Positions 1 through 64,000 of a stretch of 64,000 nucleotides of DNA are shown in pieces (positions within the stretch are counted from its first letter, which is position 1; each line of letters begins with the position of its first letter). The DNA lies in contig CBDDFZ010000001.1 of NCBI GenBank assembly GCA_965227515.1, forward strand, positions 1,056,001-1,120,000. The letters are read 5' to 3'. This stretch comes from Alphaproteobacteria bacterium (lineage in GTDB: Bacteria > Pseudomonadota > Alphaproteobacteria > CALKHQ01). The position numbers were made by a program, and so were the translations under genes. The notes under the pieces are model-generated. The model searched no databases. It was not told the origin of the DNA and was given only the letters and a program-made list of their open reading frames with translations.

Positions 1-1210
1 TGCCGGCGATCTTCACGATGCCGCCGTCGGGCGCCAGATTGCCCTTCAGCCCGACGACGCCGCCGGTGTCGCTGATCGGGTTGGTGACCGGATAGACCAC
101 CTTCTGGTCGGTCGGGAAGGCGACCCCGCCGTAGTTCTCGCCCAGGGTCTTGCCGGTGACGGTCGGGCAGTCCTCGTGCAGGTAGCCGCCGTCCATCAGC
201 GTCTTGATCACGATGCCGACGCCGCCGACCTCGTACAGGTCCTTGGCCACATACTTGCCGCCCGGCTGCAGGTCGGCGATGTAGGGGGTCTTGCGGAAGA
301 TGTCGCAGACCTCCTCCAGGCCGAAGTCGATGCCGCACTCGTGCGCGATGGCGGGCAGGTGCAGGCCGGCATTGGTCGACCCGCCGGTGGCGGCGACCAC
401 CACGGCGGCGTTTTCCAGGCTCTTGCGGGTGACGATGTCGCGCGGCCTCAGCCCGGACTTGATCAGCTCCATCACCGCCTCGCCGCTGGCCTCGGCATAG
501 GCGTCGCGGCTGTCATAGGGTGCGGGCGCGCCGGCCGAGTTCGGCAGCGCGAGACCCATCGCCTCCGACACGCAGGCCATGGTGTTGGCGGTGAACTGGC
601 CGCCGCACGACCCGGCCGACGGGCAGGCGGCGCATTCCAGCTCATGCAGGCCCTCGTCGTCCATGTTGCCGGCGGCGTTTGCGCCGACACCTTCGAACAC
701 GTCGACGATGGTCACGTCCTTGCCGCGGAACCGGCCCGGCAGGATGGAGCCGCCGTACATGAACACCGACGGCACGTTCAGGCGCACCATCGACATCATC
801 AGCCCGGGCAGCGACTTGTCGCAGCCGGCCAGCCCGACCAGCGCGTCGTAGCAGTGACCGCGCACGGTCAACTCGACGGAGTCCGCGATCACCTCGCGGC
901 TGATCAGCGAGGATTTCATGCCGGCATGGCCCATGGCGATGCCGTCGGTGACGGTGATGGTGGTGAACTCGCGCGGGGTGCCGCCGGCCGCCTTCACGCC
1001 CTTCTTCACCGCCTGCGCCTGGCGGGAGAGCGCGATGTTGCAAGGGGCTGCCTCGTTCCAGGTGGTCACCACGCCGACGAAGGGCTGGGCGATCTCTTCG
1101 GCCGTCATGCCCATGGCGTAGTAGTAGGCGCGGTGCGGCGCGCTCTTCGCGCCAACCGAGACATACCGGCTGGGCATCTTCTGCTTGTCGAAATTCGGGT
1201 TCGCACCCAT
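1..1210 (-). CDS. ilvD: dihydroxy-acid dehydratase (3' end runs off the window)
   Basis: Minus-strand translation from ATG 1210: MGANPNFDKQKMPSRYVSVG...WNEAAPCN...TDGIAMGHAGMKSSLISRE...GCDKSLPG...GSCGGQFTANTM...GGSTNA; canonical IlvD motifs. Confidence 0.95.
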   Translation of the reverse strand, partial: MGANPNFDKQKMPSRYVSVGAKSAPHRAYYYAMGMTAEEIAQPFVGVVTTWNEAAPCNIALSRQAQAVKKGVKAAGGTPREFTTITVTDGIAMGHAGMKSSLISREVIADSVELTVRGHCYDALVGLAGCDKSLPGLMMSMVRLNVPSVFMYGGSILPGRFRGKDVTIVDVFEGVGANAAGNMDDEGLHELECAACPSAGSCGGQFTANTMACVSEAMGLALPNSAGAPAPYDSRDAYAEASGEAVMELIKSGLRPRDIVTRKSLENAAVVVAATGGSTNAGLHLPAIAHECGIDFGLEEVCDIFRKTPYIADLQPGGKYVAKDLYEVGGVGIVIKTLMDGGYLHEDCPTVTGKTLGENYGGVAFPTDQKVVYPVTNPISDTGGVVGLKGNLAPDGGIVKIAG

Positions 1211-1389
1211 GAAAGTCCCTCCCGTTTGTAATCACGGGCATGGGCCCGCATGTTGGCGGCATCATCGTCGGGTGGCACCCAGAGGGCAAGCGCCTGCGTC
1301 TTCATGGCTGGTGCGCGCCGGGTGCAACCGTCGACAGGGTGCCGCCGTCCCGCTATCAAGGCCGCACTGCAGGTGGCGGAGACGAACCG

Positions 1390-1779
1390 ATGGCCCAGAT
1401 CAAGATTTTCGCGCGGCGCGACCATATCGACCGCCACCGCGCCGTCATCTCCGACACCGTTCACGAGGCCATGCAGCGTGTGATGGGGCTGCCGGCGATG
1501 AAGCGCTTCCACCGCTTCATCGCCTTCGATCCGGTGGACATGCTGGCGCCACCGGACCGGTCCGACGCCTATACGATCATCGAAATCATCATGTTCGAGG
1601 GGCGCAAGCCTGAGACCAAGAACGCGCTGTTGCACGCGCTGATGGACGGTCTGGCGGCCGCGGTGCCGATGCCCATCGCCGACATCGAGATCACCTTGAT
1701 CGAGACGCCGCGTGCCAATTGGGGCATCCGTGGGCAAACCGGTGAGGAACTTGCGCTCAACTACAAGGTTGAGACTTGA
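1390..1779 (+). CDS. tautomerase superfamily protein (MSAD/cis-CaaD-like, non-Pro1)
   Basis: MAQIKIFARR...KRFHRF...DRSDAYTIIEIIMFEGRKPETK...DIEITLIETPRANWGIRG; GGAG RBS upstream of ATG 1390. Confidence 0.85.
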   Translation: MAQIKIFARRDHIDRHRAVISDTVHEAMQRVMGLPAMKRFHRFIAFDPVDMLAPPDRSDAYTIIEIIMFEGRKPETKNALLHALMDGLAAAVPMPIADIEITLIETPRANWGIRGQTGEELALNYKVET

Positions 1780-1781
1780 CG

Positions 1782-3344
1782 ATGGTAGTGCAGAAACAGA
1801 CTTCGAAGGTGGCGCGCTGGCTTTTGGTGTGCGCCCTCGCCTGGATACCCGCGAACGGCGCCCTTGCGGCCGAACTGCAGGTCGACCTCGGCGATTGGTG
1901 CGACGACCGGCCGGTCGTCTGCCAAGCCATCGCACAGGCCGTCGAGACGTCCAATCTCAGCGCCACGATCCCGGAGAGCCACCACCCCGAAGTCGTTGAG
2001 CGTCATACCCAGTTGCTGGTGGCGGCCGGGCTGGGCCAAATGGGTTTGGACGACGAAGCCCACCGCATCTTCAATGTCTGGCTGTCGCGGGCACGGTTCC
2101 GAGAGCATGCGCAATCGCTGATCACCGTCGCTGGCGCGCTCTATGACGCCGGCTATTGGGACGATGCCGATGCCGCAGTCGCGCAAGCCCTCGCCATCAT
2201 CGCCGGCCGCCCGCTGCGCGACCGGTCAAGTGTGCTCGATGCGCTGGCCGAGACCTATGTCCGGATCGGCCGATGGCGCGCGATCAAGGACTTGTTCGCG
2301 ACGCAGCCCGATTGGATTAACCCCGACGTGCGCCTGGCAATGGCGGAGGGGATGGTTGAGGAGGGTGCGCTCGACGATGCGCTCGCCGTGGCACGGAACA
2401 TCAGCTATCTCACCCATCGCCTGGCGGCGCTGTCGCACGTGGCCGTCGCAATGGTGGCGGCGGGCCGCGGGCAAGAGGCCGAACCCTTGGTCGCGGAGAT
2501 GATGGCCGTGTTCCCTGAGTTCGACGATGGGTTCCTGCGCCACAAGTACATAGGGCCCGTCATAGACGGCCTGGCGGCGGTCGAGGACTGGCAGGTGGCG
2601 CTGGAGATCGCACGGGGCGAGACCGACGACAAGAGCCGGTTCGTCGCGCTGATCGCGCTGGCCGAGGCTCAGTCGGCGGCCGGGCTGTTGGAGGATGCGC
2701 TGAGTACCCTTGAAGGTGCTGCCAGCGAGGCGGTTGCCGGCACCCACGGCGGCCGCGGCGAGTTCCTGGACACCATTGCCGCCCTTGGCCGGATCGGCCA
2801 CGGCGAGGACGTGCTGGTCTTCGTGCGCGACTACGACGACGCCGAGTTGCGCGACGATGCCCTGGCGCGGATCGTCGAAGGCACCGCGACGGCCGGCGAC
2901 TGGCGCATCGCCGGGGTAGCCCTGGAGAGCATCGGGGATGCCACGACCCGCGCGACAGCGGCAACTGTCCTGGGCAGGGCGCTGGCGGCGGCGGACATGC
3001 CGGATGAAGCGGCGGCTGCATTCGCGGCTGCGCGCGACGCCATTGTCGGCTTGGACAGCGTCGCCAGCCGCAGGCGGGAGCTGCCAGACATCGCGGTCGC
3101 GCAGATCGAAGCCGGCTTCATCGAAGAGGGCATCGCGACCGGAACGATGATCGAGCCGGATGGCAGCTCGGTGCACAGCCACGTCGCCAAGTACGCCGCC
3201 ATCGCGCTGGCGCAAGCCGGCCGCTGGGACGAGGCGATGGCGCTGATGGCCGACATGAGCGATGCCGGCTTCAGATACAACGACGTGATCGAGGGCGTGA
3301 CGGCCGCCCGAGTTGACGCCGCCGTCTCCGCATTCGATGGCTGA
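1782..3344 (+). CDS. exported TPR/HEAT-like helical repeat protein
   Basis: Signal peptide (RWLLVCALAWIPANGALA) followed by Ala-rich helical repeats (ALAVARNI...ALSHVAVAMVAAGR; ALIALAEAQSAAG). Confidence 0.7.
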   Translation: MVVQKQTSKVARWLLVCALAWIPANGALAAELQVDLGDWCDDRPVVCQAIAQAVETSNLSATIPESHHPEVVERHTQLLVAAGLGQMGLDDEAHRIFNVWLSRARFREHAQSLITVAGALYDAGYWDDADAAVAQALAIIAGRPLRDRSSVLDALAETYVRIGRWRAIKDLFATQPDWINPDVRLAMAEGMVEEGALDDALAVARNISYLTHRLAALSHVAVAMVAAGRGQEAEPLVAEMMAVFPEFDDGFLRHKYIGPVIDGLAAVEDWQVALEIARGETDDKSRFVALIALAEAQSAAGLLEDALSTLEGAASEAVAGTHGGRGEFLDTIAALGRIGHGEDVLVFVRDYDDAELRDDALARIVEGTATAGDWRIAGVALESIGDATTRATAATVLGRALAAADMPDEAAAAFAAARDAIVGLDSVASRRRELPDIAVAQIEAGFIEEGIATGTMIEPDGSSVHSHVAKYAAIALAQAGRWDEAMALMADMSDAGFRYNDVIEGVTAARVDAAVSAFDG

Positions 3345-3357
3345 GCGAGGCAAGACC

Positions 3358-5013
3358 ATGAAAGGCGCCGAACTGTTCGTGCGCTGCCTGGAGAACGAAG
3401 GCGTCGAGTACATCTTCGGCCTGCCGGGCGAGGAAAACATCGACGTGATGGACGCGCTGATCGGCAGCCCGATCCGGTTCGTCACCACCCGGCACGAGCA
3501 GGGTGCCGCCTTCATGGCCGATGTTTATGGCCGGCTGACCGGACGCGCCGGCGTGTGCATGTCGACGCTCGGGCCGGGCGCCACCAACTTGATGACCGGG
3601 GTCGCCGACGCCAACATGGACCGCGCACCGGTCGTCGCCATCGCCGGCCAGGGCGACACCAACCGCCTGCACAAGGAAAGCCACCAGATACTGGACCTGG
3701 TGAACCTGTTCGAGCCGGTCAGCAAGTACGCCACCCAGATCGCCGAGGCGGAGATCATTCCGGAAGTGGTGCGCAAGGCGTTCAAGGTCGCCGAGACCGA
3801 AAAGCCCGGCGTGGCGTTCATCGACTTCCCGGAGAACATCGCCGGCGACCCGGCGGAGCGCGCCAACCAGGAGGGGCCGGAGCTCGCGCCGCTGAAGGTG
3901 CAGTCGCCGCTGATGCCGAACGCGCCGGCCGGCAAGTGCGCCCAGGTGGCCGACCTGATCTGCAACGCCAAGGCGCCTGTCATCATGGCCGGCAACGGCG
4001 TCATCCGCGACCGCTCGTCCGACGCGCTGGTGGCGTTCGCCGAGGCGCTGAACATCCCGGTCGCCACCACCTTCATGGCCAAGGGCGCGATCCCGTTCAG
4101 CCACCCCCTGTCGCTCGGCGCCATCGGCCTGCAGGGGCGCGACTACGTGGCGTTCGGCTTCGACCGCGCCGACCTGATCATCTGCGTCGGCGTCGACATG
4201 GTCGAATACCCGCCGCGGCTGTGGAACCCGAACGCCGACAAGCGCATCGTCCACATCGACGAGAGCCCGGCGGAGGTGGATACCCACTACATCCTGGAGG
4301 CCGGCGTCGTCGGCCAGATTTCCGACAGCCTGGAGCGGCTGGCGACCAAGGCGCGGCGGCTGCCCGACAGCCCGATCCACAAGTTGCACGGCGTGGTGGC
4401 CGACATGGTGGGCGAGCATGCCGACGACACAGGGTTTCCGGTCAAGCCGCAGAAGATCGTCTGGGACCTGCGCCAGGTGCTGGCGCCCACCGACATCGCC
4501 ATTTCCGACGTCGGCGCCCACAAGATGTGGATGGCGCGCATGTACCAGGCCGAGGCGCCCAACACCTGCATCATCTCCAACGGCTTCGCCTCGATGGGGA
4601 TCGCGTTGCCGGGCGCCATCGCCGCCAAGCTCGCCTATCCCGACCGCAAGGTGGTCGCGGTCACCGGCGACGCCGGGTTCCTGATGAACTGCCAGGAGAT
4701 CGAGACCGCGCTCCGGCTCGGCCTCGACTTCGTGGTGCTGATCTTCAACGACAGCAAGTACGGGCTGATCGAATGGCACCAACTGCGCCACTTCGACCGC
4801 GCCACCAACATCGGGTTCAACAACCCGGATTTTGTCATGTTCGCCGAGAGCTTCGGCGCGAAAGGCTACCGGGTGGAGCGGACCGAGGACCTGGTGCCGA
4901 CATTGGAAGCCGCGCTGGGCGACGGCACCGTCTCCATCGTCGACTGCCCGGTCGACTACGCGGAGAACATGAAGCTGACGGAACAGCTCAAGGCGCTAAC
5001 GTCGCCGATTTAG
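3358..5013 (+). CDS. acetolactate synthase large subunit / ThDP-dependent enzyme
   Basis: FGLPGEE, RHEQGAAFMA, TLGPGATN, GDAGF...N ThDP motif. Confidence 0.92.
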   Translation: MKGAELFVRCLENEGVEYIFGLPGEENIDVMDALIGSPIRFVTTRHEQGAAFMADVYGRLTGRAGVCMSTLGPGATNLMTGVADANMDRAPVVAIAGQGDTNRLHKESHQILDLVNLFEPVSKYATQIAEAEIIPEVVRKAFKVAETEKPGVAFIDFPENIAGDPAERANQEGPELAPLKVQSPLMPNAPAGKCAQVADLICNAKAPVIMAGNGVIRDRSSDALVAFAEALNIPVATTFMAKGAIPFSHPLSLGAIGLQGRDYVAFGFDRADLIICVGVDMVEYPPRLWNPNADKRIVHIDESPAEVDTHYILEAGVVGQISDSLERLATKARRLPDSPIHKLHGVVADMVGEHADDTGFPVKPQKIVWDLRQVLAPTDIAISDVGAHKMWMARMYQAEAPNTCIISNGFASMGIALPGAIAAKLAYPDRKVVAVTGDAGFLMNCQEIETALRLGLDFVVLIFNDSKYGLIEWHQLRHFDRATNIGFNNPDFVMFAESFGAKGYRVERTEDLVPTLEAALGDGTVSIVDCPVDYAENMKLTEQLKALTSPI

Positions 5014-5036
5014 GATTCTCTGCAATAAGCCATCCT

Positions 5037-5210
5037 GTCGTCCTCGCCCTTGTGGCGAGGACCCATTCTTGTCCAATACGCCGAGAGTCTTCAGTGAATC
5101 ACGGTCAGAACTGGCGGCGGCCGGATCGTCTGGTCCAGCTCTGCCTGCCTCACTCGGAGCCGCCCCGGTCCGCCCCGCAAATGGGCCCTCGCGACAAGCG
5201 CGAGGGCGAC
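5037..5210. repeat. REP-like palindromic doublet (CGTC/TGTC-type), copy 1
   Basis: Ends GTCGTCCTCGCCCTTGTGGCGAGGACCCAT... and ...ATGGGCCCTCGCGACAAGCGCGAGGGCGAC, each a hairpin; inverted copy at 8094-8268. Confidence 0.85.
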
Positions 5211-5247
5211 ATTATGGGCTGGTCGCGAGACCAAGCGACCTGAACGG

Positions 5248-6159
5248 TCAGGCCGACTGAGCTTCCTCGCCGTCCTCCGCCTTCCACGCGGCCCAGCCGA
5301 GCTGGCGGGCCGCGGCGACGGCATCGGCGATCGGGCCCGCGTGGGGCCGGCCGGCCACCGTCACCAGGCTGATCGTGCGATAGACCTCGGGGTCGATGAT
5401 CGGCCGCGTCTCGATGCCGTCCAGGATGGGCAGGAATTCCGGCATCAGCGTCATGCCGAGCCCGGCCGCAACCATCGCCTGCACCCAGTCCTCGCGCTCG
5501 CTCATGAACTTCATGTCGACCCCGGAATACGGGGGTGCGATGCCGAGCTGCGCGAAGTTCGAGGGGAACTCGCAGTGGATGCGCTTCACGTACGGCTCGC
5601 CGTCGATCTCGGCCAGGGGCACCGCGTTCATGTCGCCGAACCGGTGGCCGGGCTTGAACGCCACCAAATAGCGCTCCCGGTAGAGTGTCAGTGGGCGCAA
5701 CGTGTCTGGAAATGTCGGGCGGGTCGACAGCGCCACGTCGATCTCCGACTTGAGCAACGCTTCTTCCAGTTCCTCGCAGTTCGCGTCCCAGATCTCCAGC
5801 CTCAGGCGGGGCGAAATGGCGCGCAGCGCATTGAGGTAGTCGACCAGCCGGTTGGCGGCAAAAGTGGAGGTCACGCCGAACCGCAGCGTGGTGTCGCGGT
5901 CCAGATACCGCTCCGCCTCCTTCTTGGCCCGGTCGGTCGCGGCCTGGGCCTCCGACAGGTGCTGAAACATCAGCCGGCCCAGGTCCGTAAGATGGGTCAG
6001 GTGCCGCTCCCGCCGGAACAACTGGCCGCCGAGCTGGTCTTCCAGCGCCTTGACCGCGCGGGTCAGGGTCGGCACGGCAACCCCGCATTTCTCCGCCGCG
6101 CGCGTGAAGTTGAGCGTGGTCGACGCGGCGAGGAAGTATTCGATTTGCCGAAGATCCAT
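5248..6159 (-). CDS. LysR family transcriptional regulator
   Basis: MDLRQIEYF...LNFTRAAEKCGVAVPTLTRAVKALEDQLGGQLFRR LysR HTH. Confidence 0.95.
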   Translation of the reverse strand: MDLRQIEYFLAASTTLNFTRAAEKCGVAVPTLTRAVKALEDQLGGQLFRRERHLTHLTDLGRLMFQHLSEAQAATDRAKKEAERYLDRDTTLRFGVTSTFAANRLVDYLNALRAISPRLRLEIWDANCEELEEALLKSEIDVALSTRPTFPDTLRPLTLYRERYLVAFKPGHRFGDMNAVPLAEIDGEPYVKRIHCEFPSNFAQLGIAPPYSGVDMKFMSEREDWVQAMVAAGLGMTLMPEFLPILDGIETRPIIDPEVYRTISLVTVAGRPHAGPIADAVAAARQLGWAAWKAEDGEEAQSA

Positions 6160-6310
6160 GGCTCCCCCTTCAGGCTAGCAGCGGCCGGACCGGGCGCCAG
6201 CGCTGATGCACCGACATACCATGCGACATCTTCAGCCGGCACGACTTTCATGGCAATGCGGCGCTGTTGGCGCGATCCGAGGGACATCCCCCGAACGAGG
6301 CAATACGAAC

Positions 6311-6327
6311 GTTGCGTCCGATGCAAC
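6311..6327. promoter_or_regulatory. putative LysR-binding dyad
   Basis: GTTGC-GTCCGAT-GCAAC (contains T-N11-A) in the divergent LysR/LuxR intergenic region. Confidence 0.5.
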
Positions 6328-6432
6328 AAGACGTTGCCTATTGCGTGGGTTCAGTCCGCCAGCGCGATGGTTCATATGAATCCCAGTCGCGGCCGAATGG
6401 GGGCCGGAGATGAAACCGAGGAGAAATTGGCC

Positions 6433-6897
6433 ATGCGTTCCATGTCTTTCGTAATCGCAGGCGGTGTCGACACGGTGGTCACGGTGACCGAGGACGTGGG
6501 ACGGCTCAGGTTCGAGCTGACGCCCACCGAGGATGGCATCGGCGAGGCGCAAACCCTTAACTTCGGGCCTGTCGAGGGCGAGACGTTGGAGACCACGTTC
6601 GGCGGCGGCACCGACCGCGCCGTCTTCGATGAGCCCGTCGCCCTGATGTCGCGGGCGTCCGGCAAGCTGGAAAGCCTGACCGAGCGCGAACTCGACATCC
6701 TGAACCTGCTGGCCAGCGGCTTTGCGAACAAGGTGATCGCCTACGAGCTGGGGATCGCCGAAGCGACCGTGAAGGCGCACCTGAAGAGCATGCTGCGCAA
6801 GCTGGGCTTCGCCAACCGCACCCAGGCCGCGGTCTGGGCGGTGCAGAACAATTTTCCCGTCGCACGGCACCATGAGCCGGCGGTCGGCCGGGCGTAG
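6433..6897 (+). CDS. LuxR-type HTH regulator with atypical N-terminal domain
   Basis: LTERELDILNLLASGFANKVIAYELGIAEATVKAHLKSMLRKLGFANRTQAAVWA; GAGGAG RBS before ATG 6433. Confidence 0.85.
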   Translation: MRSMSFVIAGGVDTVVTVTEDVGRLRFELTPTEDGIGEAQTLNFGPVEGETLETTFGGGTDRAVFDEPVALMSRASGKLESLTERELDILNLLASGFANKVIAYELGIAEATVKAHLKSMLRKLGFANRTQAAVWAVQNNFPVARHHEPAVGRA

Positions 6898-7208
6898 ATC
6901 AGGATCAGCTGGCGCAGACTTAGATGACGAAGCTCTAGACATTAACGCGCGGTGGCGGGGGCGAGGTGATTTCAGGGCGATTTCAGGATCGGCGCAGGGA
7001 CGCGGCGGCGGGAGCGTAGCAGGCGGACAAGCGGCCGCCGTGCCGCACCTCCGATATGAGGACGCCTGCGATGATTTGGACCCTGAACCCCGCCGTCGCC
7101 GCCGTAGTTGCCTACAATGCGCTGCCGCCCCGCGCACGCCCGCCGAGGCGCTGCCGATGGAAGCCGGTCACGCCGGCGGGGGAGCGCCGGCCGAAAACGG
7201 GTTAGTTG

Positions 7209-8018
7209 TCATGCGGCCTGCTGGCGCCGCCTGAGCGCCAGCCACACCAGCGCCACCGCGACGACGATGAGGGCCGAGGCGGCGGTCGCGATCACTGCGA
7301 TGGCCGGCACGATCGGCGAATAGTTGGTCGCGGTGCGCGAGAACAGCCACTCCGGCAGCGTGGTGTCGGCGCCGGTGGTGTAGATCGACAGCGGCAGGTT
7401 GCTCCACGACAGCAGGAAGCCGAACAGCCCGCCAGAGATGATGCCGGGCATCAGCGCCGGCAGCGTCACCTCGCGGAACACCTGCAGCCGCGTGGCGCCC
7501 AGGTCGTAGGCCGCCTCTTCCTGCGCCACGTCGTAGTCGTAGAGCCGGATCGAGATCACCAGGGTGACGATGGGCACGATCCAGACCAGATGGGCGACCA
7601 CCGCGGTCTGCCAGCTCGGCGTCACACCGGCGGCGGTGAACGACAGCAGCAGCGCCAGCCCCAGCACCGGCTGCGGGAAGAAGATCGGCAGCATCAGGAT
7701 GCGCTGGAACCACTTGCGCCCGCGCCAGTCGTAGCGCGCGAAGGCGAGCGCGCCGAAAATCGCCAGCACCACCGCTATCACCACCACCCCGAGCGCGATC
7801 TTCAGCGACGTCAGGTGAAGCGTGGTCGTGGTGTAGTCGGACAGCGCGTCGGTGTAGGCGTCGGTGGTCCACTCCCGGTGCGGGAAGCGCATGTAGCGGC
7901 TGTTGGCCAGCGAGGCCAGCCCGACCGAGATGATCGGCAGGTACAAGAGCCCGATGACGGCGACCAGCCAAACGCCGAGCACCCCGCCACGGCCTTTTAT
8001 GGAGGTGTTCTTGGCCAT
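7209..8018 (-). CDS. PotC-like ABC permease
   Basis: Transmembrane helices, EEAAYDLGATRLQVFREVTLP (EAA motif). Confidence 0.92.
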   Translation of the reverse strand: MAKNTSIKGRGGVLGVWLVAVIGLLYLPIISVGLASLANSRYMRFPHREWTTDAYTDALSDYTTTTLHLTSLKIALGVVVIAVVLAIFGALAFARYDWRGRKWFQRILMLPIFFPQPVLGLALLLSFTAAGVTPSWQTAVVAHLVWIVPIVTLVISIRLYDYDVAQEEAAYDLGATRLQVFREVTLPALMPGIISGGLFGFLLSWSNLPLSIYTTGADTTLPEWLFSRTATNYSPIVPAIAVIATAASALIVVAVALVWLALRRRQQAA

Positions 8019-8093
8019 CTATCGCACCAAACGGCCCGCGGATATCGCACAATGCATCGGCTTGTGCTGGCGGCCACACAAACATCCACAAGC

Positions 8094-8268
8094 GTCGCCC
8101 TCGCGCTTGTCGCGAGGGCCCATTTGCGTGGCGTCCTCAGCCATTGCCATAGTCGGCTGGTAACGCTGGCCAGCCGCAATTTGACGACCTCCCCGGTCGA
8201 TACCGATTCCTCCAGACCGATCGGCGCGCTGGACAAGAATGGGTCCTCGCCACAAGGGCGAGGACGAC
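8094..8268. repeat. REP-like palindromic doublet, copy 2 (inside ABC operon)
   Basis: Reverse-complement copy of 5037-5210 with identical terminal hairpins. Confidence 0.85.
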
Positions 8269-8328
8269 AATGGGGTTGCGGAGAAGAGCCTAAGGTGTCG
8301 CAAGAATCCGGGTGTCATCGCCCCGCTC

Positions 8329-9180
8329 CTATCGCCCGATCAACCGGTCGAGATCGACCCGGCGCATGATCGGGAACACCACCAGCGCGGTGAGCAGGAT
8401 GACCAGCATGGTCAGCGCGGCGCCCAGCGGCCAGTCCTGGGCGTAGTTGAAGCGCTGCTCGATGGCGCGGGCGACCACCGTCACCGCCTGACCACCCAGG
8501 ATCGCGGCCTCCGAATTCGCGCCGAGCGACAGCACGAAGGTCAGCAGCGCGCCGATGGCGATGCCGGGCGAGGTCAGCGGCAGCTCGATCTCGCGGAAGA
8601 TCTGCCAGCGGCCGGCGCCCAGGTCGCGCGCCGCCTCCACCTGGTCCTTCGGCACCAGCGAGAAGCCGAGCAGCAGCGGGAACAGCATGAACGGGAAATG
8701 GACGTAGACCAGCCCGATGAGCGCGGCGAGGGGGGTGTTCAGCACGGTGCCGAGCTGAAAGCCGAACAGCGCGTTCAGCGTCCCGTTCATGATGCCCCCA
8801 CCCGGCATCATGAACAGGGACAGGCCGAACAGGCGCACGCTCTCCGAAATGAAGATCGGCAGCGCGATCAGGATGGTGGCGACTAGCGCCCAGCGCCCGG
8901 CGAACCGGGTCAGCGCCTTGGCCGTCGGCCAGGCCAGCACCAGGCAGATGATGGTGGTCAGGCTGGCGCCGATGCCCGACCACATCAGCGGGCGCCAATA
9001 GCCGTCGGCGAATGCGGACTCGTAGTTGGCGAAGGTCGGGTCGCCGGTCAGCTCGAAGGTGCGCGGCTCCATGAAGCTGGTGATCGCGACGATGACGATG
9101 GGGGCCGCGAACCCGATCAGCAGAAACAGGCCCACGGGCAATGCCGCCAACACGCCTGGACTGATGCGCCGGCTCGCCAA
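8329..9180 (-). CDS. PotB-like ABC permease
   Basis: EAARDLGAGRWQIFREIELPL; DWPLGAAL. Confidence 0.92.
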   Translation of the reverse strand: MASRRISPGVLAALPVGLFLLIGFAAPIVIVAITSFMEPRTFELTGDPTFANYESAFADGYWRPLMWSGIGASLTTIICLVLAWPTAKALTRFAGRWALVATILIALPIFISESVRLFGLSLFMMPGGGIMNGTLNALFGFQLGTVLNTPLAALIGLVYVHFPFMLFPLLLGFSLVPKDQVEAARDLGAGRWQIFREIELPLTSPGIAIGALLTFVLSLGANSEAAILGGQAVTVVARAIEQRFNYAQDWPLGAALTMLVILLTALVVFPIMRRVDLDRLIGR

Positions 9181-9183
9181 GGC

Positions 9184-10227
9184 TCAGTCCCGCGTGCGCG
9201 CCGCGTTGGCGAGGTCGAAGCCCCAGCGGCCCTCTTGCCCCACCGCCAGCCCGGCGGTGGCGGAGGCGGGCAGCTCGGCGGTCAGCGTGGTCTCGCCGGC
9301 GCGCAGATGGAACTGGGTGCGCGAGCCCAGCATGTAATCGCTGTCGATCCGCGCGGTGAACGCGACGTCGGCCGCGCCGCCCTCGCCCAACGGCCGCAGG
9401 TGCTCGGGCCGCACCACCAGATAGGCGGCGTCCGAGCCGGCATCGGCGGGCAGGGCCGCGCCGAGCTCCGGCAGGCCGCCATCGGCGATCCGGAAGATGT
9501 TCACCTCGCCCATGAACTCGGCGACGAAGCGGGATGTCGGCTGGCTGTAGATTTCTTGCGGCGCACCGATCTGCACGATCCGGCCGTCGCGCATGATCGC
9601 GATCCGGTCCGACATCACCATCGCCTCTTCCAGGCTGTGGGTGATGTAGATGAAGGTCTTGCCGGTGCGCCGGTGCAGGTCCTTCATCTCGACTTCCAGG
9701 ATCTTGCGCAGCCGGTAGTCGATGGCCGACAGCGGCTCGTCGAAGAACAGGATCTCGGGGTCGGAGGCAAGCGCGCGGGCCAGCGCCACGCGCTGCCGCT
9801 CGCCGCCCGAGCACTGGGTCACCGCGCGGCCGTAGTAGCTATCCGGCAGGCGGACCAGGGCCATCAGCTCCAGCGCACGGGCCCGCCTGGTCGGCTTGTC
9901 CACCCGCTTCATCTTCAGCGAGAACTCGATGTTCTCGCCCACCGAGCGGTGGTTGAACAGCGCCAGCGACTGGAAGACCATGCAGGTCGGCCGCTTGTTG
10001 GCCGGCATGGTGGTGATGTCGGCACCGCGCAGCCGCACGGCGCCGCTGTCCACGGTCTCCAGCCCGGCCAGCACGCGGATCAGCGTCGACTTGCCGCTGC
10101 CGGACGGCCCGACGACCGTGAAGAACTCGCCCTCCGCGATCGCCAGCGACACGTCGTCGACCGCATGGATATCACCGAAGGTGCGGTTCAGGCGGTCCAG
10201 CGCCAGGAATGGGGTCGCGTCAGTCAT
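9184..10227 (-). CDS. PotA-like ABC ATP-binding protein
   Basis: GPSGSGKS, SGGERQRVALARAL, FFDEPLSA, C-terminal TOBE domain. Confidence 0.95.
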   Translation of the reverse strand: MTDATPFLALDRLNRTFGDIHAVDDVSLAIAEGEFFTVVGPSGSGKSTLIRVLAGLETVDSGAVRLRGADITTMPANKRPTCMVFQSLALFNHRSVGENIEFSLKMKRVDKPTRRARALELMALVRLPDSYYGRAVTQCSGGERQRVALARALASDPEILFFDEPLSAIDYRLRKILEVEMKDLHRRTGKTFIYITHSLEEAMVMSDRIAIMRDGRIVQIGAPQEIYSQPTSRFVAEFMGEVNIFRIADGGLPELGAALPADAGSDAAYLVVRPEHLRPLGEGGAADVAFTARIDSDYMLGSRTQFHLRAGETTLTAELPASATAGLAVGQEGRWGFDLANAARTRD

Positions 10228-10314
10228 TGCGCGCAACGACGCAACGCCCTCACCCGGAACCCGGATGAGGGCGCAGCATTGTCAGACTTGCTGCCGAAAT
10301 GAACGGTCGACAGG

Positions 10315-11517
10315 TCAACCCCGCTCGCGCACGGCGGCGGCGTAGATGTCGTACAGCCGGTCGTAGTCGGGCACGATGTCGAACTCGGTCGCGTTGGCGA
10401 TGCGCTCGTCGAACTCGTCCCACTGCAGCGCGTCGAGCTGCTCGGTGGTGAACTTGGAGATCACCTCCTCCTGCGCCATCTGGCTGACCGGCTGCAGATT
10501 GCCGTTGCCGTTGGCCACGATGTAGGCGGCGTCCGGCGTGGTGATCCACTCCAGGAAGTCGATCGCCGCGTCCAGCGGCTCGGGGTTGGCGACCGCCGAG
10601 TTGAGCTCGATCCAGTTGATGCCGCCCTTGCCGTCGGCCGGGCCGCTGTTCGGGGTGATCGCGTAGAGGTTGGTCGCACCCTCCAGCCGGGCCGACGTCA
10701 CCGAATAGGTGCCGCCGGTGACGTAGGCGTCGATCTCGCCGTTCAGCATCGCCAGGTTGAGCTGCACGAAGTCGGTGGTGATCAGCTTGGCGTTGTCGAT
10801 CCACATCTTCGCCGTCGCCTCGAACTTGGCGATCTCGTCCTCGGTCTTCTCGCGGAACGGATGCACGCCAGCACCCATGCAGATGTCCATCACGTTCCAG
10901 TCCTCGTAGGCCAGGATGCCGTAGCGGTCGGCGAAGTCCGGATTGTTGAACAGGTCCCAGCCCTCGTCCTTGGCGGTCGCCGGCGAGATGACGTCGGTAT
11001 TGACCACGAAGTCGAAGGTCTCGAAGCGTTGCACCACGCCCAGCAGGTGCGCGTTGTCCTCGCTCATCGACCAGTAGTAGGGCGGCGCGAACTTCTCGAA
11101 CATCTGCTCGTAGAGCGGAAAGAACCGGTCCTGCGGCAGCTCGCGGATCAGGCCCTCCGGCCACAGCTGCTTGCGTGCCCAGGGGTTGTTGATGTTGATG
11201 AAGTCCCACACCGTGGTCTCGCCAGCGCGCAGCCGGTTGACCGAGGTCGGGTCGGAGATATGGATCTCGTAGCGGATGTCGCCGCCGGTCTCTTCGCGCC
11301 ACATATCGAGCAGGCGCGGGTCGGCGTACGCGTCCCAGGTCAGCAGCGACAGCGGGCGGTCCTGCGCCATCGCGCTGCGGCCGCCGAGTGCCGCGGCGCC
11401 GGCCGCCGCACCCATGCCGGCCAGCACCTGCCGGCGGGTCGCCTGCATCGACCGCAGGCCCATGTCGCGGACCGGGTTGCGGGCGGCGAGCGCCCCAAGC
11501 TTGCGTTCAAAATCCAT
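10315..11517 (-). CDS. PotD/PotF-like substrate-binding protein, Tat-exported
   Basis: TRRQVLAG twin-arginine signal; LLTWDAYAD; KGGINWIE. Confidence 0.9.
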   Translation of the reverse strand: MDFERKLGALAARNPVRDMGLRSMQATRRQVLAGMGAAAGAAALGGRSAMAQDRPLSLLTWDAYADPRLLDMWREETGGDIRYEIHISDPTSVNRLRAGETTVWDFININNPWARKQLWPEGLIRELPQDRFFPLYEQMFEKFAPPYYWSMSEDNAHLLGVVQRFETFDFVVNTDVISPATAKDEGWDLFNNPDFADRYGILAYEDWNVMDICMGAGVHPFREKTEDEIAKFEATAKMWIDNAKLITTDFVQLNLAMLNGEIDAYVTGGTYSVTSARLEGATNLYAITPNSGPADGKGGINWIELNSAVANPEPLDAAIDFLEWITTPDAAYIVANGNGNLQPVSQMAQEEVISKFTTEQLDALQWDEFDERIANATEFDIVPDYDRLYDIYAAAVRERG

Positions 11518-11549
11518 GACATCCCCCTGCTGGCTGTAGGTCGGAATAG

Positions 11550-11573
11550 GTGTTCGCACATATGTGCGAACAC
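11550..11573. promoter_or_regulatory. perfect 24-bp palindromic operator candidate
   Basis: GTGTTCGCACATATGTGCGAACAC, about 30 bp upstream of the binding-protein start. Confidence 0.65.
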
Positions 11574-11687
11574 GTGCACGCGCCGCATTATCGCGTCGCG
11601 GTTGGCGGTTTGTCTACCGTCGTGGGTGCACTGCAACATGGGGCCGGCGCCACGGCACCGCCCCATGCCGGCAAATCGGAACGCGGC

Positions 11688-12554
11688 CTACACCGTGCGC
11701 CGGGCCGCGTCCCACTCCGATTCCATGAAGGTCTTGGCGCGCGCGGCGAGGTCGCGGCTGTCGCTCCACAGGTTCCGCCAGACCGCCAGCGCGGTCGACA
11801 ATTGCGGGTCGACCACGGCCGACGAGAAGGATTCGAAAACGATCGCGCCGTCATAGGCGATCTCGTGCAGGGCGCGGAACACGGCGGTGAAGTCGATGGT
11901 GCCGGTGCCCAGATATCCGCGATGGCTCTCACCGATGTGCACGTAGCCCAGGTGCGGGGCGCAGTCGCGCAACGCCTTGCCCAGCACGCCGTCCTCGATG
12001 TTCATGTGATAGGTGTCGGCGTGGACCACGATGTTGTCGGCGCCGATTTCGTCGATAAAGGCGGAGGCCTGCGCCAGCGTGTTCAGCAGGTTGGTCTCGT
12101 AGCGGTTCACCGCTTCCAGCCCCAGCGTGATGCCCGATGCCTTGGCGTTCTCGGCCAGCCGGGCGAGCACGGCGGCGCAGTTGGCGCGGCCCTGGGCGCT
12201 CGGCGGGTGGCCGTACTTGCCCAGCGCCGAATAGATCACGCCGCCCATGTATTTCGACCCGATGTCGCGGGTGACCGCCAGCGCGTCGTTCAGTAGCGCC
12301 TCGCCCCGCGCGACCGCATCCGGGTTCTCGCTGGAGATGTCGCTGTCGAAGGCGAGGCCCAGCGAGCAGGTCGCGGTGATGCCATGGCTCTCGAGCTGGC
12401 GCTGGGTGCGCGCGGCATCCACCTTGGCCGGGTCGAGCAGCGGGATCTCGATCAGGTCGTAGCCGAGTTCCGCGGTGCCGGCGATCGCGCGTTCGCTTTC
12501 GTCGGCCGACCAGCCGCCGACCCAGACCAATGCATGCACACCGAATATGCTCAC
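11688..12554 (-). CDS. ketose 3-epimerase (D-tagatose/D-psicose/L-ribulose 3-epimerase family)
   Basis: GVHALVW, LEAVNRYE, DTYHMNIE, HIGESHRG, FESF metal/catalytic motifs; GTG start with GGGAGG RBS. Confidence 0.88.
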   Translation of the reverse strand: MSIFGVHALVWVGGWSADESERAIAGTAELGYDLIEIPLLDPAKVDAARTQRQLESHGITATCSLGLAFDSDISSENPDAVARGEALLNDALAVTRDIGSKYMGGVIYSALGKYGHPPSAQGRANCAAVLARLAENAKASGITLGLEAVNRYETNLLNTLAQASAFIDEIGADNIVVHADTYHMNIEDGVLGKALRDCAPHLGYVHIGESHRGYLGTGTIDFTAVFRALHEIAYDGAIVFESFSSAVVDPQLSTALAVWRNLWSDSRDLAARAKTFMESEWDAARRTV

Positions 12555-12687
12555 CGTGTTCCTCCCATTTCGCGATAGTTGGTTGTCGCCGCAATCATGC
12601 ATATTGCGACGACGGGGCCGCACGGAAAATCTGCGGCGGCCACTCGATTTCGAACAGATACCAACGACAACGACGGGGGGCGGATTG

Positions 12688-13476
12688 ATGGATCAAGACC
12701 GGGCGCGCAGGGCCAGCGACACGATCTGGCGGCACTGGCAGGACGGCACGGTGATGGACGCACTGGATACGGACCTGGCGCCGGCGTCCCGCGCGGACGG
12801 TTACGCGATCCAGGCCGGGCTGGAGGCGTTCTCCAAGCAGCCGCGGGCCGGCTGGAAGATCGCGGCCACCAGCGAGGCCGGCCAGAAGCACATCAATGTC
12901 GACGGGCCGCTGGCCGGGCGGCTGCTGACCGAGCGGCTGGCCGACGACGGCGCCGAGTTCTCCATCGAGGGCAATCGCATGCGGGTCTGCGAGCCGGAGT
13001 TCGGGTTCCGCTTCGCGCGCGACATCGCGCCCCGCGAGACGCCTTATACGGTCGATGAGGTGATGGCGGCGACCGGGGACCTGCATCCGACGTTCGAGCT
13101 GCCAGATTCCCGCTACACCGATTTCACCGTGGTGGGGGCCGCGGCCTTGATCGCCGACGACGCCTGCGCGCGCGACCTGATGGTGGGGCCTGCGGCCAGC
13201 GCCGACTGGCGCAGCATGGACCTCGCCCGGCACAAGGTCTCGGCCTCGGTGGAGGGGCGGATCGACCGCGAGGGCACCGGTGCCACCGTGCTCGGCGATC
13301 CAAGGGTCGCGCTCACCTGGCTGGTCAACGAGGTCGGCTCCCTCGGCATCACGATCCGCGCCGGCGAGCTGGTCACCACCGGCACCTGCATGATCCCACT
13401 GGCGCTCGAACCCGGCGACCGGGTGACCGCGGACTACGGCGCGCTTGGCCAGCTCAGTATGACGGTCTCGAGCTAG
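12688..13476 (+). CDS. 2-keto-4-pentenoate hydratase / FAH family
   Basis: GWKIAATS, EPEFGF, ELPDSR, IADDA, VLGDP...LTWL, VTTGT. Confidence 0.9.
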   Translation: MDQDRARRASDTIWRHWQDGTVMDALDTDLAPASRADGYAIQAGLEAFSKQPRAGWKIAATSEAGQKHINVDGPLAGRLLTERLADDGAEFSIEGNRMRVCEPEFGFRFARDIAPRETPYTVDEVMAATGDLHPTFELPDSRYTDFTVVGAAALIADDACARDLMVGPAASADWRSMDLARHKVSASVEGRIDREGTGATVLGDPRVALTWLVNEVGSLGITIRAGELVTTGTCMIPLALEPGDRVTADYGALGQLSMTVSS

Positions 13477-14845
13477 CGCGGGACGGGGTCCGAGCTGCGA
13501 ACTCGATCACGACCCTCAGCCCCGGGCCGTTGTCTTCGAGCGCCAGCCGGCCCTCGTGCAAGTCGACAATGGCCGCCACCAGGCTGAGGCCGAGCCCGCT
13601 CCCCGGCGTCGTGCGGCTGCGCTCCAGCCGGTAGAGGCGGCGCAGCACGTTCTCGCGCTCGCCTTCGGGAATGCCCGGCCCGCTGTCCGCGACGACGAGC
13701 CGAACCGTGCCGCTGCCGGCACTGACGCCGACCTCGATGTCCCCGCCCGCTGGTGCGTGGCGCAGCGCATTCTCGATCAGGTTGGCGAACACCTGCCCCA
13801 GCAGCGCCTTGTCGCCCGCGACGGCCGTCGATGCATCGGCAACGTTGCACGAGAGACGGTGGCCGCTGTCTTCGGCGGCGGGTTCGTAGACCTCGCAGAA
13901 CGTCCGTGCCAGGCCGCCCAGGTCGACGTCGGCGAAGCGGTTTCGCGCCGACCCGCCCTCGATCTGCGCAATCTGCAGCAGCGCCTGGAATGTCTGCACG
14001 ATGCCCCGGGTCTCGGCGACGGCCTGATCCGCCAGTTCTCGGGAGGGGTCCGACAACTCCGGCCGCGCGCTCAGCTTGTCGAGCAAGACCGTGACCCGCT
14101 GGATCGGCGTCTTGAGGTCATGGGCGATGTCGGTGGAGACTTGCCGCAAGGACGCGATCTGCCGTTCCTGGGCGTCGGCCATGCGGTTGATGCGGCCGCC
14201 GATCCGGCCCAGGTCGTCAGTGTGGCCTGACGGGGCGTCTACCCGTGCCGCGAAGTCGCCGCTGGTCAGGCGGTCCAGGGTGGCCTCGATACCGGCCAGG
14301 CGTCTGGCCGACCTTCGCGCCAGCAGAACGCCGCCGCCGATGACGAGCACGGCCGTCGGCACCAGGCTGAATAGGAAGACGGACAGGAACGCCTCGCCCA
14401 GGTCGTCCAGCAGTTCGGCACTGACCGCAACGGTCAGCACGCCGCCATGGACGGTCTCGGTCAGCGCCAGATAGTCGCCGTCGATGCCGGCGCGGCCCTC
14501 GTCGTCATCGTCGAAAGCGATGGCGCGATAACCCTCCTCGCCCACGGGGAGTGCAGCGGTGCCGACCTGTTCGCCGTCGGGCGTCAGATAGCTCAGCAGC
14601 CGATAGTCCGGCGAGGTGCCCCGCGACTGTGACTGCACCAGATCGGCAATGGCGCCTGCGTCGGGCAGTGCCCTGAAGCCCGCCATCTCGTGGTCCAGGG
14701 TGGTCCGCAGCGTCTCCTGGGCGTTGTCGCGGACGATGGCGAACGTCGCCGCCAGGCTGACCAGGCTGACCGCCGCGAACAGGGCCGCGATGGCGACCGA
14801 GAGCCGGAGCGGCGTCGATTTCCAGACTTGGGCGCTGCCGAACAC
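13454..14845 (-). CDS. HAMP sensor histidine kinase
   Basis: IAHDLKTP, NLIENALRH, DSGPGI, GSGLGL; two transmembrane segments. Confidence 0.95.
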   Translation of the reverse strand: MFGSAQVWKSTPLRLSVAIAALFAAVSLVSLAATFAIVRDNAQETLRTTLDHEMAGFRALPDAGAIADLVQSQSRGTSPDYRLLSYLTPDGEQVGTAALPVGEEGYRAIAFDDDDEGRAGIDGDYLALTETVHGGVLTVAVSAELLDDLGEAFLSVFLFSLVPTAVLVIGGGVLLARRSARRLAGIEATLDRLTSGDFAARVDAPSGHTDDLGRIGGRINRMADAQERQIASLRQVSTDIAHDLKTPIQRVTVLLDKLSARPELSDPSRELADQAVAETRGIVQTFQALLQIAQIEGGSARNRFADVDLGGLARTFCEVYEPAAEDSGHRLSCNVADASTAVAGDKALLGQVFANLIENALRHAPAGGDIEVGVSAGSGTVRLVVADSGPGIPEGERENVLRRLYRLERSRTTPGSGLGLSLVAAIVDLHEGRLALEDNGPGLRVVIEFAARTPSRASSRPSY

Positions 14846-14849
14846 GGCA

Positions 14850-15521
14850 TCACTCCTCGATGCGATAGCCGGAGCCGCGCACGGTCTTGATCAGCTCGGT
14901 CTCGAACGGCTTGTCGACCTTCGCCCGCAGGCGGCTGATTTGCGTCTCGACCACGTTGGTGTGGGTGTCGAAGCTGATGTCCCAGATGGCTTCCAGCAGC
15001 ATGGTCCGGGTTTGCACCCTGCCCTTGCGGCGCAGCAGGTGCTCCAGCATCGCGAACTCGCGCGGCAACAGGTCGATCGCCTGGCCGGCGCGGGTCACCT
15101 GTCGCCGGACCAGGTCCATCTCCAGGTCGCCGGCACGCAGCACGGTTTCCTGCTGGGTCGTGCGCGGCCGGCGGGCCAGTGCCGCGACCCGCGCCGAAAG
15201 CTCGCCGAACGCGAACGGCTTGACCAGATAGTCGTCGCCGCCGGCGTTCAGCCCCTCGATGCGGTCATCGACGCCGCCGAGCGAGGTCAGGAACAGGGCG
15301 GGGGTCTCGTTGCCCGCGCCGCGCAGGGTCTTGACCAGCGACATGCCGTCCAGGCCGGGCAGCATCCGGTCGACGATCAGCAGGTCGTAGTCCGACACGC
15401 TGGCCTTAACCAGCCCGTCGCGGCCGTCCTCGATCAGGTCGACAATGTGCCCTTCCTCGCGCAGCCCGTCTGCGATGTAGGCGCCGGTGGTCTTGTCGTC
15501 CTCGATGACGAGTATCTTCAT
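14850..15521 (-). CDS. OmpR family response regulator
   Basis: MKILVIEDD...DRMLPGLDG...DDYLVKPF...IKTVRGSGY. Confidence 0.95.
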   Translation of the reverse strand: MKILVIEDDKTTGAYIADGLREEGHIVDLIEDGRDGLVKASVSDYDLLIVDRMLPGLDGMSLVKTLRGAGNETPALFLTSLGGVDDRIEGLNAGGDDYLVKPFAFGELSARVAALARRPRTTQQETVLRAGDLEMDLVRRQVTRAGQAIDLLPREFAMLEHLLRRKGRVQTRTMLLEAIWDISFDTHTNVVETQISRLRAKVDKPFETELIKTVRGSGYRIEE

Positions 15522-15594
15522 GTCCGCCTGCCGTCGTGGTGGCCCCAACGAAGGGGCCACCGGTTTCCTGCCACGGTTTTCAAGACATTACGAC

Positions 15595-15990
15595 CTAGTC
15601 GTCGTCCTCCTCGTCGTCATCATCCTCGTCCTCATCTTCCTCGTCGTCTTCGTCCTCCTCATCTTCGTCATCGTCTTCGTCGACCTCGGCCACCATCGTG
15701 CCATCGGCCAGCGTGTAGAGCATGTCCTGCTCCGAGCCGTCGGCCATCATGATCTCGAATTCGACGACGCCGTCGCCCGGGGTATCATCGCTGTATTCCG
15801 CGCCAGTGACCGTGCCGCCGGTCTGTGCCTCGACATCCGCGACGACCTCGGCCACGGCGGGATTGTCGGCCAGGAACGCCTGCAGCGCCTCCGGCGTGTC
15901 ATTGCCTGACGCAAAGGCGAGCGAGCCGGTGAAGGCCGACACGCCGACGAGGGCGGAGGTGGCGGCGAGAATGATCTTGTTGCGGGTCAT
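15595..15990 (-). CDS. exported PepSY-domain protein with poly-acidic tail
   Basis: Signal peptide, VEAQTGGTVTGAEY...VEFEIMMADG, ending in an uninterrupted D/E run. Confidence 0.75.
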   Translation of the reverse strand: MTRNKIILAATSALVGVSAFTGSLAFASGNDTPEALQAFLADNPAVAEVVADVEAQTGGTVTGAEYSDDTPGDGVVEFEIMMADGSEQDMLYTLADGTMVAEVDEDDDEDEEDEDDEEDEDEDDDDEEDDD

Positions 15991-16171
15991 GATGTTCTCC
16001 TTGGGTCGTATTCGGCGGGGCCATCCCGTCCGATGAGTTCGATCTAAGGAGCGGCGTTCACGTGGCCCTGACGGCCCGATTACATCTGTGTAAAGTCGAC
16101 AACGCGCGCATAACAACGGGCCGCCGGCTCGGGTCAGGCGCGCCGGGAAGATGCGGACAGACTTTCGGCCG

Positions 16172-16190
16172 TGGCTGGCCTTCCTGGATA
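16172..16190 (+). other. left att junction (core TGGCTGG plus attP arm CTGGATA)
   Basis: TGGCTGGCCTTCCTGGATACAGTTCGAACC resembles the tRNA-side TGGCTGGGGGACCTGGATTCGAACC; CTGGATA is the inverted partner of TATCCAG at 38739-38745. Confidence 0.82.
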
Positions 16191-16270
16191 CAGTTCGAAC
16201 CGAGCGTTACCAGGAAATTGTGGGTCTGGGGTCGGGGATTCTGGTCCTAGAGCTAAAGGCGACGGCGTGA
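16172..16270 (+). other. detached 3' segment of the recombinase gene (in frame only after excision)
   Basis: Reads WLAFLDTVRTERYQEIVGLGSGILVLELKATA* from the same TGG CTG codons as the integrated recombinase end. Confidence 0.75.
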
Positions 16271-16489
16271 GCCGGCCGGTAGAGGCCGGGCATTCTACGC
16301 CGTTGGCCCAGTCTGGCGGGCAGAACCCGGCACATGATTGGCTGAGCGTAGTCCAATACCTCGCTGAGACCGATATCAACGGTGAAACCCCAAAGGACGG
16401 CCGGCATCGATGTTGCCGCTGACGTGTCCGATCTCACTACGGGAACCTGCAGGGTGAGGGGAGCACCTGCGGCCAGTTGATCGGCGCTA

Positions 16490-16905
16490 TCAAGGCGAAT
16501 TGCCCAGTTCGCACCCCGAGGTGCCTCGATGTCGTTGGATACGGCCAGTTGAACTCGTGAAAGTCACGGGTCGCTCGATATCTGTGGAGCCGACGTCGCC
16601 AAGCGGGCGCTCGCGCTCGATGGGTACGAGGGGAGCAGACACAGCGTTAAATTCGCCCCTGTCGAGGGCGGTCTTCTGCAACGCGGGATTCGGCAGCGCC
16701 GCTTCGACCGCGGTGCTTGAGGCGTTCCACAGCTCCTGCGCCGCTCTCGTGATGGGCTCGATGTCGTTCGAGCCGTCATTCTGAACAGCGGCCGTGAACC
16801 GCGTAATGGCCTTCTTCAGTGCCGTCAGGGTGCTCGCGCTGTCATCGAGGCTCGGCTTCGCAAGATGGGTGTGCACCTTGATCGCGAGTTTCTCCAGCGC
16901 GGATG
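16490..16905 (-). pseudogene. probable gene remnant near the element's left end
   Basis: Helical-looking open stretch ALEKLAIKVHTHLAKPSLDD...ITRAAQELWNAS... without a good start; no recognised family. Confidence 0.3.
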
Positions 16906-17048
16906 CGCCGCTGCGACCCGCCGGCCGACCCGATGGGCACGATCCGGGAATCGCCGGAAACGGTATCGCTCATGGGACGCCATGCTAAAGCTCGCCGACC
17001 ACGGCGTCGATGGTCAGGCATTCGCCCGGCGCACCGGCATCGACGTCA

Positions 17049-18074
17049 TCACCGTAGGGTAAAGACGGCCTTCTCGGTCTCGCGGTTGTCGAATTTCCGG
17101 AACGCCTCTTCCGCCTCGTCGAGATCGAACAGGTGCGTGGCGAGTTTCGACAGGTCGATGTCGTTCTCCTGCACGGTGCGGACGATGTCGTCGTACTCGG
17201 GCAGGCTGAAGTACCACGACCCGAACACGGTGAGCTGTTTGCGCAGGAGCTGTTCGCTGGTCCGGATCGTGGTTTCGGCCGCCTCGCCGACGAACGCCAC
17301 CTTGCCATAGGGCATGGTCGCATCGAGCGCCATGTTCTGCGCAGCACCATTGCCGGAACAGTCGATGGCGCCGGCAAGCCCCGCCCCACCGGTCAGGTCC
17401 GCCAGTTCCTCCAGCACGGTCGGCGCGGTCGGGTCCACGGTGTGGTCGGCGCCGAGGCCGGCGGCAAACGTACGGCGGTCGGCAATCGGATCGAGCGCGA
17501 TCACGCGCGCCCCCAGCGCCTTGGCCGCGAGCACGCCGGCCGACCCCATCGGCCCCAGGCCCCAGATGCCGATCGTGCCGGCGCCCGATGCGCCCAGCTT
17601 TCGGCAGGCGCTGAACAGGGTGCCGAAGGCATCGGTGGATATGGCGGCGGACACATACGACATCGTGTCCGGCACCCTCAGGCAGTTGCGCTCCGGCACC
17701 ACCAGGTACTCGGCATTGCCGCCGTCGGCGGTGAAGCCCAGGCACTTCCAATGGCCGCACAGGTGCATGTTGCCGGCACGGCACCATGTGCAGGCCCCGC
17801 AGCCGAGCGCGAGGTAGACCGCCACCCTGTCGCCCGCCTTGAAGCGGCTCACACCCTTGCCGACCGCCTCGACGATGCCGGCCGGTTCGTGACCGGTGAC
17901 GCACTTGCCGGCTGCCTCGCCACCCACCACGGCATTGCCGTAGTAGAGGCTGAGATCGCTGCGGCAGATGCACGAGGCCTTCACCGCGATCAGCACGTCG
18001 TTCACGCCGGGCGACGGGTCCGGCACCGAACGTACCTCGACGCGGCGGTCACCCGGCAGAAACACGGCTTTCAT
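17049..18074 (-). CDS. zinc-dependent (MDR) sugar/polyol dehydrogenase
   Basis: CICRSD, GHEPAG, CGACTWCRAGNMHLC, GLGPMG. Confidence 0.93.
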   Translation of the reverse strand: MKAVFLPGDRRVEVRSVPDPSPGVNDVLIAVKASCICRSDLSLYYGNAVVGGEAAGKCVTGHEPAGIVEAVGKGVSRFKAGDRVAVYLALGCGACTWCRAGNMHLCGHWKCLGFTADGGNAEYLVVPERNCLRVPDTMSYVSAAISTDAFGTLFSACRKLGASGAGTIGIWGLGPMGSAGVLAAKALGARVIALDPIADRRTFAAGLGADHTVDPTAPTVLEELADLTGGAGLAGAIDCSGNGAAQNMALDATMPYGKVAFVGEAAETTIRTSEQLLRKQLTVFGSWYFSLPEYDDIVRTVQENDIDLSKLATHLFDLDEAEEAFRKFDNRETEKAVFTLR

Positions 18075-18108
18075 GGCTTCCCTCCCCAGTCCGCCTTTTT
18101 GCGGCGTG

Positions 18109-19551
18109 TTAGTCCGATACCTCGAGGCATTGCTCCATCGGCCGCACGCTGACGGCGAGCGGCGTCTCCATCCGGTCGGCTTGCGCCTCCCAGTCGTCGA
18201 AGCGGCCATAGGCGGCCCAGATGGTGGAGCCCGACGGCAGCTCAGGATACTCGTTTTCGCCATTGGTGCCCCAGTTGACCCAGCCGCTGTCGTAGCGCTG
18301 GACGATCTGCATCCGCGGCGACGGCCGGTTCATGTAGCGCACGAAGGCATAGCCGGTGCGCGGGCTGTATTCGCAGGTCTTCTGGGCGTTGAGCGCGAAG
18401 ATGGTCTGCTGCGGCACCTTGTTCACGTCGACCGCGTCGTCGGTGTAGTGGAAGTGAGTGTGGTCGCGGTCGCTCCAGACGATCTCGTTGGCCGAGCGCC
18501 AGATCTTCTCTACCTCCGCTTTCAGAACATCTTCCGGCAGCGCCTTCTCGACCGCGCAGAACAGGCGCCAGTAATTGTCCCAGTGCCAGGTGGAGGGGTC
18601 CTGCGCCGGATCTATGCCGAGCCGATCCATCGCCTTGGCCAGCGCTTCCGGCTCGCGCTCCTGCAGGTCGCGCAGCCGCGCCAGCAAGATCTCCGCATAC
18701 AGGTCGCCCTCGCGGTAGGCGGTGCCGCCCTTGTGGCGATAGGTGGAGAGCATCAGGTTCGACTTGCCGCTCTCGATCTCGTCGCCGACGGTGATGCGGT
18801 TGGCGCAGCGCCGACCGTCGATCTCGGTGTCGAAGTCGTCGACGAAGTAGGTGCGGGTGAACAGCGGCGTGCCCACATAGAAGCGCCACACGACCTCGAT
18901 CGTCTTGCCGCGCAGTTCGGGGCGCAGGCCCTCCGGCACGTCGACCGTCATCCGGTACTGGCACGTCACCGGACCCTCGCAGATGACCTCGAAGCTAGCG
19001 ACGGCGTGGGCCGGCGGGTTGATCAGCCCATTCTCCGGCGTAAAGAACGGGCCGTAGACGCCGCCGAAGGCATTGGCGTTGCCGGCGATAAGGTTGATGC
19101 GCTGGTCGGTCTGTTCGAAATGGCGGATGCCCCACTTGCTGGCGCCGTCGCCGCGCGCGGTGCCGGTACACAGTTCCAGCACGTAGCAGCCGGTGTCGAG
19201 ACGGCGGAAGCCGTCACCGAGTTTCGGCTCGAGGATGCGGATGCCGTCCGGTTCGCCGTCCATCGGTTCGTCCGACAGCCAGACCGCATAGCGGCGCCGC
19301 GCCTCTCCGGCTGCCAGGGTCACCGGCAGGCACAGGGTCGCCGACACCGGCGCGCCCTCGGCGTCCGCGTGCCACTGCGTCACCTGCGCCGGCACGCGCC
19401 CGCCCTCGGCATCGGTGACGGCGATACCGTCGCGGTGCGGGCGCACCCGGTCGAGCGAAAGAGTGAACTCCACCGGCTCCGTAATCCTACCGCGACCGAG
19501 CGGATCGACCACGTCAACCGGTATGCAGAATTGCGCCAATGGCTCGGTCAT
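18109..19551 (-). CDS. hypothetical protein (480 aa) in sugar operon
   Basis: Long ORF with GGAAGGA RBS, co-oriented between the permease and dehydrogenase; no motif recognised; no signal peptide. Confidence 0.85.
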   Translation of the reverse strand: MTEPLAQFCIPVDVVDPLGRGRITEPVEFTLSLDRVRPHRDGIAVTDAEGGRVPAQVTQWHADAEGAPVSATLCLPVTLAAGEARRRYAVWLSDEPMDGEPDGIRILEPKLGDGFRRLDTGCYVLELCTGTARGDGASKWGIRHFEQTDQRINLIAGNANAFGGVYGPFFTPENGLINPPAHAVASFEVICEGPVTCQYRMTVDVPEGLRPELRGKTIEVVWRFYVGTPLFTRTYFVDDFDTEIDGRRCANRITVGDEIESGKSNLMLSTYRHKGGTAYREGDLYAEILLARLRDLQEREPEALAKAMDRLGIDPAQDPSTWHWDNYWRLFCAVEKALPEDVLKAEVEKIWRSANEIVWSDRDHTHFHYTDDAVDVNKVPQQTIFALNAQKTCEYSPRTGYAFVRYMNRPSPRMQIVQRYDSGWVNWGTNGENEYPELPSGSTIWAAYGRFDDWEAQADRMETPLAVSVRPMEQCLEVSD

Positions 19552-19615
19552 GCCGTTTTCCTTCCGACGTATGTGCTGGCGTGTGCGCTGGCAGGAATGC
19601 GTGCTGACGGGCCGG

Positions 19616-20437
19616 TCATTTAATCGCCCCCATGGTCACGCCGCGCCGGAAGCTGCGCTGGGTAAAGATGTAAAGCAGCAATATCGGCACGAACATGATC
19701 ACGCAGGTCGTGGCGACCAGCTCGTAGTTGAAGGTGAACCGCCCCATGAAATCGATCACCGACACGCTGAGCGGCATCAGGTCCTGCTGGGTGGCGATGA
19801 CCAGCGGCAGGAAGAAGCTGTTCCAGGCCCACAGGAACTCGATCACCGCCAGCGCGCCGATGCCGGGCAGGCTGACCGGCACCATGATGCGGACGAGGAT
19901 CTGCAGGTCGCCGCAGCCATCCAGCCGGGCGGCGTCGATCAGGTCGCGCGGCACGTCGCGCAGGAACGTGGTCATCAGGAAGATGCCGAACGAGAGCCCC
20001 AGCGCGATCAGCGGCAGGATCATGCCGACATAGCTGTTCAAGAGGCCCCAGTCCTTCAGCAGGTTGTAGACCGGGATCAGGATCGAGACCTCGGAGACCA
20101 TCAGCCCGACCAGAACCAGCACGAACAGCACCTGCTTGCCGACGAAGTCGTAGACAGCGAAGGCGAACGCCGCCAGCGACGACAGGATGATCGTCAGGAT
20201 CGTCACCGCGCCGGAGATCAGCAGGCTGTTCAGCACCGCCTGGTAGTAGCCGCGGTCGACCAGGACGAGGCCGTAATTCTGCCAGCGCGGATCCTCGGGG
20301 AGCGCGAACACGCTGGCGATCAGCTCGCCCTGCGACTTCAGCGAGGTGACGAACAGCAGATAGACCGGGGCGATCGAGATCACGGTGAAGACGATCAGGA
20401 CCGTGTTGGCGCCAAACGCGTTGACCAGCCGGTTCAT
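19616..20437 (-). CDS. carbohydrate ABC permease (MalG-like)
   Basis: IDAARLDGCG, FLWAWNSFFLPL, FRRGVTMGAIK; ATGA overlap with the upstream permease. Confidence 0.93.
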   Translation of the reverse strand: MNRLVNAFGANTVLIVFTVISIAPVYLLFVTSLKSQGELIASVFALPEDPRWQNYGLVLVDRGYYQAVLNSLLISGAVTILTIILSSLAAFAFAVYDFVGKQVLFVLVLVGLMVSEVSILIPVYNLLKDWGLLNSYVGMILPLIALGLSFGIFLMTTFLRDVPRDLIDAARLDGCGDLQILVRIMVPVSLPGIGALAVIEFLWAWNSFFLPLVIATQQDLMPLSVSVIDFMGRFTFNYELVATTCVIMFVPILLLYIFTQRSFRRGVTMGAIK

Positions 20438-21318
20438 GCCGCCGCCATCCGCGCGGCGCGCGCGCGCGCGTTCCATAGCAGCAGCACGCTGAGCGCCAGG
20501 ATGATCGCGGTCAGCACTGTGCTCATGGTCGCGGCGTAGTGCACCTGGCCCTGGCGTATGAACAGGTCGAACATGTAGACGGCGACGATCTGGGTCGCGT
20601 TGTCCGGCCCGCCCTTGGTGGCGACGTAGATGATGTCGAAGAATTTCATCGAGCCGATCACTGTGTAGACCAGCACGAACACGATGGTCGGCCGCAGCAA
20701 CGGTATGGTGATCCGCCAGAACTGCTGGATCGGACCGGCGCCGTCGATGCGGGCGGCATCGTAGATTTCCGGGTCGATACCCTGCAGGCCGGCGAGGAAG
20801 ATCAGGGTGCAGAAGCCGTAATAGCCCCAGCTTCCGATCATGTTGACCGCGACCAGCGCGGAGCCGGCGTCGCCCAGCCAGGGGCGCGCCAGGCTGGCCA
20901 GCCCGATCAGATCCAACCCCTGATTCAGGGCGCCGAACGTGGGGTTGTAGATCCAGCCCCAGATGATCGCCGCCATGATCGGCGCGACAGTGGCGGGCAG
21001 GAAAAAGACGGTGGCGTAGAACAGCCGGGCGCGCCGGTGCACCAGCAGGACCGCCAGCACCAGGCCGATGGTCACGGGCACGACGATGCTGAGCGCCACC
21101 CAGATCAGGTTGTGGCCCAGCGCGCGCAGGAACAGGTCGTCGGAGATCAGCCGCTCGTAATTGTCGAGGCCAACGAACTGCACCGCGGATTCGCGGCCGG
21201 CTTCCGGCGTCAGCGTGCTGAGGATGCCATTCTGGGCGATCGGATAGAATATCCACAGGCCCAGGTACAGAAGGGCGGGCGCCAGGAACAGGTACGGCGC
21301 TGGTGTCTTGTTCGGCAT
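20434..21318 (-). CDS. carbohydrate ABC permease (MalF-like)
   Basis: FVGLDNY, YDAARIDGAG, FDIIYVATKGGP. Confidence 0.93.
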   Translation of the reverse strand: MPNKTPAPYLFLAPALLYLGLWIFYPIAQNGILSTLTPEAGRESAVQFVGLDNYERLISDDLFLRALGHNLIWVALSIVVPVTIGLVLAVLLVHRRARLFYATVFFLPATVAPIMAAIIWGWIYNPTFGALNQGLDLIGLASLARPWLGDAGSALVAVNMIGSWGYYGFCTLIFLAGLQGIDPEIYDAARIDGAGPIQQFWRITIPLLRPTIVFVLVYTVIGSMKFFDIIYVATKGGPDNATQIVAVYMFDLFIRQGQVHYAATMSTVLTAIILALSVLLLWNARARAARMAAA

Positions 21319-21391
21319 GTCCGCCTTCGAAATTGCTGGAGGGGCGCGGCCGCGACGTGCGGCCGCGCCGAGAGTGGGCCGGGCGGGAGGG

Positions 21392-22705
21392 CTAGGGCTC
21401 CCACACCTCGCCGGCCTCGGTCGCCGCCTGCATCTGCTCGTCCAGCTTGGCAAGGAACTCCTCGGGCGGCGTGTCGCCGGTGAGCACGCCCTGGATGTCG
21501 TTGTACATCACGAACGTCACCCGCGGCGGCGCCGTGGTGTGGAACGCGTCGACATTCAGGTCCTGCATCGCCGCTCCGGTGGCGAAGGCGTCGGCGACGA
21601 CGCCGGCCATGCCGTAGGTCTCGAAGTCGATCGGCGTCTTCTGGATCGGGATGGTGTAACCCTCGGTGACCCAGGTCTCCAGCCAGCGCGGATCGGACAC
21701 GAAGTCGATGTATTCGGCCGCCAGGTCGGGCACCTTGGAGCCGGCCCAGATGTACCAGGCGGAGCCTTCCGACATGTGCGTTGCCTGGGGCACGCCCTCC
21801 TTGAACTGCGGCATGTAGAAGACGTCCAGCCGCTCCTCGGGCATGTTCTCGATGACCGTGTGGATCACCCAGGTGCCGGTCCAGATCGCGGTCGCCTGGC
21901 CCGAATAGAACTGCAGCAGCGCATCGTTGTAGGACGTGCCGTTGAAGCCGGGACTGAAGCAGTCGTGATCGACCATCTGCAGGATCAGGTCCAGCGCCTC
22001 GCGCGGTTCCGCCGAATTCCAGGGCTGGCGCCCCTGGAGCAAGGCGAGCCCGACATCACGGCCGCCGACGAGGGCGGTCACGTCGGTCCACATGTTCACC
22101 GCCGGCCACAGATCCTGGTTGCCGAGCGAGATCGGGATCAGTCCCGCCTCGCTGGCGGTGTCGCACCATGCCAGCACGTCCTCGAACGACTGCGGCGGCT
22201 CCAGCCCCAGTTCGGCGAAGATTTCGGTGTTATAGTAAACGTACTCGAGATCCTGCTCCCACGGATACGCATAGAGCTTGCCGCGGAAGGAGTTGCGCTC
22301 GATGGCCCACTGCGGCAGCCGATCGAACCAGCCATACTGCTCCGCATAGGGCGTAAGGTCGGTCAGGTAGCCGGCATTGGCGTAGGCGGTGAGCCCGGCA
22401 CCCGACGGCCAGCTATAGAACACGTCCGGCGCCTCGCCCGAGGTCAGCGCCAGCTCGACGGCGTTGCGGATCGGGAACCCGCCGCCGAACACCGAGCGCG
22501 AGAACACCACGCACGGGTGCTCGGCCTGGAATTCCTGATGAATCTTTTCGATTGCCGGTCCCGCAGCCGTCATGCCGTAGTACTCGAACTGATCCCAGAC
22601 GGTCAGGATCTGCCGGTCCTCTTCGGCGCATTCCTGGGCCGATGCGGTAGCGGCGAGGCCGCTGGAAACCGCCATCGCCGCGGCAATCATCGTCCAACGC
22701 TTCAT
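21392..22705 (-). CDS. sugar ABC substrate-binding protein
   Basis: Sec signal MKRWTMIAAAMAVSSGLAATASA; GEAPDVF, GYLTDLT, VYYNTEIFAELGLEPP. Confidence 0.93.
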   Translation of the reverse strand: MKRWTMIAAAMAVSSGLAATASAQECAEEDRQILTVWDQFEYYGMTAAGPAIEKIHQEFQAEHPCVVFSRSVFGGGFPIRNAVELALTSGEAPDVFYSWPSGAGLTAYANAGYLTDLTPYAEQYGWFDRLPQWAIERNSFRGKLYAYPWEQDLEYVYYNTEIFAELGLEPPQSFEDVLAWCDTASEAGLIPISLGNQDLWPAVNMWTDVTALVGGRDVGLALLQGRQPWNSAEPREALDLILQMVDHDCFSPGFNGTSYNDALLQFYSGQATAIWTGTWVIHTVIENMPEERLDVFYMPQFKEGVPQATHMSEGSAWYIWAGSKVPDLAAEYIDFVSDPRWLETWVTEGYTIPIQKTPIDFETYGMAGVVADAFATGAAMQDLNVDAFHTTAPPRVTFVMYNDIQGVLTGDTPPEEFLAKLDEQMQAATEAGEVWEP

Positions 22706-22884
22706 TCGCTTTCCTCCCGGTTGCCGGCCGGTTCGGGCGCTTTGGCGGGCAGCGGCGGCACGACGCCGTGCCGGCGGGCGCCCGTCCGGCAATTCGAACA
22801 GGGTAGGTAGAAGCCCCCGGCCGGGAAACAGCGATCTCGTGCGGATTGGCCAAAAAATATCCAGAATGGATAATTGATTATGTG

Positions 22885-24630
22885 TCAGGAAGTAAGGGCG
22901 TTTTCAGTCCGCTGCTGTACGCGTGCCAGTACACCGCGGGGCGGGTGCCGGTGCAGCAGCATGTCGTGGATTTCCTCGCCCAGGATTTCAATCAGGGTGG
23001 AGATGCCGGGCACCGGCGGCCGGGGCCACATGCGCATGAAACCGCGGCTATGGAAATCGTCGATGGCATCGATCATCGGCGAGCGCGCGCGCACCTCGGC
23101 GTCGCGGCAGACGCTGAGCCTGGCGCAGGCCAGGTTTCCGTTCATACTGAACAGCTTCATCACCTCCGGTGAGGTCAGCGAGCGTATCGCCGTCCAGGCC
23201 GCCTCCACCCGTGCAGGCTCGAGATTAGCCGGAATTGCGAGCGCATAGCCGCCCATCGGCGTGATCGGCCGCCCGCGTGGGCCCACCGGATGCGGCAGAT
23301 ATCCCGTTCGCCCGAAGGCCGCGCAGTTTTCGTTGAGCTCGAAGACCGGCGCCAGCAGCGAGTGGGAATAGGCGAAAGCGGACTCGCCACGGGCGAAGGT
23401 GGTCGCGCGGTCGTACCACGCCATGCCGAGGATGTTCGGCGGCGAGTGGTCCATCAGTTCGCGCATGAACTCGGCCGTTTGCAGCGCCTCGTCGCTCAGG
23501 AACTGCGGCACCGGCCGCCAGTCGCGGTCGACCGCCGCATCGAACCCGCCCTCCGATGCGGGAAGGCTCAGCACGCTCTGGCCGAAGGCGGCCATCATCA
23601 TCATGAAGCTGTGGCCGAGCGGCGTGCCGCGCGCGGCGTTCCACGACACGCCCCACATCCGCTCGCGCGTTCTGCTGACCAGCGGCAAGGCCCGCACTAG
23701 GTCTGCCGCCGTCCGCGGCGGCTCCAGGTCCAGGCCCTCCAGCACATCGGTGCGATAAACCAGCATCTCAGCCGTGGTGACGATGGGTACGCCGTAGCTG
23801 CGGCCCAGGTATGAGGCGCTGGAAAGCGCGTCGGGGTAGAAGTCCTCCAGGTCGGTTCCGGCGGATGCGATCAGGTCGTCGAGCGGCCGCAGCACTCCCT
23901 CCGCGGCCAGTTCGCCGAACCAGGGCAGGTCGCAGGCAAGGATGTCGTAGCGCGAACTCGCGAGCCGGGCGTTCTCCAGTATCTGCAGGCGCAACCGGTC
24001 GATGGATAGCGCGCGGCTGCTGATGGCGGTGCCGAGGATCAGCTCGACCTGACGTTTGAGCGTGTTCATCGCGGTGAATGTCGGGTCGGCGTGCAGCAGC
24101 AGGCGCAGGCCCGAGCCCGCATCCAGCCGGCGGTTGAGCACGACCGGCGGGCCGATGATCCGATCCCGGGCGGTCGCGATGCTGCCCCGATCGGCCGCTC
24201 CGCTCTGGGCGACGAAGCTCGCCAGATGTTCCCGAAGCTGTCTGGCCAGGAGACTCCAGCGCCGGAGCAGTTCGTCGGTCGGGTGCAGCGAGAACGACCG
24301 GCCGCTGCGCGTGCGCGGCCGGACCATCACGAAGTCCGATGCCCGCAACCTGTCGATCAGACGCATGGCCGAGCCGTAGCTCATCCCGGAGGCGGCGACG
24401 GCCGACGACGTGGTGACCACCTGGCCAAGGAAATGGCTGCGCAGCAGGTAGAGGATCATTTTCAGACCATGCGGGCCGCTCCGCAGGCCAAAGGTGTCGG
24501 ACACCTCCACGTCGAGCTGTTCCACAAGGTCGAGCACACGAAGCTGCGCGGGATTACCCGGCAGATGCGCGGGACCGACGTCGCCGCGCTCGTAGGGGCC
24601 TTCTGGCTCACGAACGACCGGATGCTTCAT
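22885..24630 (-). CDS. MarR-like wHTH fused to sugar-binding-protein domain (regulator)
   Basis: N-terminal SSAVAASGMSYGSAMRLIDRL...RPRTRSGRSFSLHPT; C-terminal YDILACDLPW, LVYRTDVL, GGYALAIP; no signal peptide. Confidence 0.8.
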   Translation of the reverse strand: MKHPVVREPEGPYERGDVGPAHLPGNPAQLRVLDLVEQLDVEVSDTFGLRSGPHGLKMILYLLRSHFLGQVVTTSSAVAASGMSYGSAMRLIDRLRASDFVMVRPRTRSGRSFSLHPTDELLRRWSLLARQLREHLASFVAQSGAADRGSIATARDRIIGPPVVLNRRLDAGSGLRLLLHADPTFTAMNTLKRQVELILGTAISSRALSIDRLRLQILENARLASSRYDILACDLPWFGELAAEGVLRPLDDLIASAGTDLEDFYPDALSSASYLGRSYGVPIVTTAEMLVYRTDVLEGLDLEPPRTAADLVRALPLVSRTRERMWGVSWNAARGTPLGHSFMMMMAAFGQSVLSLPASEGGFDAAVDRDWRPVPQFLSDEALQTAEFMRELMDHSPPNILGMAWYDRATTFARGESAFAYSHSLLAPVFELNENCAAFGRTGYLPHPVGPRGRPITPMGGYALAIPANLEPARVEAAWTAIRSLTSPEVMKLFSMNGNLACARLSVCRDAEVRARSPMIDAIDDFHSRGFMRMWPRPPVPGISTLIEILGEEIHDMLLHRHPPRGVLARVQQRTENALTS

Positions 24631-24756
24631 CCCGTCAGGTTAGCATGACGAGGCGCTGACGAATGATACCATCCGACAAGATGGACCGCGGCGGTGGGTC
24701 GCCAGCACGCGAAGATCCCAACGGCGACATGCAGGCGAGCCGTCCGGACCATGCGG

Positions 24757-25052
24757 TCACTCCGACCGGTCGTCGGTGGTGAACAGGGCCGCGATCCGCC
24801 AGCCATCGCCGGTTTCCACCGCCAGCATGCTGACGAGAAAGCGCAGCTCGCTCGGCGCGGCGGCCTGGCCGATCACCAGCGTCAGCGGCAGGTGCAGGAA
24901 GCCGCTTCGTCAGAAATGACGACCGGCGTGGCGTTCTCAAGATCCGGCTCCACCCGCAAGACCTCGGACTTCTGGAACACCGCCGTGCGGCTGACTATGG
25001 TGTCGGCACCCCAATAGGTCATGCCGTTGCTGACCCACAGGAATTGCGGCGT
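24757..25052 (-). pseudogene. 5'-truncated, frameshifted NTF2/SnoaL-like gene
   Basis: PQFLWVSNGMTYWGADTIVSR...VISDEA, 1-nt frameshift near 24900, then FLHLPLTLVIG...LRFLVSMLAVETGDGWRIAALFTT*. Confidence 0.65.
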
Positions 25053-25160
25053 GGATACCTCAGCGTCGAGCTCTTCTACCCGGTCGAGTACACGAAGCTG
25101 TACCGGAGCGGCCAAGTGTAGCGCAAGTCCGACGTGATTTGAACTTCGAGGGGCCATTCG
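25053..25160 (-). pseudogene. fragment paralogous to the 5' end of the wHTH-SBP regulator
   Basis: VG...PVQLRVLDRVEELDAEVS versus VG...PAQLRVLDLVEQLDVEVS at about 24500-24580; visible nucleotide similarity. Confidence 0.7.
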
Positions 25161-25258
25161 ACACACGATCTGGTACTCGACTCTTTTCGAGCCACAAGCT
25201 ATGCTGCTCAAAAAGCAGGCAAGGGAGGAAGAAGGATGTAGTGATCGAAGGTGAGGTC

Positions 25259-26488
25259 ATGACCACCCATTACTCCCTGAGCAGCTTTATCCGGCAAGCT
25301 GCAAACCGCCATTTGGCGGAATATGCCGAGCATAATGCCATCGACCTCGGCACCGACATATCGCAGCTTAAACCAAGAACATTCCAGCCTATTTTCGAGG
25401 CAGTCATGGCGCTGCCGGAGGACGCGCGCGCCGCTATAGATGCAGACTTCCGGAAGGTCGCATTGCTGGGCAACCAAGCCGGGTTACAGCACTTGCGCGC
25501 AGAGGCCGACCATAAGGGTTTGGACCTTGGTTCCGCACTGCAGACCCAGAACAGCTTTCTCAACAAAGCGTTCTGGGCCTTCTTGAACCATCGCAACGTC
25601 TTTGACCGAGCATCACGGTTCGCGACGCCGCATCTGACCGGACGCTACTGGAAGCGCGGGCTGCCGCTCGTCAGCGCACCGGGCATCGAACTCGGCGACC
25701 GGGTAGACGTCTTGAGAGAAGCCATCAGCCTTCACTTCTTCAAGGAAGAGGGGCGCGGGCGGGCTTGCAAGGTCGACTACGACGCCCGACGACCGAGCCA
25801 CATGTTCTACGCCTTCCCAGAGGATTACCCCGCCGCCCCGCTGGCCTGGTTGCGCGATGAACTGGCGCCACATCCGTTCCGGCCAGCCTTCGAGGTTGTG
25901 TTTGTGTATCGCGACGATGACGGCACCCTTGACGTGTATTTCGAGGGCGCGAAAGCGAGCGTCGATCAACTGTGGCAATTGTTCGCCAGATCGGTCCTCG
26001 GGCTCACCGACCTGCCGACGCTCACAAAGCCAGCCTACTGGCTGGAGCCGCTAAAGTCGTCCTCGTTCTCGTTCACTTGGCCAATTCAGGCACCTATCAC
26101 CTCCGTTCGAACCAAGCGCCTGACGTTCGCGACGATGGGTGACACGCCGACCAGGGTCTCAGTGACGTCCGATGTCTCGAATGATGGATCCGCTCTTCAC
26201 CGCGCGATCGATCGACTATTCGTTCGAGATGGGCCATCGGTGGGGCGCATGTCGCTCAATCATGCCAGGGTCGTCGGTGCTCAGTTGCAAGCGGTCGTAG
26301 ACCATCACGACGGCACACGGCCCAAAACGCGCTCTTTCGATATCTCAGAGCAGTCTTGCGCTCTGAAGCATGATGGAGATGACCTGCACTTGCGGCACAT
26401 GCTAGCCGCCAGCGGCATTGACCGAACCACAGGTTTTTCAAGTGATGACGCCCCAGCAGGATCGCGCACTCAACGCGCTGCTGAGTGA
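25259..26488 (+). CDS. hypothetical protein (409 aa), element gene A
   Basis: GAGG RBS, ATG 25259; overlaps the next gene; no recognised domain. Confidence 0.85.
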   Translation: MTTHYSLSSFIRQAANRHLAEYAEHNAIDLGTDISQLKPRTFQPIFEAVMALPEDARAAIDADFRKVALLGNQAGLQHLRAEADHKGLDLGSALQTQNSFLNKAFWAFLNHRNVFDRASRFATPHLTGRYWKRGLPLVSAPGIELGDRVDVLREAISLHFFKEEGRGRACKVDYDARRPSHMFYAFPEDYPAAPLAWLRDELAPHPFRPAFEVVFVYRDDDGTLDVYFEGAKASVDQLWQLFARSVLGLTDLPTLTKPAYWLEPLKSSSFSFTWPIQAPITSVRTKRLTFATMGDTPTRVSVTSDVSNDGSALHRAIDRLFVRDGPSVGRMSLNHARVVGAQLQAVVDHHDGTRPKTRSFDISEQSCALKHDGDDLHLRHMLAASGIDRTTGFSSDDAPAGSRTQRAAE

Positions 26489-27446
26489 TTTGATTGCTCG
26501 GCTTGCTGCCTCGGGCGGCGACCCAATCTCAATCCAAAGGGATGAATTCCGACCCCCTCAGCATGGCGGCCTGCGGGTGTTTGAAGCTCAATATCTCCTG
26601 AGTCCCATTGAGCCCCGAAGGTCGGTTATCTGCGACGGCTGCGAGCGCAGATGCCCTATGGAGGTGACATTTGAGGCCAGGCGAGGCAGACCGGCAGACG
26701 CCTTCGTTGTCTGCGACAAGCGCACGGACATAGCTCGAGTTCCAGTTGATATGCGTCGGCTGTCCCGATGGTCGCTATCCCTGCAAACAGTCGGCCACGT
26801 CCTCAAGTGGGTGATGCCAACAAGCCAATATCCTTATCGCCTTGACGGTGACGAGTTCTGGAGACTGGGGCGGTTTGCACAACACAGCCACAAGGATGAA
26901 ACGGTCGACGTGGTCCTCCTGGAGCAACTCGGCGACCAGCCAATGGAAGCCGGCCTCGTGATCGTGCTTTCGCGAACTTCGCAACCCATTGGCGCTGGCG
27001 TTGTAGCTCTACCGGACCTGCTGTTGGTCAAGGACGGCCGCCTGAGCGTCAACAGGACCGCACTCCGCCGCGCCCTGGAAGGGCCTCGCGAAGACGATGG
27101 CCGCATAGCGTGTGAAATCCGCTTCGGCCTTGGCGAAATCCTGCTTGTCAATCACGTGACACGGCAGCGAACCGTCCTTGCGCGTCCAAATTTCAACTCG
27201 TCGAACGACAACGCATTTCAGGTGCTTTTCGCAAAGCCTGGCGTGAGATTCACACTCTCGGAACTTCGCGCGGCCGCAGGGGACCAAACAATCGTAGGCC
27301 TGCACAAATTGGTCGAGAATCTCCATTTCGAAGGGCTGTTAAAGGCGGTCTTTTTCCGCGTATCGAAGGATGCGATCCAGTTTCGAAGACATGTAACCGT
27401 AGGCGAACTTGCCACCCATGGCATCGATCCGAGGGAAATCGTCTAA
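26445..27446 (+). CDS. hypothetical protein with Cys4 Zn motif and C-terminal wHTH-like region, element gene B
   Basis: VICDGCERRC...FVVCDK; C-terminal AFQVLFAKPGVRFTLSELR...; 44-nt overlap with gene A. Confidence 0.8.
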   Translation: MTPQQDRALNALLSDLIARLAASGGDPISIQRDEFRPPQHGGLRVFEAQYLLSPIEPRRSVICDGCERRCPMEVTFEARRGRPADAFVVCDKRTDIARVPVDMRRLSRWSLSLQTVGHVLKWVMPTSQYPYRLDGDEFWRLGRFAQHSHKDETVDVVLLEQLGDQPMEAGLVIVLSRTSQPIGAGVVALPDLLLVKDGRLSVNRTALRRALEGPREDDGRIACEIRFGLGEILLVNHVTRQRTVLARPNFNSSNDNAFQVLFAKPGVRFTLSELRAAAGDQTIVGLHKLVENLHFEGLLKAVFFRVSKDAIQFRRHVTVGELATHGIDPREIV

Positions 27447-27460
27447 CACTGTCGGTTCGC

Positions 27461-27540
27461 TCCCGATCCATCCCCATCCGTCCCTTTCTATCCCCACCAT
27501 GACGACGTGAGCCCGCCTGCGGCCGTATCCGGTCGTCATG
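27461..27540. promoter_or_regulatory. four phased 10-bp repeats plus hairpin upstream of the replication module
   Basis: TCCCGATCCA TCCCCATCCG TCCCTTTCTA TCCCCACCAT, then ATGACGAC...GTCGTCAT inverted repeat overlapping the next ATG. Confidence 0.6.
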
Positions 27541-27720
27541 GCAAGGTCGATTCCCGATCCGCTCGATGTCGTCGCGATGCGGCTGCGCTGCCTCGAAGAC
27601 GCTGACCTGAGCGAGGTGGAAGCGGTCGAAGCCGGGCGCAACTTGGCCGGCTTCATTGCGTTGCTGGCGCGGATCGACGGCGCGCCATCCAAGCGAGGTG
27701 ATGCCAATGAATGTGACTGA
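27538..27720 (+). CDS. small helical hypothetical protein (60 aa)
   Basis: LSEVEAVEAGRNLAGFIALLARID amphipathic helices; overlaps the spoVG-like start. Confidence 0.65.
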   Translation: MARSIPDPLDVVAMRLRCLEDADLSEVEAVEAGRNLAGFIALLARIDGAPSKRGDANECD

Positions 27721-28015
27721 AGTGGAAATCGCGTTCGTTAAGCCGCGAAACGGGCTGATCGCGTTCGCCAGCTTGGTGCTCGATGACCAGCTCTACCTCA
27801 GCGGCATCGCGATCCATCGCAAACTCGACGGCGGCGGCTACCGCTTGACCTACCCCACCCGCAAGATCGGAGACCGGTCGATCGACATCTTCCATCCAAT
27901 CCGGCGGCCAATTGGCCAGGCCATCGAGACGGCCATTCTCGAAAAGCTGAACGACGTAGTGAGCAAGTGCGATGCTGGATACGGTTGCGCTGAGTCTCGA
28001 CACACGCGCCTTTGA
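27707..28015 (+). CDS. SpoVG family nucleic-acid-binding protein
   Basis: MNVTEVEI...LIAFASLVLDD...GIAI...LTYPTRK...DIFHPI...IETAILE; GAGGTG RBS. Confidence 0.85.
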   Translation: MNVTEVEIAFVKPRNGLIAFASLVLDDQLYLSGIAIHRKLDGGGYRLTYPTRKIGDRSIDIFHPIRRPIGQAIETAILEKLNDVVSKCDAGYGCAESRHTRL

Positions 28016-29129
28016 GATCCTCGATCCCGGCCGGTTCAGTCCCTCGGCAGTGGGCCTGCTGCAGCCGCCCTACTACCCGCTCGGCGGCCGAGGTAACATT
28101 GCCTGCGTGCAGAACCCGACCAAGGCCGACTTCGCGGCCGGACGCTACCTGCCGAGGCTGACGCTGGCCAAGCGCAAGGTGCGTGGTGGATTCTCGATCA
28201 CGCTCCGGGTCGAGTTTTCCGCACCCAAGTTGGTCTACGGGAACAACTTCGACGAGCTGACATCGCGCGAGTTCGACGTGGTGGTCGATACGCTGCGCCA
28301 CGCGCTGGCGAGCATGGGTGTTCGGGTCAGCGACTACGACCTACGTGCAGCCAACGTCTCGACGGTGCACTACAGCAAGAATGTCTGCTTCACCGACTAC
28401 ACGACCTGCTCAATGGTGATGCGCGAACTCGACCTGATCGACCTCGACGGTCGCCTGGATCTCTCGCATACCGACTACCGCAACAACGGTCACGCCATAC
28501 GCTATCACGCCAACAGTTTCGAGCTGACGTTCTACGACAAGATGCGCGACCTGGAGAAAGCCAGGTTCAGCGAGAAGCGCGCAATCGAACAAGACAATCG
28601 TATTCAGGCCGACCTGTTCAGCGAGCGGGACGATCTACCGAAGCAGCTCGAGGTCCTGCGGATGGAGGTCCGGCTGGGCAACCGCACCAAAATCAAGGGC
28701 CTGCTGAAGCGCATCGGCGCCGACATCGAGCCGACCTTCGCGGCGCTGTTCGATGCAAGCCTGGCCAAAGACGTGCTGCTGCACTTCTGGGAGCAGATCA
28801 GGCGGCAATTGCCGCTCGCCGGACAGACCGCGGACCGCCGGCCGGAGGAGTTGCTGTCGACCCTCGCCGCTGCTTCGGACGGCAACGCGCGACCCGGCGC
28901 CCTTCTGCAGCAGCTCGGTTGCGTCCTGCTCGTCGCCTCGGTTGGCGTGCGCGGCGCCGGCGCCCTGATGAGCCGCCATTGCAGCAACCGATCCTGGCAA
29001 CGCTACAAACGGCAACTGCGCGAACTGAACATTCCAGCCACGAATCGGTTCAGCGCTCTTGACCAGGTGGGCGACACCCTGTCCAGATTCCACCCCTTGA
29101 GACTCGCCGACATCACCCAACTCACGTGA
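27972..29129 (+). CDS. rolling-circle replication initiator (Rep_trans / phage gene II-X-like)
   Basis: MLDTV, LRVEFSAPKLVYGNNF, VSTVHYSKN, LTFYDK (putative catalytic Tyr), VLRMEVRL. Confidence 0.75.
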   Translation: MLDTVALSLDTRAFEILDPGRFSPSAVGLLQPPYYPLGGRGNIACVQNPTKADFAAGRYLPRLTLAKRKVRGGFSITLRVEFSAPKLVYGNNFDELTSREFDVVVDTLRHALASMGVRVSDYDLRAANVSTVHYSKNVCFTDYTTCSMVMRELDLIDLDGRLDLSHTDYRNNGHAIRYHANSFELTFYDKMRDLEKARFSEKRAIEQDNRIQADLFSERDDLPKQLEVLRMEVRLGNRTKIKGLLKRIGADIEPTFAALFDASLAKDVLLHFWEQIRRQLPLAGQTADRRPEELLSTLAAASDGNARPGALLQQLGCVLLVASVGVRGAGALMSRHCSNRSWQRYKRQLRELNIPATNRFSALDQVGDTLSRFHPLRLADITQLT

Positions 29130-29141
29130 GAGACCACACTG

Positions 29142-31562
29142 ATGGCCATCAAGAAGTCAGAACTCTACGCCTCGCTGTGGGCCAGTTGCGACGAGTTGCG
29201 CGGCGGCATGGATGCCAGCCAGTACAAGGACTACGTCCTGGTGCTGCTGTTCATCCGCTACATAAGCGACAAGTATGCCGGCGTGCCCTATGCGCCGATC
29301 ACGGTACCCGAGGGCGCCAGCTTCAAGGACATGGTCGCCCTGAAGGGCAAGCCGGACATCGGCGATCAGATCAACAAGAAGATCATCGGTCCGCTGGCCA
29401 ACGCGAACCAAGAGCTGTCGCAGTCCGACTTCCCCGACTTTAACGACCACACCAAGCTGGGCAGCGGCAAGGAGATGGTTGACCGGCTGACCAACCTGGT
29501 CGCTATCTTCGAGCGCAAGGCGCTGGATTTCTCCAGGAACCGGGCCGACGGCGACGACATCCTGGGCGACGCCTACGAGTATCTGATGCGCCACTTCGCC
29601 ACCGAGAGCGGCAAGAGCAAGGGCCAGTTCTACACGCCGGCCGAGGTAAGCCGGGTGATGTCCCAGATCATCGGCATCCGAAGCGCCGTCACCGGGCCCG
29701 ACACCACCGTCTACGACCCGACCTGCGGCTCCGGGTCGCTGCTGCTGAAGGTGGCCGACGAGGCGAGAACCACGGTCACGCTCTACGGCCAGGAGAAGGA
29801 CGCCACCACCAGCGGCTTGGCGCGAATGAACATGATCCTGCACAACGTGCCTACTGCGCTGATCATGCAGGGCAACACGCTGACCGACCCGAAGTACAGG
29901 GACGGCGAGGCCCTGAAGACCTTTGACTACGTCGTCGCCAATCCGCCCTTCTCGGACAAGCGCTGGAGCACGGGGCTCGACCCGCTGCACGACCCGCATC
30001 ATCGCTTCCAGCCGTTCGGCGTGCCGCCGGCCAAGCAGGGCGACTATGCCTATCTGCTGCACATCGTGCGATCGCTGAAGAGCACGGGCGCCGGCGCCTG
30101 CATCCTGCCGCATGGCGTGCTGTTCCGAGGCCATGCCGAGGCCGACATCCGCCGGGCCCTGGTGCGCAAGGGCTACATCAAGGGCATCATCGGGCTGCCG
30201 GCCAACCTGTTCTACGGGACCGGCATCCCGGCCTGTATCGTCGTGGTCGACAAGCGCGACGCCGCGGCCCGCGAGGGCATCTTCATGATCGACGCCAGAG
30301 CCGGGTTCATGAAGGACGGGCCGAAGAACCGGCTTCGGTCCCAGGACATCCACAAGATCGTCGACGCCTTCAACCGGCAGCAGGAGATCCCGAGCTATGC
30401 CCGCATGGTCGGCTACGCCGAGATCAGGAAGAATGACTTCAACCTCAACATCCCGCGCTACATCGACAGCCGGCAGCCGGAGGACCTGCAGGACATCGAG
30501 GGCCACCTGAAGGGCGGGATCCCGGTCTCCGACATCGATGCGCTGCAGCGCTACTGGGACGTCTGTCGCGGCCTCAGGACAACCCTGTTCCGGGACAACC
30601 GCCCCGGCTACGTTGACCTCGCTGTCGACAAGGCGGAAATCAACGCAACGATCTACGGCCATCCTGAGTTCTCTGCCTTCGTCGCAGACATGAACACCCA
30701 CTTCGCCGCCTGGAGGGACCGCAGCGCCGCGACTCTGAAGGCTCTCGCCGCCGGGTGCGACCCGAAGCAGGTGGTCTTCGACCTTTCGGAGGACCTGCTG
30801 GCGCACTATGGCGGCAAGCCGCTGATTAACGGCTACGACGTCTACCAGCACCTGATGGACTATTGGGCCGACACGATGCAGGACGACTGCTACCTGATCG
30901 CCGCCGACGGCTGGCGGGCCGAGACCTATCGCGTCATCGAGACAGTCAAGAGCGGCAAGAAGAAGGGCCAGGAGAAGGACGTAGGCTGGGCGTGCGATCT
31001 GGTTCCCAAGCCCTTCATTGTCGAACGGTATTTTGCAGACGAGCAGGAAGAAATCGAGCTGCTCACCGCTGACATCGAAAGTGTCATCGCGCAGCTGGCC
31101 GAACTGGAGGAGGAGCACGGCGGAGAGGACGGCGCATTTTCCGAGTTCGAGAAGGTCAACAAGGCCAACGTAGCGGCTCGCCTAAAGGAGATCCGGGGCG
31201 ACAGGGACGCTAGAGACGAGGCCGCCGCGCTCAATGACTGGATCAAGTTCGACAGGCAAGAGACCGATCTCAAGAAGCGTTTGAAGGATGCTGAGGCCGC
31301 GCTCGACGCCAAGGCTTACGCCCACTATCCGAAACTGACCGAGCCCGAGGTCAAGGCGCTGGTGGTGGACGACAAGTGGCTCGCCACACTGGATGCAGCC
31401 ATCCATGGCGATATGAATCGCGTGAGCCAGCAGCTCTCTACGCGCGTGAAAGAGCTTGTTGAACGATACGAGACAGCTCTGCCGCAATTGGCCAACCGCG
31501 TGGCGGAACTTGAAGACAAGATAAAACACCATCTCGAAAGGATGGGGTTTGCATGGACCTAA
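29142..31562 (+). CDS. hsdM: type I RM methyltransferase subunit
   Basis: GQFYTP, YDPTCGSGSLL, VANPPFS (m6A), LPHGVLFRG. Confidence 0.96.
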   Translation: MAIKKSELYASLWASCDELRGGMDASQYKDYVLVLLFIRYISDKYAGVPYAPITVPEGASFKDMVALKGKPDIGDQINKKIIGPLANANQELSQSDFPDFNDHTKLGSGKEMVDRLTNLVAIFERKALDFSRNRADGDDILGDAYEYLMRHFATESGKSKGQFYTPAEVSRVMSQIIGIRSAVTGPDTTVYDPTCGSGSLLLKVADEARTTVTLYGQEKDATTSGLARMNMILHNVPTALIMQGNTLTDPKYRDGEALKTFDYVVANPPFSDKRWSTGLDPLHDPHHRFQPFGVPPAKQGDYAYLLHIVRSLKSTGAGACILPHGVLFRGHAEADIRRALVRKGYIKGIIGLPANLFYGTGIPACIVVVDKRDAAAREGIFMIDARAGFMKDGPKNRLRSQDIHKIVDAFNRQQEIPSYARMVGYAEIRKNDFNLNIPRYIDSRQPEDLQDIEGHLKGGIPVSDIDALQRYWDVCRGLRTTLFRDNRPGYVDLAVDKAEINATIYGHPEFSAFVADMNTHFAAWRDRSAATLKALAAGCDPKQVVFDLSEDLLAHYGGKPLINGYDVYQHLMDYWADTMQDDCYLIAADGWRAETYRVIETVKSGKKKGQEKDVGWACDLVPKPFIVERYFADEQEEIELLTADIESVIAQLAELEEEHGGEDGAFSEFEKVNKANVAARLKEIRGDRDARDEAAALNDWIKFDRQETDLKKRLKDAEAALDAKAYAHYPKLTEPEVKALVVDDKWLATLDAAIHGDMNRVSQQLSTRVKELVERYETALPQLANRVAELEDKIKHHLERMGFAWT

Positions 31563-32845
31563 GCAACGAGTATAAGAAGACAGAGTTGGGAAGACTTCCA
31601 AAGAATTGGAAGATTGAACCTGCGCGCAACTTTTCGACAATAAGAACAGGTCCATTTGGAACAGTCCTCAAGGCATCAGAGTATTCAAAGACAAGCGGTG
31701 TACCGCTTATCTCAGTCGGCGAAATTCGCGAAGGATTCCTGGAAATTTCCGACCGCACGCCGCTCGTTTCTGACGTTGTCACGCGACGACTGCCTCAGTA
31801 TGTCTTAAGAGGGGGCGACATCGTTTTTGGAAGAAAAGGTGCAGTTGATAGGTCTTCGTTAATAAGAGAGTGGCAAGCCGGTTGGTTCTTAGGATCTGAT
31901 GGCATATACATGAGGCTGAACATAGATTTACATGAGGCCTATGTAGCATATCAATTTCAGAGCGCGCGTGTCCAAAGTTGGCTTCTTCAGTACGCTCTCG
32001 GCACTACGATGCCGTCGCTTAATCAAAAAATACTTGGCGAAGTTCTTATCCCTCTCCCGGCCACAAGAGCCGAACAGGAAGCTATCGCCGAGGCGTTGGG
32101 CGACGCAGATGCCCTCATCGAATCCCTAGAGCAACTCATCTCCAAAAAGCGCCAGATCAAGCAGGGCGCCATGAAGGTGCTGCTCACCGGCCAGCGGCGC
32201 CTGCCTGGATTTGACGGGAAGTGGAAGGTCAAGACATTTGCGGAGCTGTTCACCTTCAGCGGTGGCTATACCGCTTCACGCGCCCAGCTTTCCGGGGAAG
32301 GACACTGTTACCTGCACTACGGAGACATCCATGGCGCGACGAAGACATGTGTTGATACGAGCGTCGACTATCAGGATATACCTAAGCTCGATATCGATCT
32401 CATGCAGGTCCCGCCTAGCGCTATACTAAAAGACGGCGACGTCGTTTTCGTTGATGCTTCGGAAGATGACGAGGGAACGAGCAAACATATCGTCATTGCA
32501 AACCGCAACAATGTGCCGTTCATAGCTGGCCTTCACACAATTGTTGCCAAGAGTAATACGAACGACCTCGTTCATGAATATCGCCGTTACTGTTTTCAAA
32601 CGACAGCGATCCAACAGCAGTTCCGATTTTACGCGGTTGGAACGAAGGTATCTGGCATCAGCAAGGGCAATATTCCCAAGCTATCCCTTCCGGTCCCCCC
32701 AACTGCCGAACAAATCGCCATTGCCAGCGTCCTGTCCGACATGGATGCCGAGATCGAGGGACTGGAGGCCAAGCTCGTCAAGGCCCGGCTCATCAAGCAA
32801 GGCATGATGCAGGAGCTGCTGACGGGAAGGGTTCGATTGGTATGA
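31553..32845 (+). CDS. hsdS: type I RM specificity subunit
   Basis: Two TRDs, each followed by conserved EQ.AIA..L.D.DA.IE.LE...K.R.IKQG.M..LLTG helices. Confidence 0.95.
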   Translation: MDLSNEYKKTELGRLPKNWKIEPARNFSTIRTGPFGTVLKASEYSKTSGVPLISVGEIREGFLEISDRTPLVSDVVTRRLPQYVLRGGDIVFGRKGAVDRSSLIREWQAGWFLGSDGIYMRLNIDLHEAYVAYQFQSARVQSWLLQYALGTTMPSLNQKILGEVLIPLPATRAEQEAIAEALGDADALIESLEQLISKKRQIKQGAMKVLLTGQRRLPGFDGKWKVKTFAELFTFSGGYTASRAQLSGEGHCYLHYGDIHGATKTCVDTSVDYQDIPKLDIDLMQVPPSAILKDGDVVFVDASEDDEGTSKHIVIANRNNVPFIAGLHTIVAKSNTNDLVHEYRRYCFQTTAIQQQFRFYAVGTKVSGISKGNIPKLSLPVPPTAEQIAIASVLSDMDAEIEGLEAKLVKARLIKQGMMQELLTGRVRLV

Positions 32846-35800
32846 CCCCCATCGGCCAACCCGAACGCGCGACCCAGAACAGGGTGATTGCCCTGTTCCG
32901 CGATGAGCTTGACTACCGGTTTTTGGGCGCCTGGAGCGACCGGGTCGGCAACAGCAACATCGAGGAAGGTCTGCTGTCCGAGTGGCTGACAGGACGCGGA
33001 TATTCGGGCGCGCAGATCAACGCGGCGCTGCACCGGCTTCGTACCGAGGCGAGCAACCACAATAGGACGCTCTACGGCAACAACGCCGCCGTCCACTCCC
33101 TGCTGCGGTACGGCGTTCCGGTCATGACCGAGGCCGGTAAGCCAACCGAGACCGTCCTCCTGATCGACTGGGACGACCCGGTCAGCAACGACTTCGCAAT
33201 CGCCGAGGAGGTGACGCTGTCGGGAGACCTGACGCGCCGACCGGACATCGTGCTCTACGTCAACGGCCTCGCGATTGGCGTGCTGGAGCTGAAGAACAGC
33301 CGCGTCTCGATCGGCGACGGGATCCGGCAGTGCCTCTCCAACCAGAAGCCGGAGTTCCATCAGTGGTTTTTCACCACGGTGCAGTTTATCTTCGCCGGCA
33401 ACGATTCCGAGGGCTTGAAGTACGGCACGACGGGCACTGAGGAAAAGTACTTCCTGAAATGGAAGGAGGACGAAGCGGACGACTCCCGCTTCAAGCTGGA
33501 CAAGTACCTGTTGAAGCTGTGCGAGAAGCACCGGCTGATCGAGCTGATGCACGACTTCATTGTGTTCGACGGCGGGATCAAGAAGCTACCGCGCCCGCAC
33601 CAGTATTTCGGGATCAAGAAGGCACAGGCCTTCGTCGAGCGCCGCGAGGGCGGGATCATCTGGCACACCCAGGGCAGCGGCAAGAGCATCGTCATGGTGC
33701 TGCTGGCCAAGTGGATCCTGGAGACCAACCCCCATGCCCGCGTCGCGGTGATCACCGACCGCGACGAGCTGGACCGGCAGATCGAGCGCGTGTTCCGCGA
33801 CGCCGGCGAGCCGATCAAGCGGACCAGCAGCGGCCGCGACCTGATGCGGCAGCTGGGGGAGGCCACGCCGCGGCTGCTGTGCTCCCTGGTGCACAAGTTT
33901 GGCGGCAGGGGCGTCGACGACTTCGAGGCGTTCATCCGGGACCTGGAGGCCCAGCCGAGCCGGGCCGTGGGCGAGGTCTTCGTATTCGTGGACGAATGCC
34001 ATCGGACCCAGAGCGGCCGGCTGCATCGGGTGATGAAGGCAATGATGCCGGACGCGGTCTTCATCGGCTTCACGGGCACGCCACTATTGCGCAGGGACCG
34101 GCAGACCAGCCTGGAGGTCTTCGGCGGCTACATCGACACCTACAAGTTCAGCGAGGCGGTCGAGGACGAGGTGGTGCTGGACCTCGTGTACGAGGCCCGC
34201 GACATCGACCAGCGCCTTGGCTCCGAGAACAAGATCGACGCCTGGTTCGAGGCGAAGACCAAGGGGCTGAACGACTGGCAGCGGGAGGAGCTGAAGCAGA
34301 AGTGGGGCACGATGCAGGTCGTGCTGAGCTCCCGCTCGCGCATGGACCGGGTCGTGGCCGACATCCTGTTCGACTTCAGCGTCAGGCCGCGCCTGTCCAA
34401 CCAGCGTGGCAATGCGATCCTGGTGGCGTCGAGCATCTACGAGGCTTGCAAGTACTTTGCCCTGTTCCAGAAGACGCCGTTCAAGGGCAAGTGCGCGATC
34501 GTGACGTCATACAATCCCCAGGCGCAGCACGTGACCCAGGAGGAGACCGGCGCCAACAGCGAGACCGACAGGCAGTTCATCTACAACACCTACATCGAGC
34601 TGCTGAAGGGCATCGAAGCCAAGCCCAACATGACGAAGACCGAGGCCTACGAGGAATGGGCCAAGGCGCTGTTCATCAAGGAGCCCGCCAACATGCGGTT
34701 GCTGGTGGTGGTGGACAAGCTGCTGACCGGCTTCGATGCACCGCCCTGCACTTATCTCTACATCGATAAGTCGATGCAGGACCACGGGCTGTTTCAGGCG
34801 ATCTGCCGGACCAACCGACTGGACGGCGACGACAAGGATTTCGGCTTCATCGTCGACTACAAGGCCCTGTTAAAGAAGGTCGAGAACGCGATCGCGGTCT
34901 ACACCTCGGAGCTGGACCGCAGCGCCGGTGGCGCCGACCCCGAAGTATTGCTGCAGGACCGGCTGAAGAAGGGGCGGGAGCGGCTGGACAACGCCATCGA
35001 GGCGCTGGCGCTGCTCTGCGAAGAGGTCGAGCCGCCCAAGGGCGAGCTGGAGCACATCCACTATTTCTGCGGCAACACCGAGATCCCGACCGACCTTCAG
35101 GACAGGGAGCCACTGCGGTCGGCGCTTTACAAGCAGACGGTCGCCCTCGTGCGCGCCTACGCCAATATCGCGGACGAGCTCGAGGCAGCCGGGTACAGCG
35201 GCGCCGACGTTGCTCGCATCAAGCAGCTGCTCGACCAGTACCTCGACATCCGCGAGATCGTCCGCAACGCCAGCGGGGAGACGATCGACCTGAAGGCCTA
35301 CGAGGCCGATATGCGGCATCTGATCGACACCTACATCGAGGCCGACGAGCCCCGGAAGATCTCTCCCTTCGATAACATGAGCCTAGTCGACCTGATCGTG
35401 AAGACAGGCATCGCCGACGCGGTTGCCTCGCAGCTCGGTGGGCTTAGGGGCGACAGGGACGCGATCGCCGAGACAATCGAGAATAACGTGCGCAGCAAGA
35501 TCATCAGGGAGCAGCTGAACGACCCGGCGTTCTACGAATCCATGTCGGCACTGCTCGACGAGATCATCGACGCGCGAAAGGCCAAGGCCATGGCCTACGA
35601 AGAATATCTCCGGCGGATCGGCGAGCTGGCGAAGATGGTTGCCACCGGCCAGGCCGAGGATACGCCGAAGGCGCTCGATACGCCCGGCAAGCGGGCCCTG
35701 TGGAACAACCTCGGCAGGGACGAGGCGCTTGTTCTGAAGATCGATGAAGCCGTCCGGGAGACTCGACCCGAGGGCTGGCGCGGCATCCAGTCTCGCGAGA

Positions 35801-35892
35801 ACGTTATCAAGGCGGCCCTCTATGGCGTGCTGCAGGATCAGGAGGAGGTCGAACGCATCTTCCTCGTGATCAAGGCGCAGAGCGAATACTGA
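32842..35892 (+). CDS. hsdR: type I RM restriction subunit
   Basis: RPDIVLYVNG...ELK nuclease; HTQGSGKS, DECHR, FTGTP, LLTGFDAP, QAICRTNR. Confidence 0.96.
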   Translation: MTPIGQPERATQNRVIALFRDELDYRFLGAWSDRVGNSNIEEGLLSEWLTGRGYSGAQINAALHRLRTEASNHNRTLYGNNAAVHSLLRYGVPVMTEAGKPTETVLLIDWDDPVSNDFAIAEEVTLSGDLTRRPDIVLYVNGLAIGVLELKNSRVSIGDGIRQCLSNQKPEFHQWFFTTVQFIFAGNDSEGLKYGTTGTEEKYFLKWKEDEADDSRFKLDKYLLKLCEKHRLIELMHDFIVFDGGIKKLPRPHQYFGIKKAQAFVERREGGIIWHTQGSGKSIVMVLLAKWILETNPHARVAVITDRDELDRQIERVFRDAGEPIKRTSSGRDLMRQLGEATPRLLCSLVHKFGGRGVDDFEAFIRDLEAQPSRAVGEVFVFVDECHRTQSGRLHRVMKAMMPDAVFIGFTGTPLLRRDRQTSLEVFGGYIDTYKFSEAVEDEVVLDLVYEARDIDQRLGSENKIDAWFEAKTKGLNDWQREELKQKWGTMQVVLSSRSRMDRVVADILFDFSVRPRLSNQRGNAILVASSIYEACKYFALFQKTPFKGKCAIVTSYNPQAQHVTQEETGANSETDRQFIYNTYIELLKGIEAKPNMTKTEAYEEWAKALFIKEPANMRLLVVVDKLLTGFDAPPCTYLYIDKSMQDHGLFQAICRTNRLDGDDKDFGFIVDYKALLKKVENAIAVYTSELDRSAGGADPEVLLQDRLKKGRERLDNAIEALALLCEEVEPPKGELEHIHYFCGNTEIPTDLQDREPLRSALYKQTVALVRAYANIADELEAAGYSGADVARIKQLLDQYLDIREIVRNASGETIDLKAYEADMRHLIDTYIEADEPRKISPFDNMSLVDLIVKTGIADAVASQLGGLRGDRDAIAETIENNVRSKIIREQLNDPAFYESMSALLDEIIDARKAKAMAYEEYLRRIGELAKMVATGQAEDTPKALDTPGKRALWNNLGRDEALVLKIDEAVRETRPEGWRGIQSRENVIKAALYGVLQDQEEVERIFLVIKAQSEY

Positions 35893-36608
35893 TGGTCACC
35901 CAGCTCGACCTTGGCGGCATCGCGGTCGACGTGGTGTTCAAGGATATCAAGAACGTCCATTTGAGCGTGCACCCCCCGACCGGGCGTGTGCGCATCTCGG
36001 CGCCGACCCGGACCAACCTGGACGCCATCCGCGCCTTCGCGATTTCGAAGCTCGGCTGGATCAAGCAGCAGCAAGGCAAGCTGCGGCAGCAGGAGCGCGA
36101 AAGCCCGCGCGAATACCTCGAGCGCGAAAGTCACCATGTGTGGGGCCGGCGCTACCTGATGGAGATCAGGGAGGCCGAGGCCCCGCCACTGGTCGAGCTG
36201 ACGCATCGCAAGTTGGTTCTTCGCGTCCGTCCCGGCACCGATGAGGAGGGCAGAGAAGCGGTCGTCGCCGAGTGGTACCGCGGCCAACTCAAGCAAGCCG
36301 CCCGGGCCTGGATCATCAGGTGGGAGCCGCGTCTGGGCGTTAAGGTCCGGCGGCTGTTCGTGCAGCGCATGAAGACGAAGTGGGGCGGCTGCAACCCTGA
36401 GGCCGGAAGCATCCGCCTTAACTCGGAGCTCGCCAAGAAGCCTCCTGAATGCGGGGAGTACGTCCTGGTGCATGAAATGGCCCACCTGATCGAGCGGCAT
36501 CACAATGATCGGTTCGTCGGCCTTATGGATCGACACCTGCCGCAGTGGCGGGCCCACCGCGATGCCCTGAACGCCGCGCCGCTGGCGCACGAGAGTTGGA
36601 CCTACTGA
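35892..36608 (+). CDS. YgjP/DUF45 (M48-like) metal-dependent hydrolase
   Basis: MKTKWGGCN, YVLVHEMAHL...HNDRF; TGATG overlap with hsdR. Confidence 0.9.
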   Translation: MVTQLDLGGIAVDVVFKDIKNVHLSVHPPTGRVRISAPTRTNLDAIRAFAISKLGWIKQQQGKLRQQERESPREYLERESHHVWGRRYLMEIREAEAPPLVELTHRKLVLRVRPGTDEEGREAVVAEWYRGQLKQAARAWIIRWEPRLGVKVRRLFVQRMKTKWGGCNPEAGSIRLNSELAKKPPECGEYVLVHEMAHLIERHHNDRFVGLMDRHLPQWRAHRDALNAAPLAHESWTY

Positions 36609-36664
36609 TCGAACCGACGCGCCACTTGCTACGTAGCGCGTATCGGCCTATATGGACGGAATGA

Positions 36665-36946
36665 ATGATCCTCTCGTTCAGATGCAAGGAGACGGAACGC
36701 ATCTGGCAGGGTCTTGCCAGCCGGAAGTTCCCGGCCGCCATCCAGGATCGCGCGCTGCGCAAGCTGCGTCAGCTGGACGCGTCGCGGACCATGGACGACC
36801 TGCGCAACCCGCCGGGCAATCGGCTCGAGGCCCTGAGAGCGGACCGCGCAGGCCAATGGAGCATCCGCATCAACGACCAGTGGCGCATCTGCTTCGTCTG
36901 GCGGGAGGGCGACGCGAGCGACGTCGAGATCGTCGACTACCATTGA
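36665..36946 (+). CDS. higB: HigB toxin (RelE/ParE family)
   Basis: DLRNPPGNRLEAL...SIRINDQWRICF...VEIVDYH. Confidence 0.95.
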   Translation: MILSFRCKETERIWQGLASRKFPAAIQDRALRKLRQLDASRTMDDLRNPPGNRLEALRADRAGQWSIRINDQWRICFVWREGDASDVEIVDYH

Positions 36947-36974
36947 AGGCCGTAGTGAACCGAAAGATGTAGCG

Positions 36975-37277
36975 ATGGGCCAGTTGCGCAACCCACATCC
37001 GGGGGAGATCCTCCGGCATGAGTTCCTCGACGAGATCGGCATGAGCCAGAACGCGCTTGCCCAGGCGATCGGCGTGCCGGGCAACCGCATCCACGCCATC
37101 GTCAACGGCACCCGCTCCGTGACGGCGGAGACCGACCTGCGACTGTGCCGGTTCTTCGGGTTGTCAGAAGGCTATTTCCTACGCCTGCAGAACGCCCACG
37201 ACACCATGGCGGCCAAACGGCGCATAGGAGCCGAGGTCGAACAGATTGCGCCCTACAAGCCCCAGGAGGCGGCCTGA
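36975..37277 (+). CDS. higA: HigA antitoxin
   Basis: HPGEILRHEFL...SQNALAQAIGV...IVNGTRSVTAETDLRL. Confidence 0.95.
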   Translation: MGQLRNPHPGEILRHEFLDEIGMSQNALAQAIGVPGNRIHAIVNGTRSVTAETDLRLCRFFGLSEGYFLRLQNAHDTMAAKRRIGAEVEQIAPYKPQEAA

Positions 37278-37280
37278 GCC

Positions 37281-38780
37281 ATGAAAGCCATCATCCTCGC
37301 GCGCGTCTCAACCAAGGAGCAGGAAGAGGGCCATTCGATCGGCGCCCAGCGTCAGCGGCTCGCCGACCATTGCGCCCGCAAGGGCCTGGATGTGATCCGA
37401 ACCTTCGAGTTGATCGAGTCGTCCACCAAGGGCGAGCGGCGCAAATTCATGGAAATGATTGAGTTTGCCAAAGGCCAAGGCGAAACGGTCGCAATCGTTG
37501 CAGATGCCGTCGACCGGTTCCAGCGCAGTTTCCGCGAGTCCGTGTTGATCGACGAGCTGATCCGCAGGGAGCAGGTCGAACTGCACTTCTATCGAGAGAA
37601 CATGGTCATCGGGAAGGACGCAACGTCGACCGACATCATGCGCTGGGACTTTTCGGTCATGGGTGCCAAGTCCTACACCCTGAATCTATCCGAGAACGTG
37701 CGGCGCAGCCTGGAGTACAAGCGCCGCAACGGCGAATGGAGCGGCAAGGCGCCGCTTGGTTACCTGAACGCCCGCGATGCCGACAACCGCAGCACGCTGG
37801 TGCATGACCCAGAGCGTGCCTTCCTTGTCCGAATGCTGTTCGAGGATTATGCCAAAGGCTGCTTCTCGATCAGCGGCGACCTTGTCCGAATGACCCGGGA
37901 ATGGGGCCTGACCAACAAGACACGCAAGGGCGGCTTTTTGACGGGCGGTCAGATCCATACGATCCTGACGAACCCGTTCTACCACGGCGAGATGTGCATC
38001 AAGGGGAAGCTCTACCCTCACAAATACGAGCCGTTGATCACCAAGGACCTGTTCGACCGCTGCGCGGCAGTGCGCGAGGGCGCGGCGCGCCCGACGGCGA
38101 CGCGGTACTCAGAGAAGCCCTTTGTGTTTCGCGGGCTGCTGAAGTGCGCCATCTCGGGACGGACTGTCACCAGCGACCTGAAGAAGGGCCGGCACGTCTA
38201 CCTGATCTGTCGCGACCCCGACGATCCTGAACGCAAACTCTACGTGCCCGAAGGCGACGTTCTGGACCAGGTGATGGAGAGCTTCCGGTCGATTCAGATC
38301 CCGCCGGCGCTGCTCGAGGCATTGCTGACGCACATGAAGGCGAGCCACGAGGCCGAGAACCGATTCCACAAGGACGCCATCACCGGCCTGCGGGGCGAGC
38401 ACGACAAGATCCGCGATCGGCTCGACGCGCTGCTTGATATGCGGCTCGACCAGAGTATTACGCAGGCTGAGTACGACAAAAAAGCGCGTGACCTGAAAGA
38501 CCGCAAGGCTGAGATTGCGGCGCGGATCGAGCAGCACCAGGACGGCGAGTTGACCTTCCGCACCACGCTGGAAAGCTTGATATCTCTGGCCTCACGCGCG
38601 GCCGACCTGTTTGAGCGTTCGAACATCGACCAAAAGCGGCAGTTGCTCGCTTTCGTGTTTTCGAACCTGCGGCTCAGGGGCAGAAAGCTAGAGTTTTCAA
38701 TGCGCTCGCCCTTCGACCTGATGGTCGGCCGGGCCGATTATCCAGATTGGCTGGGGGACCTGGATTCGAACCAGGACTAA
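37281..38780 (+). CDS. large serine recombinase (integrase); last 10 codons antisense to tRNA-Gln
   Basis: ARVSTKEQ (catalytic Ser), DRFQRS, APLGY, ILTNPFYHG recombinase domain, degenerate Zn ribbon, coiled coil. Confidence 0.95.
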   Translation: MKAIILARVSTKEQEEGHSIGAQRQRLADHCARKGLDVIRTFELIESSTKGERRKFMEMIEFAKGQGETVAIVADAVDRFQRSFRESVLIDELIRREQVELHFYRENMVIGKDATSTDIMRWDFSVMGAKSYTLNLSENVRRSLEYKRRNGEWSGKAPLGYLNARDADNRSTLVHDPERAFLVRMLFEDYAKGCFSISGDLVRMTREWGLTNKTRKGGFLTGGQIHTILTNPFYHGEMCIKGKLYPHKYEPLITKDLFDRCAAVREGAARPTATRYSEKPFVFRGLLKCAISGRTVTSDLKKGRHVYLICRDPDDPERKLYVPEGDVLDQVMESFRSIQIPPALLEALLTHMKASHEAENRFHKDAITGLRGEHDKIRDRLDALLDMRLDQSITQAEYDKKARDLKDRKAEIAARIEQHQDGELTFRTTLESLISLASRAADLFERSNIDQKRQLLAFVFSNLRLRGRKLEFSMRSPFDLMVGRADYPDWLGDLDSNQD

Positions 38781-38821
38781 GCGGGTCAGAGCCGCTCGTT
38801 CTACCGTTAAACTATCCCCCA
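38748..38821 (-). tRNA. tRNA-Gln (CTG), intact with CCA
   Basis: TGGGGGATAGTTTAACGGTAGAACGAGCGGCTCTGACCCGCTTAGTCCTGGTTCGAATCCAGGTCCCCCAGCCA; cloverleaf, anticodon CTG. Confidence 0.97.
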
Positions 38822-39040
38822 AGCAGGGTACCGCGTGCCGCCGGTTCTGGCCCGGGCGGCGTTGCGGGGCATTTCTCTAACGCGAACGTGCGCGTATTGC
38901 AATGCGCGACCGCTGCCCGCAAGCGACGGTGCCACGCCGCCTCGCACGGCGCCGGGCGCATCCCCGGCCGCGCAAAAAAGCACTGGCCACCCCAGGGCGG
39001 TTCGCGCATGCTGACGGTTGAGATAAGAGGAACACCACCA

Positions 39041-40120
39041 ATGCGCAACCATGGCGGGTCGGGCACACTCCCCGGCGCCGAACCGCCACCGAGTGATACG
39101 TCCGGCGCGGGCCCCCGCCGTGCAAGCCCCCATCGCCCCACGTACGCCGCGGTCGATATCGGCACCAACAACTGCCGGCTGCTGATCGCGCAGCCGAGTA
39201 CGCGTGCGCGCGAGCGGTTTCGCGTGGTCGATGCGTTCTCGCGCATCGTCCGCCTTGGCGAGGGTGTTGGCGAGAGCGGCGTGCTGTCGGAGGCGGCGAT
39301 GGCGCGCACGCTGGCCGCGCTGCGCATCTGTGCCGACAAGATCGCCCGGCGCCATGTCGAGGCGACATGGGCGGTGGCGACCGAAGCCTGCCGGCGCGCC
39401 GCCAACGGGCAGGCGTTCCTGGAGCGCGCGCGGGCGGAGACCGGCCTGGAGATCGAGATCATCGGCGTCGAGGCCGAGGCCGAACTGGCGGTCCATGGAT
39501 GCCGCACCCTGATCGGCTGGAATCATGCCAATGCCCTGGTGTTCGACATCGGCGGCGGCAGCACCGAGGTGATCTGGGCTGCGGTGCCGGCGGGCGGCGA
39601 CGGGCCGATCACGCTGCACGGCAGCACGTCGGTGCCGATGGGCGTGGTCTCGCTGTCGGAGCGCTACGGCAGCGCGGCACTGGCCAATGGCGCATACGAG
39701 GAGATCGTCGGCACCCTGGGCGAAGTGCTGGAACGCTTTGAGCAAGAGCATGGCATTCGCGAGGTCATCGCCGCCGGCGATGTGCAGTTGATCGGCACGT
39801 CGGGCACCGTGACCACGCTGGCCGGCATACATTTCGGGTTGCCGCGCTATGACCGACGGCGGGTCGACGGATGCTACCTGAGGACCGAGGACGCGATGGC
39901 GGTGACGCGCCGCCTGCGCGGCCTGGACCGGGAGGATTTGTCAGCAGTGCCGTGCATCGGGCGCGAGCGCGCCGATCTGGTGGTCGTGGGGTGTGCGATT
40001 TTGGAAGCGATCTGCCGGACCTGGCCGATCGAGGTGATGCGGGTGGCCGACCGGGGCCTGCGCGAGGGCATGCTGCACCGGCTGATGGCCGGGTCCGCCG
40101 TGCCGGCGGGCCGGGCCTGA
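39041..40120 (+). CDS. ppx: Ppx/GppA phosphatase
   Basis: DIGTNNCRL, ATEACRRA, DIGGGSTE, GTSGT, DRGLREG; start uncertain. Confidence 0.9.
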   Translation: MRNHGGSGTLPGAEPPPSDTSGAGPRRASPHRPTYAAVDIGTNNCRLLIAQPSTRARERFRVVDAFSRIVRLGEGVGESGVLSEAAMARTLAALRICADKIARRHVEATWAVATEACRRAANGQAFLERARAETGLEIEIIGVEAEAELAVHGCRTLIGWNHANALVFDIGGGSTEVIWAAVPAGGDGPITLHGSTSVPMGVVSLSERYGSAALANGAYEEIVGTLGEVLERFEQEHGIREVIAAGDVQLIGTSGTVTTLAGIHFGLPRYDRRRVDGCYLRTEDAMAVTRRLRGLDREDLSAVPCIGRERADLVVVGCAILEAICRTWPIEVMRVADRGLREGMLHRLMAGSAVPAGRA

Positions 40121-40128
40121 CACCTCCC

Positions 40129-42401
<2,273 letters not shown>

Positions 42402-42448
42402 GTCGAGCTCAGGCTGTGACGGCAGCGGCGGAATCCATTGACCTCTCC

Positions 42449-42560
42449 CGTCATTGCGAGGAGCGTTGCGCCCTTGAGGGCAACGCGACGCGGCAATCCA
42501 GAGCTGTTTTTCCGCCGCCACGGCAATCGCCTGGATTGCTTCGCTCCGCTCGCAATGACG
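42449..42560. repeat. CGTC-type palindromic repeat
   Basis: CGTCATTGCGAG...GCAATCCAG / CTGGATTGCTTCG...CTCGCAATGACG. Confidence 0.85.
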
Positions 42561-42591
42561 GCGGGAGTTGTCAGGCCATCGTACCATTGGG

Positions 42592-43908
42592 ATGACACCG
42601 TCGGCACGCGCGGCGGCGGCGATCGAGGTGCTGGACGAGATCGCCGTCGGCGAACGCCCCGCGGACCGCGTGCTCGGGGCCTACCTGCAGGGCCGGCGCT
42701 ACATCGGGTCGAAGGACCGGCGTGCTATCCAGGACATGGTGTTCGGCACCCTCCGCCGCCTGGTGCTGGCCGACTGGTGGCTGGCGCGGCGCGGCCGGCC
42801 GGTGGATGCACGGGCACGGCTGATCGCGGCATTGGCGCTGGAAGGCGATGGCGCGGCGTTGGCGGCAGCATTCGCGCCGTCGCGCTATGGCGCGGCCCCG
42901 CTTGACGCCGACGAGTTGGCGTTGGCCACTGCTATTGGTGCCGGCGATGCCGATGCGCCGGACTGGGCACGCGCGAACGTGCCGGAATGGCTGGCCGGTC
43001 ATTTTGCCGAGGCATTCGGACCGAACTGGCCAGCCGAGGCCGACGCGCTGAACCGGCAGGCGCCGGTCGATCTCCGCGTCAATACACTGAGGACCGACCG
43101 CGCCGAGGTCATGTCGCGCCTCGACGCCATGGGGATCGCGGCTGCGCCGACGCCGATCGCGCCCGACGGCCTGCGGGTTCAGGGGCGGTTTGCCAGTGGT
43201 GCCGCGCTGGAGCGCGAGGGCCTGTTCTCGGCCCAGGACGAAGGCTCGCAGGTCATCGTGGCGCTAGCGGGTGCCGCACCCGGTATGGCCGTGCTCGACA
43301 TGTGCGCCGGTGCCGGCGGCAAGGCGCTGGGCCTGGCGGCGGCGATGCGCAATCAGGGCGAGCTTGCCGTGTGGGACAACGATGCCGCGCGGCTCGACCG
43401 GCTCGCGCCACGCGCGGCGCGGGCTGGGGTCACCATCGCGGCGCCCAGGGTCGTCGACGCCACCGACGCGCCGCCCGATGCGGGTGACGGTTTCGACATC
43501 GTGCTGGTGGACGCGCCGTGCACCGGCATCGGCATGTGGCGGCGCCAGCCGGATGCGCGGCTGCGGATCGACGAACGGCGGCTCAACGACCTTGTGGATA
43601 TTCAGGAGCGTTTGCTGCGGCGGGCGGCGGCGCTGGTCAAGCCCGGCGGCCGGCTGGTCTATGCCGTCTGCTCACCGTTGTCGTGCGAGGGGGCAAACCA
43701 GGTCGCCGCGGTGCTGGATGCCGTTCCCGACATGGACGCTATAGCGATCGATGATCTGTGGCCGACCTGCGGCCTCGGCGGAACGCCGCCACGCGAAGCG
43801 GCGCCATCTCGCGGCATCCTGCTGTCGCCGTTGCGCACCGGCACCGACGCGTTCTTCGTCGCCGCAATGTCGAGACGGGGGGATGTAGAAAAAAAGGGCC
43901 GCGGATAA
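42592..43908 (+). CDS. RsmB/NOP family RNA m5C methyltransferase
   Basis: [39 protein letters not shown]. Confidence 0.93.
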
Positions 43909-44385
43909 TCTGCGGCCCGAGGTCGAGGGAGGAAACGCCGATAAGGCAGTACCGGGAATACGGCTAAAATATGAAGTAAACGTTAACCATGTTCGAATTC
44001 GCATAAAATTCGAGGAATCTTCCCTAGTGATCGCGCGGTTGCTAACGCACCGTCGACACCTAATTAATCGGTTGATTTCACAGAGTTTCTGGATTCGCCT
44101 ATAGTCGCCGTATCGAGTGTTTGCGGCCCGGCTGTGAGTTCACAAACAAGTTACCGCATGCGAATTGGCTTTGGCTCCTGTGGCGCGCGGCCCCGAGTCG
44201 CCGCGCCCCGAGTCGTTCCGTTCCGTCGTTGGCGTTGCGATGCGACCCAGGGTGCCTGCACGGCGAATTCGACGGCGTGCCGGGGCTTTGCATCGACCTT
44301 GGCCGGGACGACCAATGCCATCGCCAACAAGCGCGACGCGCCGCGTCCGTGAACGCAGCGCGCCTCGCCCGGCAATGCCTTTCGC

Positions 44386-44976
44386 TCAGCCCTCCGGATT
44401 GGGGTCGGGGTAGAACGGAGACGGTTCGAACTCCGATCCGCCGCTGCCGAAGCCGACATGCCATTGCCGGTCGCAGATCTTCATGTTGCCGTTCTCGTAG
44501 TACTCATAATGGCCGCTGCCGCCGGCGCTGAACACGCCGGAAATCGCCCGGCCGACGGCGCGGATGGCCTTGCCCAACCAGCTGAAGAAGCCTTTGGATT
44601 CGGCCGCGTCCATCTCGACAGCCTGCTGCGTGATCGGCCGATCGATGGTGAAGCCCTGATCGGCCAGGGCCGCGATCGCGGCACTGCGCAGTCCCGGCAT
44701 GGCCGAGTCCGCGCTCGCCAGGGTTTCCTGGCAATAGCCGTCGGCAACCCAGGCTGCCGCACCGCGTTGCGCCTGGGCTTGCGTGTATTGCCCGGTGAAC
44801 GCGATGCGCTGGGCCAGCAGATGGCGAATGCCGTCAAGATCGCCGGTCAGGCAGTAGGTGTAGGTCATGGCGCGCACTTCCGGGTTCACCGGCAACTCGG
44901 CCATCGTGGATTGCGCGAAGACAGTCGACGCCGAGGCAAACAGCATCACCGCCGCGATGATTACGCGTTTGAACAT
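44386..44976 (-). CDS. secreted hypothetical protein
   Basis: Signal peptide MFKRVIIAAVMLFASASTVFA; GGAG RBS. Confidence 0.75.
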   Translation of the reverse strand: MFKRVIIAAVMLFASASTVFAQSTMAELPVNPEVRAMTYTYCLTGDLDGIRHLLAQRIAFTGQYTQAQAQRGAAAWVADGYCQETLASADSAMPGLRSAAIAALADQGFTIDRPITQQAVEMDAAESKGFFSWLGKAIRAVGRAISGVFSAGGSGHYEYYENGNMKICDRQWHVGFGSGGSEFEPSPFYPDPNPEG

Positions 44977-45144
44977 GTCAACTACTCCAGTCGTGGTCAG
45001 GGTGGAAACGACCCCTGCTACGCACTGGCTCGGCGACCCCTGCGCGCTGTTCACGAACCCGTGATGACAGGGGCTGACTAAGGCGCAAATTGGGCATTTG
45101 GGTGGTGTTCGGCGGGCACCGAATCAGCGTGAGCCGATCCCGAT

Positions 45145-46143
45145 CTAAGCGGGTGACGGCAGCGCCAGCCGCAACAGGTCGCCGTCGGCGGCGTAGTCGC
45201 CGTCACTGCCGGCGAGCGACTGGTAGTGGGCACGGATATTGGCGGCCGCCGTACCGTGGGCGCGGTTGAGCTGGCCGCGTTCGATGCGTGCCGGCGCCAG
45301 CTCGACGCTGGCGGGACGATTGCCCTCGAACCGCACGGTGAACACCAGCGACCAGAGGTTCTGGTAGCCGAGGAAGCGCCAGTAGTCGGAAATGGTGTCG
45401 CCGGTGTCGTAGAGGATAACGCCGTCGCCATGCGGCTCGGCGCGCTGGAAGATGTGCGCGGAGTGGCCGTGCACCACGGCCGCGCCGGCGTCGATCATGC
45501 GGCGGGCGAATTGCTGGAAGTGCAACGGCGGCTCGCGGCGGAAGTTCGGCCCCCAGTGCAGGCTGAGGATGACGATATCGACTTCCTTGGCCAGCGTGCG
45601 GATGCGCGCGGCCAGCGCCAGCGCCTGGTCGCTGTCCGGCAGGATGCGCATGAAGTTGGTGCCCGAGCGCGCTGCCGTGGCGCCGAATTCCGGCACGTTG
45701 TCGGTGGCGCCGATGATGGCGATGCGCTTGCCGCCCAGGGTCAGCAGCGCCGGTTCGGCGGCGTCGTCGGCGTTCAGCCCGGCGCCGCAATGGGCGATGT
45801 CGCCGTCGTCCAGGAACCGCAGGGTGTCGGCCAGCCCCGGCCGGTCGAAGTCCAGCATGTGGTTGTTGGCCAGATTGACCGCGCGCACGTTGCCGGCGCG
45901 CAGCACGTCCACCGCCCAGGGCCGGGCGCGGAAGTGGAACGCCTTGGTCACCCCCAGGCGCCACGGCCGCGGGTGGGTGGTGATCGGGCACTCCAGATTG
46001 GCGATCACCCCGTCGGCGTCGGTCAGCAGGGGCGCCACGTCGCCCCACACCCATTCCGGCGGGTGCTCCTCCAGCACGAAGTTGAACTCGCGCGCCAGCA
46101 TCACGTCGCCCAGGAACACCAGCTTGGGGCCGGCGGCGGTCAC
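45145..46143 (-). CDS. CapA/PGA_cap metallophosphoesterase family
   Basis: GDVML, NLECP, LANNHMLDF, SLHWG, HGHSAH. Confidence 0.9.
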   Translation of the reverse strand: MTAAGPKLVFLGDVMLAREFNFVLEEHPPEWVWGDVAPLLTDADGVIANLECPITTHPRPWRLGVTKAFHFRARPWAVDVLRAGNVRAVNLANNHMLDFDRPGLADTLRFLDDGDIAHCGAGLNADDAAEPALLTLGGKRIAIIGATDNVPEFGATAARSGTNFMRILPDSDQALALAARIRTLAKEVDIVILSLHWGPNFRREPPLHFQQFARRMIDAGAAVVHGHSAHIFQRAEPHGDGVILYDTGDTISDYWRFLGYQNLWSLVFTVRFEGNRPASVELAPARIERGQLNRAHGTAAANIRAHYQSLAGSDGDYAADGDLLRLALPSPA

Positions 46144-46190
46144 GTTTCGGCTGGCTCTTGTCGGGTCACGCCGGTCAGTCGATCGCCCGG

Positions 46191-46628
46191 TCAGTCGATG
46201 GCGATGTCGCGGCGCGCCGCCGACAGCGACACCGTGAACCCGGCGACCACGTTGACCAGGCTGATCACCGTCAACACGAAGAAGCTGGACGTGCCTGTCG
46301 CCGGCAGCAGCAGGAAGCACAACAGGCAGACCACGAACACCGCCATGGTGACGACGTGGTTCAGCGCGGTGGCGCGGCTGGTCCGCGTCGACTTGATGAT
46401 GTCGATCAACAGCGCGAACAGGGCCAGCGCCAGCAGCAGGTCGACCAGCCGCAGGCTCCACAGCGCGTCGGAGAACAGCGGCACCGCCACCAGTTCGCCA
46501 TCCAGCAGCGTGTTGTCGATCAGCGCGAGGACGATGTGGATTGCGACCACGATGCCGAGGAACGGGATGAACGAAATGACACCGGTCTTGCGGTCGCTCG
46601 GCCGGCCGTCACCCAGATTGACCACCAT
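46191..46628 (-). CDS. hypothetical 4-TM membrane protein
   Basis: Hydrophobic ORF ending VVAGFTVSLSAARRD; GGAG RBS. Confidence 0.8.
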   Translation of the reverse strand: MVVNLGDGRPSDRKTGVISFIPFLGIVVAIHIVLALIDNTLLDGELVAVPLFSDALWSLRLVDLLLALALFALLIDIIKSTRTSRATALNHVVTMAVFVVCLLCFLLLPATGTSSFFVLTVISLVNVVAGFTVSLSAARRDIAID

Positions 46629-46754
46629 CGTGTTCTCCGTCTGCTGTCGCGGTGCATGTGCGATCCGATATGGGGGCGAATCGCCGTGACCTCCAGGGAA
46701 CTTACCCTATGAATCGCACCATATCATGGCGGCCCGGATTGTTTCGGCGGCCCG

Positions 46755-47105
46755 CTAGCCCTGGGCGCAGGACACGCACGTTGGCGCGGCCGGGTCCAGC
46801 TCCAGGCGTTTCGGCTCGATGGGCTCGCCGCACTGCACGCAGTCGCCGTACTCGTCGTCCTCGATCCGCTTGAGCGCGGCGTCGATGCGCTGCAGCGCGA
46901 CCTCGCGCCGGCGGGTCTGCTCCTGCGCCATCGCCTGGTCCTGCATCGCATCCATTCGCGACAGGCGGCCCAGGCGCTGCTGGTCCAGTTCGACGGGAGC
47001 GCGGTCCTCCTCGGTGGTGTCGACCAGGTCCCGCAGTTCTGCGCGCATCTCCATCAGGCGCTTGCGCGCGGCGTCGACATCGATCGCTTCCGGAGTGTCG
47101 GCCAT
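46755..47105 (-). CDS. TraR/DksA C4 zinc-finger protein
   Basis: GRLSRMDA, YGDCVQCGEPI...TCVSC. Confidence 0.92.
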   Translation of the reverse strand: MADTPEAIDVDAARKRLMEMRAELRDLVDTTEEDRAPVELDQQRLGRLSRMDAMQDQAMAQEQTRRREVALQRIDAALKRIEDDEYGDCVQCGEPIEPKRLELDPAAPTCVSCAQG

Positions 47106-47132
47106 GGCGGTCACCGCACCGGCCTGGGGGCG

Positions 47133-47885
<753 letters not shown>

Positions 47886-47961
47886 CGGGTCCTCCCAGTT
47901 TGGCCCGGTGCGCCGAGCCATGTTGTTAGGAGACCACTCTAGAGGCGACGGTGCGGTCCGG

Positions 47962-48702
47962 CTACCAGGTTCGGAAGCGGCCGGTATCCATGTGCAGGAA
48001 GTTGGAGCTGGGGTAGTAGCCGACCCCGCCCGCGGCCAGGTCAAGGGCGGCATCGCGCAGCACCGACAGCGGGATCTGGGGCACGGTGATGTCCATCGCC
48101 CGGCCCTGCATGTGCAGGCTGTCCCTGGCGACGCCGGAATGGCCGCTGTCGATCAGCATCTGGTTGGTCGCCGGAGAGCGATAGCCCGACAGCACCACGA
48201 ACTCCGGCGCGGTGCCGGTGCGCTGGGCGACCGCCCACACCATGTCCAGGAGCTTGGTGTCGACGGTGATTTCCTCGCCGGTGCGCCAGTCGCGCATGAA
48301 GCGCTTCATCTTGGACAGCTCGTTCTGGTCGTAGTCGCCGCGCTGCCAGTACATGGTCTGCAGCGTCTCTTGGGTGTGGGCGTTGCGCAGCTTCAGCACC
48401 CGGGGCGTCAGCCCCCATTCGGTCGGACCGCGCCACGGGCTGACCCCCACGTCGGGCTCGAAGAAGCCTTCGTTGGTCGGGCGGGTGAACAGGCTGAACC
48501 CGTCGCCGGTGTTGCGGTAGATCGACGGTGAGCCGGCCAGCGCCGGGCCGGCGGCCAAGCTGAGAGCGGCGGCACCCAGGGTGCGCAACGCATGGCGTCG
48601 GCTCGGCCGGTCAGGCGAGCCGTTCGGCGTCAAGACGTCCTGATGTTCTGTTCCGTCCGGGCACGCCTGCGGGCGCGCGGACGACGGGGAGCTGTTGCGC
48701 AT
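47962..48702 (-). CDS. YcbK/DUF882 (M15) peptidoglycan peptidase, Tat signal
   Basis: SRRHAL, SGYRSPATN, SLHMQGRAMD, FLHMDTG; start uncertain. Confidence 0.9.
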   Translation of the reverse strand: MRNSSPSSARPQACPDGTEHQDVLTPNGSPDRPSRRHALRTLGAAALSLAAGPALAGSPSIYRNTGDGFSLFTRPTNEGFFEPDVGVSPWRGPTEWGLTPRVLKLRNAHTQETLQTMYWQRGDYDQNELSKMKRFMRDWRTGEEITVDTKLLDMVWAVAQRTGTAPEFVVLSGYRSPATNQMLIDSGHSGVARDSLHMQGRAMDITVPQIPLSVLRDAALDLAAGGVGYYPSSNFLHMDTGRFRTW

Positions 48703-48791
48703 GACGTGTCCTTAGTCGGCCCATGGTGAACCGATCGCTAACGCGCGCAATCAATTTTCGCTGAATTGCGGAGATGGCCGGTTTGTCGCAG

Positions 48792-49418
48792 CTATTTCGG
48801 CGCGCCGGCCATGATCTCCGTGGCGAGCGCGGTGATGGCGGACCAGTCCGCGGCCGCGATCAGGTTCGCCGGCATCATCCAGGTACCGCCGACGCAGGCC
48901 ACGTTCGGCTGCGCCAGGTAGTTGCGGTAGTTGTCCATGTTCAGCCCGCCGGTGGGGCAGAAGATGGTGTCGGGGAACAGCGGGTACATCGCCTTCAGGG
49001 TGGCGGTGCCGCCGGTCTGTTCGGCCGGAAAGAACTTCAGCGCGTGGAACCCGGCCTCGCGCGCGCGCATGACCTCAGAAATCGTCTGCGCGCCCGGCAG
49101 CAGCGGCACGTCGCACCGCCGCGAAGCATCGATCAGCGGTTGCGTCAGGCCGGGGCTGACCGCGAATGCCGCCGCCTGGTCGGCCGACGCATCGAGCTGT
49201 GCCGGCGTCAGCACCGTGCCGACGCCGACGGTGGCGTGCGGCAGCGCTTCCTGCAGCGCGGCAACCGCCTCCAGCGCCAGCGGCGTGCGCAGGGTGATCT
49301 CCAGGGTGTCCATGCCGCCCGCGCTCAGCGCGCGCCCCAGCGCCACCGTCTCCTCCACGTCGTTGACCGTGATGACGGGGATCACCCGTGCGGTCGTCAG
49401 CATATGTGGCAGGTTCAT
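48792..49418 (-). CDS. eda: KDPG/KHG aldolase
   Basis: LEITLRT, GVGTV, VSPG, KFFPA, FCPTGG. Confidence 0.95.
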   Translation of the reverse strand: MNLPHMLTTARVIPVITVNDVEETVALGRALSAGGMDTLEITLRTPLALEAVAALQEALPHATVGVGTVLTPAQLDASADQAAAFAVSPGLTQPLIDASRRCDVPLLPGAQTISEVMRAREAGFHALKFFPAEQTGGTATLKAMYPLFPDTIFCPTGGLNMDNYRNYLAQPNVACVGGTWMMPANLIAAADWSAITALATEIMAGAPK

Positions 49419-49688
49419 GGCGAATTCCCTGGATTTCCGTGGATTTGTAAACGGGAGCGCGGTTTGTGGCGCAGCGGCGGCAGCACCCCGCCTGCGTTAA
49501 CGATACACCACCACAGTTGATCGCTAACATTTCAATTTTTGCGCAAATGCGTGCCATAGCCGCACGCCACCTTGATCTCCAACGCCGGACTGCGGCGGAG
49601 ATCGCGCGCCTGTCCCCTTGCATCGGTTGGTGCATGTGGCGCGCGGTCGCGCCGGCGGAGACACACGACCTGAACGTGGGAGATCAAG

Positions 49689-50195
49689 ATGATCCGTAAT
49701 GCAAAGGCAATGATTGCCGCCCTGACTGCTACCACCGCCCTGGCTGCCGCTCTGGCGACCGGCGCATCCGCCGCCGAGACCGATGCCAGCGACCTGTTCG
49801 AGGGCTGCACCACCCAACACTGGGAAGCCTATGGCGATGCCGTCGAGAACATGGATGGCGACGCGCTGATGATCCTGGTGCGCGAGATCGAGACCTGCGA
49901 GCCGCTGCGCAACACCGCGCGTGTGCTGTTGTGCGAGATCGATCCGGTGGCATGCCTGCCGCTGGTCGAGCCGGCCGCTGGCGATCCTCAGGAGCGCCCG
50001 GCGTTCTTCGGTGTTCCCGAGGGCCCGTACGCCATCGTCGACCCCTATGGTCCGCAGGGGCCGAATGACGGCGGCAACACCAACCCGACCAACCATGGCG
50101 ATGTCGGCCCGCCGTCCAGCAGCGGCAACGACCGCCCCGGCATCGATACCGGCGGCGACACCTTCCAGCAGGGATCGTTCACGATCCAGCAGTAA
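49689..50195 (+). CDS. secreted hypothetical protein (4 Cys, Pro/Gly-rich tail)
   Basis: GGGAG RBS, signal peptide, followed by a terminator. Confidence 0.75.
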   Translation: MIRNAKAMIAALTATTALAAALATGASAAETDASDLFEGCTTQHWEAYGDAVENMDGDALMILVREIETCEPLRNTARVLLCEIDPVACLPLVEPAAGDPQERPAFFGVPEGPYAIVDPYGPQGPNDGGNTNPTNHGDVGPPSSSGNDRPGIDTGGDTFQQGSFTIQQ

Positions 50196-50247
50196 CCCAA
50201 TTCATCCGCGCGTTGAGTATCAGTGGCGTGCTCTAGCGGATGGGAGC

Positions 50248-50286
50248 GGCCGCCGGTCAGGATCGACCGGCGGCCATCTCTTTTTT
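50248..50286 (+). terminator. rho-independent terminator
   Basis: GGCCGCCGGTC-loop-GACCGGCGGCC followed by ATCTCTTTTTT. Confidence 0.75.
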
Positions 50287-50317
50287 GGTCACGTCGGCGT
50301 CAGCCCGCTGGAACACA

Positions 50318-50878
50318 TCACCGATGGCCGGCGGCCAGTGCGACATAGTGGTCGGCGTTCCAGGCCAGATAGCCGGCTTCCTCGTCGCTGAGGCTGCGCT
50401 TCATGCGCGCCGGGTTGCCGACCCAGAGCTCGCGCGACTGCATCACCTTGCCGGGCGCCAGCACACTGCCGGCGGCCAGCATCGACTGCGGCTTCATTTC
50501 CGCCCCGTCCAGCACGATCGCGCCAATGCCGACCAGCGCACTGTCGCCGACCGTGCAGCCATGCAGCTTGGCGGCGTGCCCAACCGTGACGTTGGCGCCG
50601 ATGATGGTCGGCAGTTCGCGGCGGTCGTCGTTGAACACGTGAATGATGGTGCCATCCTGCACGTTCGACCGCGCGCCGACCACGATGCGGCTGTCGTCGC
50701 CGCGCAGCACGCAGGCGTACCAGATGTTCGCCTCCGGCCCGATGGTCACGTCGCCCACCACAACCGCGCCCGGCGCCACATAGGCGGTCGGGTCGATCCG
50801 CGGCCACTGGCCGGCGAACGGGCGGATGATCGCGCCTGGGTGGGCGGCCAGCAGCCGTTCCGGATCGATGTCTGTCAT
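50318..50878 (-). CDS. gamma-carbonic anhydrase family (YrdA-like)
   Basis: LRGD, NVQDGTIIH, VTVGHAAKLHGC hexapeptide repeats. Confidence 0.93.
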   Translation of the reverse strand: MTDIDPERLLAAHPGAIIRPFAGQWPRIDPTAYVAPGAVVVGDVTIGPEANIWYACVLRGDDSRIVVGARSNVQDGTIIHVFNDDRRELPTIIGANVTVGHAAKLHGCTVGDSALVGIGAIVLDGAEMKPQSMLAAGSVLAPGKVMQSRELWVGNPARMKRSLSDEEAGYLAWNADHYVALAAGHR

Positions 50879-50909
50879 GGTGTTTGGGTCCCGTGTTGCG
50901 ATGCCAATC

Positions 50910-51848
50910 CTACAATCCAGTACGCGCCTTGTGGGCGATCAGGTCCATCAGCCGCTCGTCGCGCCACGCTTGGCGCTCGTCCAGCTTGTCGGCCGGCAGC
51001 AGCTCGCGGCGCTGACCCTCCACCAGGTCCAGCAGTTCGTCGCCCAGATCGGGCGTTGGGCCCATGCTCTCCAGATAGGATTCCATCACCCCGCGATAGC
51101 GGGTCAGGTAGTCGCGGATGCCGCCGGGCGCATTGAGGTCGATGGTCTCCATCGGGCCCATGAACGCCCAGCGCAGGCCGATGCCGTCGCGCAGCCCGAT
51201 GTCCACGTCTTCCACCGTCGCATAGCCGTCGCGGACCAGCCGCAGCGCCTCCAGGATCAGGGCGGCCTGCATGCGGTTCATGATGAAGCCGGCCACTTCC
51301 TTGCGCATCACGATCGGCGCATGGCCGGCGTCGCGCATCAGGGCGGCGGTGCGGTCGACGCTGGCCTGGTCGGTCCATGGCGAGGGCACCACTTCGACGG
51401 CCGGCACCAGATAGGGCGGGTTGATCGGGTGGGCGACGAGGCAACGATGGGTGCCGGGCAGCCCCTCGGTGAACGCCGATGGCAGGATGGCGGAGGTGGA
51501 GCTGGCGATCACGGTGCCCGGGCCGGCGGCGGCGTCCAGCTCGGCGAACACCTGGCGCTTGGTCTCGACGTTTTCGAACACGCATTCCTGCACGTGGGCC
51601 GCACCGTCCAGGGTGTGGGCCAGATCGTCGGTCGCGGCGATGCGGGCGCCGACCTCGGCCGGGGTCTGGCCGCGAAGCAGATCGCGCTCGGCCAGCATGT
51701 CGAGCAGCTCCAGCGCCGTGCCGCGCGATTTTTCCGCCGCGCCGGCCGCGGAATCGTAGAGCCGCACCTGCGCGCCCGCCCGTGCGAAGCTGATCGACCA
51801 CGCACGGCCCACCAGGCCCGCCCCGATCACCGCGATATTCCCGTTCAT
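50910..51848 (-). CDS. 3-hydroxyacyl-CoA dehydrogenase family (L-gulonate 3-dehydrogenase-like)
   Basis: GAGLVG, ASSTS, AHPINPP, GFIMNR, LRWAFMGP. Confidence 0.9.
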   Translation of the reverse strand: MNGNIAVIGAGLVGRAWSISFARAGAQVRLYDSAAGAAEKSRGTALELLDMLAERDLLRGQTPAEVGARIAATDDLAHTLDGAAHVQECVFENVETKRQVFAELDAAAGPGTVIASSTSAILPSAFTEGLPGTHRCLVAHPINPPYLVPAVEVVPSPWTDQASVDRTAALMRDAGHAPIVMRKEVAGFIMNRMQAALILEALRLVRDGYATVEDVDIGLRDGIGLRWAFMGPMETIDLNAPGGIRDYLTRYRGVMESYLESMGPTPDLGDELLDLVEGQRRELLPADKLDERQAWRDERLMDLIAHKARTGL

Positions 51849-51988
51849 ACCTGTCCTCCCCTCTCGCCGTTCCGGCCCGTTCTTCAAATCGGCGGCACAA
51901 TGCGCGGGATTTGCAGCCCTGTCACTGGCAAGAGGCAAGTTCCACCGGTATTTTGCGCGCTCGGTTCCACCTGACGGAAAGGCTCCGC

Positions 51989-53209
51989 ATGCCCGGACCT
52001 CTAGACGGATTGCGCGTGTTCGATCTCAGCCGCATCCTGGCCGGCCCCACCTGCACCCAGCTGCTCGGCGACCTGGGCGCCGACGTGGTGAAGGTGGAGC
52101 GCCCCAATGCCGGCGACGACACCCGCGCCTGGGGCCCGCCCTACCTGCAGGACGCCGACGGCGCCGACACCACCGAGAGCGCCTATTACCTGGCCGCCAA
52201 CCGCAACAAGCGCTCGATCGCCATCGACCTGGGGGCGGAGGCGGGACAGGCGCTGATCCGCCGGATGCTGGCCGAGGCCGACATCATGATCGAGAACTTC
52301 AAGGTCGGCGGGCTCAGGCGCTACGGCCTTGCCTACGATCAGGTCGCGGCCGACTTCCCGCGCCTGATCTATTGCTCGATCACCGGTTTCGGGCAGTTCG
52401 GCCCCTATGCGGAACGCGCCGGCTACGACATCATCGCCCAGGCGATGGGCGGCATCATGAGCATCACCGGCCAGCCGGACGGGCCGCCGACCAAGGTCGG
52501 TGTCGGCATTGCCGACGTGATGACGGGGATGTATGCCTGCAACGCCATCCTGGCCGCCCTGCACCACCGGGAGAAGACCGGCGAGGGCCAGCATATCGAC
52601 ATCTCGCTGCTCGACTGCCAGATGGCCTGGCTGATCAACGAGGGCACCAACTACCTGGTCTCCGGCAATACGCCGCAGCGGCGCGGCAACGAGCACCCGA
52701 ACATCGTGCCCTACACCGTGTTCCAGACCACCGACGGTTACGTCATCCTGGCCGTCGGCAACGACCGGCAGTTCCAGGACTGGTGCGCGTTCGCCGGCGC
52801 GACCGAGCTTGCCGCCGACCCGCGCTTCGCCACCAACGCGAACCGGGTGCGCCACCGTGTCGAGCTCTACGAGCTGATGCCGCCCTATATGCGCCAGCGC
52901 AGCAATGCGGAGTGGATCGACGGGCTGAGCGCGCGCGGCGTGCCCTGCAGCCCGGTCAACGACATCTCCCAGGCCCTGACCGATCCCCATGCCGCCGCCC
53001 GCGAGATGGTGATCGAGATGCCGCACCCGCTGGCGGGCGACGGCAAGGCGCCGATGCTGGGCAATCCGATCAAGTACTCCGCGACGCCGGTGAGCTATCG
53101 CAACCCGCCGCCGGTGCTGGGCCAGCACCAGGCCGAGGTGCTGCGCGACTGGCTGGACGCCGACGATGGCGCCATCGCCGGATGGCAGGCGGACGGCGCG
53201 TTCGGATAG
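51989..53209 (+). CDS. CaiB/BaiF class III CoA transferase
   Basis: DLSRILAGP, ANRNKRS, ENFK, GYD. Confidence 0.95.
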   Translation: MPGPLDGLRVFDLSRILAGPTCTQLLGDLGADVVKVERPNAGDDTRAWGPPYLQDADGADTTESAYYLAANRNKRSIAIDLGAEAGQALIRRMLAEADIMIENFKVGGLRRYGLAYDQVAADFPRLIYCSITGFGQFGPYAERAGYDIIAQAMGGIMSITGQPDGPPTKVGVGIADVMTGMYACNAILAALHHREKTGEGQHIDISLLDCQMAWLINEGTNYLVSGNTPQRRGNEHPNIVPYTVFQTTDGYVILAVGNDRQFQDWCAFAGATELAADPRFATNANRVRHRVELYELMPPYMRQRSNAEWIDGLSARGVPCSPVNDISQALTDPHAAAREMVIEMPHPLAGDGKAPMLGNPIKYSATPVSYRNPPPVLGQHQAEVLRDWLDADDGAIAGWQADGAFG

Positions 53210-53517
53210 ATCGCGGGGCGGCATTCGCGCCGCATGAAATTGCTGTTGCGCCGGCATCCGGTCCTTCACATCCGGGACCGAACCGTGCGATATCACGTGA
53301 TGATGGCCAACCGGGGGCTGCGGCCGGCGACATGGCCGGCACGTCGGAAAGTGCGGTCCGGCCGGCCGGCGCAATCCCCAACATGGCGTAGCCTCCCCGA
53401 GGATCGGGCGGGGCGCGCGGCCCAGATGCACGATGCACGACGCACGATGTATCGGGCCGGCGCCAGGGTAGGGCTGAACGACGACCACACGGCATACGTG
53501 AGGGAGGATGCTGAGGG

Positions 53518-54147
53518 ATGTCAATTTTCGGGAAGGGAGAGCGTAGCGATGGCCAACCGGAGCGTAGCATGACCAGCGCGGCATCGGGGGGTGCGTCCAG
53601 CGCTGCCAGCGCCGCGAGCGGATCGGCCGCGGCCGCCACCGCGACGCCCAATCTGTCGGCGGTCCACAACACCGCGCCGGCTGCGTCCGGGGCGTCGGAT
53701 ATGTCGGTGGTCAGCCGTGGGCTGACGATCACCGGCGACGTCCAGGGCGACGACGATGTTCGTATCGACGGCACCGTCAAGGGCGATATCACCAGCCGCA
53801 CCCTGATCGTCAGCGAGGGCGCCACCGTCACCGGTTCGATCGATGCGGACACCATCGAGGTCCATGGCACGGTGGAAGGCGAGATCGTCGGCAAGACGGT
53901 GAAGATTTCCGGCAGCGGCAAGCTGGACGGCGATATTTCCTACACGACGCTGTCGATCAACGACGGCGCCGTCGTCAACGGGCAGCTGCGCCATTCGTCG
54001 TCCGCCAAGTCCGGCGGCGCCAAGTCCACATCGTCCGCATCCGCCGCGTCGTCGTCCGGCAAGCCGTCGGGCAAGGATAGCGCTTCATCCAATGAAAAGG
54101 GTGGCGACGACAAGGGCGGTGACGACAAGGGTGGCAGCGGGTCCTGA
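53518..54147 (+). CDS. bactofilin (polymer-forming cytoskeletal protein)
   Basis: SVVSRGLTITGDV...IDGTVKGDI...GAVVNG flanked by disordered Ser/Ala/Gly tails. Confidence 0.9.
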   Translation: MSIFGKGERSDGQPERSMTSAASGGASSAASAASGSAAAATATPNLSAVHNTAPAASGASDMSVVSRGLTITGDVQGDDDVRIDGTVKGDITSRTLIVSEGATVTGSIDADTIEVHGTVEGEIVGKTVKISGSGKLDGDISYTTLSINDGAVVNGQLRHSSSAKSGGAKSTSSASAASSSGKPSGKDSASSNEKGGDDKGGDDKGGSGS

Positions 54148-54199
54148 CCCTGACGTCCCCGTGTGACGATCCGGAACTGGGCACGGGCCGGAGCCTGCG

Positions 54200-55057
54200 A
54201 TGGCGCTGAAATTTCGCCGCGGCGACCAGAGGCCGCCGCCGAGAGCGGGCAGTGGCGGGGCGGACAGTGGCCCGGCCGAAACGCCTGACCGGGGCGCGCC
54301 CGGCCTCAAGCTGCCGCAACGCACGGTGCTGGGGCCGCACCTCTCCATCAACGGCTCGCTGCGGGGCGACGACGACATCGTCATTCGCGGCCGCCTGGTC
54401 GGTAACGTGCGCGGACGGCGGGTGGAAGTGGCCACCGGCGCCGCTGTCGAGGGCGACATCACGGCCGAGGAGGTGCGCGTCGGCGGGGCGGTGAAGGGCA
54501 ATGTCGAGGCCGCCCGGATCGAGGTCGCGCGCGGCGGCGGCATCGAAGGGCGGCTGGAGAACGACGGCTCCTGCCTGATCGAGGGCGAGATCGAGGGCGA
54601 CATCAACTCGCGCGACGTGTTCATCGCCGTCGGTGCCGAGGTCGATGCCGTCATCACCGCCGACAAGGTGCGCTCCGCCGGGGCCATCGACGGGGTGATC
54701 GAGTCCACCGACCTGAAAATCGACGAGACCGGCCGGCTGCGCGGCGATATCGACAGCGACGGCCGGGTCGAGATTGCCGGCAAGGTGGAGGGCAAGATCC
54801 GCGCCCGCACTGTCGTCATCGCGGAGGGCGCGCACGTCGCCACCGTGATGAAGACCGGCGAGGCGGACGTGGCCGGCACCCTGACCGGCGAGGTGGTCTC
54901 GGCATCCGTCACCATCGCCGCCACCGCCTATGTCGATGCCACCATCGTCCACCATCAGATGAAGGTGGAGGACGGCGCGGTGGTGAAGGGCTCGCGCCCG
55001 TGGCGGCCGAAGAAGTACCTGCTGGACCGCGAGGAAGGCGAAACCGCGGCGGATTAG
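54200..55057 (+). CDS. extended bactofilin with triplicated 65-aa core
   Basis: Three colinear 65-aa beta-helix units starting GSLRG, GRLEN and GDIDS. Confidence 0.85.
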   Translation: MALKFRRGDQRPPPRAGSGGADSGPAETPDRGAPGLKLPQRTVLGPHLSINGSLRGDDDIVIRGRLVGNVRGRRVEVATGAAVEGDITAEEVRVGGAVKGNVEAARIEVARGGGIEGRLENDGSCLIEGEIEGDINSRDVFIAVGAEVDAVITADKVRSAGAIDGVIESTDLKIDETGRLRGDIDSDGRVEIAGKVEGKIRARTVVIAEGAHVATVMKTGEADVAGTLTGEVVSASVTIAATAYVDATIVHHQMKVEDGAVVKGSRPWRPKKYLLDREEGETAAD

Positions 55058-55213
55058 ATCGGGATCAGCTTACGCTGAAGTCTGCGCCAGCCCTCTCCCC
55101 CGCCCGACCGCCCACGAAAGTATCCTGCTGGGTGGCCGGGTGCCAAAAGGGAGCGCGGACGCGCGACCGCATGAAGATGGGAGAGGGCCGGTGCCGACTT
55201 AGATGATCATGTT

Positions 55214-56551
55214 CTACTTCCTGACCAGCCGCGCGATGAAGAACCCGTCCATGCCGCCGCGGTCGGCCCACATGGCGGGCAGGGTCTGCACGTCGCCATC
55301 GTGCGTGATGGCATCGGCAAGGCCGGGCAGTTCGTCGGCTGAGATGGGCCGCCTGGCGATGGCATCGTTGTCTGCCAGCGCCGCCGCGACGATATCCGGG
55401 CCTTCGTCGGCCTCCAGCGAGCAGACCGCATAGACCAGTGTCCCGCCGGGGATCAGCAACGACAGCGCGTGGGCCAGCAGGCGCGCCTGCACCTTCGCTT
55501 GGCGGGCGATGTCCTCCGGGCGGCGGGTCCAGGCGAGGTCCGGGTGGCGGCGGATGGTGCCGGTCGCCGAGCACGGCGCATCGAGCAGGATGCAGTCGGC
55601 GGGCTGCGGCGGCTGGTAGCTGGCGGCGTCGGCCTGGGCGATCTCCGCCTTCAACTGCAGGCGCGCGAGGTTCTGGCGCACGAGGTCGAGGCGGTCGCGA
55701 TCGCGGTCGAGCGCGGTGACGGCGGCCCCCATGGCGGCCAGTTGCGCGGTCTTGCCGCCAGGTGCGGCGCAGAGGTCGAGCACCCGGGCGCCCGCCGCCG
55801 GTGCCAGCAGGCGCACCGGCAGGGCCGCCGCGGTGTCCTGCACCCACCACGCGCCCCCCGTGAAGCCGGGCAGCGCGTCCACCGGGCCGGCATTGGCGAG
55901 CCGGAGCGTACCGGTCGGCAGCAATTCCGCGCCCAGTTCGCGCGCCCAATGATCGGCGGTGGCCGGATCGCGCAGGCTCAGGTCCAGCGGCGGCACCTGC
56001 GCATGTGCCTCAGCCATCCGCGCAGCGGCGGCCTCGCCGAACCGGGCGGTCCAACGCCGCCACAGCCAGTCCGGCGTGTTGCGCTGTACGGGCGGTATCT
56101 TGGCCGGTGGTTCTTCTCCGGCCTCCCCCTCGCGCACGATCCGGCGTAGCACGGCATTGACCAGGCCAGTGAATCCGCCGAGCTTGGCGGCGCGGGTCAG
56201 CGCCACCGCCTGGTCGATGGCGGCGTGCGGCGCGGTGTCCAGATAGCGCAGCTCACACACGCCGAGCCGCATCGCGTGGCGCGCGGCGACGGCCGACTTG
56301 GCGAGCTTTTTCGACAGGCAGGCGTCGATGGCGGCGTCGATGTCCCCCAACCGGCGCAGCGTGGTGGCAACCAGCGCGCGGGCGAACCGCCGGTCGGTCG
56401 GGTGCGGCAGGTCTGGCGCCTCGGCAAGCGCCCGGTCCAGGGTGACGCCCGTGTCCAGCACCTTGGCCAGCACCGCCATGGCCTGCCGGCGCGCGGGCGT
56501 GGGGCGCGTCGGATGCCCTCCACCGCTGCCCTTGCGGCCGTCGGCGCTCAA
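55214..56551 (-). CDS. rsmB: 16S rRNA m5C967 methyltransferase RsmB/Sun
   Basis: NusB-like N-terminus (LVNAVLR), WVQD, DLCAAPGGKT, LDAPCSATGTIRRHPD, DGFFIARL; TTG start inferred. Confidence 0.9.
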   Translation of the reverse strand: MSADGRKGSGGGHPTRPTPARRQAMAVLAKVLDTGVTLDRALAEAPDLPHPTDRRFARALVATTLRRLGDIDAAIDACLSKKLAKSAVAARHAMRLGVCELRYLDTAPHAAIDQAVALTRAAKLGGFTGLVNAVLRRIVREGEAGEEPPAKIPPVQRNTPDWLWRRWTARFGEAAAARMAEAHAQVPPLDLSLRDPATADHWARELGAELLPTGTLRLANAGPVDALPGFTGGAWWVQDTAAALPVRLLAPAAGARVLDLCAAPGGKTAQLAAMGAAVTALDRDRDRLDLVRQNLARLQLKAEIAQADAASYQPPQPADCILLDAPCSATGTIRRHPDLAWTRRPEDIARQAKVQARLLAHALSLLIPGGTLVYAVCSLEADEGPDIVAAALADNDAIARRPISADELPGLADAITHDGDVQTLPAMWADRGGMDGFFIARLVRK

Positions 56552-57441
56552 AACTGTTCTGTGGTGAAGGTCCAGATCGCCGTATTGGCGTCGATCTCGC
56601 GGCTGTGGCGTCCGGCGATCAGGCCATAGAGCGCCGACTGCGCGCCCGGCCAGGTATGGCCGCCGCCATTGACCACGATATGGACCAGCGGCTGTGAGCA
56701 GCCGAGGTAGCGGATGATGTCGACCGTGGTGCCGTCCAGCGGGCGGTTGGCCAGGTGAGCGGCAATCTCGGCGCCGGTGCAGATGTTGCGCACGGCCCAG
56801 TTGTTCATCGTCCAGTCGACCGAATAGGCGGTGCCGCGATCCCGGTCGCCGATATCGGCAATTGGGCCGCCATAGTAGGGCACCAGCTCGTCCTCGGTGC
56901 CGTGGATGAACATCATCGCCACCGGCTGGCCGCCCGGGCATTCGATGCCGAGCGGCACGTTGGCCGCGACCACGGTGTAGGCGGCGAACAGGGCCGGTGC
57001 CTCGCACGCCACCCTCAGCGCCATCATGCCGCCATTGGAGATGCCGGCGACCGCGGTGCGCGTCCGGTCGATGGTGCCGGCGGTGGCCAGGGTGTCGACG
57101 AGCGCCAGCAGGAAACCGACGTCGTCGGACGAGCCGGACGGATGGTTCGCGAGCATCTCTGACGTGCGGCCGTCGTTCCAGTGGTTGGCGGTCCCTTCCG
57201 GGTAGACGACGACAAAGCCCAGCTCGTCGGCGGCGTCGTTCAGTTCGGTGTAGCGGCGCATCACGTCGGCATCGCCGGCACCGCCATGCAGCGCGAACAG
57301 CGCCGGGGCCGGCAGGGTGAGCTGGCTCGGCACGTGGATTTCGTAGGTGCGGGCACGCCCGTTGACGAGCAGGCTCTCGGCTGCCGCGGGTGCTGCGACG
57401 GCAAAGGCCATGGCGAGGGCGATGATAAGGCGGGCGATCAT
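56548..57441 (-). CDS. exported LpqC/PHB-depolymerase-like esterase
   Basis: LHGG, GISNGG nucleophile motif, HGTED, GGGHTWPG. Confidence 0.9.
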   Translation of the reverse strand: MIARLIIALAMAFAVAAPAAAESLLVNGRARTYEIHVPSQLTLPAPALFALHGGAGDADVMRRYTELNDAADELGFVVVYPEGTANHWNDGRTSEMLANHPSGSSDDVGFLLALVDTLATAGTIDRTRTAVAGISNGGMMALRVACEAPALFAAYTVVAANVPLGIECPGGQPVAMMFIHGTEDELVPYYGGPIADIGDRDRGTAYSVDWTMNNWAVRNICTGAEIAAHLANRPLDGTTVDIIRYLGCSQPLVHIVVNGGGHTWPGAQSALYGLIAGRHSREIDANTAIWTFTTEQF

Positions 57442-57547
57442 GGCGGCGCACTATAGCCGGCGTTGTCGCCGTGCGACAGTCGACGCTTGACGCCCCGCCG
57501 CCGCATTCGGCAGCCTGACACGAAATCATTCCAACACACGGGAGGGA

Positions 57548-58123
57548 ATGGAGATGGACCCAGCCGAGCTGGCGTTGCTGGCCGACGTGCTGCTGCCGGG
57601 GAGCGCCCGGTATCCGGCGGCAAGCACGGTCGGCGTCCACGGCGTGATGGCGGACCGCCTGCGCAAGCTGGGCGGGACCGCGCTGCTGGAGGCGCTGGCC
57701 GACGCGATGGCTGGCAGCGGCGGGCCGCTCGGCCCGCTCGACCGGTCGGCGCGGCAACAGGTCGTCGCCAGGCTCGAGGCCGACCATCCGGACCTGTTCG
57801 GCCATGTCAGGCTTGCCGCCTACACAGCCTACTACGAGAGCCCGGCGGTGGTCGCGGCGGTGCGCGCGTCCGGCATCGCCTACAACGATGCGCCGCAGCC
57901 GAACGGCTATGCGATGGCGCCGTTCGACCCGGCCAATCCGCAGGATGCGCCCACCCATCGCCGTGGCGGCTATGTCGCCACCGGCGCGGTGCGGCGCGTC
58001 GACTTGTCCACATTGCCCGAGGACCCGCTGGCGCCGGAAATCGTCGACCAGAACCTCGGCGTGGCCACTGGGCGCGGCAACCTGTCGTCCGGTACCCGCA
58101 AGGATGCCGGAGGCCGGCCATGA
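57548..58123 (+). CDS. gluconate 2-dehydrogenase subunit-3-like partner protein
   Basis: LADVLLPG..YPAAS..GV...LEADHPDLF...YTAYYESP; ATGA overlap with the GMC gene. Confidence 0.7.
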   Translation: MEMDPAELALLADVLLPGSARYPAASTVGVHGVMADRLRKLGGTALLEALADAMAGSGGPLGPLDRSARQQVVARLEADHPDLFGHVRLAAYTAYYESPAVVAAVRASGIAYNDAPQPNGYAMAPFDPANPQDAPTHRRGGYVATGAVRRVDLSTLPEDPLAPEIVDQNLGVATGRGNLSSGTRKDAGGRP

Positions 58124-59781
58124 CCGGTACCCGGCCCACCATCCATGACCCGGTCGACGTGGTGGTGGTCGGCGCCGGACCCGGCGGGGCGATCACCTCG
58201 ATGGTTCTGGCTGAGCAGGGCATCAAGGTTGCCTGCCTGGAGCAGGGGCCGTGGTTCCGGCCGCAGGATCGCCCGCACGCGTCGACGGACTGGGAGTGGC
58301 GGCGGCTGACCGACTGGTCGACCGCGCCGAACGTGCGCGCCCGGCCCTACGACTACCCGGTCGATTCCGTCGACGAGAGCACGCTGATGTGGAACGGCGT
58401 CGGCGGCGGCACCGGCATCTACACCGCGACCTGGCCGCGCTATCGCCCGTCGGACTTCCGCAAGGGCGACGAGCATGGGCTGGCCCCGAACTGGCCAATC
58501 GCATACGAGGATCTGGCGCCGTTCTTCGAGAAGGCGGACCAGGCATGCGGCGTCGCCGGCTGGGCCGGCGATCCGGCCATGCCCGAACGCGGGCCGTTCC
58601 AGACCCTGCCGGTGCCGCGCGGCGGCATGGGGCGCATCGCGGCGGCCGGTTTCGACAAGCTTGGGTGGCACTGGTGGCCGATGCCGATGGCGATCCTGTC
58701 CCAGCCGCACGCCGGCCGCCCGGCCTGCAACAACTGCGGCAACTGCCAGAACGGCTGCCCGACCGGGGCGATGGCCGACATGGCGGTCACCCACTGGCCA
58801 CGCGCGTTGGCCGCCGGGGCGGAATTGCGCACCGAATGCCGGGTGGAGCGGGTGGAGACGGATGACCGTGGCCGGGCGACCGGCGTGGTCTATGTGGACC
58901 GCAACACCGGCGTGCGGCACTGGCAGCCGGCCGACGTGGTGGTGCTGGCGGCCAACGGTGTCGGCACCTCGCGGCTGATGCTGCTGTCGGAGGGCGCGCG
59001 GCATCCGAACGGGCTCGCCAACAGCTCCGACCAGGTCGGCCGCAACCTGATGCACCACACCCTCGGCATCGTGGAGTGCTGGGTCGACGACGTGACCGAC
59101 TGTCACCAGGGCATCATCTCCGCCACCGCGATCTGCGAGGAGTTCGCCGAGACCGACACCTCGCGCGGCTTCGTCAACGGCGTCACCCTCCACATCGTGC
59201 GCATGAACGGGGCCGGCTACCAGGCGCTGGGCTCGCACTCGGGCAATGTCGCGCCCTGGGGTGCCGGCCACCATGACTGGTTCGAGCGCCACTTCGCGCG
59301 CGGCATCGGCATCCTGGTGGTCGGCGACGACCTGCCGCGACCGGACAACCGAGTCACCCTGTCGCCCGACGTGGTCGACAGCGACGGGCTGCCGGCGCCG
59401 CACATCGCCTATGGCATGTGCCGCAATGACGCGCGGCTGGCGCAGTTCGGGCTCGACCGGGCGGTGGAGTTCGCCGAGGCGGTCGGCGCCCACGACATCA
59501 AGGTGAACCCGTTCCGCAACGAGGCGGGGCGTTACGCGCCGCCGGCTTGGCACCTGCTGGGCACGGCGCGGATGGGCGACGACCCCACGACCTCGGTGGT
59601 CAACAAGTGGCACCAGGCCTGGGACTGCCCCAACCTCTACGTCATGGACGGCAGCGTGATGGTGACCGGGGCGGCGATCAACCCGACCAGCACGATCACC
59701 GCACTCGCCTACCGCGCGGCCGAGCGGCTGGCGGCGCGTTTCGCCGAGGCGCGCACCGCCGATGGGCCGCTGGAGGATTGA
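58120..59781 (+). CDS. GMC family flavoprotein oxidoreductase
   Basis: VVGAGPGG, GVGGGT, CNNCGNCQNGC, GRNLMHH, HLLGTARMG, NPTSTI. Confidence 0.94.
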   Translation: MTGTRPTIHDPVDVVVVGAGPGGAITSMVLAEQGIKVACLEQGPWFRPQDRPHASTDWEWRRLTDWSTAPNVRARPYDYPVDSVDESTLMWNGVGGGTGIYTATWPRYRPSDFRKGDEHGLAPNWPIAYEDLAPFFEKADQACGVAGWAGDPAMPERGPFQTLPVPRGGMGRIAAAGFDKLGWHWWPMPMAILSQPHAGRPACNNCGNCQNGCPTGAMADMAVTHWPRALAAGAELRTECRVERVETDDRGRATGVVYVDRNTGVRHWQPADVVVLAANGVGTSRLMLLSEGARHPNGLANSSDQVGRNLMHHTLGIVECWVDDVTDCHQGIISATAICEEFAETDTSRGFVNGVTLHIVRMNGAGYQALGSHSGNVAPWGAGHHDWFERHFARGIGILVVGDDLPRPDNRVTLSPDVVDSDGLPAPHIAYGMCRNDARLAQFGLDRAVEFAEAVGAHDIKVNPFRNEAGRYAPPAWHLLGTARMGDDPTTSVVNKWHQAWDCPNLYVMDGSVMVTGAAINPTSTITALAYRAAERLAARFAEARTADGPLED

Positions 59782-59797
59782 GGGAATGTCAAATTTC

Positions 59798-59929
59798 CCC
59801 CTCACCCTCCCAGACCTGACGGTCTGGGTCCCTCCCTCTCCCACGTGGGGGAGAGGGGCTTGCCGCCTCGTTCCCTCTCCCTCTGGGAGAGGGAGGGGCC
59901 CGGCGCCAAAGGCGACGGGAGGGTGAGGG
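59798..59929. repeat. CCCTCACCC...GGGTGAGGG palindromic intergenic repeat (CIR/RPE-like)
   Basis: Terminal inverted repeats plus internal CCCTCTCCC/GGGAGAGGG hairpins between convergent genes. Confidence 0.8.
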
Positions 59930-59951
59930 TCGACCTAACTGCCACGTTCCA

Positions 59952-60389
59952 TCAGCGCGGTTCGTACCGATAGCGCACGTATGGCGGCGTCTCGTCGAGA
60001 CGCTCCTCGGCGGCGGTCATGCCGAAGCGGTCGTAGAACCGCCGGGCCTCGGCGTGGTCGGGCGCGCATTTCAGCTCGAACGCGCCGCCCAGCACGTCGG
60101 CTGCCATCAGCAGCAGGTCGCGGCCGATGCCCTTGCGGCGCCATTTCGGGTCCACGACCAGGTAGTGGACAAACCTCTCCGGCGTCCACAGCGTCGCAAG
60201 GCCGACGATGCGGCCGTCGTTATCTGCCACCCAGAAGTCCTCGCCCTTGGTCTTGCGACGGAAGTCGGCCTCCGACTGCGGGTCGTCAGGGTCGAGTTCG
60301 GTCATCACCCGCGCCCACAGCCGCGCGCAGGCGGCCTGTTCTCGCGGACCGGCGGGCCTGATGGTGATCATGCGGTGCTCGGTTTGCAC
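59952..60389 (-). CDS. GNAT acetyltransferase
   Basis: VDPKWRRKGIG, ARRFYDRFG. Confidence 0.9.
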   Translation of the reverse strand: MQTEHRMITIRPAGPREQAACARLWARVMTELDPDDPQSEADFRRKTKGEDFWVADNDGRIVGLATLWTPERFVHYLVVDPKWRRKGIGRDLLLMAADVLGGAFELKCAPDHAEARRFYDRFGMTAAEERLDETPPYVRYRYEPR

Positions 60390-60426
60390 TGAGTGAAACG
60401 ATGCTCCGACACCAGCAATCCCCCGT

Positions 60427-60518
60427 CGTCATGCCCGCACTTGTTGCGGGCATCCACGTCTTGTTGGCCGCTTGAGCGGCCATTCTCGTGGATGCTCGGG
60501 ACAAGCCCGAGCATGACG
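60427..60518. repeat. CGTC-type REP doublet
   Basis: CGTCATGCCCGCACTTGTTGCGGGCATCCAC...GTGGATGCTCGGGACAAGCCCGAGCATGACG. Confidence 0.85.
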
Positions 60519-60543
60519 AAATTTGATTGTCGGACCCCTACGC

Positions 60544-61449
60544 CTACTCCTTCACCGCGCCGGTCAGGCTGGAGACGTAGTACTCGACGAAGAACGAGTA
60601 GAAGATCGCCACCGGTATCGAGCCGAGCAGCGCGCCGGCCATCAGCGAGCCCCAGTGATAGATGTCGCCCTGGACCAGCTGGGTCAGCACCGCCACCGGC
60701 ACGGTTTTGTTCTCCGACGACTGGATGAACGCCAGCGCGTAGATGAACTCGTTCCACGACAAGGTGAACGCGAAGATGCCGGCGGAGATCAGCCCCGGCA
60801 CCGCCAGCGGCAGGGTTATGCGCCACAGGATCTGCAGTCGCGACGCCCCGTCTATCAGCGCACACTCCTCCAGCTCGTACGGGATCGACTTGAAATAGCC
60901 GATCAAGAGCCAGGTACAGAACGGTATCAGGAACGTCGGATAGGTCAGGATCAGCGCCATCGGGCTGTCGAACAGCCCGAACTCGAACACCATGGTCGCC
61001 AGCGGGATGAACAGGATCGAGGGCGGCACCAGATAGGCCAGATAGATCGCCAGCCCCACCCACTGCGAGCCCTTGAAGCGCAGGCGCTGAATCGCATAGG
61101 CCGCCAGCACGCTGGCGAACACCGAGATGAAGGTGGCCACGACGGCGACCACCATGGTGACGATCAGCCAGCTCGGGTAGTCGGTCTCGAACAGCAGGAA
61201 CTCGATGTTGTCCAGGGTCGGCGACTCTGGCCAGAACGGCGTGTGTTCGGAGTAGTTGATCAGCTCGTCGTTCGGCTTCAGCGTGGTGACGGTCATCCAG
61301 TAGAACGGAAACAGCAGGATGATCACGAAGCACGACAGCGGGATGTAGAGCATCACGACCCGGCGCGGGACCGAGTCCCAGCTCTTCGGACCGTGTTGCT
61401 CCTTGGCGATGCTGACGCTGCGCTCGGTTTCCTGGATCGCGTCAGTCAT
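60544..61449 (-). CDS. carbohydrate ABC permease
   Basis: LEECALIDGAS, SWNEFIYAL. Confidence 0.95.
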   Translation of the reverse strand: MTDAIQETERSVSIAKEQHGPKSWDSVPRRVVMLYIPLSCFVIILLFPFYWMTVTTLKPNDELINYSEHTPFWPESPTLDNIEFLLFETDYPSWLIVTMVVAVVATFISVFASVLAAYAIQRLRFKGSQWVGLAIYLAYLVPPSILFIPLATMVFEFGLFDSPMALILTYPTFLIPFCTWLLIGYFKSIPYELEECALIDGASRLQILWRITLPLAVPGLISAGIFAFTLSWNEFIYALAFIQSSENKTVPVAVLTQLVQGDIYHWGSLMAGALLGSIPVAIFYSFFVEYYVSSLTGAVKE

Positions 61450-62398
61450 CCTTGCCTCCCTGCTGCCACTTACGCTTGGCCAGCGCGAAATAGCTGAAGA
61501 AGGTCGCCGCGATCAGGAACGGGATCATCGCCACCGCGATGGCCGCCCCCTCGCCGAGTTGCGCCCCCGGCACGCCGCGCTGGTAGGCCAGCGTTGCCAT
61601 CAGGTGGGTTGAGTTGACCGGCCCGCCACGGGTGATGGCGTAGACGAGCTGGAAGTCGGTGAAGGTGAAGATGACCGAGAAGGTCAGCACCACCGCCAGG
61701 ATCGGCATCAGCATCGGCAGGGTGATGTTCCAGAACCGCTGCCATGGCGAGGCGCCGTCGATCATCGCCGCCTCGTAGAGCGAGGGCGAGATCGTTTGCA
61801 GCCCGGCCAGCAGGCAGATGGCGACGAACGGGATGCCGCGCCACACATTGGCGGCGATCAGCGACATCCGCGCGTTCCACGGGTCGCCAAGGAAATCGAT
61901 ATAGGTCTCGCGCCAGCCCAGCACGTCGACCAGAAGGAACGAGATGATCGAGAACTGCGGGTCGTAGATCCACCAGAAGGCGATGGCCGACAGCACGGTC
62001 GGCACGATCCACGGCACCAGGATGATGGCACGCAGCAGCGACTTGAACGGCAAGTGGTTGTTCAACAGGATCGCCAGCCACAGACCGAGCCCGAATTTCA
62101 GGATCGTCGCGGCGACCGTGTAGAGACAGGTCCACCACACCGACATCCAGAAGACGCGGTCGCTGAACAAGAGCTCGTAATTGAAGCCGCCGATCCATTC
62201 ACCCATGCGGCCGATGCGCGTGTCGGTGAACGCCATCCATATGCCCAGGCCCAATGGGTAGGTCAGGAACAGCAGCAGCAGCCCGGCGGCCGGTGCCATG
62301 CACAGGATGATCAGGAACTTCTTGTTGTCGAACAGCCGGGATATCCAGTTGTTCTGATAACCGGCCGTTACCAGGTCCTCTGAGGCGGTCGTTGCCAC
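61442..62398 (-). CDS. carbohydrate ABC permease
   Basis: YEAAMIDGAS, ITRGGP. Confidence 0.95.
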   Translation of the reverse strand: MATTASEDLVTAGYQNNWISRLFDNKKFLIILCMAPAAGLLLLFLTYPLGLGIWMAFTDTRIGRMGEWIGGFNYELLFSDRVFWMSVWWTCLYTVAATILKFGLGLWLAILLNNHLPFKSLLRAIILVPWIVPTVLSAIAFWWIYDPQFSIISFLLVDVLGWRETYIDFLGDPWNARMSLIAANVWRGIPFVAICLLAGLQTISPSLYEAAMIDGASPWQRFWNITLPMLMPILAVVLTFSVIFTFTDFQLVYAITRGGPVNSTHLMATLAYQRGVPGAQLGEGAAIAVAMIPFLIAATFFSYFALAKRKWQQGGKDD

Positions 62399-62433
62399 TT
62401 AAGGTTCCATCGCGATGTCAGGATGGGTGCGAA

Positions 62434-62462
62434 CCCCCGCCGGCGCGCGTGGCCGGCGGGGG
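62434..62462. other. intercistronic GC hairpin after the binding-protein gene
   Basis: CCCCCGCCGGC...GCCGGCGGGGG; typical mRNA-stabilising stem. Confidence 0.55.
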
Positions 62463-62505
62463 CACGGGTTCAGCTGTTACGGGCCCAGAAAGTTCGGGCG
62501 CCCGA

Positions 62506-63837
62506 TCAGCGGTAGTAGCGCAGGCAGCGGCGCTCGGCCTCTTCGGCGGCCTCTTCCGGCGTGGCCTGGTCGGCGCACACCGAGGCGACCATCTGCACGA
62601 CGATGAAGTCGGACAGAACCGCGGCACTCGCCTCGCCGATCGAACCCCTGTAGCCATCCCACAGCGAGTCCGAGATCACGCTCTTGTACGCTTCGTGCTT
62701 CGGATCGGTCGTCCAAACCTCGGACTCCTCGTAGGCACTCAGCGGGTGGCCCCAATAGCCGATGCAGGCGTTCAGGTACGGGTCGTACTGCTCCGCCTCC
62801 ATCATGAAGGTCATGTAGGTCTTCGCGGCATTCGGGTACGGCGAGTAGTCGAAGATCATGCCGTTGACGATCAGGCAACGCTCGGTCGCGAAGCCCACCG
62901 GGCCGATCGGCATCCGCGCGTGGAACGTGTCCTCGGCCAGCGCCTGCAGCGCCGGGTCGTCGGATGTCTTCAGCGCGTAGTAGATGGAGATGCCGTTCTG
63001 GGTCCAGCTGATCTGGCTGTCGACGAACGCCTTGTTGTTGGACGCATCCAGCCACGCCAGCGTGCCCGGAATGAAGGTCTCGTACAGCGACTTGCCGTAG
63101 CGTAGGGCCTCGATCGTCTCCGGGCTGTTGATGATGACGTTGTCGTCCTCGTCGGTGACCGCGCCGCCGAAGGCCCACAGCAGCCAGTTGCACCACGCAT
63201 TGCCGTCGCCGACCGCGTTGCCGACGGCCAGGCCGCCCGGCGTGCCCATCTCGTTGAGCTTGGCGCTCATCGCCAGGAAGCCCTCGACGTCCGACGGCGG
63301 CTCTTCGTAGCCTGCCGCCTGCAGCATCGACTTGCGATAGACCACGCGACCGCCGGAGGCGCCCAACGGCATGGCGATCCAGCGCCCGCCCGACGTGCCG
63401 TAGCGCTCGGCCAGCGGATACCAGCCGCCGTACTTGTCGCCCAGATAGCCGGCGATGTCGCTCAGGTCGACCAGGCTGTCGGCGAACTTGTGCGGGTCGT
63501 CCGACCACGCATAGACGATATCCGGCCCCTCGCCGACATTGGCCGACACCGCGGTGCGGGGGCGCAGGTCTTCCCAGCTCTCCACGTCGACCGTCACCGG
63601 AATGCCGGTGGCGTCGATGAACTTCTGGGTGTTCTCCATGAACAGGCGTTCGTCGCCGTCGACGAACTTGGAGGGACGCAGGACGCGCAGTTCCGCGCCG
63701 TCCTCGATCGGCAGGTCGGGCATCGTCGCGCCCGCGTTGACCGGGATTTCCGCGCGCAGGCCGGTACCGAACAGCGTGGTGCCGGCCAGCGCGCCGGCGC
63801 CGAGTTTGATGGTATCTCGTCGAGTGAATCGAGACAT
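62506..63837 (-). CDS. sugar ABC substrate-binding protein, Tat-exported
   Basis: FTRRDTIK signal; GEGPDI, VVYRKSML. Confidence 0.93.
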   Translation of the reverse strand: MSRFTRRDTIKLGAGALAGTTLFGTGLRAEIPVNAGATMPDLPIEDGAELRVLRPSKFVDGDERLFMENTQKFIDATGIPVTVDVESWEDLRPRTAVSANVGEGPDIVYAWSDDPHKFADSLVDLSDIAGYLGDKYGGWYPLAERYGTSGGRWIAMPLGASGGRVVYRKSMLQAAGYEEPPSDVEGFLAMSAKLNEMGTPGGLAVGNAVGDGNAWCNWLLWAFGGAVTDEDDNVIINSPETIEALRYGKSLYETFIPGTLAWLDASNNKAFVDSQISWTQNGISIYYALKTSDDPALQALAEDTFHARMPIGPVGFATERCLIVNGMIFDYSPYPNAAKTYMTFMMEAEQYDPYLNACIGYWGHPLSAYEESEVWTTDPKHEAYKSVISDSLWDGYRGSIGEASAAVLSDFIVVQMVASVCADQATPEEAAEEAERRCLRYYR

Positions 63838-64000
63838 GCAACACCTCCCTAGTCGACCGCAATTCAGCAGCCTGATTTGTTTTTGGGAGGGGCATCATGC
63901 CCAATCGCCACTAACGGCGCAACAGACAGCTTTTGAAGTTCAAGTATTTGTCGGTGCAGGAAAAATCGACCCTGTCGGATGCTTGCGCTGAATCCGATCT

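Follow-up and report, generated by a model that had tools for sequence, protein, structure and literature searches.

Gene content of the island beside tRNA-Gln

The 64,000-nt alphaproteobacterial sequence analysed here (the window) contains an intact tRNA-Gln(CTG) gene on the minus strand (38748-38821), 100 % identical to the tRNA of genome G001, into which the reading frame of a serine integrase (LSR) extends from the opposite strand. The LSR gene (37281-38780, plus strand; 499 aa; Resolvase 5e-17, Recombinase 2.5e-8, PHROG integrase 1.3e-65) is the last in a single run, 25259-38780, in which the ORF listing and profile searches place all genes in the same orientation, as had been described in an earlier note made from the sequence alone. 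The run starts with gene A (25259-26488), which matches phrog_37634 (1.3e-13) and is found in 7 of the 81 listed loci of the family described below (a count that includes the window); it produced no match in Pfam, NCBIfam or PADLOC, and its Atlas neighbours are unnamed clusters. Gene B (26418-27446) has a conserved C-terminal region of about 115 aa that is present upstream of SpoVG in 18 loci; its model has a pLDDT of 87.6, and the top Foldseek matches are all OmpR/PhoB/ToxR winged-helix DNA-binding domains (E values of 0.06-0.4). These genes are followed by orf60 (27538-27720), a small conserved ORF for which no family was matched, and by the gene for a SpoVG-like protein (27701-28015; PF04026 at 4.6e-9, 36.7 bits against a cut-off of 29.6 bits), the end of which overlaps the start of the rep gene (27972-29129). 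The interval from rep to the LSR gene holds a type I restriction-modification (R-M) system (29142-35892) consisting of hsdM (29142-31562), hsdS (31553-32845) and hsdR (32842-35892), a YgjP-like metallopeptidase gene (35892-36608; 1.8e-57), and genes for the HigB toxin (36665-36946; PF05015, 2.6e-18) and HigA antitoxin (36975-37277; TIGR02607, 1e-26), a pair that immediately precedes the LSR in about 20 loci.

To the left of gene A, a second group of genes occupies the minus strand: a hypothetical ORF (16490-16876) without a family match, a Zn-dependent alcohol dehydrogenase (17049-18263; ADH_N 2.9e-27, ADH_zinc_N 8.4e-27), a block at 18109-22792 that includes a 480-aa ORF of no assigned function, two ABC permeases (listed at 19616-21256 and 20434-21453) and a solute-binding protein (21392-22792), and a 581-aa protein with a C-terminal solute-binding domain (22885-24630). 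The group is followed by recombination scars (24757-25190, minus strand), namely a SnoaL-like pseudogene with a truncated 5' end and a frameshift (24757-25051), and a fragment duplicated from the 5' end of the 581-aa gene (about 25053-25190; repeat D3, 80 % over 55 nt). The alcohol dehydrogenase gene and the ABC genes, a sugar-type uptake block, represent cargo, and the region 17041-24618 is 83 % identical to G001:C2:308527-316091, where the flanks are different. The GC content drops at 25-39 kb only, the segment at 16.3-25.2 kb being host-like in this respect, which fits a separate origin of the left cargo. Among the ORFs scanned, no match to capsid, terminase, T4SS or MOB families was obtained, consistent with the claim of the earlier note that capsid and conjugation genes are missing, and no recombination directionality factor was identified.

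Attachment sites and the displaced integrase tail

The heptamer TGGCTGG, which corresponds to the CCA-discriminator-acceptor end of tRNA-Gln, is present on the plus strand at 16172-16178 (attL core, the displaced copy of this end, followed by an attP-derived arm) and at 38748-38754 (attR core, preceded by the P arm with TATCCAG at 38739-38745). With the two cores counted, the element is 22,583 bp long; its circular form would have 22,576 bp, the size that the earlier note had given. When the two ends are joined, TATCCAG and CTGGATA (16184-16190) become mirror-symmetric about T38752/G38753. By itself, the repeat is at the level of chance and carries no significance: the window holds 20 copies of TGGCTGG against 11.7 expected, at least 20 copies were present in 4 of 100 shuffles, and no longer duplicate of the tRNA was found within the window. 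It is the comparison with related sequences that makes the ends real. The most informative of these is L025, a contig of a metagenome-assembled genome (MAG) that was retrieved via its Rep protein, that is, independently of the att sequence. At the 3' end of the LSR gene of L025, a locus that is cut off by the end of its contig, the sequence continues directly into a match of window positions 16172-16206 (33 of 35 nt); of the 100 nt that precede this match, 82 are identical to the 100 nt leading up to position 38748 of the window. As controls, the host-side arms of the window match L025 at only 13 of 60 and 20 of 35 positions. L025 thus holds both ends of the window island as one continuous sequence. 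The LSR 3' end similarly continues into the tail in two metagenome contigs, L107 and L114, with 34 of 35 and 35 of 35 identical positions in the attP-derived arm after the core, and 82 of 100 and 81 of 100 on the left side; both were retrieved with a 20-mer of the tail, so that only their left sides are independent, and their LSRs are truncated fragments rather than complete genes. A search of metagenomes with the host-side arm returned no match, and the nearest genomes compared belong to another genus and have no synteny to the left of the tRNA. Neither an unoccupied site nor a circle junction of this strain was encountered.

The sequence that follows the left core is an open continuation of the LSR frame: positions 16172-16270 (plus strand) comprise 32 codons and a stop (WLAFLDTVRTERYQEIV...), homologous to the C-terminus of the L025 protein, and the whole window contains one LSR and one such tail. 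The LSR frame was cut by the insertion, and tRNA-derived codons at 38748-38780, the last 11 of the gene, replace the native tail, so that the resident enzyme is a C-terminally swapped form. The same stretch at 16172-16270 serves as the P' half-site, with the boxes CTGGAT (16184-16189) and a T-loop-like TCGAAC (16195-16200). The half-site of the element resembles the tRNA, in which the B' arm carries CTGGAT (38760-38765) in the same register and TCGAAC (38766-38771) 5 bp closer to the core. In 19 of 20 pairs across the family, the outer box lies at nt 25 of P' as against nt 20 of the tRNA, and the Arg codon at this box is CGA in 16 of 20, the +5 register being partly built in because the site pattern demanded Arg at codon 9. 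The offset agrees with the published attP/attB geometry of serine integrases.

Comparative sequence analysis thus shows that the attP of the family is located in the final ~33 codons of the LSR gene, and that integration recombines it with the 6-9 nt at the very end of a tRNA gene, which comprise CCA, the discriminator and the first part of the acceptor stem. Integration leaves the tRNA intact, moves the LSR tail to the far left end and gives a resident LSR that ends in a few tRNA-encoded codons. The att logic proposed in the earlier note, with a short common core and an attP whose palindrome is centred within the final bases of the tRNA, is borne out, as are its two ends, which L025 joins. 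We conclude from the sequence comparisons that 16172-38754 is a mobile island put into the tRNA-Gln gene by a serine integrase, and that the region 16.3-25.2 kb, host-like in GC content, is cargo within the att sites. Cargo occupies two places, from attL to gene A and from Rep to the LSR.

A family of elements with a SpoVG-like protein, Rep and LSR

The conserved core of these elements consists of the SpoVG-like protein, a Rep without a Pfam family and an LSR at the far right end. Of the 81 loci, 66 have the SpoVG-like gene upstream of Rep and 70 have an LSR downstream of Rep on the same strand; in 44 of these 70, a minus-strand tRNA, as detected with ARAGORN, abuts the LSR end. The targets include tRNAs for Gln, Asn, Pro, Arg, Val, Gly, Glu and Lys, and 34 of the 62 full-length LSR frames read into T-arm codons. 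In 20 of the 44 loci, among them the close kin L053/L060/L075, L069/L086/L089 and L070/L071, a displaced tail was detected beside a second copy of the first 6 nt of the tRNA end. Common cores are 6-9 nt long, and element sizes range from 3.6 to 13.8 kb, the window copy excepted, which at 22.6 kb is by far the largest. The hosts span many phyla, and the family is frequent in small-genome Patescibacteria, Omnitrophota and Dehalococcoidia MAGs. The earlier note had suspected an under-described class of elements and proposed a search for the same synteny elsewhere; the arrangement is indeed present in dozens of genomes from many phyla. We found no published description of a SpoVG-Rep-LSR element family, and these loci form a large, unnamed and apparently undescribed family in many bacterial phyla.

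The hallmark of the family is the Rep protein, which has more than 1000 homologues, none of them assigned to a Pfam family; the window Rep itself matched no Pfam family either. Weak matches to PF05144 were obtained for 2 of 26 and 3 of 69 Rep relatives (best E value of 2.1e-5), the closest ESM Atlas clusters (scores of 0.96-0.97) carry PF05144 on 25-61 % of their members, and a Foldseek search against BFVD (top E value of 1.4e-10) produced an Inoviridae protein as its third match (1.9e-5). Foldseek gave nothing at E <= 0.001 against PDB, the Rep profile had no match among PDB sequences, and hhalign against two true PF05144 (G2P) proteins yielded probabilities of 0.1-0.7 %. On the grounds of the weak matches of relatives, the language-model features and the structural match to the Inoviridae protein, Rep is probably distantly related to the gene-II (G2P) initiator of inoviruses. 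The designation as a rolling-circle Rep in the earlier note is therefore only probable, the G2P affinity speaking for it, and the lack of a Pfam match and the hhalign probabilities below 1 % against. Relatives of Rep were not found in 50,697 phage records or in 72,556 plasmids, and none of 24 pattern matches in IMG/VR was confirmed.

A candidate nick site for Rep lies within the LSR gene itself. The heptamer GTATTAC (38455-38461, plus strand; two occurrences in the window) shows little or no variation across 38 LSR genes with GC contents of 0.30-0.66 (G and T 36/38 each, ATT 38/38, A 36/38, C 37/38), and 5 of 6 internally truncated LSR copies, the five being independent of one another, start exactly at ATTAC. 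No conserved hairpin flanks the heptamer (z-scores of -0.33 to 0.70). These patterns suggest that GTATTAC may be nicked by Rep at GT/ATTAC. Taken as a whole, the locus is, in our judgement, quite likely an integrated element of this family that would alternate with a circular form: LSR-catalysed recombination of attL with attR would free a circle of 22,576 bp in which the LSR gene regains its full length, and Rep would then nick the circle, perhaps at the conserved GT/ATTAC, and replicate it in rolling-circle fashion.

Alternative readings and related systems

It is somewhat doubtful, although the best of the alternatives, that the window copy is fixed and immobile, with an LSR deprived of its native tail and an element that has grown through a scarred, host-like insertion of 9 kb. 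Its exceptional size and the pseudogene scars would fit such a fate, and copies decay elsewhere, as in G003, which retains just ~45 nt of the LSR beside tRNA-Gln, and in L026, where LSR codons 1-391 are missing. The contigs of the strain's own assembly contain only the integrated form across attR, with no alternative junction, but rare excision would be invisible in contigs. Furthermore, the core genes are all open and full length, both att sites are intact, and the swapped tail is the normal integrated state throughout the family rather than a lesion. The host-like GC content and ordinary metabolic genes of the left 9 kb, together with the lack of any other member above 13.8 kb among the family loci found, suggest that this segment may be a late, possibly disabling acquisition.

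We regard as unlikely that the island is an integrative mobilizable element (IME), in which the main role of Rep would be that of a relaxase, as with the MobT/Rep_trans relaxases in elements of Firmicutes, nicking at an oriT for transfer by a co-resident conjugative helper. The element lacks T4SS genes, the fixed DNA end at GT/ATTAC could equally well reflect an oriT nick or a replication origin, and the excerpted account of streptococcal IMEs describes serine integrases that occur together with relaxases akin to the initiators of rolling-circle replication (PMC5704250). The same account, as far as it extends, has serine-integrase IMEs disrupting dispensable genes, not tRNAs (PMC5704250); moreover, a coupling protein was not detected in the element, and the frequency of the family in small-genome MAGs may speak against this mode of spread. 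A role as a satellite, whether of filamentous phages or of others, is less probable still; in that case, a helper virus would package the single-stranded circles produced by Rep in filaments whose length allows variable cargo. The TLC and RS1 satellites of cholera have gene-II-type Rep proteins and no coat genes; in the present family, the only detectable affinities of Rep are to the inovirus gene-II family, structural genes are missing and sizes extend from 3.6 to 22.6 kb. Against this stand the lack of Rep relatives among the phage records and of confirmed ones in IMG/VR, the lack of terminase, coat, Zot-like and AlpA-type genes among the element ORFs scanned, and the fact that no helper was identified. 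Finally, it is very improbable that mobility is confined to the low-GC segment of 13.6 kb (about 25.2-38.75 kb), with 16.2-25.2 kb being chromosomal and the match at 16172 a relic or chance. The GC step at ~25 kb, the housekeeping-type genes at 16.3-24.6 kb, the gene scars at 24.6-25.2 kb and the chance-level heptamer would fit, but the surroundings of 25 kb contain no tail, no LSR fragment and no repeat of the tRNA end; the 32 codons of the tail at 16172 form an intact frame that closely matches L025; L062 and L063 likewise have cargo in the interval from attL to the core, in their case a type I R-M system; and the alcohol dehydrogenase-ABC block of G001 occupies another place with other flanks.

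The preferred reading, an integrated SpoVG-Rep-LSR element capable of circular release, finds partial parallels in several known systems. SSV1-type archaeal integrases and mycobacteriophages with integration-dependent immunity have attP inside an element gene and use tyrosine integrases. As in those systems, the integrated and free forms of the present elements would encode different forms of a protein; here, by contrast, it is an LSR that loses just its last 32 residues. The pSAM2-type elements of actinomycetes replicate, as is proposed for the present element, by the rolling-circle mechanism after excision, and they encode a tyrosine integrase with Xis, an FtsK-like transfer protein and spread genes, none of which is present here. 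The two share integration in tRNA genes, as indicated in the available summary of pSAM2-type elements (PMC2440964). The tRNA islands of tyrosine integrases, as outlined for Islander (PMC4383910), resemble the present family in that attP supplies the piece that restores the tRNA and the island lies between the tRNA and its displaced end, whereas here an LSR family targets tRNAs systematically (44 of 70). Tandem accretion next to a tRNA, observed at L030 and L089, is reminiscent of the tycheposons of Prochlorococcus; in their abridged description, these encode a tyrosine recombinase of a dedicated lineage in 910 of 937 cases, replicate with primases, helicases and polymerases and leave partial tRNA copies (bioRxiv 10.1101/2020.12.28.424599), unlike the present family with its LSR, G2P-like Rep, SpoVG-like gene and mere 6-9 nt repeat. 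Streptococcal IMEs, within the excerpted account, are likewise small att-bounded islands that carry a single serine recombinase, a protein resembling rolling-circle initiators and toxin-antitoxin or R-M cargo, are flanked by very short repeats and have no conjugation pore (PMC5704250). They differ in disrupting dispensable protein genes rather than targeting tRNA 3' ends and in using initiators of Rep_trans, Rep_2 and other named families (PMC5704250), whereas the family described here combines a Rep outside Pfam families with an attP inside the integrase gene and hosts across many phyla.

Ends of the integrated element

The element (16172-38754, 22.6 kb) is integrated at a tRNA-Gln(CTG) gene (38748-38821, minus strand), the sole tRNA gene identified in the window by ARAGORN. 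The heptamer TGGCTGG, which the earlier note had placed at both ends, is indeed present at 16172-16178 (attL) and 38748-38754 (attR); by itself it has little meaning, with 20 copies in the window against 11.7 expected, and a sensitive search detected no longer copy of the tRNA region elsewhere in the window. Relatives of Rep, the hallmark protein of the family (27972-29129, plus strand), were sought in one genome per species (alignment A1), and 80 loci were retrieved. One of these, L025, located on an alphaproteobacterial MAG contig, produced a translated-search match to window positions 16154-16228 exactly where its gene for the large serine recombinase (LSR) ends. The LSR frame of L025 continues into sequence corresponding to window 16172-16206 (33 of 35 nt identical), and the preceding 100 nt are identical at 82 of 100 positions to the 100 nt before window 38748, compared with only 13/60 and 20/35 for the host-side arms of the window, which served as controls. 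Because L025 matches both ends contiguously, the two ends of the window element correspond to a single continuous sequence, an attP, in that locus. The segment at 16172-16270, hereafter the tail, reads as 32 open codons (WLAFLDTVRTERYQEIV...) and has its homolog in the C-terminus of the L025 LSR, and the window contains this one tail and one LSR gene (37281-38780), with no others.

Base composition had initially led to a different reading. GC content of 0.53-0.65 is found only at 25-39 kb, and the 16-25 kb region is flank-like (0.63-0.68) and contains genes for ABC uptake and for an alcohol dehydrogenase, so that a 13.6-kb island with its left end near 25.2 kb was considered. This smaller island was abandoned in view of the L025 joint and the sole tail at 16172, and a search of the window found no LSR tail or comparable feature near 25 kb. 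Judged by these alignments, the original observation is real and both ends of the element, including the left end at 16172, are correct.

An exact search of metagenome contigs with the first 20 nt of the tail returned 23 contigs. The tail follows an LSR 3' end in three of them (L107, L114 and the more distant L115) and unrelated DNA, in an attL-like arrangement, in about 14 (counted by eye), including L112, where orf60, SpoVG and Rep are found 2.2 kb beyond the tail; about six contigs (also by eye) represent chance matches inside unrelated genes. The 22 nt left of the core, i.e., the host-side arm, gave 0 exact matches in the metagenomes. In another metagenome contig, L121, the tail (at 3510) and tRNA-Gln(CTG) (4732-4805, as oriented in the analysis) are only 1.2 kb apart, and this arrangement looks like a nearly emptied element.

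The surroundings of tRNA-Gln in five compared genomes (G001, G002, G003, G012 and G009) have nothing in common with the window left of the tRNA, except in G003 and G009. G003 retains a decayed copy (L014 3351-3405, on G003:C123) in which about 45 nt of the LSR 3' end, with 11 identical residues, adjoin tRNA-Gln. In G009, a genome from another family of the class, a different and unrelated LSR (L017 6116-6760, 25% identity) lies about 1.1 kb from tRNA-Gln; Rep was not found in this genome. Homologs of the left flank and of the cargo are scattered in G001. Read data comprised 14 runs, all consisting of assembly contigs, of which one contained the whole stretch and four were examined over 36500-40500. 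The strain's own contig spans attR with no alternative junction, which, for an assembly contig, has no bearing on excision, and the remaining examined runs contained low-depth identical pieces or related tRNA flanks; neither a circle nor an empty site of this strain was observed in the runs or in the metagenome search. A metagenome contig in run X3 (record 24), 96% identical to the right flank, begins exactly at the last base of the tRNA (38748); strains in that sample may carry a different sequence beyond this base.

The recombinase gene and its DNA sites

The LSR gene (37281-38780, plus strand) is an ORF of 499 codons. Pfam searches detected an N-terminal resolvase domain (PF00239, 5e-17, residues 3-153) followed by a recombinase domain (PF07508, 2.5e-8, residues 177-266), and the protein matches the integrase family phrog_95 at 1.3e-65; the zinc ribbon gave a weak match to PF13408 (E 0.0042, 17.9 bits, under the 25.3-bit cut-off), and the coiled coil was seen by eye only. 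By domain order and short att cores, this protein is a large serine recombinase of the integrase type, with predicted catalysis. The products of recombination are seen only as natural sequences, namely, attL, attR and attP-like joints.

The final 11 codons of the LSR come from the tRNA 3' end, read in complement, and comparable read-through is common in the family: 34 of 62 full-length LSR frames continue into T-arm codons and two (L066 and L067) keep the full tail; the remaining 26 consist of 25 classified as 'other' and one cut by a contig end, many stopping 2-4 codons past a Trp (by eye). A strict pattern (the initial 6 nt of the tRNA end, then in-frame W-x7-R-[T/N/S]) identified a displaced tail upstream in 20 of the 44 loci in which a tRNA abuts the LSR; elsewhere, the tail may have diverged further or fall outside the 10-kb flanks. 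Two loci contain two or three LSR tails in series upstream of one element (L030 at 6289, 7468 and 8460; L089 at 424, 2119 and 5524), a pattern that suggests repeated insertion at one tRNA with decay of the older copies.

In the 20 attL/attR pairs, counted from the first T, the shared cores extend rightward for 6-9 nt and leftward, in most cases, for 0-1 nt (the core has 7 nt in the window), placing the crossover region within the CCA end, the discriminator and the start of the acceptor stem. As read from these pairs, cores of 6-9 nt without a long direct repeat are the short-core signature of serine recombinases. The hexamer CTGGAT occupies nt 13-18 from the first core T in both the tRNA (38760-38765) and the tail (16184-16189), and its mirror image ATCCAG lies on the opposite side of the core (38740-38745), in line with the palindrome centred on TG described in the earlier note; the symmetry centre is between 38752 and 38753. 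The T-loop box TCGAAC is at nt 19-24 in the tRNA, and in the tail it stands at nt 24-29. A +5 displacement of this kind was observed in 19 of the 20 att pairs, with CGA as the Arg codon in 16 of the 20, a regularity that is partly built in because the site pattern demanded Arg at that codon and several loci are close kin. Rutherford and colleagues reportedly found in 2013 that the zinc-ribbon-domain motif is about 5 bp farther from the centre in attP than in attB half-sites of LSRs, with the position of the recombinase-domain motif said to be unchanged. The outward displacement of the T-loop box, with CTGGAT fixed, fits this rule.

A second conserved site emerged from truncated copies. Five LSR fragments, from different phyla, begin at the same nucleotide, directly 5' of ATTAC, and the upstream DNA is unrelated in each: L107 5441 and L114 2270 (as oriented in the analysis), both from metagenomes, L026 18400 from an alphaproteobacterium, L089 5233 from a member of Peribacteria, and L098 7012 from a member of Curtissbacteria. 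For L089, colinearity with an inner gene of L088, a related element, extends through the upstream DNA as far as the joint. A sixth fragment, L087, starts elsewhere, not at ATTAC. In the window, GTATTAC is found at 38455-38461 inside the LSR gene, where its codons fall at the tip of the coiled coil (by eye). Among the 38 of 62 LSR genes in which the site could be placed, with GC contents ranging from 0.30 to 0.66, G and T each occupy their position before the joint in 36; after the joint, ATT is present in all 38 (never ATC or ATA), followed by A in 36 and C in 37. The exclusive use of ATT and the near-invariance of GTATTAC over this range of GC contents amount to a constraint on the DNA, beyond that on the protein. 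Folds of four loci revealed no conserved hairpin at this position (z-scores -0.33 to 0.70).

Illegitimate recombination at a rolling-circle nick site, as known for M13 and pC194, yields a constant end attached to diverse sequences. On the strength of this likeness, we propose GT/ATTAC as a candidate nick site of Rep, an assignment that we consider about equally likely to be right or wrong. If it is right, the recurrent truncated copies would record rolling-circle-type illegitimate recombination in natural genomes. In staphylococcal plasmids, according to a passage of PMC5037232, homology breaks near the nick site, and origins without hairpins are also known.

Rep, accessory genes and cargo across the family

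The synteny of SpoVG, Rep and LSR, which the earlier note proposed to seek elsewhere, recurs in the 81 loci (the window and the 80 retrieved): Rep is directly preceded by a SpoVG-like gene in 66 and followed, on its own strand, by an LSR in 70; in 44 of these 70, an opposite-strand tRNA (Asn, Gln, Pro, Arg, Val, Gly, Glu or Lys) abuts the LSR end. The family ranges from Alphaproteobacteria to Patescibacteria, Omnitrophota, Dehalococcoidia and Vampirovibrio; within the class of the window, Rep is present in 2 of 401 genomes, its own genome counted. Elements elsewhere measure 3.6-13.8 kb, making the window element (22.6 kb) the largest. The smallest copy (L037 9232-12864, 3.6 kb), at tRNA-Gln(TTG) of a Rickettsiales MAG, encodes Rep, the LSR and hardly anything else.

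A search at E <= 0.001 gave over 1000 relatives of Rep, none of them named or assigned a Pfam domain; searches of phage, plasmid and IMG/VR collections found no relatives, and Rep had no match in PADLOC. A possible affinity to the filamentous-phage gene-II proteins (G2P; PF05144, Phage_CRI) is suggested by the ESM Atlas, where Rep scores 0.96-0.97 to clusters with PF05144 in 25-61% of members, by weak PF05144 matches in relatives (2/26 and 3/69, best E 2.1e-5), and by Foldseek comparison of the predicted structure (pLDDT 82.6) with BFVD, which yielded two unnamed proteins (1.4e-10 and 3.8e-7) and an Inoviridae protein (1.9e-5) at TM 0.29-0.50. Against this, the window protein itself had no PF05144 match at E <= 5, hhalign gave a probability of 0.1-0.7% with two true PF05144 proteins (from G074 and G070), and the PDB contained nothing similar by sequence, or by Foldseek at E <= 0.001. 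Tyr is invariant at Y59 and Y188 across 69 sequences of the family. On balance, Rep is probably a distant rolling-circle initiator with predicted nicking activity.

The SpoVG-like protein (27701-28015) matches PF04026 (36.7 bits vs the 29.6-bit cut-off) and is not the septation-regulator equivalog (27.4 bits vs 108); prediction of its complex with Rep scored 0.00 (mark 0.32) and is evidence neither way. Farther upstream, the C-terminal part of gene B is kept in 18 loci just before SpoVG. The top Foldseek hits of its model (pLDDT 87.6) are all OmpR/PhoB/ToxR winged-helix DNA-binding domains, none reaching E 0.001, and on this structural likeness gene B is likely to encode a DNA-binding regulator or site-binding protein. 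Gene A had only an unnamed PHROG match and unnamed Atlas neighbours. A 19-nt motif, TATCCCC.CCA.GACGACG, upstream of orf60 (around 27489-27507) is kept in the three closest elements (window, L025 and L027) and could be a promoter, an operator or part of an origin. An inverted repeat before orf60 was rejected as a conserved structure (z = -1.77, not kept in relatives).

Clear matches were obtained for a type I restriction-modification system (HsdM, HsdS and HsdR), YgjP, HigA and HigB (36665-36946; PF05015, 2.6e-18). The absence of phage structural, T4SS and classical MOB genes stated in the earlier note holds among the ORFs scanned, none of which matched capsid, terminase, tail, T4SS, coupling-protein or MOB families. 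Cargo in the family occupies either the interval between Rep and LSR or that between attL and the core genes. L063 carries a type I restriction system in the second of these positions, so that cargo to the left of gene A is nothing unusual in the family. The alcohol dehydrogenase-ABC block of the window (17041-24618) is 83% identical to G001:C2:308527-316091, in another genus and with different neighbours, against an identity of 66-73% for the core genes to the right of the tRNA. Judging from these comparisons, a related lineage seems to have contributed the left cargo separately and fairly recently. At 24757-25190, a SnoaL-like pseudogene, frameshifted and lacking its 5' part, with a full-length homolog in G001 (L021 6905-7447), is joined to a second, 80%-identical copy of the start of the adjacent 581-aa gene. 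Left of the element are genes for a histidine kinase, a response regulator and an acidic repeat protein; the ORF just outside the left end (15595-16116), without a Pfam family, contains seven overlapping copies of a repeat with a 9-15-nt period (15586-15693) that encodes an acidic Asp/Glu run.

A tentative reading, to which we assign a low probability, is that the family represents a self-contained 'integrate and roll' replicon with both DNA sites of the life cycle within the single integrase gene. One of these sites would be attP, which lies within the last 33 LSR codons and is built like a tRNA 3' end whose T-loop box is displaced outward by 5 bp; the other would be GT/ATTAC at the coiled-coil tip, where nicking by Rep would tie replication to the recombinase. 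Integration would swap the C-terminus of the LSR, making the free and integrated forms different enzymes, and this swap could set the direction of recombination by itself, with no dedicated directionality factor needed. If this reading is true, the cross-phylum range without transfer genes would suggest an undescribed route of island spread, for example, uptake of a single-stranded circle.

Serine integrases are the main tools for large-DNA insertion, and the family supplies dozens of natural LSR-attP-attB sets for at least eight tRNA species, with sites predictable from sequence alone; the half-site rule and the C-terminal swap could inform control of recombination direction. The family carries restriction-modification, toxin-antitoxin and metabolic genes across phyla, reaches candidate-phyla bacteria, whose mobile elements are poorly known, and provides a function-testable context for the unannotated Rep family and for SpoVG-like genes outside Firmicutes.

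Comparison with known integrative elements

Like integrative mobilizable elements, the element combines its own integrase and att-bounded ends with a lack of mating-pore genes; no MOB family was matched in the element, and Rep with GT/ATTAC could act as the relaxase and oriT for a helper conjugative element. Tycheposons are defined by a tyrosine recombinase of their own lineage and a primase/helicase replication module, and a passage of bioRxiv 10.1101/2020.12.28.424599 describes them as overwhelmingly tyrosine-recombinase elements; the present element has an LSR instead, and no primase or helicase was found in it. Phage satellites of the PICI, PLE or TLC type carry packaging or helper-interference genes or occur in virus particles or viral contigs; no such families were matched in PHROG or Pfam, and no Rep relatives were found in phage records or IMG/VR.

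The choice of target contrasts with published statements: the Islander paper holds that no serine integrase is known to use a tRNA gene as its target (PMC4383910), and, according to a review of mobilizable elements, those with serine integrases disrupt dispensable genes (PMC5704250). A 2026 survey attributes <1% of att-delimited islands to serine integrases (bioRxiv 10.64898/2026.01.13.699239). Full-text literature searches found no description of the family, in agreement with the suspicion of an under-described class; such islands may be listed in supplementary tables of tycheposon, TIGER/Islander and LSR-mining studies, and large island databases could already contain them without a name. 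As far as we found, the element belongs to a widespread, apparently undescribed family and is of the integrative-island kind, distinguished by an unusual architecture of its sites.

What the first reader, a model, noticed from the sequence alone, without database searches (positions are those of the whole stretch)
25259..27446. Uncharacterised coupled gene pair heading the element: candidate activator/sensor or anti-phage system
Seen: a 409-aa gene A overlaps by 44 nt a 333-aa gene B carrying CxxCxxxC...C and a C-terminal winged-helix-like segment. The pair sits directly before the phased repeats and the replication module, and upstream of RM and TA genes. I cannot assign either to a named family. 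Inference, two options: (i) a heteromeric activator sensing a helper element or damage and switching on excision/replication, functionally like SetCD/AcaCD; (ii) a new two-gene defence system.
Basis: inference. Interest (0 to 1): 0.7.

Follow-up and report, generated by a model that had tools for sequence, protein, structure and literature searches.

The report
DNA-binding gene pair heading mobile islands
Two overlapping genes at the left end of a 13.7-kb mobile island encode a widespread, unnamed protein pair that most likely binds DNA and controls the island's replication genes; it does not look like a new anti-phage weapon.

Summary
Gene A (25259-26488, 409 aa) overlaps gene B (26445-27446, 333 aa) by 44 nt, and they are the first genes of a low-GC island (~25052-38742) that ends in a serine recombinase beside tRNA-Gln. 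Neither protein matches Pfam, NCBIfam or PADLOC. The pair is real and conserved: 76 of 77 informative loci from many phyla have B directly after A, usually with a 4-nt overlap, and three loci fuse them into one ORF. Family A has 3297 cluster representatives. The model of A (pLDDT 88) resembles CENP-N/Chl4, Iml3 and RdgC; published work puts phage lambda RexA in that DNA-binding fold class. The model of B (pLDDT 90) has an N-terminal winged helix carrying the Cys4 site and a C-terminal OmpR/PhoB-type winged helix. In relatives, B's C-terminus is swapped for other transcription-factor domains, or an AlpA gene follows. A-B always sits at the head of unrelated replication modules. B's C-terminal domain also occurs without A in most elements of this replication type, just before the same phased repeats. 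My best reading (0.45) is a portable DNA-binding regulatory module for the early/replication operon. A defence or toxin-antitoxin role (0.15) and a DNA-transaction role (0.2) remain open. The complex prediction could not be run.

The parts
25052..25258 (.). Left end of the island and the region upstream of gene A (junction plus a presumed promoter)
   Evidence: Homology to same-family genome G001 ends at about window 25051. GC drops here. No sigma-70 consensus site was found.
25259..26488 (+). Gene A, 409 aa. It has an N-terminal helical region (about res 1-125) and two alpha/beta domains of the CENP-N/Chl4, Iml3 and RdgC fold class.
   Evidence: ORF. No Pfam, NCBIfam or PADLOC match; phrog_37634 (unknown function) at 9.5e-14. 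AF2 pLDDT 88.2. Foldseek: CENP-N E 4e-4 prob 0.99-1.0, RdgC E 7e-3 prob 0.92-0.96. VIA: CENP-N Z 8.0-8.7, RdgC 5.5-5.9, Iml3 5.4. Phage RdgC-type proteins in BFVD E 5e-4.
26445..27446 (+). Gene B, 333 aa, translationally coupled to A by a 44-nt overlap
   Evidence: AF2 pLDDT 90.4. A B relative lies directly after A in 76 of 77 informative loci.
26445..26789 (+). B residues 1-115: winged helix with an inserted Cys4 metal knuckle (C63, C66, C70, C90 at about 26631-26714). This is the part of B conserved across the family.
   Evidence: VIA: CAP, GntR, Fur and AbiEi-type winged helices Z 5.3-6.3 over res 1-116. Conservation.
27111..27395 (+). B residues 223-317: OmpR/PhoB-type winged-helix DNA-binding domain, specific to this clade
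   Evidence: VIA: GlnR 8hml Z 7.7 rmsd 2.5 A over 84 aa, OmpR 1odd Z 7.2, and more than 20 similar rows. Foldseek prob 0.9-0.98. Relatives L073 and L097 hit Pfam Trans_reg_C. The domain occurs alone, without A, in 17 loci of the same replication type.
27461..27541 (+). Three to four 10-bp phased TCCC/ATCC repeats (27461-27496), then CCATGACGACG and its inverted partner (27497-27541). This is the candidate binding site of B's C-terminal domain, or the replication origin.
   Evidence: The same layout directly follows the B-type gene in L001, L006, L002, L148 and L131. That B binds here is inference only.
27538..29129 (+). Downstream module that A-B precedes: small ORF (27538-27720), SpoVG-like gene (27698-28015) and a 385-aa gpII/Phage_CRI-like initiator (27972-29129)
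   Evidence: Pfam SpoVG 3e-9. ESM Atlas nearest named clusters carry Phage_CRI/G2P, scores 0.96-0.97. SpoVG accompanies the 385-aa gene in 69 of 80 metagenome loci.

Best explanation
A and B form a two-protein DNA-binding module that belongs to the core of the mobile element, not to its cargo. It most likely controls the early (excision/replication) operon that it heads. B is the site-specific adaptor. Its conserved N-terminal half (a winged helix with a Cys4 metal knuckle plus a beta domain) pairs with A. Its C-terminal output domain is exchangeable, and here it is an OmpR/PhoB-type winged helix. That output domain is inferred to bind the 10-bp phased repeats immediately downstream of B, in front of the small ORF, SpoVG and gpII-like replication genes. 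A is a CENP-N/Chl4, Iml3 and RdgC-fold protein; the lambda RexA paper places RexA in that fold class. A is inferred to be brought to DNA by B and to set or stabilise the on/off state of the operon, possibly in response to a signal, by analogy with the way RexA tunes the lambda CI/Cro switch. Shown here: the genes, the coupling, the fusions, the predicted folds, the conserved position and the domain swapping. Inferred: that A and B bind each other, that B binds the repeats, and the direction of regulation.
For: (1) Pairing. Of the 80 loci kept out of 120 relatives of A, 71 have a B match by tblastn and 5 more by clustering. Three of the four without B are contig ends. 37 of 71 pairs overlap by 4 nt under the longest-ORF rule. 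L076, L077 and L079 carry A and B in one ORF of 666, 666 and 658 aa, which I read through. Exhaustive-search hits of 667 and 610 aa also exist.
(2) B is a DNA binder. Two winged-helix domains are predicted at pLDDT 90. The C-termini of relatives carry other transcription-factor domains: Trans_reg_C in L073 (31.7 bits, cut-off 26.2) and L097 (25.9 bits), Sigma70_r4_2 in L090, and HTH_17 in one member.
(3) Fixed position before unrelated replication modules. 48 of the 63 loci with at least 3.5 kb downstream have a replication-type gene on the same strand within 6 kb. The types are DUF3987, Toprim, RepB_primase, DnaG-Toprim-AAA_25, Prim-Pol, D5-like, PolA, RecD2-like and the gpII-like protein. 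Integrases are tyrosine or serine type, and the upstream cargo varies.
(4) AlpA complementarity. AlpA follows B in 0 of 16 loci where B is at least 305 aa and in 40 of 48 where B is shorter.
(5) In prophage-like contigs the order is serine recombinase, then (in L096) a cI-like HTH gene, then A, B and the early/replication genes.
(6) Modularity. Among 27 loci of the gpII-like/SpoVG type with at least 3 kb upstream, only 1 has A. In total 17 loci carry only B's C-terminal domain at the same spot, joined to other N-termini in the two examined: 495 aa in L148 and 397 aa in L131.
(7) Repeated motifs lie just after B in distant loci.
(8) Precedent. The RexA paper reports an RdgC/Iml3/Chl4-type fold, non-specific DNA binding, interaction with CI and Cro, and a bias of the lambda switch (PMC11077077; abstract, Introduction and passages read).
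Against: No experiment or complex model supports A-B binding, because complex prediction never ran. The fold matches of A are middling: Z 8-8.7 at rmsd about 5 A for CENP-N, and Z 5.5-5.9 at rmsd about 9 A for RdgC. The tool notes that a best Z of 7-8 is common for models without a clear match. RexA itself is not among the listed matches, and hhalign of family A against lambda RexA gives probability 0.06%. The phased repeats could equally be the binding sites or origin of the gpII-like initiator. All loci were chosen because they contain A, and relatives share ancestry, so the counts are not independent tests. In a sample of 400 genomes of the same class, the B profile found B next to only 2 of 9 strong A hits. 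In the one locus examined (L082), A is followed by a coupled 314-aa protein without the Cys4 motif and with only a weak hhalign match to the close-relative B alignment A2 (prob 0.6%). L030 has A without B. A has conserved charged residues (R166, R177, E188, D189, E212) and an invariant C170, which could instead mark an enzyme.
Confidence: 0.45

Rival explanations
1. DNA-transaction accessory rather than a transcription switch. B targets the RdgC-like protein A to the element's origin or ends. There A would shield replicating or excised DNA from RecA-dependent recombination or SOS signalling, or help origin handling, as E. coli RdgC restrains RecA.
For: RdgC and phage 'recombination-associated protein' models recur among A's structural neighbours in two libraries. 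A-B always precedes replication genes. Phased repeats plus a hairpin next to a rolling-circle-type initiator look like an origin. RdgC's properties are as summarised in PMC11077077 (passages read).
Against: The replication modules downstream are mechanistically unrelated (primase-helicases versus a gpII-like nickase), and most gpII-type elements do without A (1 of 27), so A is not needed for replication itself. B's variable C-termini are typical transcription-factor domains. There is no sequence match to Pfam RdgC.
Confidence: 0.2
2. A defence/exclusion or addiction module. A would be a toxin or effector and B its DNA-binding antitoxin or regulator, as in AbiE-like or Rex-like systems. The module would stabilise the island or abort phage infection.
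For: The genes are translationally coupled and sit on a defence-carrying island with a type I RM system. B's N-terminal winged helix resembles the AbiEi antitoxin (Z 5.6), and Pfam AbiEi_4 matches 2 of 57 members at a best E of 4e-4. A has conserved acidic and basic residues and an invariant Cys. RexA, which its paper places in the RdgC/Iml3/Chl4 fold class, takes part in phage exclusion (PMC11077077). The RnlA toxin's NRD domain is among A's weaker fold neighbours (Z 5.3-6.0).
Against: There is no credible PADLOC match for the window proteins or for 51 relatives (two singletons at E 0.0014 and 0.0058). No nucleotidyltransferase, nuclease or HEPN family was found in A. The pair keeps one position and orientation next to AlpA and replication genes while the true cargo around it changes. 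B's output domain is the element family's own conserved regulator domain. tblastn of the window's A protein at E 1e-5 found nothing in 50,697 phage and 72,556 plasmid records, whereas toxin-antitoxin pairs usually spread widely.
Confidence: 0.15

Closest known systems
Phage lambda RexA (of the RexAB exclusion pair), with the RdgC / Iml3 (CENP-L) / Chl4 (CENP-N) fold class it belongs to (PMC11077077)
   Same: A's best structural neighbours are CENP-N/Chl4, Iml3 and RdgC, which is the set the RexA paper names as RexA's structural relatives. Like RexA, A is encoded in temperate elements beside their regulatory genes and works next to a sequence-specific DNA-binding protein. According to the paper, RexA binds DNA, interacts with CI and Cro, and biases a switch.
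   Different: There is no sequence relationship (hhalign probability 0.06%; no PADLOC Rex model hit). RexA was not among the listed fold matches. A is 130 aa longer and has an extra N-terminal helical region. Its partner is a soluble double winged-helix protein, not a small four-helix membrane protein like RexB.
OmpR/PhoB-family winged-helix effector domains (Pfam Trans_reg_C); ToxR/CadC-type one-component activators
   Same: B residues 223-317 superpose on GlnR, OmpR, VicR, KdpE and PhoP DNA-binding domains (Z 6.5-7.7, rmsd 2.5-2.9 A). Such domains bind tandem direct repeats about one helical turn apart (general knowledge), and such repeats lie just after gene B. Relatives L073 and L097 hit the Pfam model.
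   Different: The window's B does not itself reach any Pfam hit. It has no receiver domain or membrane anchor. Instead it has a Cys4 winged helix and a beta domain at the N-terminus and a separate partner protein.
int-AlpA-primase/DUF3987 satellite-like islands (P4-like, PICI, PICMI; PMC10803314, of which only the search listing and abstract were seen)
   Same: Most relatives of A-B lie in islands with an integrase, AlpA and a primase-helicase plus defence cargo.
   Different: The A-B pair is an extra module placed before AlpA. I found no description of it in the searches I ran. The window's own island uses a serine recombinase, has no AlpA, and carries a gpII-like initiator with SpoVG in place of a primase-helicase.
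SetCD / AcaCD / SgaCD master activators of SXT, IncC and SGI1 elements
   Same: The idea of a two-subunit activator encoded by the element that turns on its excision and transfer genes.
   Different: Those are FlhDC-family proteins (my own knowledge). A and B show no FlhD or FlhC match and their folds are unrelated to that family.

Membership tests
RdgC (Pfam PF04381) | Sequence match to the family model | tested here: not met
   No Pfam hit for A at E up to 1 except a chance NifZ match. The A3 profile against PDB sequences gives no RdgC hit at E up to 10.
RdgC (Pfam PF04381) | Two alpha/beta domains of the RdgC fold | tested here: inconclusive
   Foldseek 2owy/2owl E 7e-3, prob 0.92-0.96. VIA Z 5.5-5.9 over 213-214 residues but rmsd about 9 A. 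Phage RdgC-annotated models E 5e-4 to 4e-2.
RdgC (Pfam PF04381) | Ring-shaped homodimer that binds DNA non-specifically | not testable with these tools
This needs SEC-MALS and EMSA.
Lambda RexA/RexB exclusion system | Sequence homology of A to RexA | tested here: not met
   hhalign of A3 against lambda RexA (from NC_001416): probability 0.06%. No PADLOC hit.
Lambda RexA/RexB exclusion system | Partner is a small polytopic inner-membrane protein (RexB) | tested here: not met
   The B model is a soluble three-domain protein with two winged helices and mostly short helices and strands. No dedicated transmembrane predictor was run.
Lambda RexA/RexB exclusion system | Shared fold with RexA | tested here: inconclusive
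   RexA is not in the listed matches, but its published structural relatives RdgC, Iml3 and Chl4 are (PMC11077077).
OmpR/PhoB winged-helix domain (Pfam Trans_reg_C), for B's C-terminus | Sequence match to PF00486 | tested here: not met
   The window's B has no hit. Relative L073 has 31.7 bits (cut-off 26.2) and L097 has 25.9 bits.
OmpR/PhoB winged-helix domain (Pfam Trans_reg_C), for B's C-terminus | Fold: N-terminal beta sheet, three helices, C-terminal hairpin wing | tested here: met
   Secondary-structure order E221-246, H253-303, E304-318. More than 20 family members at Z 5.4-7.7, rmsd 2.5-3.3 A, covering 78-89 of about 100 residues.
Two-component response regulators | N-terminal receiver domain | tested here: not met
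   No Response_reg match. B's N-terminus is a winged helix with a Cys4 insert.
SetCD/AcaCD (FlhDC-type activators) | FlhD and FlhC family domains | tested here: not met
   No such Pfam or NCBIfam hits for A or B.
AbiE toxin-antitoxin (AbiEi/AbiEii) | AbiEi winged-helix antitoxin paired with an AbiEii nucleotidyltransferase | tested here: not met
   B's N-terminus resembles AbiEi only weakly (Z 5.6; AbiEi_4 in 2 of 57 relatives, best E 4e-4). A has no nucleotidyltransferase match.
Any defence system in PADLOC-DB 2.0 | Match of either protein to a system component model | tested here: not met
   0 families for the window's A and B at E up to 1. Among 51 relatives, only two singleton hits at E 0.0014 and 0.0058.

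The most novel reading that the evidence does not exclude
A-B is a portable, Rex-like switch module of integrative elements. In this reading a CENP-N/RdgC-fold DNA clamp (A) is loaded at element-specific operators by a Cys4 winged-helix adaptor (B). The complex senses a cue such as incoming helper or competitor phage DNA, DNA damage, or redox state through the Cys4 site. It then locks the island's excision/replication operon on or off and, as a by-product, excludes other phages. That would make it a new, phylum-spanning class of lysogeny/satellite switch stabilisers built on the fold that eukaryotes use to read centromeres.
Probability: 0.2. Interest if true: 0.75.

Novelty: new variant of a known kind. 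Interest (0 to 1): 0.55.

Why it matters
Islands of the integrase/AlpA/primase type and small prophage-like elements carry much of the bacterial defence and resistance cargo, yet how they decide to excise and replicate is known for only a few model satellites. This pair is one of the few conserved, non-cargo modules shared by such elements across Pseudomonadota, Planctomycetota, Acidobacteriota, Armatimonadota and others. Family A has 3297 representatives at 50% identity, and it has no name or assigned function. If it is the switch, it gives a single handle for inducing or silencing many uncultured elements. It would also extend the RexA/RdgC/CENP-N fold to a new role with a defined DNA-targeting partner.

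Tried and rejected
The queue was full each time and the tool was then declared unavailable, so nothing was folded and there is no verdict on binding.
- The look-up of sequencing runs listed no RNA holder, so expression could not be examined and read laying was not used.
- tblastn of A found nothing in the phage and plasmid collections.
- The A and B profiles against PDB sequences gave only chance-level rows.
- The ESM Atlas gave only 'hypothetical protein' clusters for A, about half of them viral. A GAPS4b_N cluster at 0.79 was treated as chance.
- RexA did not appear in any listed fold match, and hhalign against lambda RexA was negative.
- hhalign of family A against the 495-aa protein of L148, which shares B's C-terminal domain, was negative. 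The matching comparison with A4 failed internally.
I read individual regions instead, so the repeat conservation is based on 8 loci read by eye, not on a statistic. The 11-nt core CCAYGACGACG occurs once in the window, but 22 of 100 shuffles also have at least one. A 12-nt degenerate pattern was too strict and missed the window itself.
- No sigma-70 promoter consensus and no terminator were found around the pair.
- The idea that A-B is an origin-binding initiator was dropped, because the downstream replication systems are unrelated and most gpII-type elements lack A.
- Literature searches for 'RdgC-like' and for satellites with AlpA, primase and zinc ribbon found no description of this pair.
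Full report
**What is in the window.**
One search shows two + strand ORFs. With the starts supported by homologues, they are gene A (25259-26488, 409 aa) and gene B (26445-27446, 333 aa), overlapping by 44 nt. They open a run of same-strand genes in a stretch of lower GC: 0.53-0.64 against 0.66-0.71 in the flanks. The run contains:
- a small ORF (27538-27720)
- a SpoVG-like gene (Pfam SpoVG 3e-9)
- a 385-aa gene
- type I hsdM, hsdS and hsdR
- a YgjP-like peptidase
- a 106-aa gene and an HTH_3 gene
- a large serine recombinase (37281-38780), which abuts tRNA-Gln at 38748-38821

DNA homology to a genome of the same family stops at about 25051 and resumes at about 38743. The island is therefore about 13.7 kb, and A begins about 207 nt inside its left end.

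**No named family.**
A and B have no match in Pfam, NCBIfam or PADLOC at E up to 1. The exceptions are chance-level rows and a PHROG of unknown function for A (phrog_37634, 9.5e-14). A word-indexed search found 37 relatives of A and 11 of B, all 'hypothetical'. An exhaustive profile search shows that family A is in fact large: 3297 representatives at E up to 1e-3, 2146 at 1e-10 and 907 at 1e-30. The host genome has one copy. In 400 sampled genomes of the same class, 14 others have a match.

**The pair is a unit.**
A scan of one genome per species found 120 relatives of A, and the best 80 loci were kept. They come from Alpha-, Beta- and Gammaproteobacteria, Planctomycetota, Acidobacteriota, Armatimonadota, Latescibacterota, Nitrospirota and others.
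- tblastn with the window's B hits 71 of the 80 directly downstream of A, and clustering adds L013, L029, L034, L046 and L047.
- Of the four loci without B, three end within 355 nt after A (L021, L053, L074). Only L030 truly lacks B. That gives 76 of 77 informative loci.
- Under the longest-ORF rule, 37 of 71 pairs overlap by 4 nt.
- In L076, L077 and L079 the two are one ORF. I read L076 through: A's conserved C-terminus continues through a 10-residue linker into B's N-terminus.
- Lengths of 667 and 610 aa also occur among the exhaustive-search hits.

There is a caveat. In the same-class sample, the B profile detected B next to only 2 of 9 strong A hits. In L082, A is followed by a coupled 314-aa protein that lacks the Cys4 motif and resembles B only faintly: hhalign against the close-relative B alignment A2 gives probability 0.6%. 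The partner therefore diverges, or is replaced, in some lineages.

**Structure of B.**
The AF2 model, built from a 57-sequence alignment, has a mean pLDDT of 90.4.
- Residues 223-317 superpose on OmpR/PhoB-family DNA-binding domains: GlnR Z 7.7 at rmsd 2.5 A over 84 residues, OmpR Z 7.2, and more than 20 further family members. Foldseek gives probabilities of 0.9-0.98 with ToxR, PhoB and OmpR.
- Residues 1-115 form a second winged helix of the CAP, GntR, Fur or AbiEi type (Z 5.3-6.3). The Cys4 site is inserted in it.
- C66 and C90 are invariant, C63 and C70 are at least 90% conserved, and W109 is invariant.

Only the first 210 residues or so are conserved across the family. The C-terminus changes with the clade: Trans_reg_C in L073 and L097, Sigma70_r4_2 in L090, HTH_17 in one member, and short basic tails elsewhere.

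**Structure of A.**
The model has a mean pLDDT of 88.2. It has a helical N-terminal region followed by two alpha/beta domains.
- Foldseek's only matches at E up to 1e-3 are CENP-N chains (prob 0.92-1.0), followed by RdgC (E 7e-3).
- VIA gives CENP-N/Chl4 Z 7.3-8.7, CENP-L 5.9, RdgC 5.5-5.9 and Iml3 5.1-5.4. Many TBP-like single-domain hits score around Z 5-7.
- In the viral library, the top rows are phage 'recombination-associated protein (RdgC)' and 'exonuclease' models (E 5e-4 to 4e-2).

These scores are middling, so I treat the fold class as likely and the family as unassigned. A literature search on RdgC plus Iml3 led to the crystal structure of lambda RexA (PMC11077077; abstract, Introduction and passages read). 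Its authors report that RexA shares its two-domain fold with RdgC, Iml3 and Chl4. They also report that RexA binds DNA non-specifically, interacts with CI and Cro, and biases the lambda switch toward lytic growth independently of RexB. A shows no sequence relationship to RexA (hhalign 0.06%).

**Context in relatives.**
I clustered ORFs across the 80 loci and labelled them with Pfam.
- A-B is followed on the same strand by AlpA and/or a replication gene in 48 of the 63 loci with at least 3.5 kb downstream.
- The replication genes belong to at least eight unrelated kinds.
- The integrases are tyrosine or serine recombinases.
- The genes upstream are variable cargo, mostly RM or helicase systems and often on the opposite strand.
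- AlpA follows B in 40 of 48 loci where B is under 305 aa and in 0 of 16 where B is longer. These loci are related, so the contrast is descriptive only.
- Eight IMG/VR contigs carry A. In L094, L096 and L097 the order is serine recombinase, then A-B, then early recombination and replication genes; L096 also has a cI-like HTH gene before A. L090 carries a type I RM plus YgjP cargo like the window's, followed by A, B, DUF1376, DnaB and an integrase.

**The window's own element type.**
The ESM Atlas places the 385-aa protein among clusters carrying Phage_CRI/G2P, with scores of 0.96-0.97. This is a lead, not proof, for a gpII-like rolling-circle initiator. It has more than 1000 close relatives, none named. 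In 80 metagenome loci of this protein, SpoVG accompanies it in 69.
- Of the 27 loci with at least 3 kb upstream, only one has A.
- In all, 17 loci match only B residues about 205-333, immediately upstream of the small ORF, SpoVG and Rep genes.
- In the two examined, that domain ends proteins with unrelated N-termini: 495 aa in L148 and 397 aa in L131.
- Directly after this gene I read the same cis layout in the window, L001, L006, L002, L148 and L131. It consists of four to five CCC-containing repeats spaced 10-11 bp apart, followed by a GACGAC core.
- Betaproteobacterial loci have a different motif: a CGCCCAA palindrome after B and two direct copies before alpA.

**Interpretation.**
The C-terminal winged helix is the conserved regulator or site-binding domain of this element family. 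A plus the N-terminal half of B is a portable module that has been attached to different DNA-binding outputs in different element families, and sometimes fused into one protein. It is dispensable for replication as such, always sits with the core genes, and is built from DNA-binding folds. I therefore favour a regulatory switch on the early/replication operon (0.45), with lambda RexA acting beside CI and Cro as the closest functional precedent. A role in protecting or handling replicating DNA (0.2) and a defence or addiction role (0.15) remain possible. PADLOC gives no support for the last.

**Limits.**
Gene calls in the loci are my own longest-ORF, greedy calls on high-GC DNA. The loci were selected for containing A or the 385-aa protein. 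The folds are predictions. Earlier notes of this scan on int-AlpA-DUF3987 islands only helped to classify the relatives' context.

Noticed in passing
window 27461-27541; L001 3154-3215; L006 3790-3845; L002 5529-5575; L148 5500-5560; L131 5500-5548: A conserved non-coding layout directly follows the B-type gene in very distant elements. It has four to five CCC-containing repeats phased at 10-11 bp, then a C(C/A)A(C/T)(G/A)ACGAC core; in the window that core forms a 21-nt imperfect hairpin. It could be the operator of the wHTH protein or the double-strand origin of the gpII-like initiator.
   Followed up: partly
window 27538-27720: A 60-aa ORF between the repeats and the SpoVG-like gene is conserved. 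tblastn hits 16 of 80 metagenome loci of the 385-aa protein and 2 of the 80 A loci, and similar small ORFs with a '...GF..LL..ID' motif occur in L001, L002 and L148. No family match.
   Followed up: partly
window 27698-29129: The SpoVG-like gene and the 385-aa gene overlap by 44 nt and travel together in 69 of 80 metagenome loci. The 385-aa protein has more than 1000 unnamed relatives at about 60% identity and is nearest to Phage_CRI/G2P clusters in the ESM Atlas. This looks like a large unannotated family of rolling-circle-type initiators, or relaxase-like proteins, on integrative elements.
   Followed up: partly
window 24499-24553 and 25053-25107; 24775-25051: A 55-nt direct repeat (80% identical) duplicates the N-terminal coding part of the 581-aa solute-binding/regulator gene at the island's left junction. 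The stretch 24775-25051 matches a different contig of the related genome G001. The island may have landed in, or beside, a paralogue of that gene.
   Followed up: partly
window 37281-38821: The serine recombinase ORF runs 33 nt into the tRNA-Gln gene on the opposite strand. The island end therefore lies at the tRNA's 3' side even though the recombinase is of the serine type.
   Followed up: no
window 29142-36608 and L090 89-7236: The cargo block hsdM-hsdS-hsdR followed by a YgjP-like metallopeptidase recurs in the IMG/VR contig L090, just upstream of its A-B pair.
   Followed up: no
L025 12003-12025 and 12170-12190; L032 12005-12030 and 12182-12200: In betaproteobacterial relatives, the half-site CGCCCAA forms a palindrome immediately after B's stop codon and recurs as two direct copies 10 bp apart just before alpA. 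This looks like an operator set for B or AlpA.
   Followed up: no
L030 10001-13285: This is the only informative locus with A but no B. A is followed by AlpA, then a 158-aa HTH protein with CxxC...CxxC, then a tyrosine integrase.
   Followed up: no
L050, L058, L062, L080: One Terriglobia MAG carries four copies of the A-B pair on four contigs. Each is followed by an ankyrin-ArdC protein and a TraG-like coupling protein, so the module also occurs in conjugation-linked elements.
   Followed up: no
L082 543-2658: In an alphaproteobacterial relative, A is coupled (17-nt overlap) to a 314-aa protein without the Cys4 motif. Its only resemblance to B is a weak 'W.LG ... F.DG' stretch in the middle domain.
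   Followed up: partly

What the first reader, a model, noticed from the sequence alone, without database searches (positions are those of the whole stretch)
37281..38780. attP lies inside the integrase gene, so integration swaps its C-terminus for a tRNA-antisense tail
Seen: the integrated ORF ends DYPD-WLGDLDSNQD* (499 aa), with the last 10 codons read from the tRNA antisense strand. The left junction continues from the same TGG CTG codons as WLAFLDTVRTERYQEIVGLGSGILVLELKATA* (16172-16270), giving a 521-aa form on the circle. Both tails share WL..LD because the attP arm mimics the tRNA T-arm (CCTGGAT, TCGAACC). Inference: two state-specific isoforms could control directionality or stability, analogous to att-in-repressor switches in mycobacteriophages. 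Convergent tRNA transcription may also silence int when integrated.
Basis: partly seen in the sequence, partly recalled or inferred. Interest (0 to 1): 0.85.

Follow-up and report, generated by a model that had tools for sequence, protein, structure and literature searches.

The report
Integrase tail swapped by tRNA integration
A 22.6-kb mobile island sits at the end of a glutamine tRNA gene, and because its recombination site lies inside its own integrase gene, insertion replaces the enzyme's conserved last 32 residues with 10 residues read from the tRNA's opposite strand, a layout shared by many related elements.

Summary
ORF 37281-38780 is a 499-aa large serine recombinase (LSR). Its last 10 codons are the antisense of tRNA-Gln(CUG), 38748-38821. 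A second site at 16172 shares only TGGCTGG with the tRNA end. From there the frame reads WLAFLDTVRTERYQEIVGLGSGILVLELKATA*, which would give 521 aa on the excised circle.

This junction is supported by relatives. Natural contiguous forms exist with the same tail, for example P0006 (78% identical). Five further attL/attR pairs, at tRNA-Pro, Arg, Gln and Asn, rebuild the same tail in frame.

In all six pairs the xGAAC motif lies 5 bp further out in the element arm than in the tRNA arm. That is the published attP/attB signature of LSRs.

The layout is family-wide. 56 of 80 related loci run into a convergent tRNA gene, covering 12 amino-acid types.

The long tail looks translated. Beyond the att half-site, second codon positions are the most conserved, a hydrophobic block recurs, and 7 of 25 tails end in -AA, like the host ssrA tag. 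The window's own tail ends -TA.

Whether the two isoforms differ in stability or directionality is untested. I found no description in print. Verdict: a new variant of a known kind.

The parts
16172..38754 (+). Integrated island, 22,576 bp from core to core, bounded by two copies of TGGCTGG
   Evidence: Core copies at 16172 and 38748. Only one exact P'-type site in the window. G+C falls below that of the flanks only from about 25000.
16172..16178 (+). attL core TGGCTGG. The crossover must lie in this block.
   Evidence: The identical run starts at TGG and is 7 nt long, with 0 identical bases to its left.
16172..16270 (+). P' arm of attP and the coding sequence of the 32-residue excised-form tail (WLAFLDTVRTERYQEIVGLGSGILVLELKATA*), stop at 16268-16270
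   Evidence: Homologous tails stand contiguous with int in P0006, P0017, P0023 and L019/P0098.
16140..16171 (+). B arm of the former attB, chromosomal and downstream of the tRNA before insertion. The extent is inferred from usual LSR site sizes.
   Evidence: Lies left of the core. Unlike the tRNA-Gln 3' flanks of G001 and G002.
17049..24630 (-). Cargo with host-like G+C: zinc alcohol dehydrogenase (17049-18263), ABC permease (19616-21256) and two solute-binding proteins (21392-22792, 22885-24630)
   Evidence: Pfam; composition.
25139..29129 (+). Three ORFs without a Pfam match (25139-26488, 26418-27446, 27972-29129). The first is related to the attL-proximal gene of the 5-kb G139 element.
   Evidence: tblastx 29% over 145 aa.
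29142..36608 (+). Type I restriction-modification genes hsdM (29142-31562), hsdS (31553-32845), hsdR (32842-35892) and a YgjP-like metallopeptidase (35892-36608)
   Evidence: Pfam N6_Mtase 1.6e-98, Methylase_S 8.1e-21, SWI2_SNF2 2.3e-69 with HSDR_N, YgjP-like 1.8e-57.
36665..37277 (+). higB (36665-36946) and higA (36975-37277) toxin-antitoxin pair, ending 3 nt before the int start
   Evidence: Pfam HigB-like 2.6e-18, HTH_3 3.7e-08. 61-63% aa identity to the pair in the G139 element.
37281..38780 (+). int, a large serine recombinase in its integrated 499-aa form. W490 is TGG at 38748-38750.
   Evidence: Pfam Resolvase 5e-17 and Recombinase 2.5e-08. ORF.
38715..38747 (+). P arm of attP, inside int codons for about PFDLMVGRADYPD. 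The extent is inferred.
   Evidence: Lies left of the core at attR.
38748..38754 (+). attR core TGGCTGG, the antisense of CCA, the discriminator and the first acceptor bases
38748..38821 (-). tRNA-Gln(CUG), intact. Its acceptor and T arm form the B' arm of attB.
   Evidence: ARAGORN. 100% identical over 74 nt to the tRNA-Gln of G001, which had no LSR match.

Best explanation
Window 16172-38754 is a 22.6-kb integrative island. It carries a type I restriction-modification system, a higBA pair, an ABC transporter and a dehydrogenase. Its own large serine recombinase inserted it at the extreme 3' end (CCA, discriminator and first acceptor bases) of tRNA-Gln(CUG).

The enzyme's attP lies wholly inside the 3' end of its own gene. 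The P arm covers codons about 478-489, the 6-7-bp crossover core is codons W490-L491, and the P' arm is the next nine or so codons. The P' arm imitates the tRNA's acceptor/T arm, but the T-loop-like xGAAC motif sits 5 bp further out, as expected if the zinc-ribbon domain reads that motif in both sites.

Integration therefore leaves the tRNA intact. It separates the last 32 codons of int and leaves them 22.6 kb away at attL. The prophage-state enzyme is 499 aa with 10 tRNA-antisense residues. The excised circle would restore a 521-aa enzyme.

Shown here: the anatomy, the in-frame junction by homology, and family-wide conservation of the layout and of the long tail. Inferred: the long tail is a functional part of the full-length enzyme, so the two states make different isoforms. 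The likeliest difference is stability, because many tails end in an ssrA-like -AA that integration removes. A difference in integration versus excision competence is the less likely alternative. No tool result bears on how the isoforms actually behave.
For: (1) LSR identity: Pfam Resolvase and Recombinase; R8 invariant and S10 near-invariant in 57 aligned sequences.

(2) Junction: core and motif statistics.

(3) Contiguous attP-type relatives: L019/P0098 (63% identical) and P0006 (78%) read ...W LAFLDTVRTER..., identical to the window's left junction over 12 residues.

(4) Six of six reconstructed attL/attR pairs (window, G139 tRNA-Pro, G090 tRNA-Arg, G265 tRNA-Gln, L082 tRNA-Asn, L058/G401 tRNA-Pro). 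In each, identity starts at TGG and runs 6-7 nt, xGAAC sits at offset 19 in B' and 24 in P', and the tail is in frame.

(5) The 5-bp shift of the zinc-ribbon motif between attB and attP is the published LSR architecture (PMC3783163, passages read).

(6) Family-wide: 11 of 20 homologous loci in a 401-genome sample abut a convergent tRNA. 56 of 80 loci from genome contigs do so, 40 with TGG in frame, across 12 amino-acid tRNA types. Of the 120 best proteins, 91 have tRNA-antisense-type ends and 9 have attP-type ends.

(7) The tail looks translated. In 25 non-redundant tails chosen only on residues 1-10 and ORF length, nucleotide identity in codons 11-22 by codon position is 0.289/0.416/0.278. 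Columns 16-19 are mostly L/I/V. Lengths are 27-49 codons at G+C 0.39-0.58 in the five tails where it was measured. G090 keeps V-D-x-L-R-T with different codons.

(8) -AA ends: 7 of 25 DNA-derived tails and 5 of 10 attP-type database proteins, against 204 of 5106 long ORFs of this genome. The host tmRNA tag is ANDNEIALAA. L120, from a sub-branch that reads the site in another frame, also ends LAA.
Against: No excised circle or empty site of this strain was seen. The public runs that hold it are contigs of the integrated form.

The window's own tail ends -KATA, not -AA, and 18 of 25 tails do not end -AA.

Residues 1-10 of the tail coincide with the P' half-site, so their conservation may be a constraint on DNA rather than on protein.

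Integrated-form tails are arbitrary in sequence and length, from 1-3 to more than 40 residues after W. The C-terminus therefore tolerates almost anything.

AlphaFold2 gave pLDDT 43-59 for residues 481-517 of P0006, so no confident fold or docking was obtained.

Only 2 of 40 in-frame integrated loci yielded an attL within the at most 10 kb of flank held. Nine of 37 candidate P' sites were dropped for failing the motif or ORF-length filter, and the length filter itself removes broken tails.

AttP-type forms also occur in the middle of very large contigs (L094 231 kb, L106 350 kb), so that form is not always an excised circle.

The left 9 kb of the island has host-like G+C.
Confidence: 0.6

Rival explanations
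1. Neutral overlap. attP simply abuts or overlaps the 3' end of int in a compact module, and the reading frame runs on until the first stop in whichever DNA follows. The long tail is conserved because its first third is the P' binding site and the rest is shared ancestry. Both isoforms then work alike, and the swap has no regulatory meaning.
For: The first 10 tail residues are co-extensive with the P' half-site. Integrated tails vary freely, from 1-3 to more than 40 residues, yet integrated int genes are mostly intact: 91 of 120 best homologues. The tail has low AlphaFold confidence. Tails diverge strongly beyond residue 10, with two or more types.
Against: Period-3 conservation peaks at second codon positions in codons 11-22 (0.416 against 0.289 and 0.278). 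A recurrent hydrophobic block sits at columns 16-19. ORF length clusters at 27-37 codons in 19 of 25 tails, including A+T-rich hosts. -AA ends are enriched, 7 of 25 against 4%. The peptide motif is kept with different codons in G090.
Confidence: 0.28
2. Lock-in ('suicidal') integration. The tail is needed for activity, so the 499-aa prophage form is inactive and the island cannot excise unless a full-length enzyme is supplied in trans. This would work like the SSV-type archaeal integrases, which split their own gene.
For: attP lies inside int, as in SSV-type integrases (PMC8371274, passages read). Some integrated copies are decayed: the G003 remnant, a 136-aa remnant in L031, L061 read with an in-frame stop, and P0037 and P0050. 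No excised form of this strain was seen.
Against: All catalytic and DNA-binding domains stay intact; only 32 of 521 residues are exchanged. Most integrated copies keep a full open frame up to W at 55-85% identity, which suggests continued selection or recent mobility. Several small genomes hold 3-8 P'-type sites each, 28 against 6 for the reversed-pattern control, which suggests ongoing mobility.
Confidence: 0.09
3. The site at 16172 is not this island's end. It would be a relic of another element, and the true left border would lie near 25000, where G+C drops.
For: G+C is host-like from 16000 to 25000 and lower from 25000 to 39000. The homologue of the attL-proximal gene of the G139 element sits at 25139-26488.
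Against: No P'-like site occurs near 24600-25200. The only exact P' motif in the window is at 16187. Its core matches the tRNA-Gln core over 7 nt, and its tail matches the tail of the closest attP-type relatives over 12 residues. An LSR cannot use attR as a target for a second insertion; this rests on established LSR site selectivity (PMC3783163 abstract).
Confidence: 0.03

Closest known systems
Large serine integrases with simple attP/attB sites (A118/LI, phiC31, Bxb1; Rutherford et al. 2013, PMC3783163)
   Same: Resolvase and Recombinase domains. Long helical insert predicted after the recombinase domain. Short identical core. The distal motif is 5 bp nearer the centre in attB than in attP, in 6 of 6 pairs.
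   Different: Only the N-terminal domain matches any solved LSR by sequence (best hit TP901-1 Int, E 6.8e-05). The target is the CCA end of tRNA genes. attP lies inside the int ORF. No directionality factor has been identified.
Integration-dependent immunity of mycobacteriophage BPs and relatives (Broussard and Hatfull, PMC3694055)
   Same: attP lies inside an ORF of the element, so the viral and prophage states make proteins with different C-termini. In BPs the removed part is a C-terminal degradation tag, and Int is also tagged (passages read). Here many long tails end in -AA, like the host ssrA tag.
   Different: There the gene cut is the repressor and the enzyme is a tyrosine integrase. 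Here the gene cut is the serine integrase itself, in non-phage islands of Alphaproteobacteria and others. The degron role is untested, and this window's tail ends -TA.
SSV-type ('suicidal') archaeal tyrosine integrases (review PMC8371274)
   Same: The recombination site lies within the recombinase's own gene, and the target is a tRNA gene (passages read).
   Different: Those are tyrosine recombinases, split into two large fragments. The review says self-disrupting recombinases are found exclusively in archaea. Here the host is bacterial, the enzyme is of the serine type, and only the last 32 residues are exchanged.
tRNA-gene genomic islands with tyrosine integrases, and the single reported serine case (Paracoccus phage vB_PamS_Pami6, tRNA-Met, PMC6536676)
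   Same: The island sits at the 3' side of an intact tRNA gene, with int next to the tRNA. In the Paracoccus survey the one site predicted was a tRNA-Met gene (passages read).
   Different: Tyrosine systems duplicate 15-50 nt of the tRNA. Here only 6-7 nt are shared, and the rest of the element arm is a shifted mimic. The passages read do not mention an attP inside int.

Membership tests
Large serine recombinase (serine integrase) | N-terminal resolvase-type catalytic domain with the serine nucleophile | tested here: met
   PF00239 E 5e-17, residues 3-153. The sequence starts MKAIILARVSTKEQ; R8 is invariant and S10 near-invariant in 57 sequences.
Large serine recombinase (serine integrase) | Recombinase domain following the catalytic domain | tested here: met
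   PF07508 E 2.5e-08, residues 177-266.
Large serine recombinase (serine integrase) | Zinc-ribbon domain with an inserted coiled coil | tested here: inconclusive
   The AlphaFold2 model of P0006 has strands at 297-323 followed by long helices at 324-459. There is no Pfam hit for a zinc ribbon and no sequence match to solved C-terminal domains.
Large serine recombinase (serine integrase) | Short att sites with a small identical core and a distal motif shifted 5 bp between attP and attB | tested here: met
   6 of 6 pairs have a core of 6-7 nt and xGAAC at offset 19 (B') against 24 (P'). The published model was read.
Large serine recombinase (serine integrase) | Unidirectional integration; excision needs a directionality factor | not testable with these tools
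   No candidate factor was identified. Only int, higBA and one unknown gene are shared between the window and the 5-kb G139 element.
tRNA-gene integrated genomic island | Intact tRNA gene at one border with the integrase gene next to it | tested here: met
   tRNA-Gln 38748-38821, identical to that of G001. int ends at 38780.
tRNA-gene integrated genomic island | Repeat of the tRNA 3' part at the far border | tested here: met
   Only 7 nt are identical, plus a shifted mimic of the T arm. This is shorter than in tyrosine-integrase islands.
tRNA-gene integrated genomic island | Absent from the same site in close relatives (empty site) | tested here: inconclusive
   G001 and G002 (same family, other genus) have tRNA-Gln with unrelated 3' flanks and no LSR match. 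They show no synteny with the window's left flank. G003 has an int remnant at the same site. No genome of the same genus is held.
Integration-dependent isoform switch (BPs type) | attP inside an ORF, so that integration changes the C-terminus | tested here: met
Integration-dependent isoform switch (BPs type) | The removed C-terminus is a proteolysis tag (ssrA-like) | tested here: inconclusive
   7 of 25 and 5 of 10 tails of relatives end -AA, against a 4% background. The window's tail ends -ATA.
Integration-dependent isoform switch (BPs type) | The gene cut is the immunity repressor of a temperate phage | tested here: not met
   The gene cut is the integrase. No phage genes were found among the ORFs scanned.
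SSV-type self-splitting integrase | Tyrosine recombinase whose gene is split into two non-functional parts | tested here: not met
   This is a serine recombinase, and 489 of 521 residues stay together.

The most novel reading that the evidence does not exclude
The tail swap is itself the directionality switch. The full-length (circle) enzyme would be competent for attP x attB and short-lived. The tail-less prophage enzyme would be stable and competent for attL x attR, or poised for it, so this widespread tRNA-targeting LSR clade would need no separate directionality factor. Each recombination event would rewrite the recombinase into the form needed for the reverse reaction. Because the zinc-ribbon motif is the near-universal T-loop, the same scaffold could be retargeted among at least 12 tRNA types by changing only the acceptor-proximal contacts.
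Probability: 0.12. Interest if true: 0.9.

Novelty: new variant of a known kind. Interest (0 to 1): 0.7.

Why it matters
Serine integrases are prized tools because their sites are short and their reactions one-way. How direction is set without an accessory factor remains an open design problem.

Here a large natural clade places attP in the integrase's own reading frame, so every integration or excision rewrites the enzyme's C-terminus. The clade was seen in Alphaproteobacteria, including Rickettsiales-like MAGs, and also in records labelled Legionella, Chlamydiae and Bacteroidota. If the tail affects stability or direction, this is a minimal, self-contained state memory for a recombinase.

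Even if the tail is neutral, the clade matters in three ways. It shows that serine integrases use tRNA genes widely. It shows how: a 6-7-bp core at the CCA end plus a T-loop mimic shifted by 5 bp. And it supplies dozens of natural att/int pairs aimed at conserved tRNA sites.

It also corrects annotation. The '493-aa' and '499-aa' database proteins are prophage-state truncations of a roughly 520-aa enzyme.

Tried and rejected
Empty site in relatives. Flanks of tRNA-Gln in G001, G002, G003, G012 and G036 were compared with the window by tblastx. Only the ppx side is syntenic, so no empty attB of this species was obtained.

Public reads. One search listed 11 runs, and no RNA holder was listed. 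X1, X2, X10 and X11 were laid on 12000-31999; the 20-kb limit prevented covering both ends at once. X1 and X2 contigs cover attL in the integrated form (X2 piece 16028-16237). X10 and X11 gave only short spurious pieces. The listed joints have sides of 20-32 letters and none is at 16172. This gives no information on excision.

Second att site near 25000. None was found.

AlphaFold2 of the attP-form relative P0006 with a 57-row alignment. The model is good overall (mean pLDDT 81.9) but the tail is unreliable. I ran no fold search and no complex prediction, because I claim no binding.

Solved structures. Only N-terminal domains match.

Phage and plasmid collections. The best hits (H1, H2, H16) are all integrated forms at tRNA-Leu, tRNA-Glu and tRNA-Asn. 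No phage or small plasmid carries the attP form.

The region-restricted protein search for more long tails added only P0121, a fused remnant.

Rfam and ARAGORN did not call a tRNA beside the G080 homologue, whose tail (WLEQLDSNQ) looks like tRNA antisense. This is unresolved.

The promoter and terminator scan of 36400-39000 was at or below the shuffle level.

Literature. Nine searches found no paper describing an LSR with attP in its own ORF or a tRNA-CCA-targeting LSR clade. The library lacks most subscription journals, one DOI was not held, and supplements were closed. Site tables in the TIGER/Islander papers and in the Paracoccus virome paper could hold such cases.

Full report
OBSERVATION. 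ORF 37281-38780 (+) encodes 499 aa ending ...GRADYPDWLGDLDSNQD*. It carries the Pfam Resolvase (E 5e-17) and Recombinase (E 2.5e-08) domains, so it is a large serine recombinase, LSR. ARAGORN finds a single tRNA in the window, tRNA-Gln(ctg), at 38748-38821 on the minus strand. The + strand from 38748 reads TGG CTG GGG GAC CTG GAT TCG AAC CAG GAC TAA. TGG is the antisense of the encoded CCA, so the last ten codons of the ORF are tRNA antisense. At 16172 the + strand reads TGG CTG GCC TTC CTG GAT ACA GTT CGA ACC ... TGA, that is WLAFLDTVRTERYQEIVGLGSGILVLELKATA*. The pattern TGGCTGGNNNNCCTGGAT occurs twice in the window, at exactly these two places, against 0.07 expected and 0 of 100 shuffles with two matches.

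THE ELEMENT. The two cores lie 22,576 bp apart. Between them, from left to right, lie:
- a zinc alcohol dehydrogenase, an ABC permease and two solute-binding proteins on the minus strand;
- three ORFs without a Pfam match;
- hsdM, hsdS and hsdR of a type I restriction system and a YgjP-like peptidase;
- higB and higA;
- int, starting 3 nt after the higA stop.

G+C is below the flanks only from about 25000. That raised the possibility of a border there, but no P'-like site exists near 24600-25200, and the only exact GATACNNTTCGAACC in the window is at 16187. The tRNA is identical over 74 nt to that of G001, a same-family genome in which no LSR was found. The insertion therefore leaves the tRNA sequence unchanged.

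IS 16172 REALLY THE OTHER HALF OF attP? There are three lines of evidence.

First, natural contiguous forms exist. L019 is a 2.2-kb contig whose LSR is 63% identical, and it reads ...HQNW LALVDTIRTNYYNEIIGLATFFPSFTKG* without any tRNA. P0006 is 78% identical and ends WLAFLDTVRTERFTEIVDLRDQILELAA, identical to the window's left-junction frame over its first 12 residues.

Second, the same reconstruction works elsewhere. In G139 (61% identical, tRNA-Pro) the far site lies 4,952 bp away. In G090 (42%, tRNA-Arg) it lies 7,938 bp away. In G265 (33%, tRNA-Gln) it lies 17,765 bp away. In L082 (tRNA-Asn) it lies 9,814 bp away. In L058/G401 (tRNA-Pro) it lies about 13.8 kb away, by my subtraction of coordinates. 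Each gives an in-frame tail of the same type.

Third, the site architecture is that of an LSR. In all six pairs the identity begins at TGG, with 0-2 identical bases to its left, and runs 6-7 nt. The xGAAC motif lies at offset 19 in the tRNA arm and at offset 24 in the element arm. Rutherford et al. showed that the zinc-ribbon motif of LSR sites lies 5 bp nearer the centre in attB than in attP (PMC3783163, passages read). The motif is the antisense of the T-loop (GGTTCGAA). This suggests, as an inference, that the zinc-ribbon domain reads the T-loop and that the acceptor-proximal bases set which tRNA is used.

A FAMILY PROPERTY. In a sample of 401 genomes of the class, 20 had a homologue at E <= 1e-30 (19 besides the window's own genome), and these gave 20 loci besides the window's own. 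Eleven of those 20 loci have a tRNA gene (Pro, Arg, Gln, Asn, Asp) convergent with and overlapping the ORF end. One (L019) is the contiguous form. One is cut by a contig end. One has a tRNA-like tail but no called tRNA. Six have neither a tRNA nor the contiguous-form tail: L024 at 34% identity and five at 26-30%.

Of 80 loci fetched from species-representative genomes, 56 have a convergent tRNA at the ORF end. In 40 of them the TGG of CCA is in frame and inside the ORF. The tRNAs are Gln 20, Ser 9, Asn 7, Glu 7, Pro 3, Ala 2, His 2, Arg 2, and Phe, Asp, Lys and Leu 1 each. The other 24 have no tRNA called.

Among the 120 best of 1,295 database proteins, 76 end in tRNA-Gln-antisense residues (WLGD* in 48), 6 in tRNA-Pro type (WSGR), and 9 in other tRNA-like tails. 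Nine have the long attP-type tail, plus P0111, which lacks the W. Four are other, 13 are truncated or fused, and 3 lack the W (P0111 among them).

Record titles name mostly alphaproteobacterial and Rickettsiales MAGs, but also Legionella, Parachlamydiaceae, Larkinella and Spirosoma. Five small genomes held 28 P'-type sites, against 6 for the reversed-pattern control.

IS THE LONG TAIL A PEPTIDE OR ONLY A DNA SITE? Residues 1-10 (W-x3-[VL]-[DN]-x-[FLVI]-R-T) coincide with the P' half-site, so their conservation is ambiguous. I therefore chose tails on residues 1-10 and an ORF of 24-50 codons only. That kept 28 of 37 candidate sites, 25 of them non-redundant. The nine dropped were chance matches, short ORFs of 1-18 codons, or frames still open at 50 codons.

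I then looked at codons 11-22. Mean pairwise nucleotide identity by codon position is 0.289, 0.416 and 0.278. Columns 16-19 are L/I/V (or F) in 17-20 of 25. Column 20 is Q in 10 of 25. Conservation that peaks at second positions in this frame is what selection for hydrophobic residues gives.

G090 keeps V-D-x-L-R-T with GTG GAC .. TTG AGA ACT where the others have GTT GAT .. NTT CGA ACC. Tail length is 27-37 codons in 19 of 25, and the hosts of the five tails measured range from 39% to 58% G+C in the tail.

Seven of the 25 end in -AA, and so do five of the ten attP-type database proteins. No other dipeptide recurs. The background in this genome is 204 of 5,106 long ORFs, or 4.0%, and the host tmRNA tag is ANDNEIALAA. 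L120 belongs to a sub-branch that crosses the site in another frame, and its tail also ends -KLAA.

Against this stand four points. The window's own tail ends -KATA. Most tails do not end -AA. Related tails are not independent. The length filter removes decayed tails.

WHAT IS NOT SHOWN. There is no excised circle and no empty site for this strain. The runs that hold it are assemblies of the integrated form. The behaviour of the two isoforms is unknown. AlphaFold2 models the body of P0006 well (mean pLDDT 81.9) but gives pLDDT 43-59 for residues 481-517. No directionality factor was found. Besides int, only higBA (61-63% aa identity) and one unknown gene are shared between this island and the 5-kb G139 element. 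The integrated tails are arbitrary, from 1-3 residues to more than 40, so the enzyme must tolerate any C-terminus in the prophage state. AttP-type genes also occur inside contigs of 231 and 350 kb (L094, L106), so that form is not always a free circle.

MECHANISM, WITH ODDS. Shown, about 0.9: an LSR island at the CCA end of tRNA-Gln whose attP lies in int, so prophage and circle encode 499- and 521-aa forms. Inferred, about 0.6: the long tail is a selected part of the full-length enzyme, and its removal makes a state-specific isoform. The likeliest difference is stability, through loss of an ssrA-like end in many relatives. A difference in directionality is less likely. Rivals: neutral overlap (0.28), lock-in by an inactive truncated enzyme (0.09), and a wrong left border (0.03).

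COMPARISON WITH WHAT IS KNOWN. The island works like three known systems without belonging to any:
- BPs-type integration-dependent immunity, where attP lies in an ORF and integration removes a degradation tag. There, however, the gene is the repressor and the enzyme is a tyrosine integrase (PMC3694055, passages read).
- SSV-type integrases, where attP lies in int and the target is a tRNA. Those are archaeal tyrosine enzymes split in two, and the review states that self-disrupting recombinases are exclusively archaeal (PMC8371274, passages read).
- Ordinary LSRs, with the same att architecture.

Serine recombinases at tRNA genes are barely documented. One predicted case is a Paracoccus phage at tRNA-Met (PMC6536676, passages read). 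My nine searches found no description of this layout, but supplements and most subscription journals were out of reach.

VERDICT. The system is a widespread, apparently undescribed variant of a known principle. Interest 0.7.

Noticed in passing
window 36665-38780; L052 (G139:C11) 155-3155: higB-higA sits directly upstream of int in both the 22.6-kb island and the 5-kb G139 element, at 61-63% aa identity. In the window the higA stop is 3 nt from the int start, so int may be transcribed from the self-repressed toxin-antitoxin promoter.
   Followed up: partly
L015 (G003:C123) about 3300-3405: The tRNA-Gln of the same-family genome G003 is preceded by a remnant reading ...MRSPFDLMVD, the end of an LSR of this family. 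The whole-protein search found no match there, so this looks like a decayed earlier occupant of the same site.
   Followed up: no
G401-G405 (loci L136-L163): Five small (1.9-2.3 Mb) genomes reached through family loci hold 3-8 P'-type sites each, 28 in all against 6 for the reversed-pattern control. The cores (TGGCGG, TGGTGG, TGGTCG) differ, which points to several such elements per genome at different tRNAs.
   Followed up: partly
P0041 versus G265 attL (L048-L050): P0041's int is 73% identical to the window's, yet its tail (WLPFLDTYRTMCSAPAPAMRRILENIRELRFAA) matches the tail of the G265 element, whose int is only 33% identical. The tail is encoded at the far end of the integrated element, so it may be exchanged between elements that share a tRNA target.
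   Followed up: no
L103, L108, L112, L114, L115, L133 and others: A gut-associated sub-branch enters tRNA-Glu or tRNA-Gln out of frame with the CCA, so the tRNA's own T-loop is read as ...G(I/T)RTH.... L120, the apparent unintegrated form of a related gene, ends ...EKLAA.
   Followed up: partly
window 16151-16270: In the integrated state the tail-coding DNA stands in a 39-codon ORF with its own ATG (MRTDFRP + tail). Upstream frames at other attL sites contain stops, so this start is not conserved.
   Followed up: partly
window 24499-24553 and 25053-25107: A 55-nt direct repeat at 80% identity, 554 nt apart, lies at the point where G+C drops. The stretch 24700-25140 looks like a fragment copy of the 5' part of the solute-binding gene 22885-24630.
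   Followed up: no
window 15595-16116 (-): A 173-aa ORF ends in about 30 Asp/Glu residues, encoded by a 9-15-nt periodic GTC/CTC repeat at 15586-15693. It has no Pfam match and lies just outside the island, next to a two-component pair (13454-15560).
   Followed up: no
L023 (G080:C3) near the int stop: The 38%-identical homologue ends WLEQLDSNQ*, and the DNA beyond looks like a tRNA-Asn antisense by eye. Neither ARAGORN nor Rfam calls a tRNA there.
   Followed up: partly
L166 (Legionella adelaidensis 365-kb 'plasmid 24') 1934-4546: A family LSR is integrated at tRNA-Asn on a large plasmid record, directly preceded by a tyrosine recombinase gene. That makes two recombinases of different families side by side at one tRNA.
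   Followed up: no
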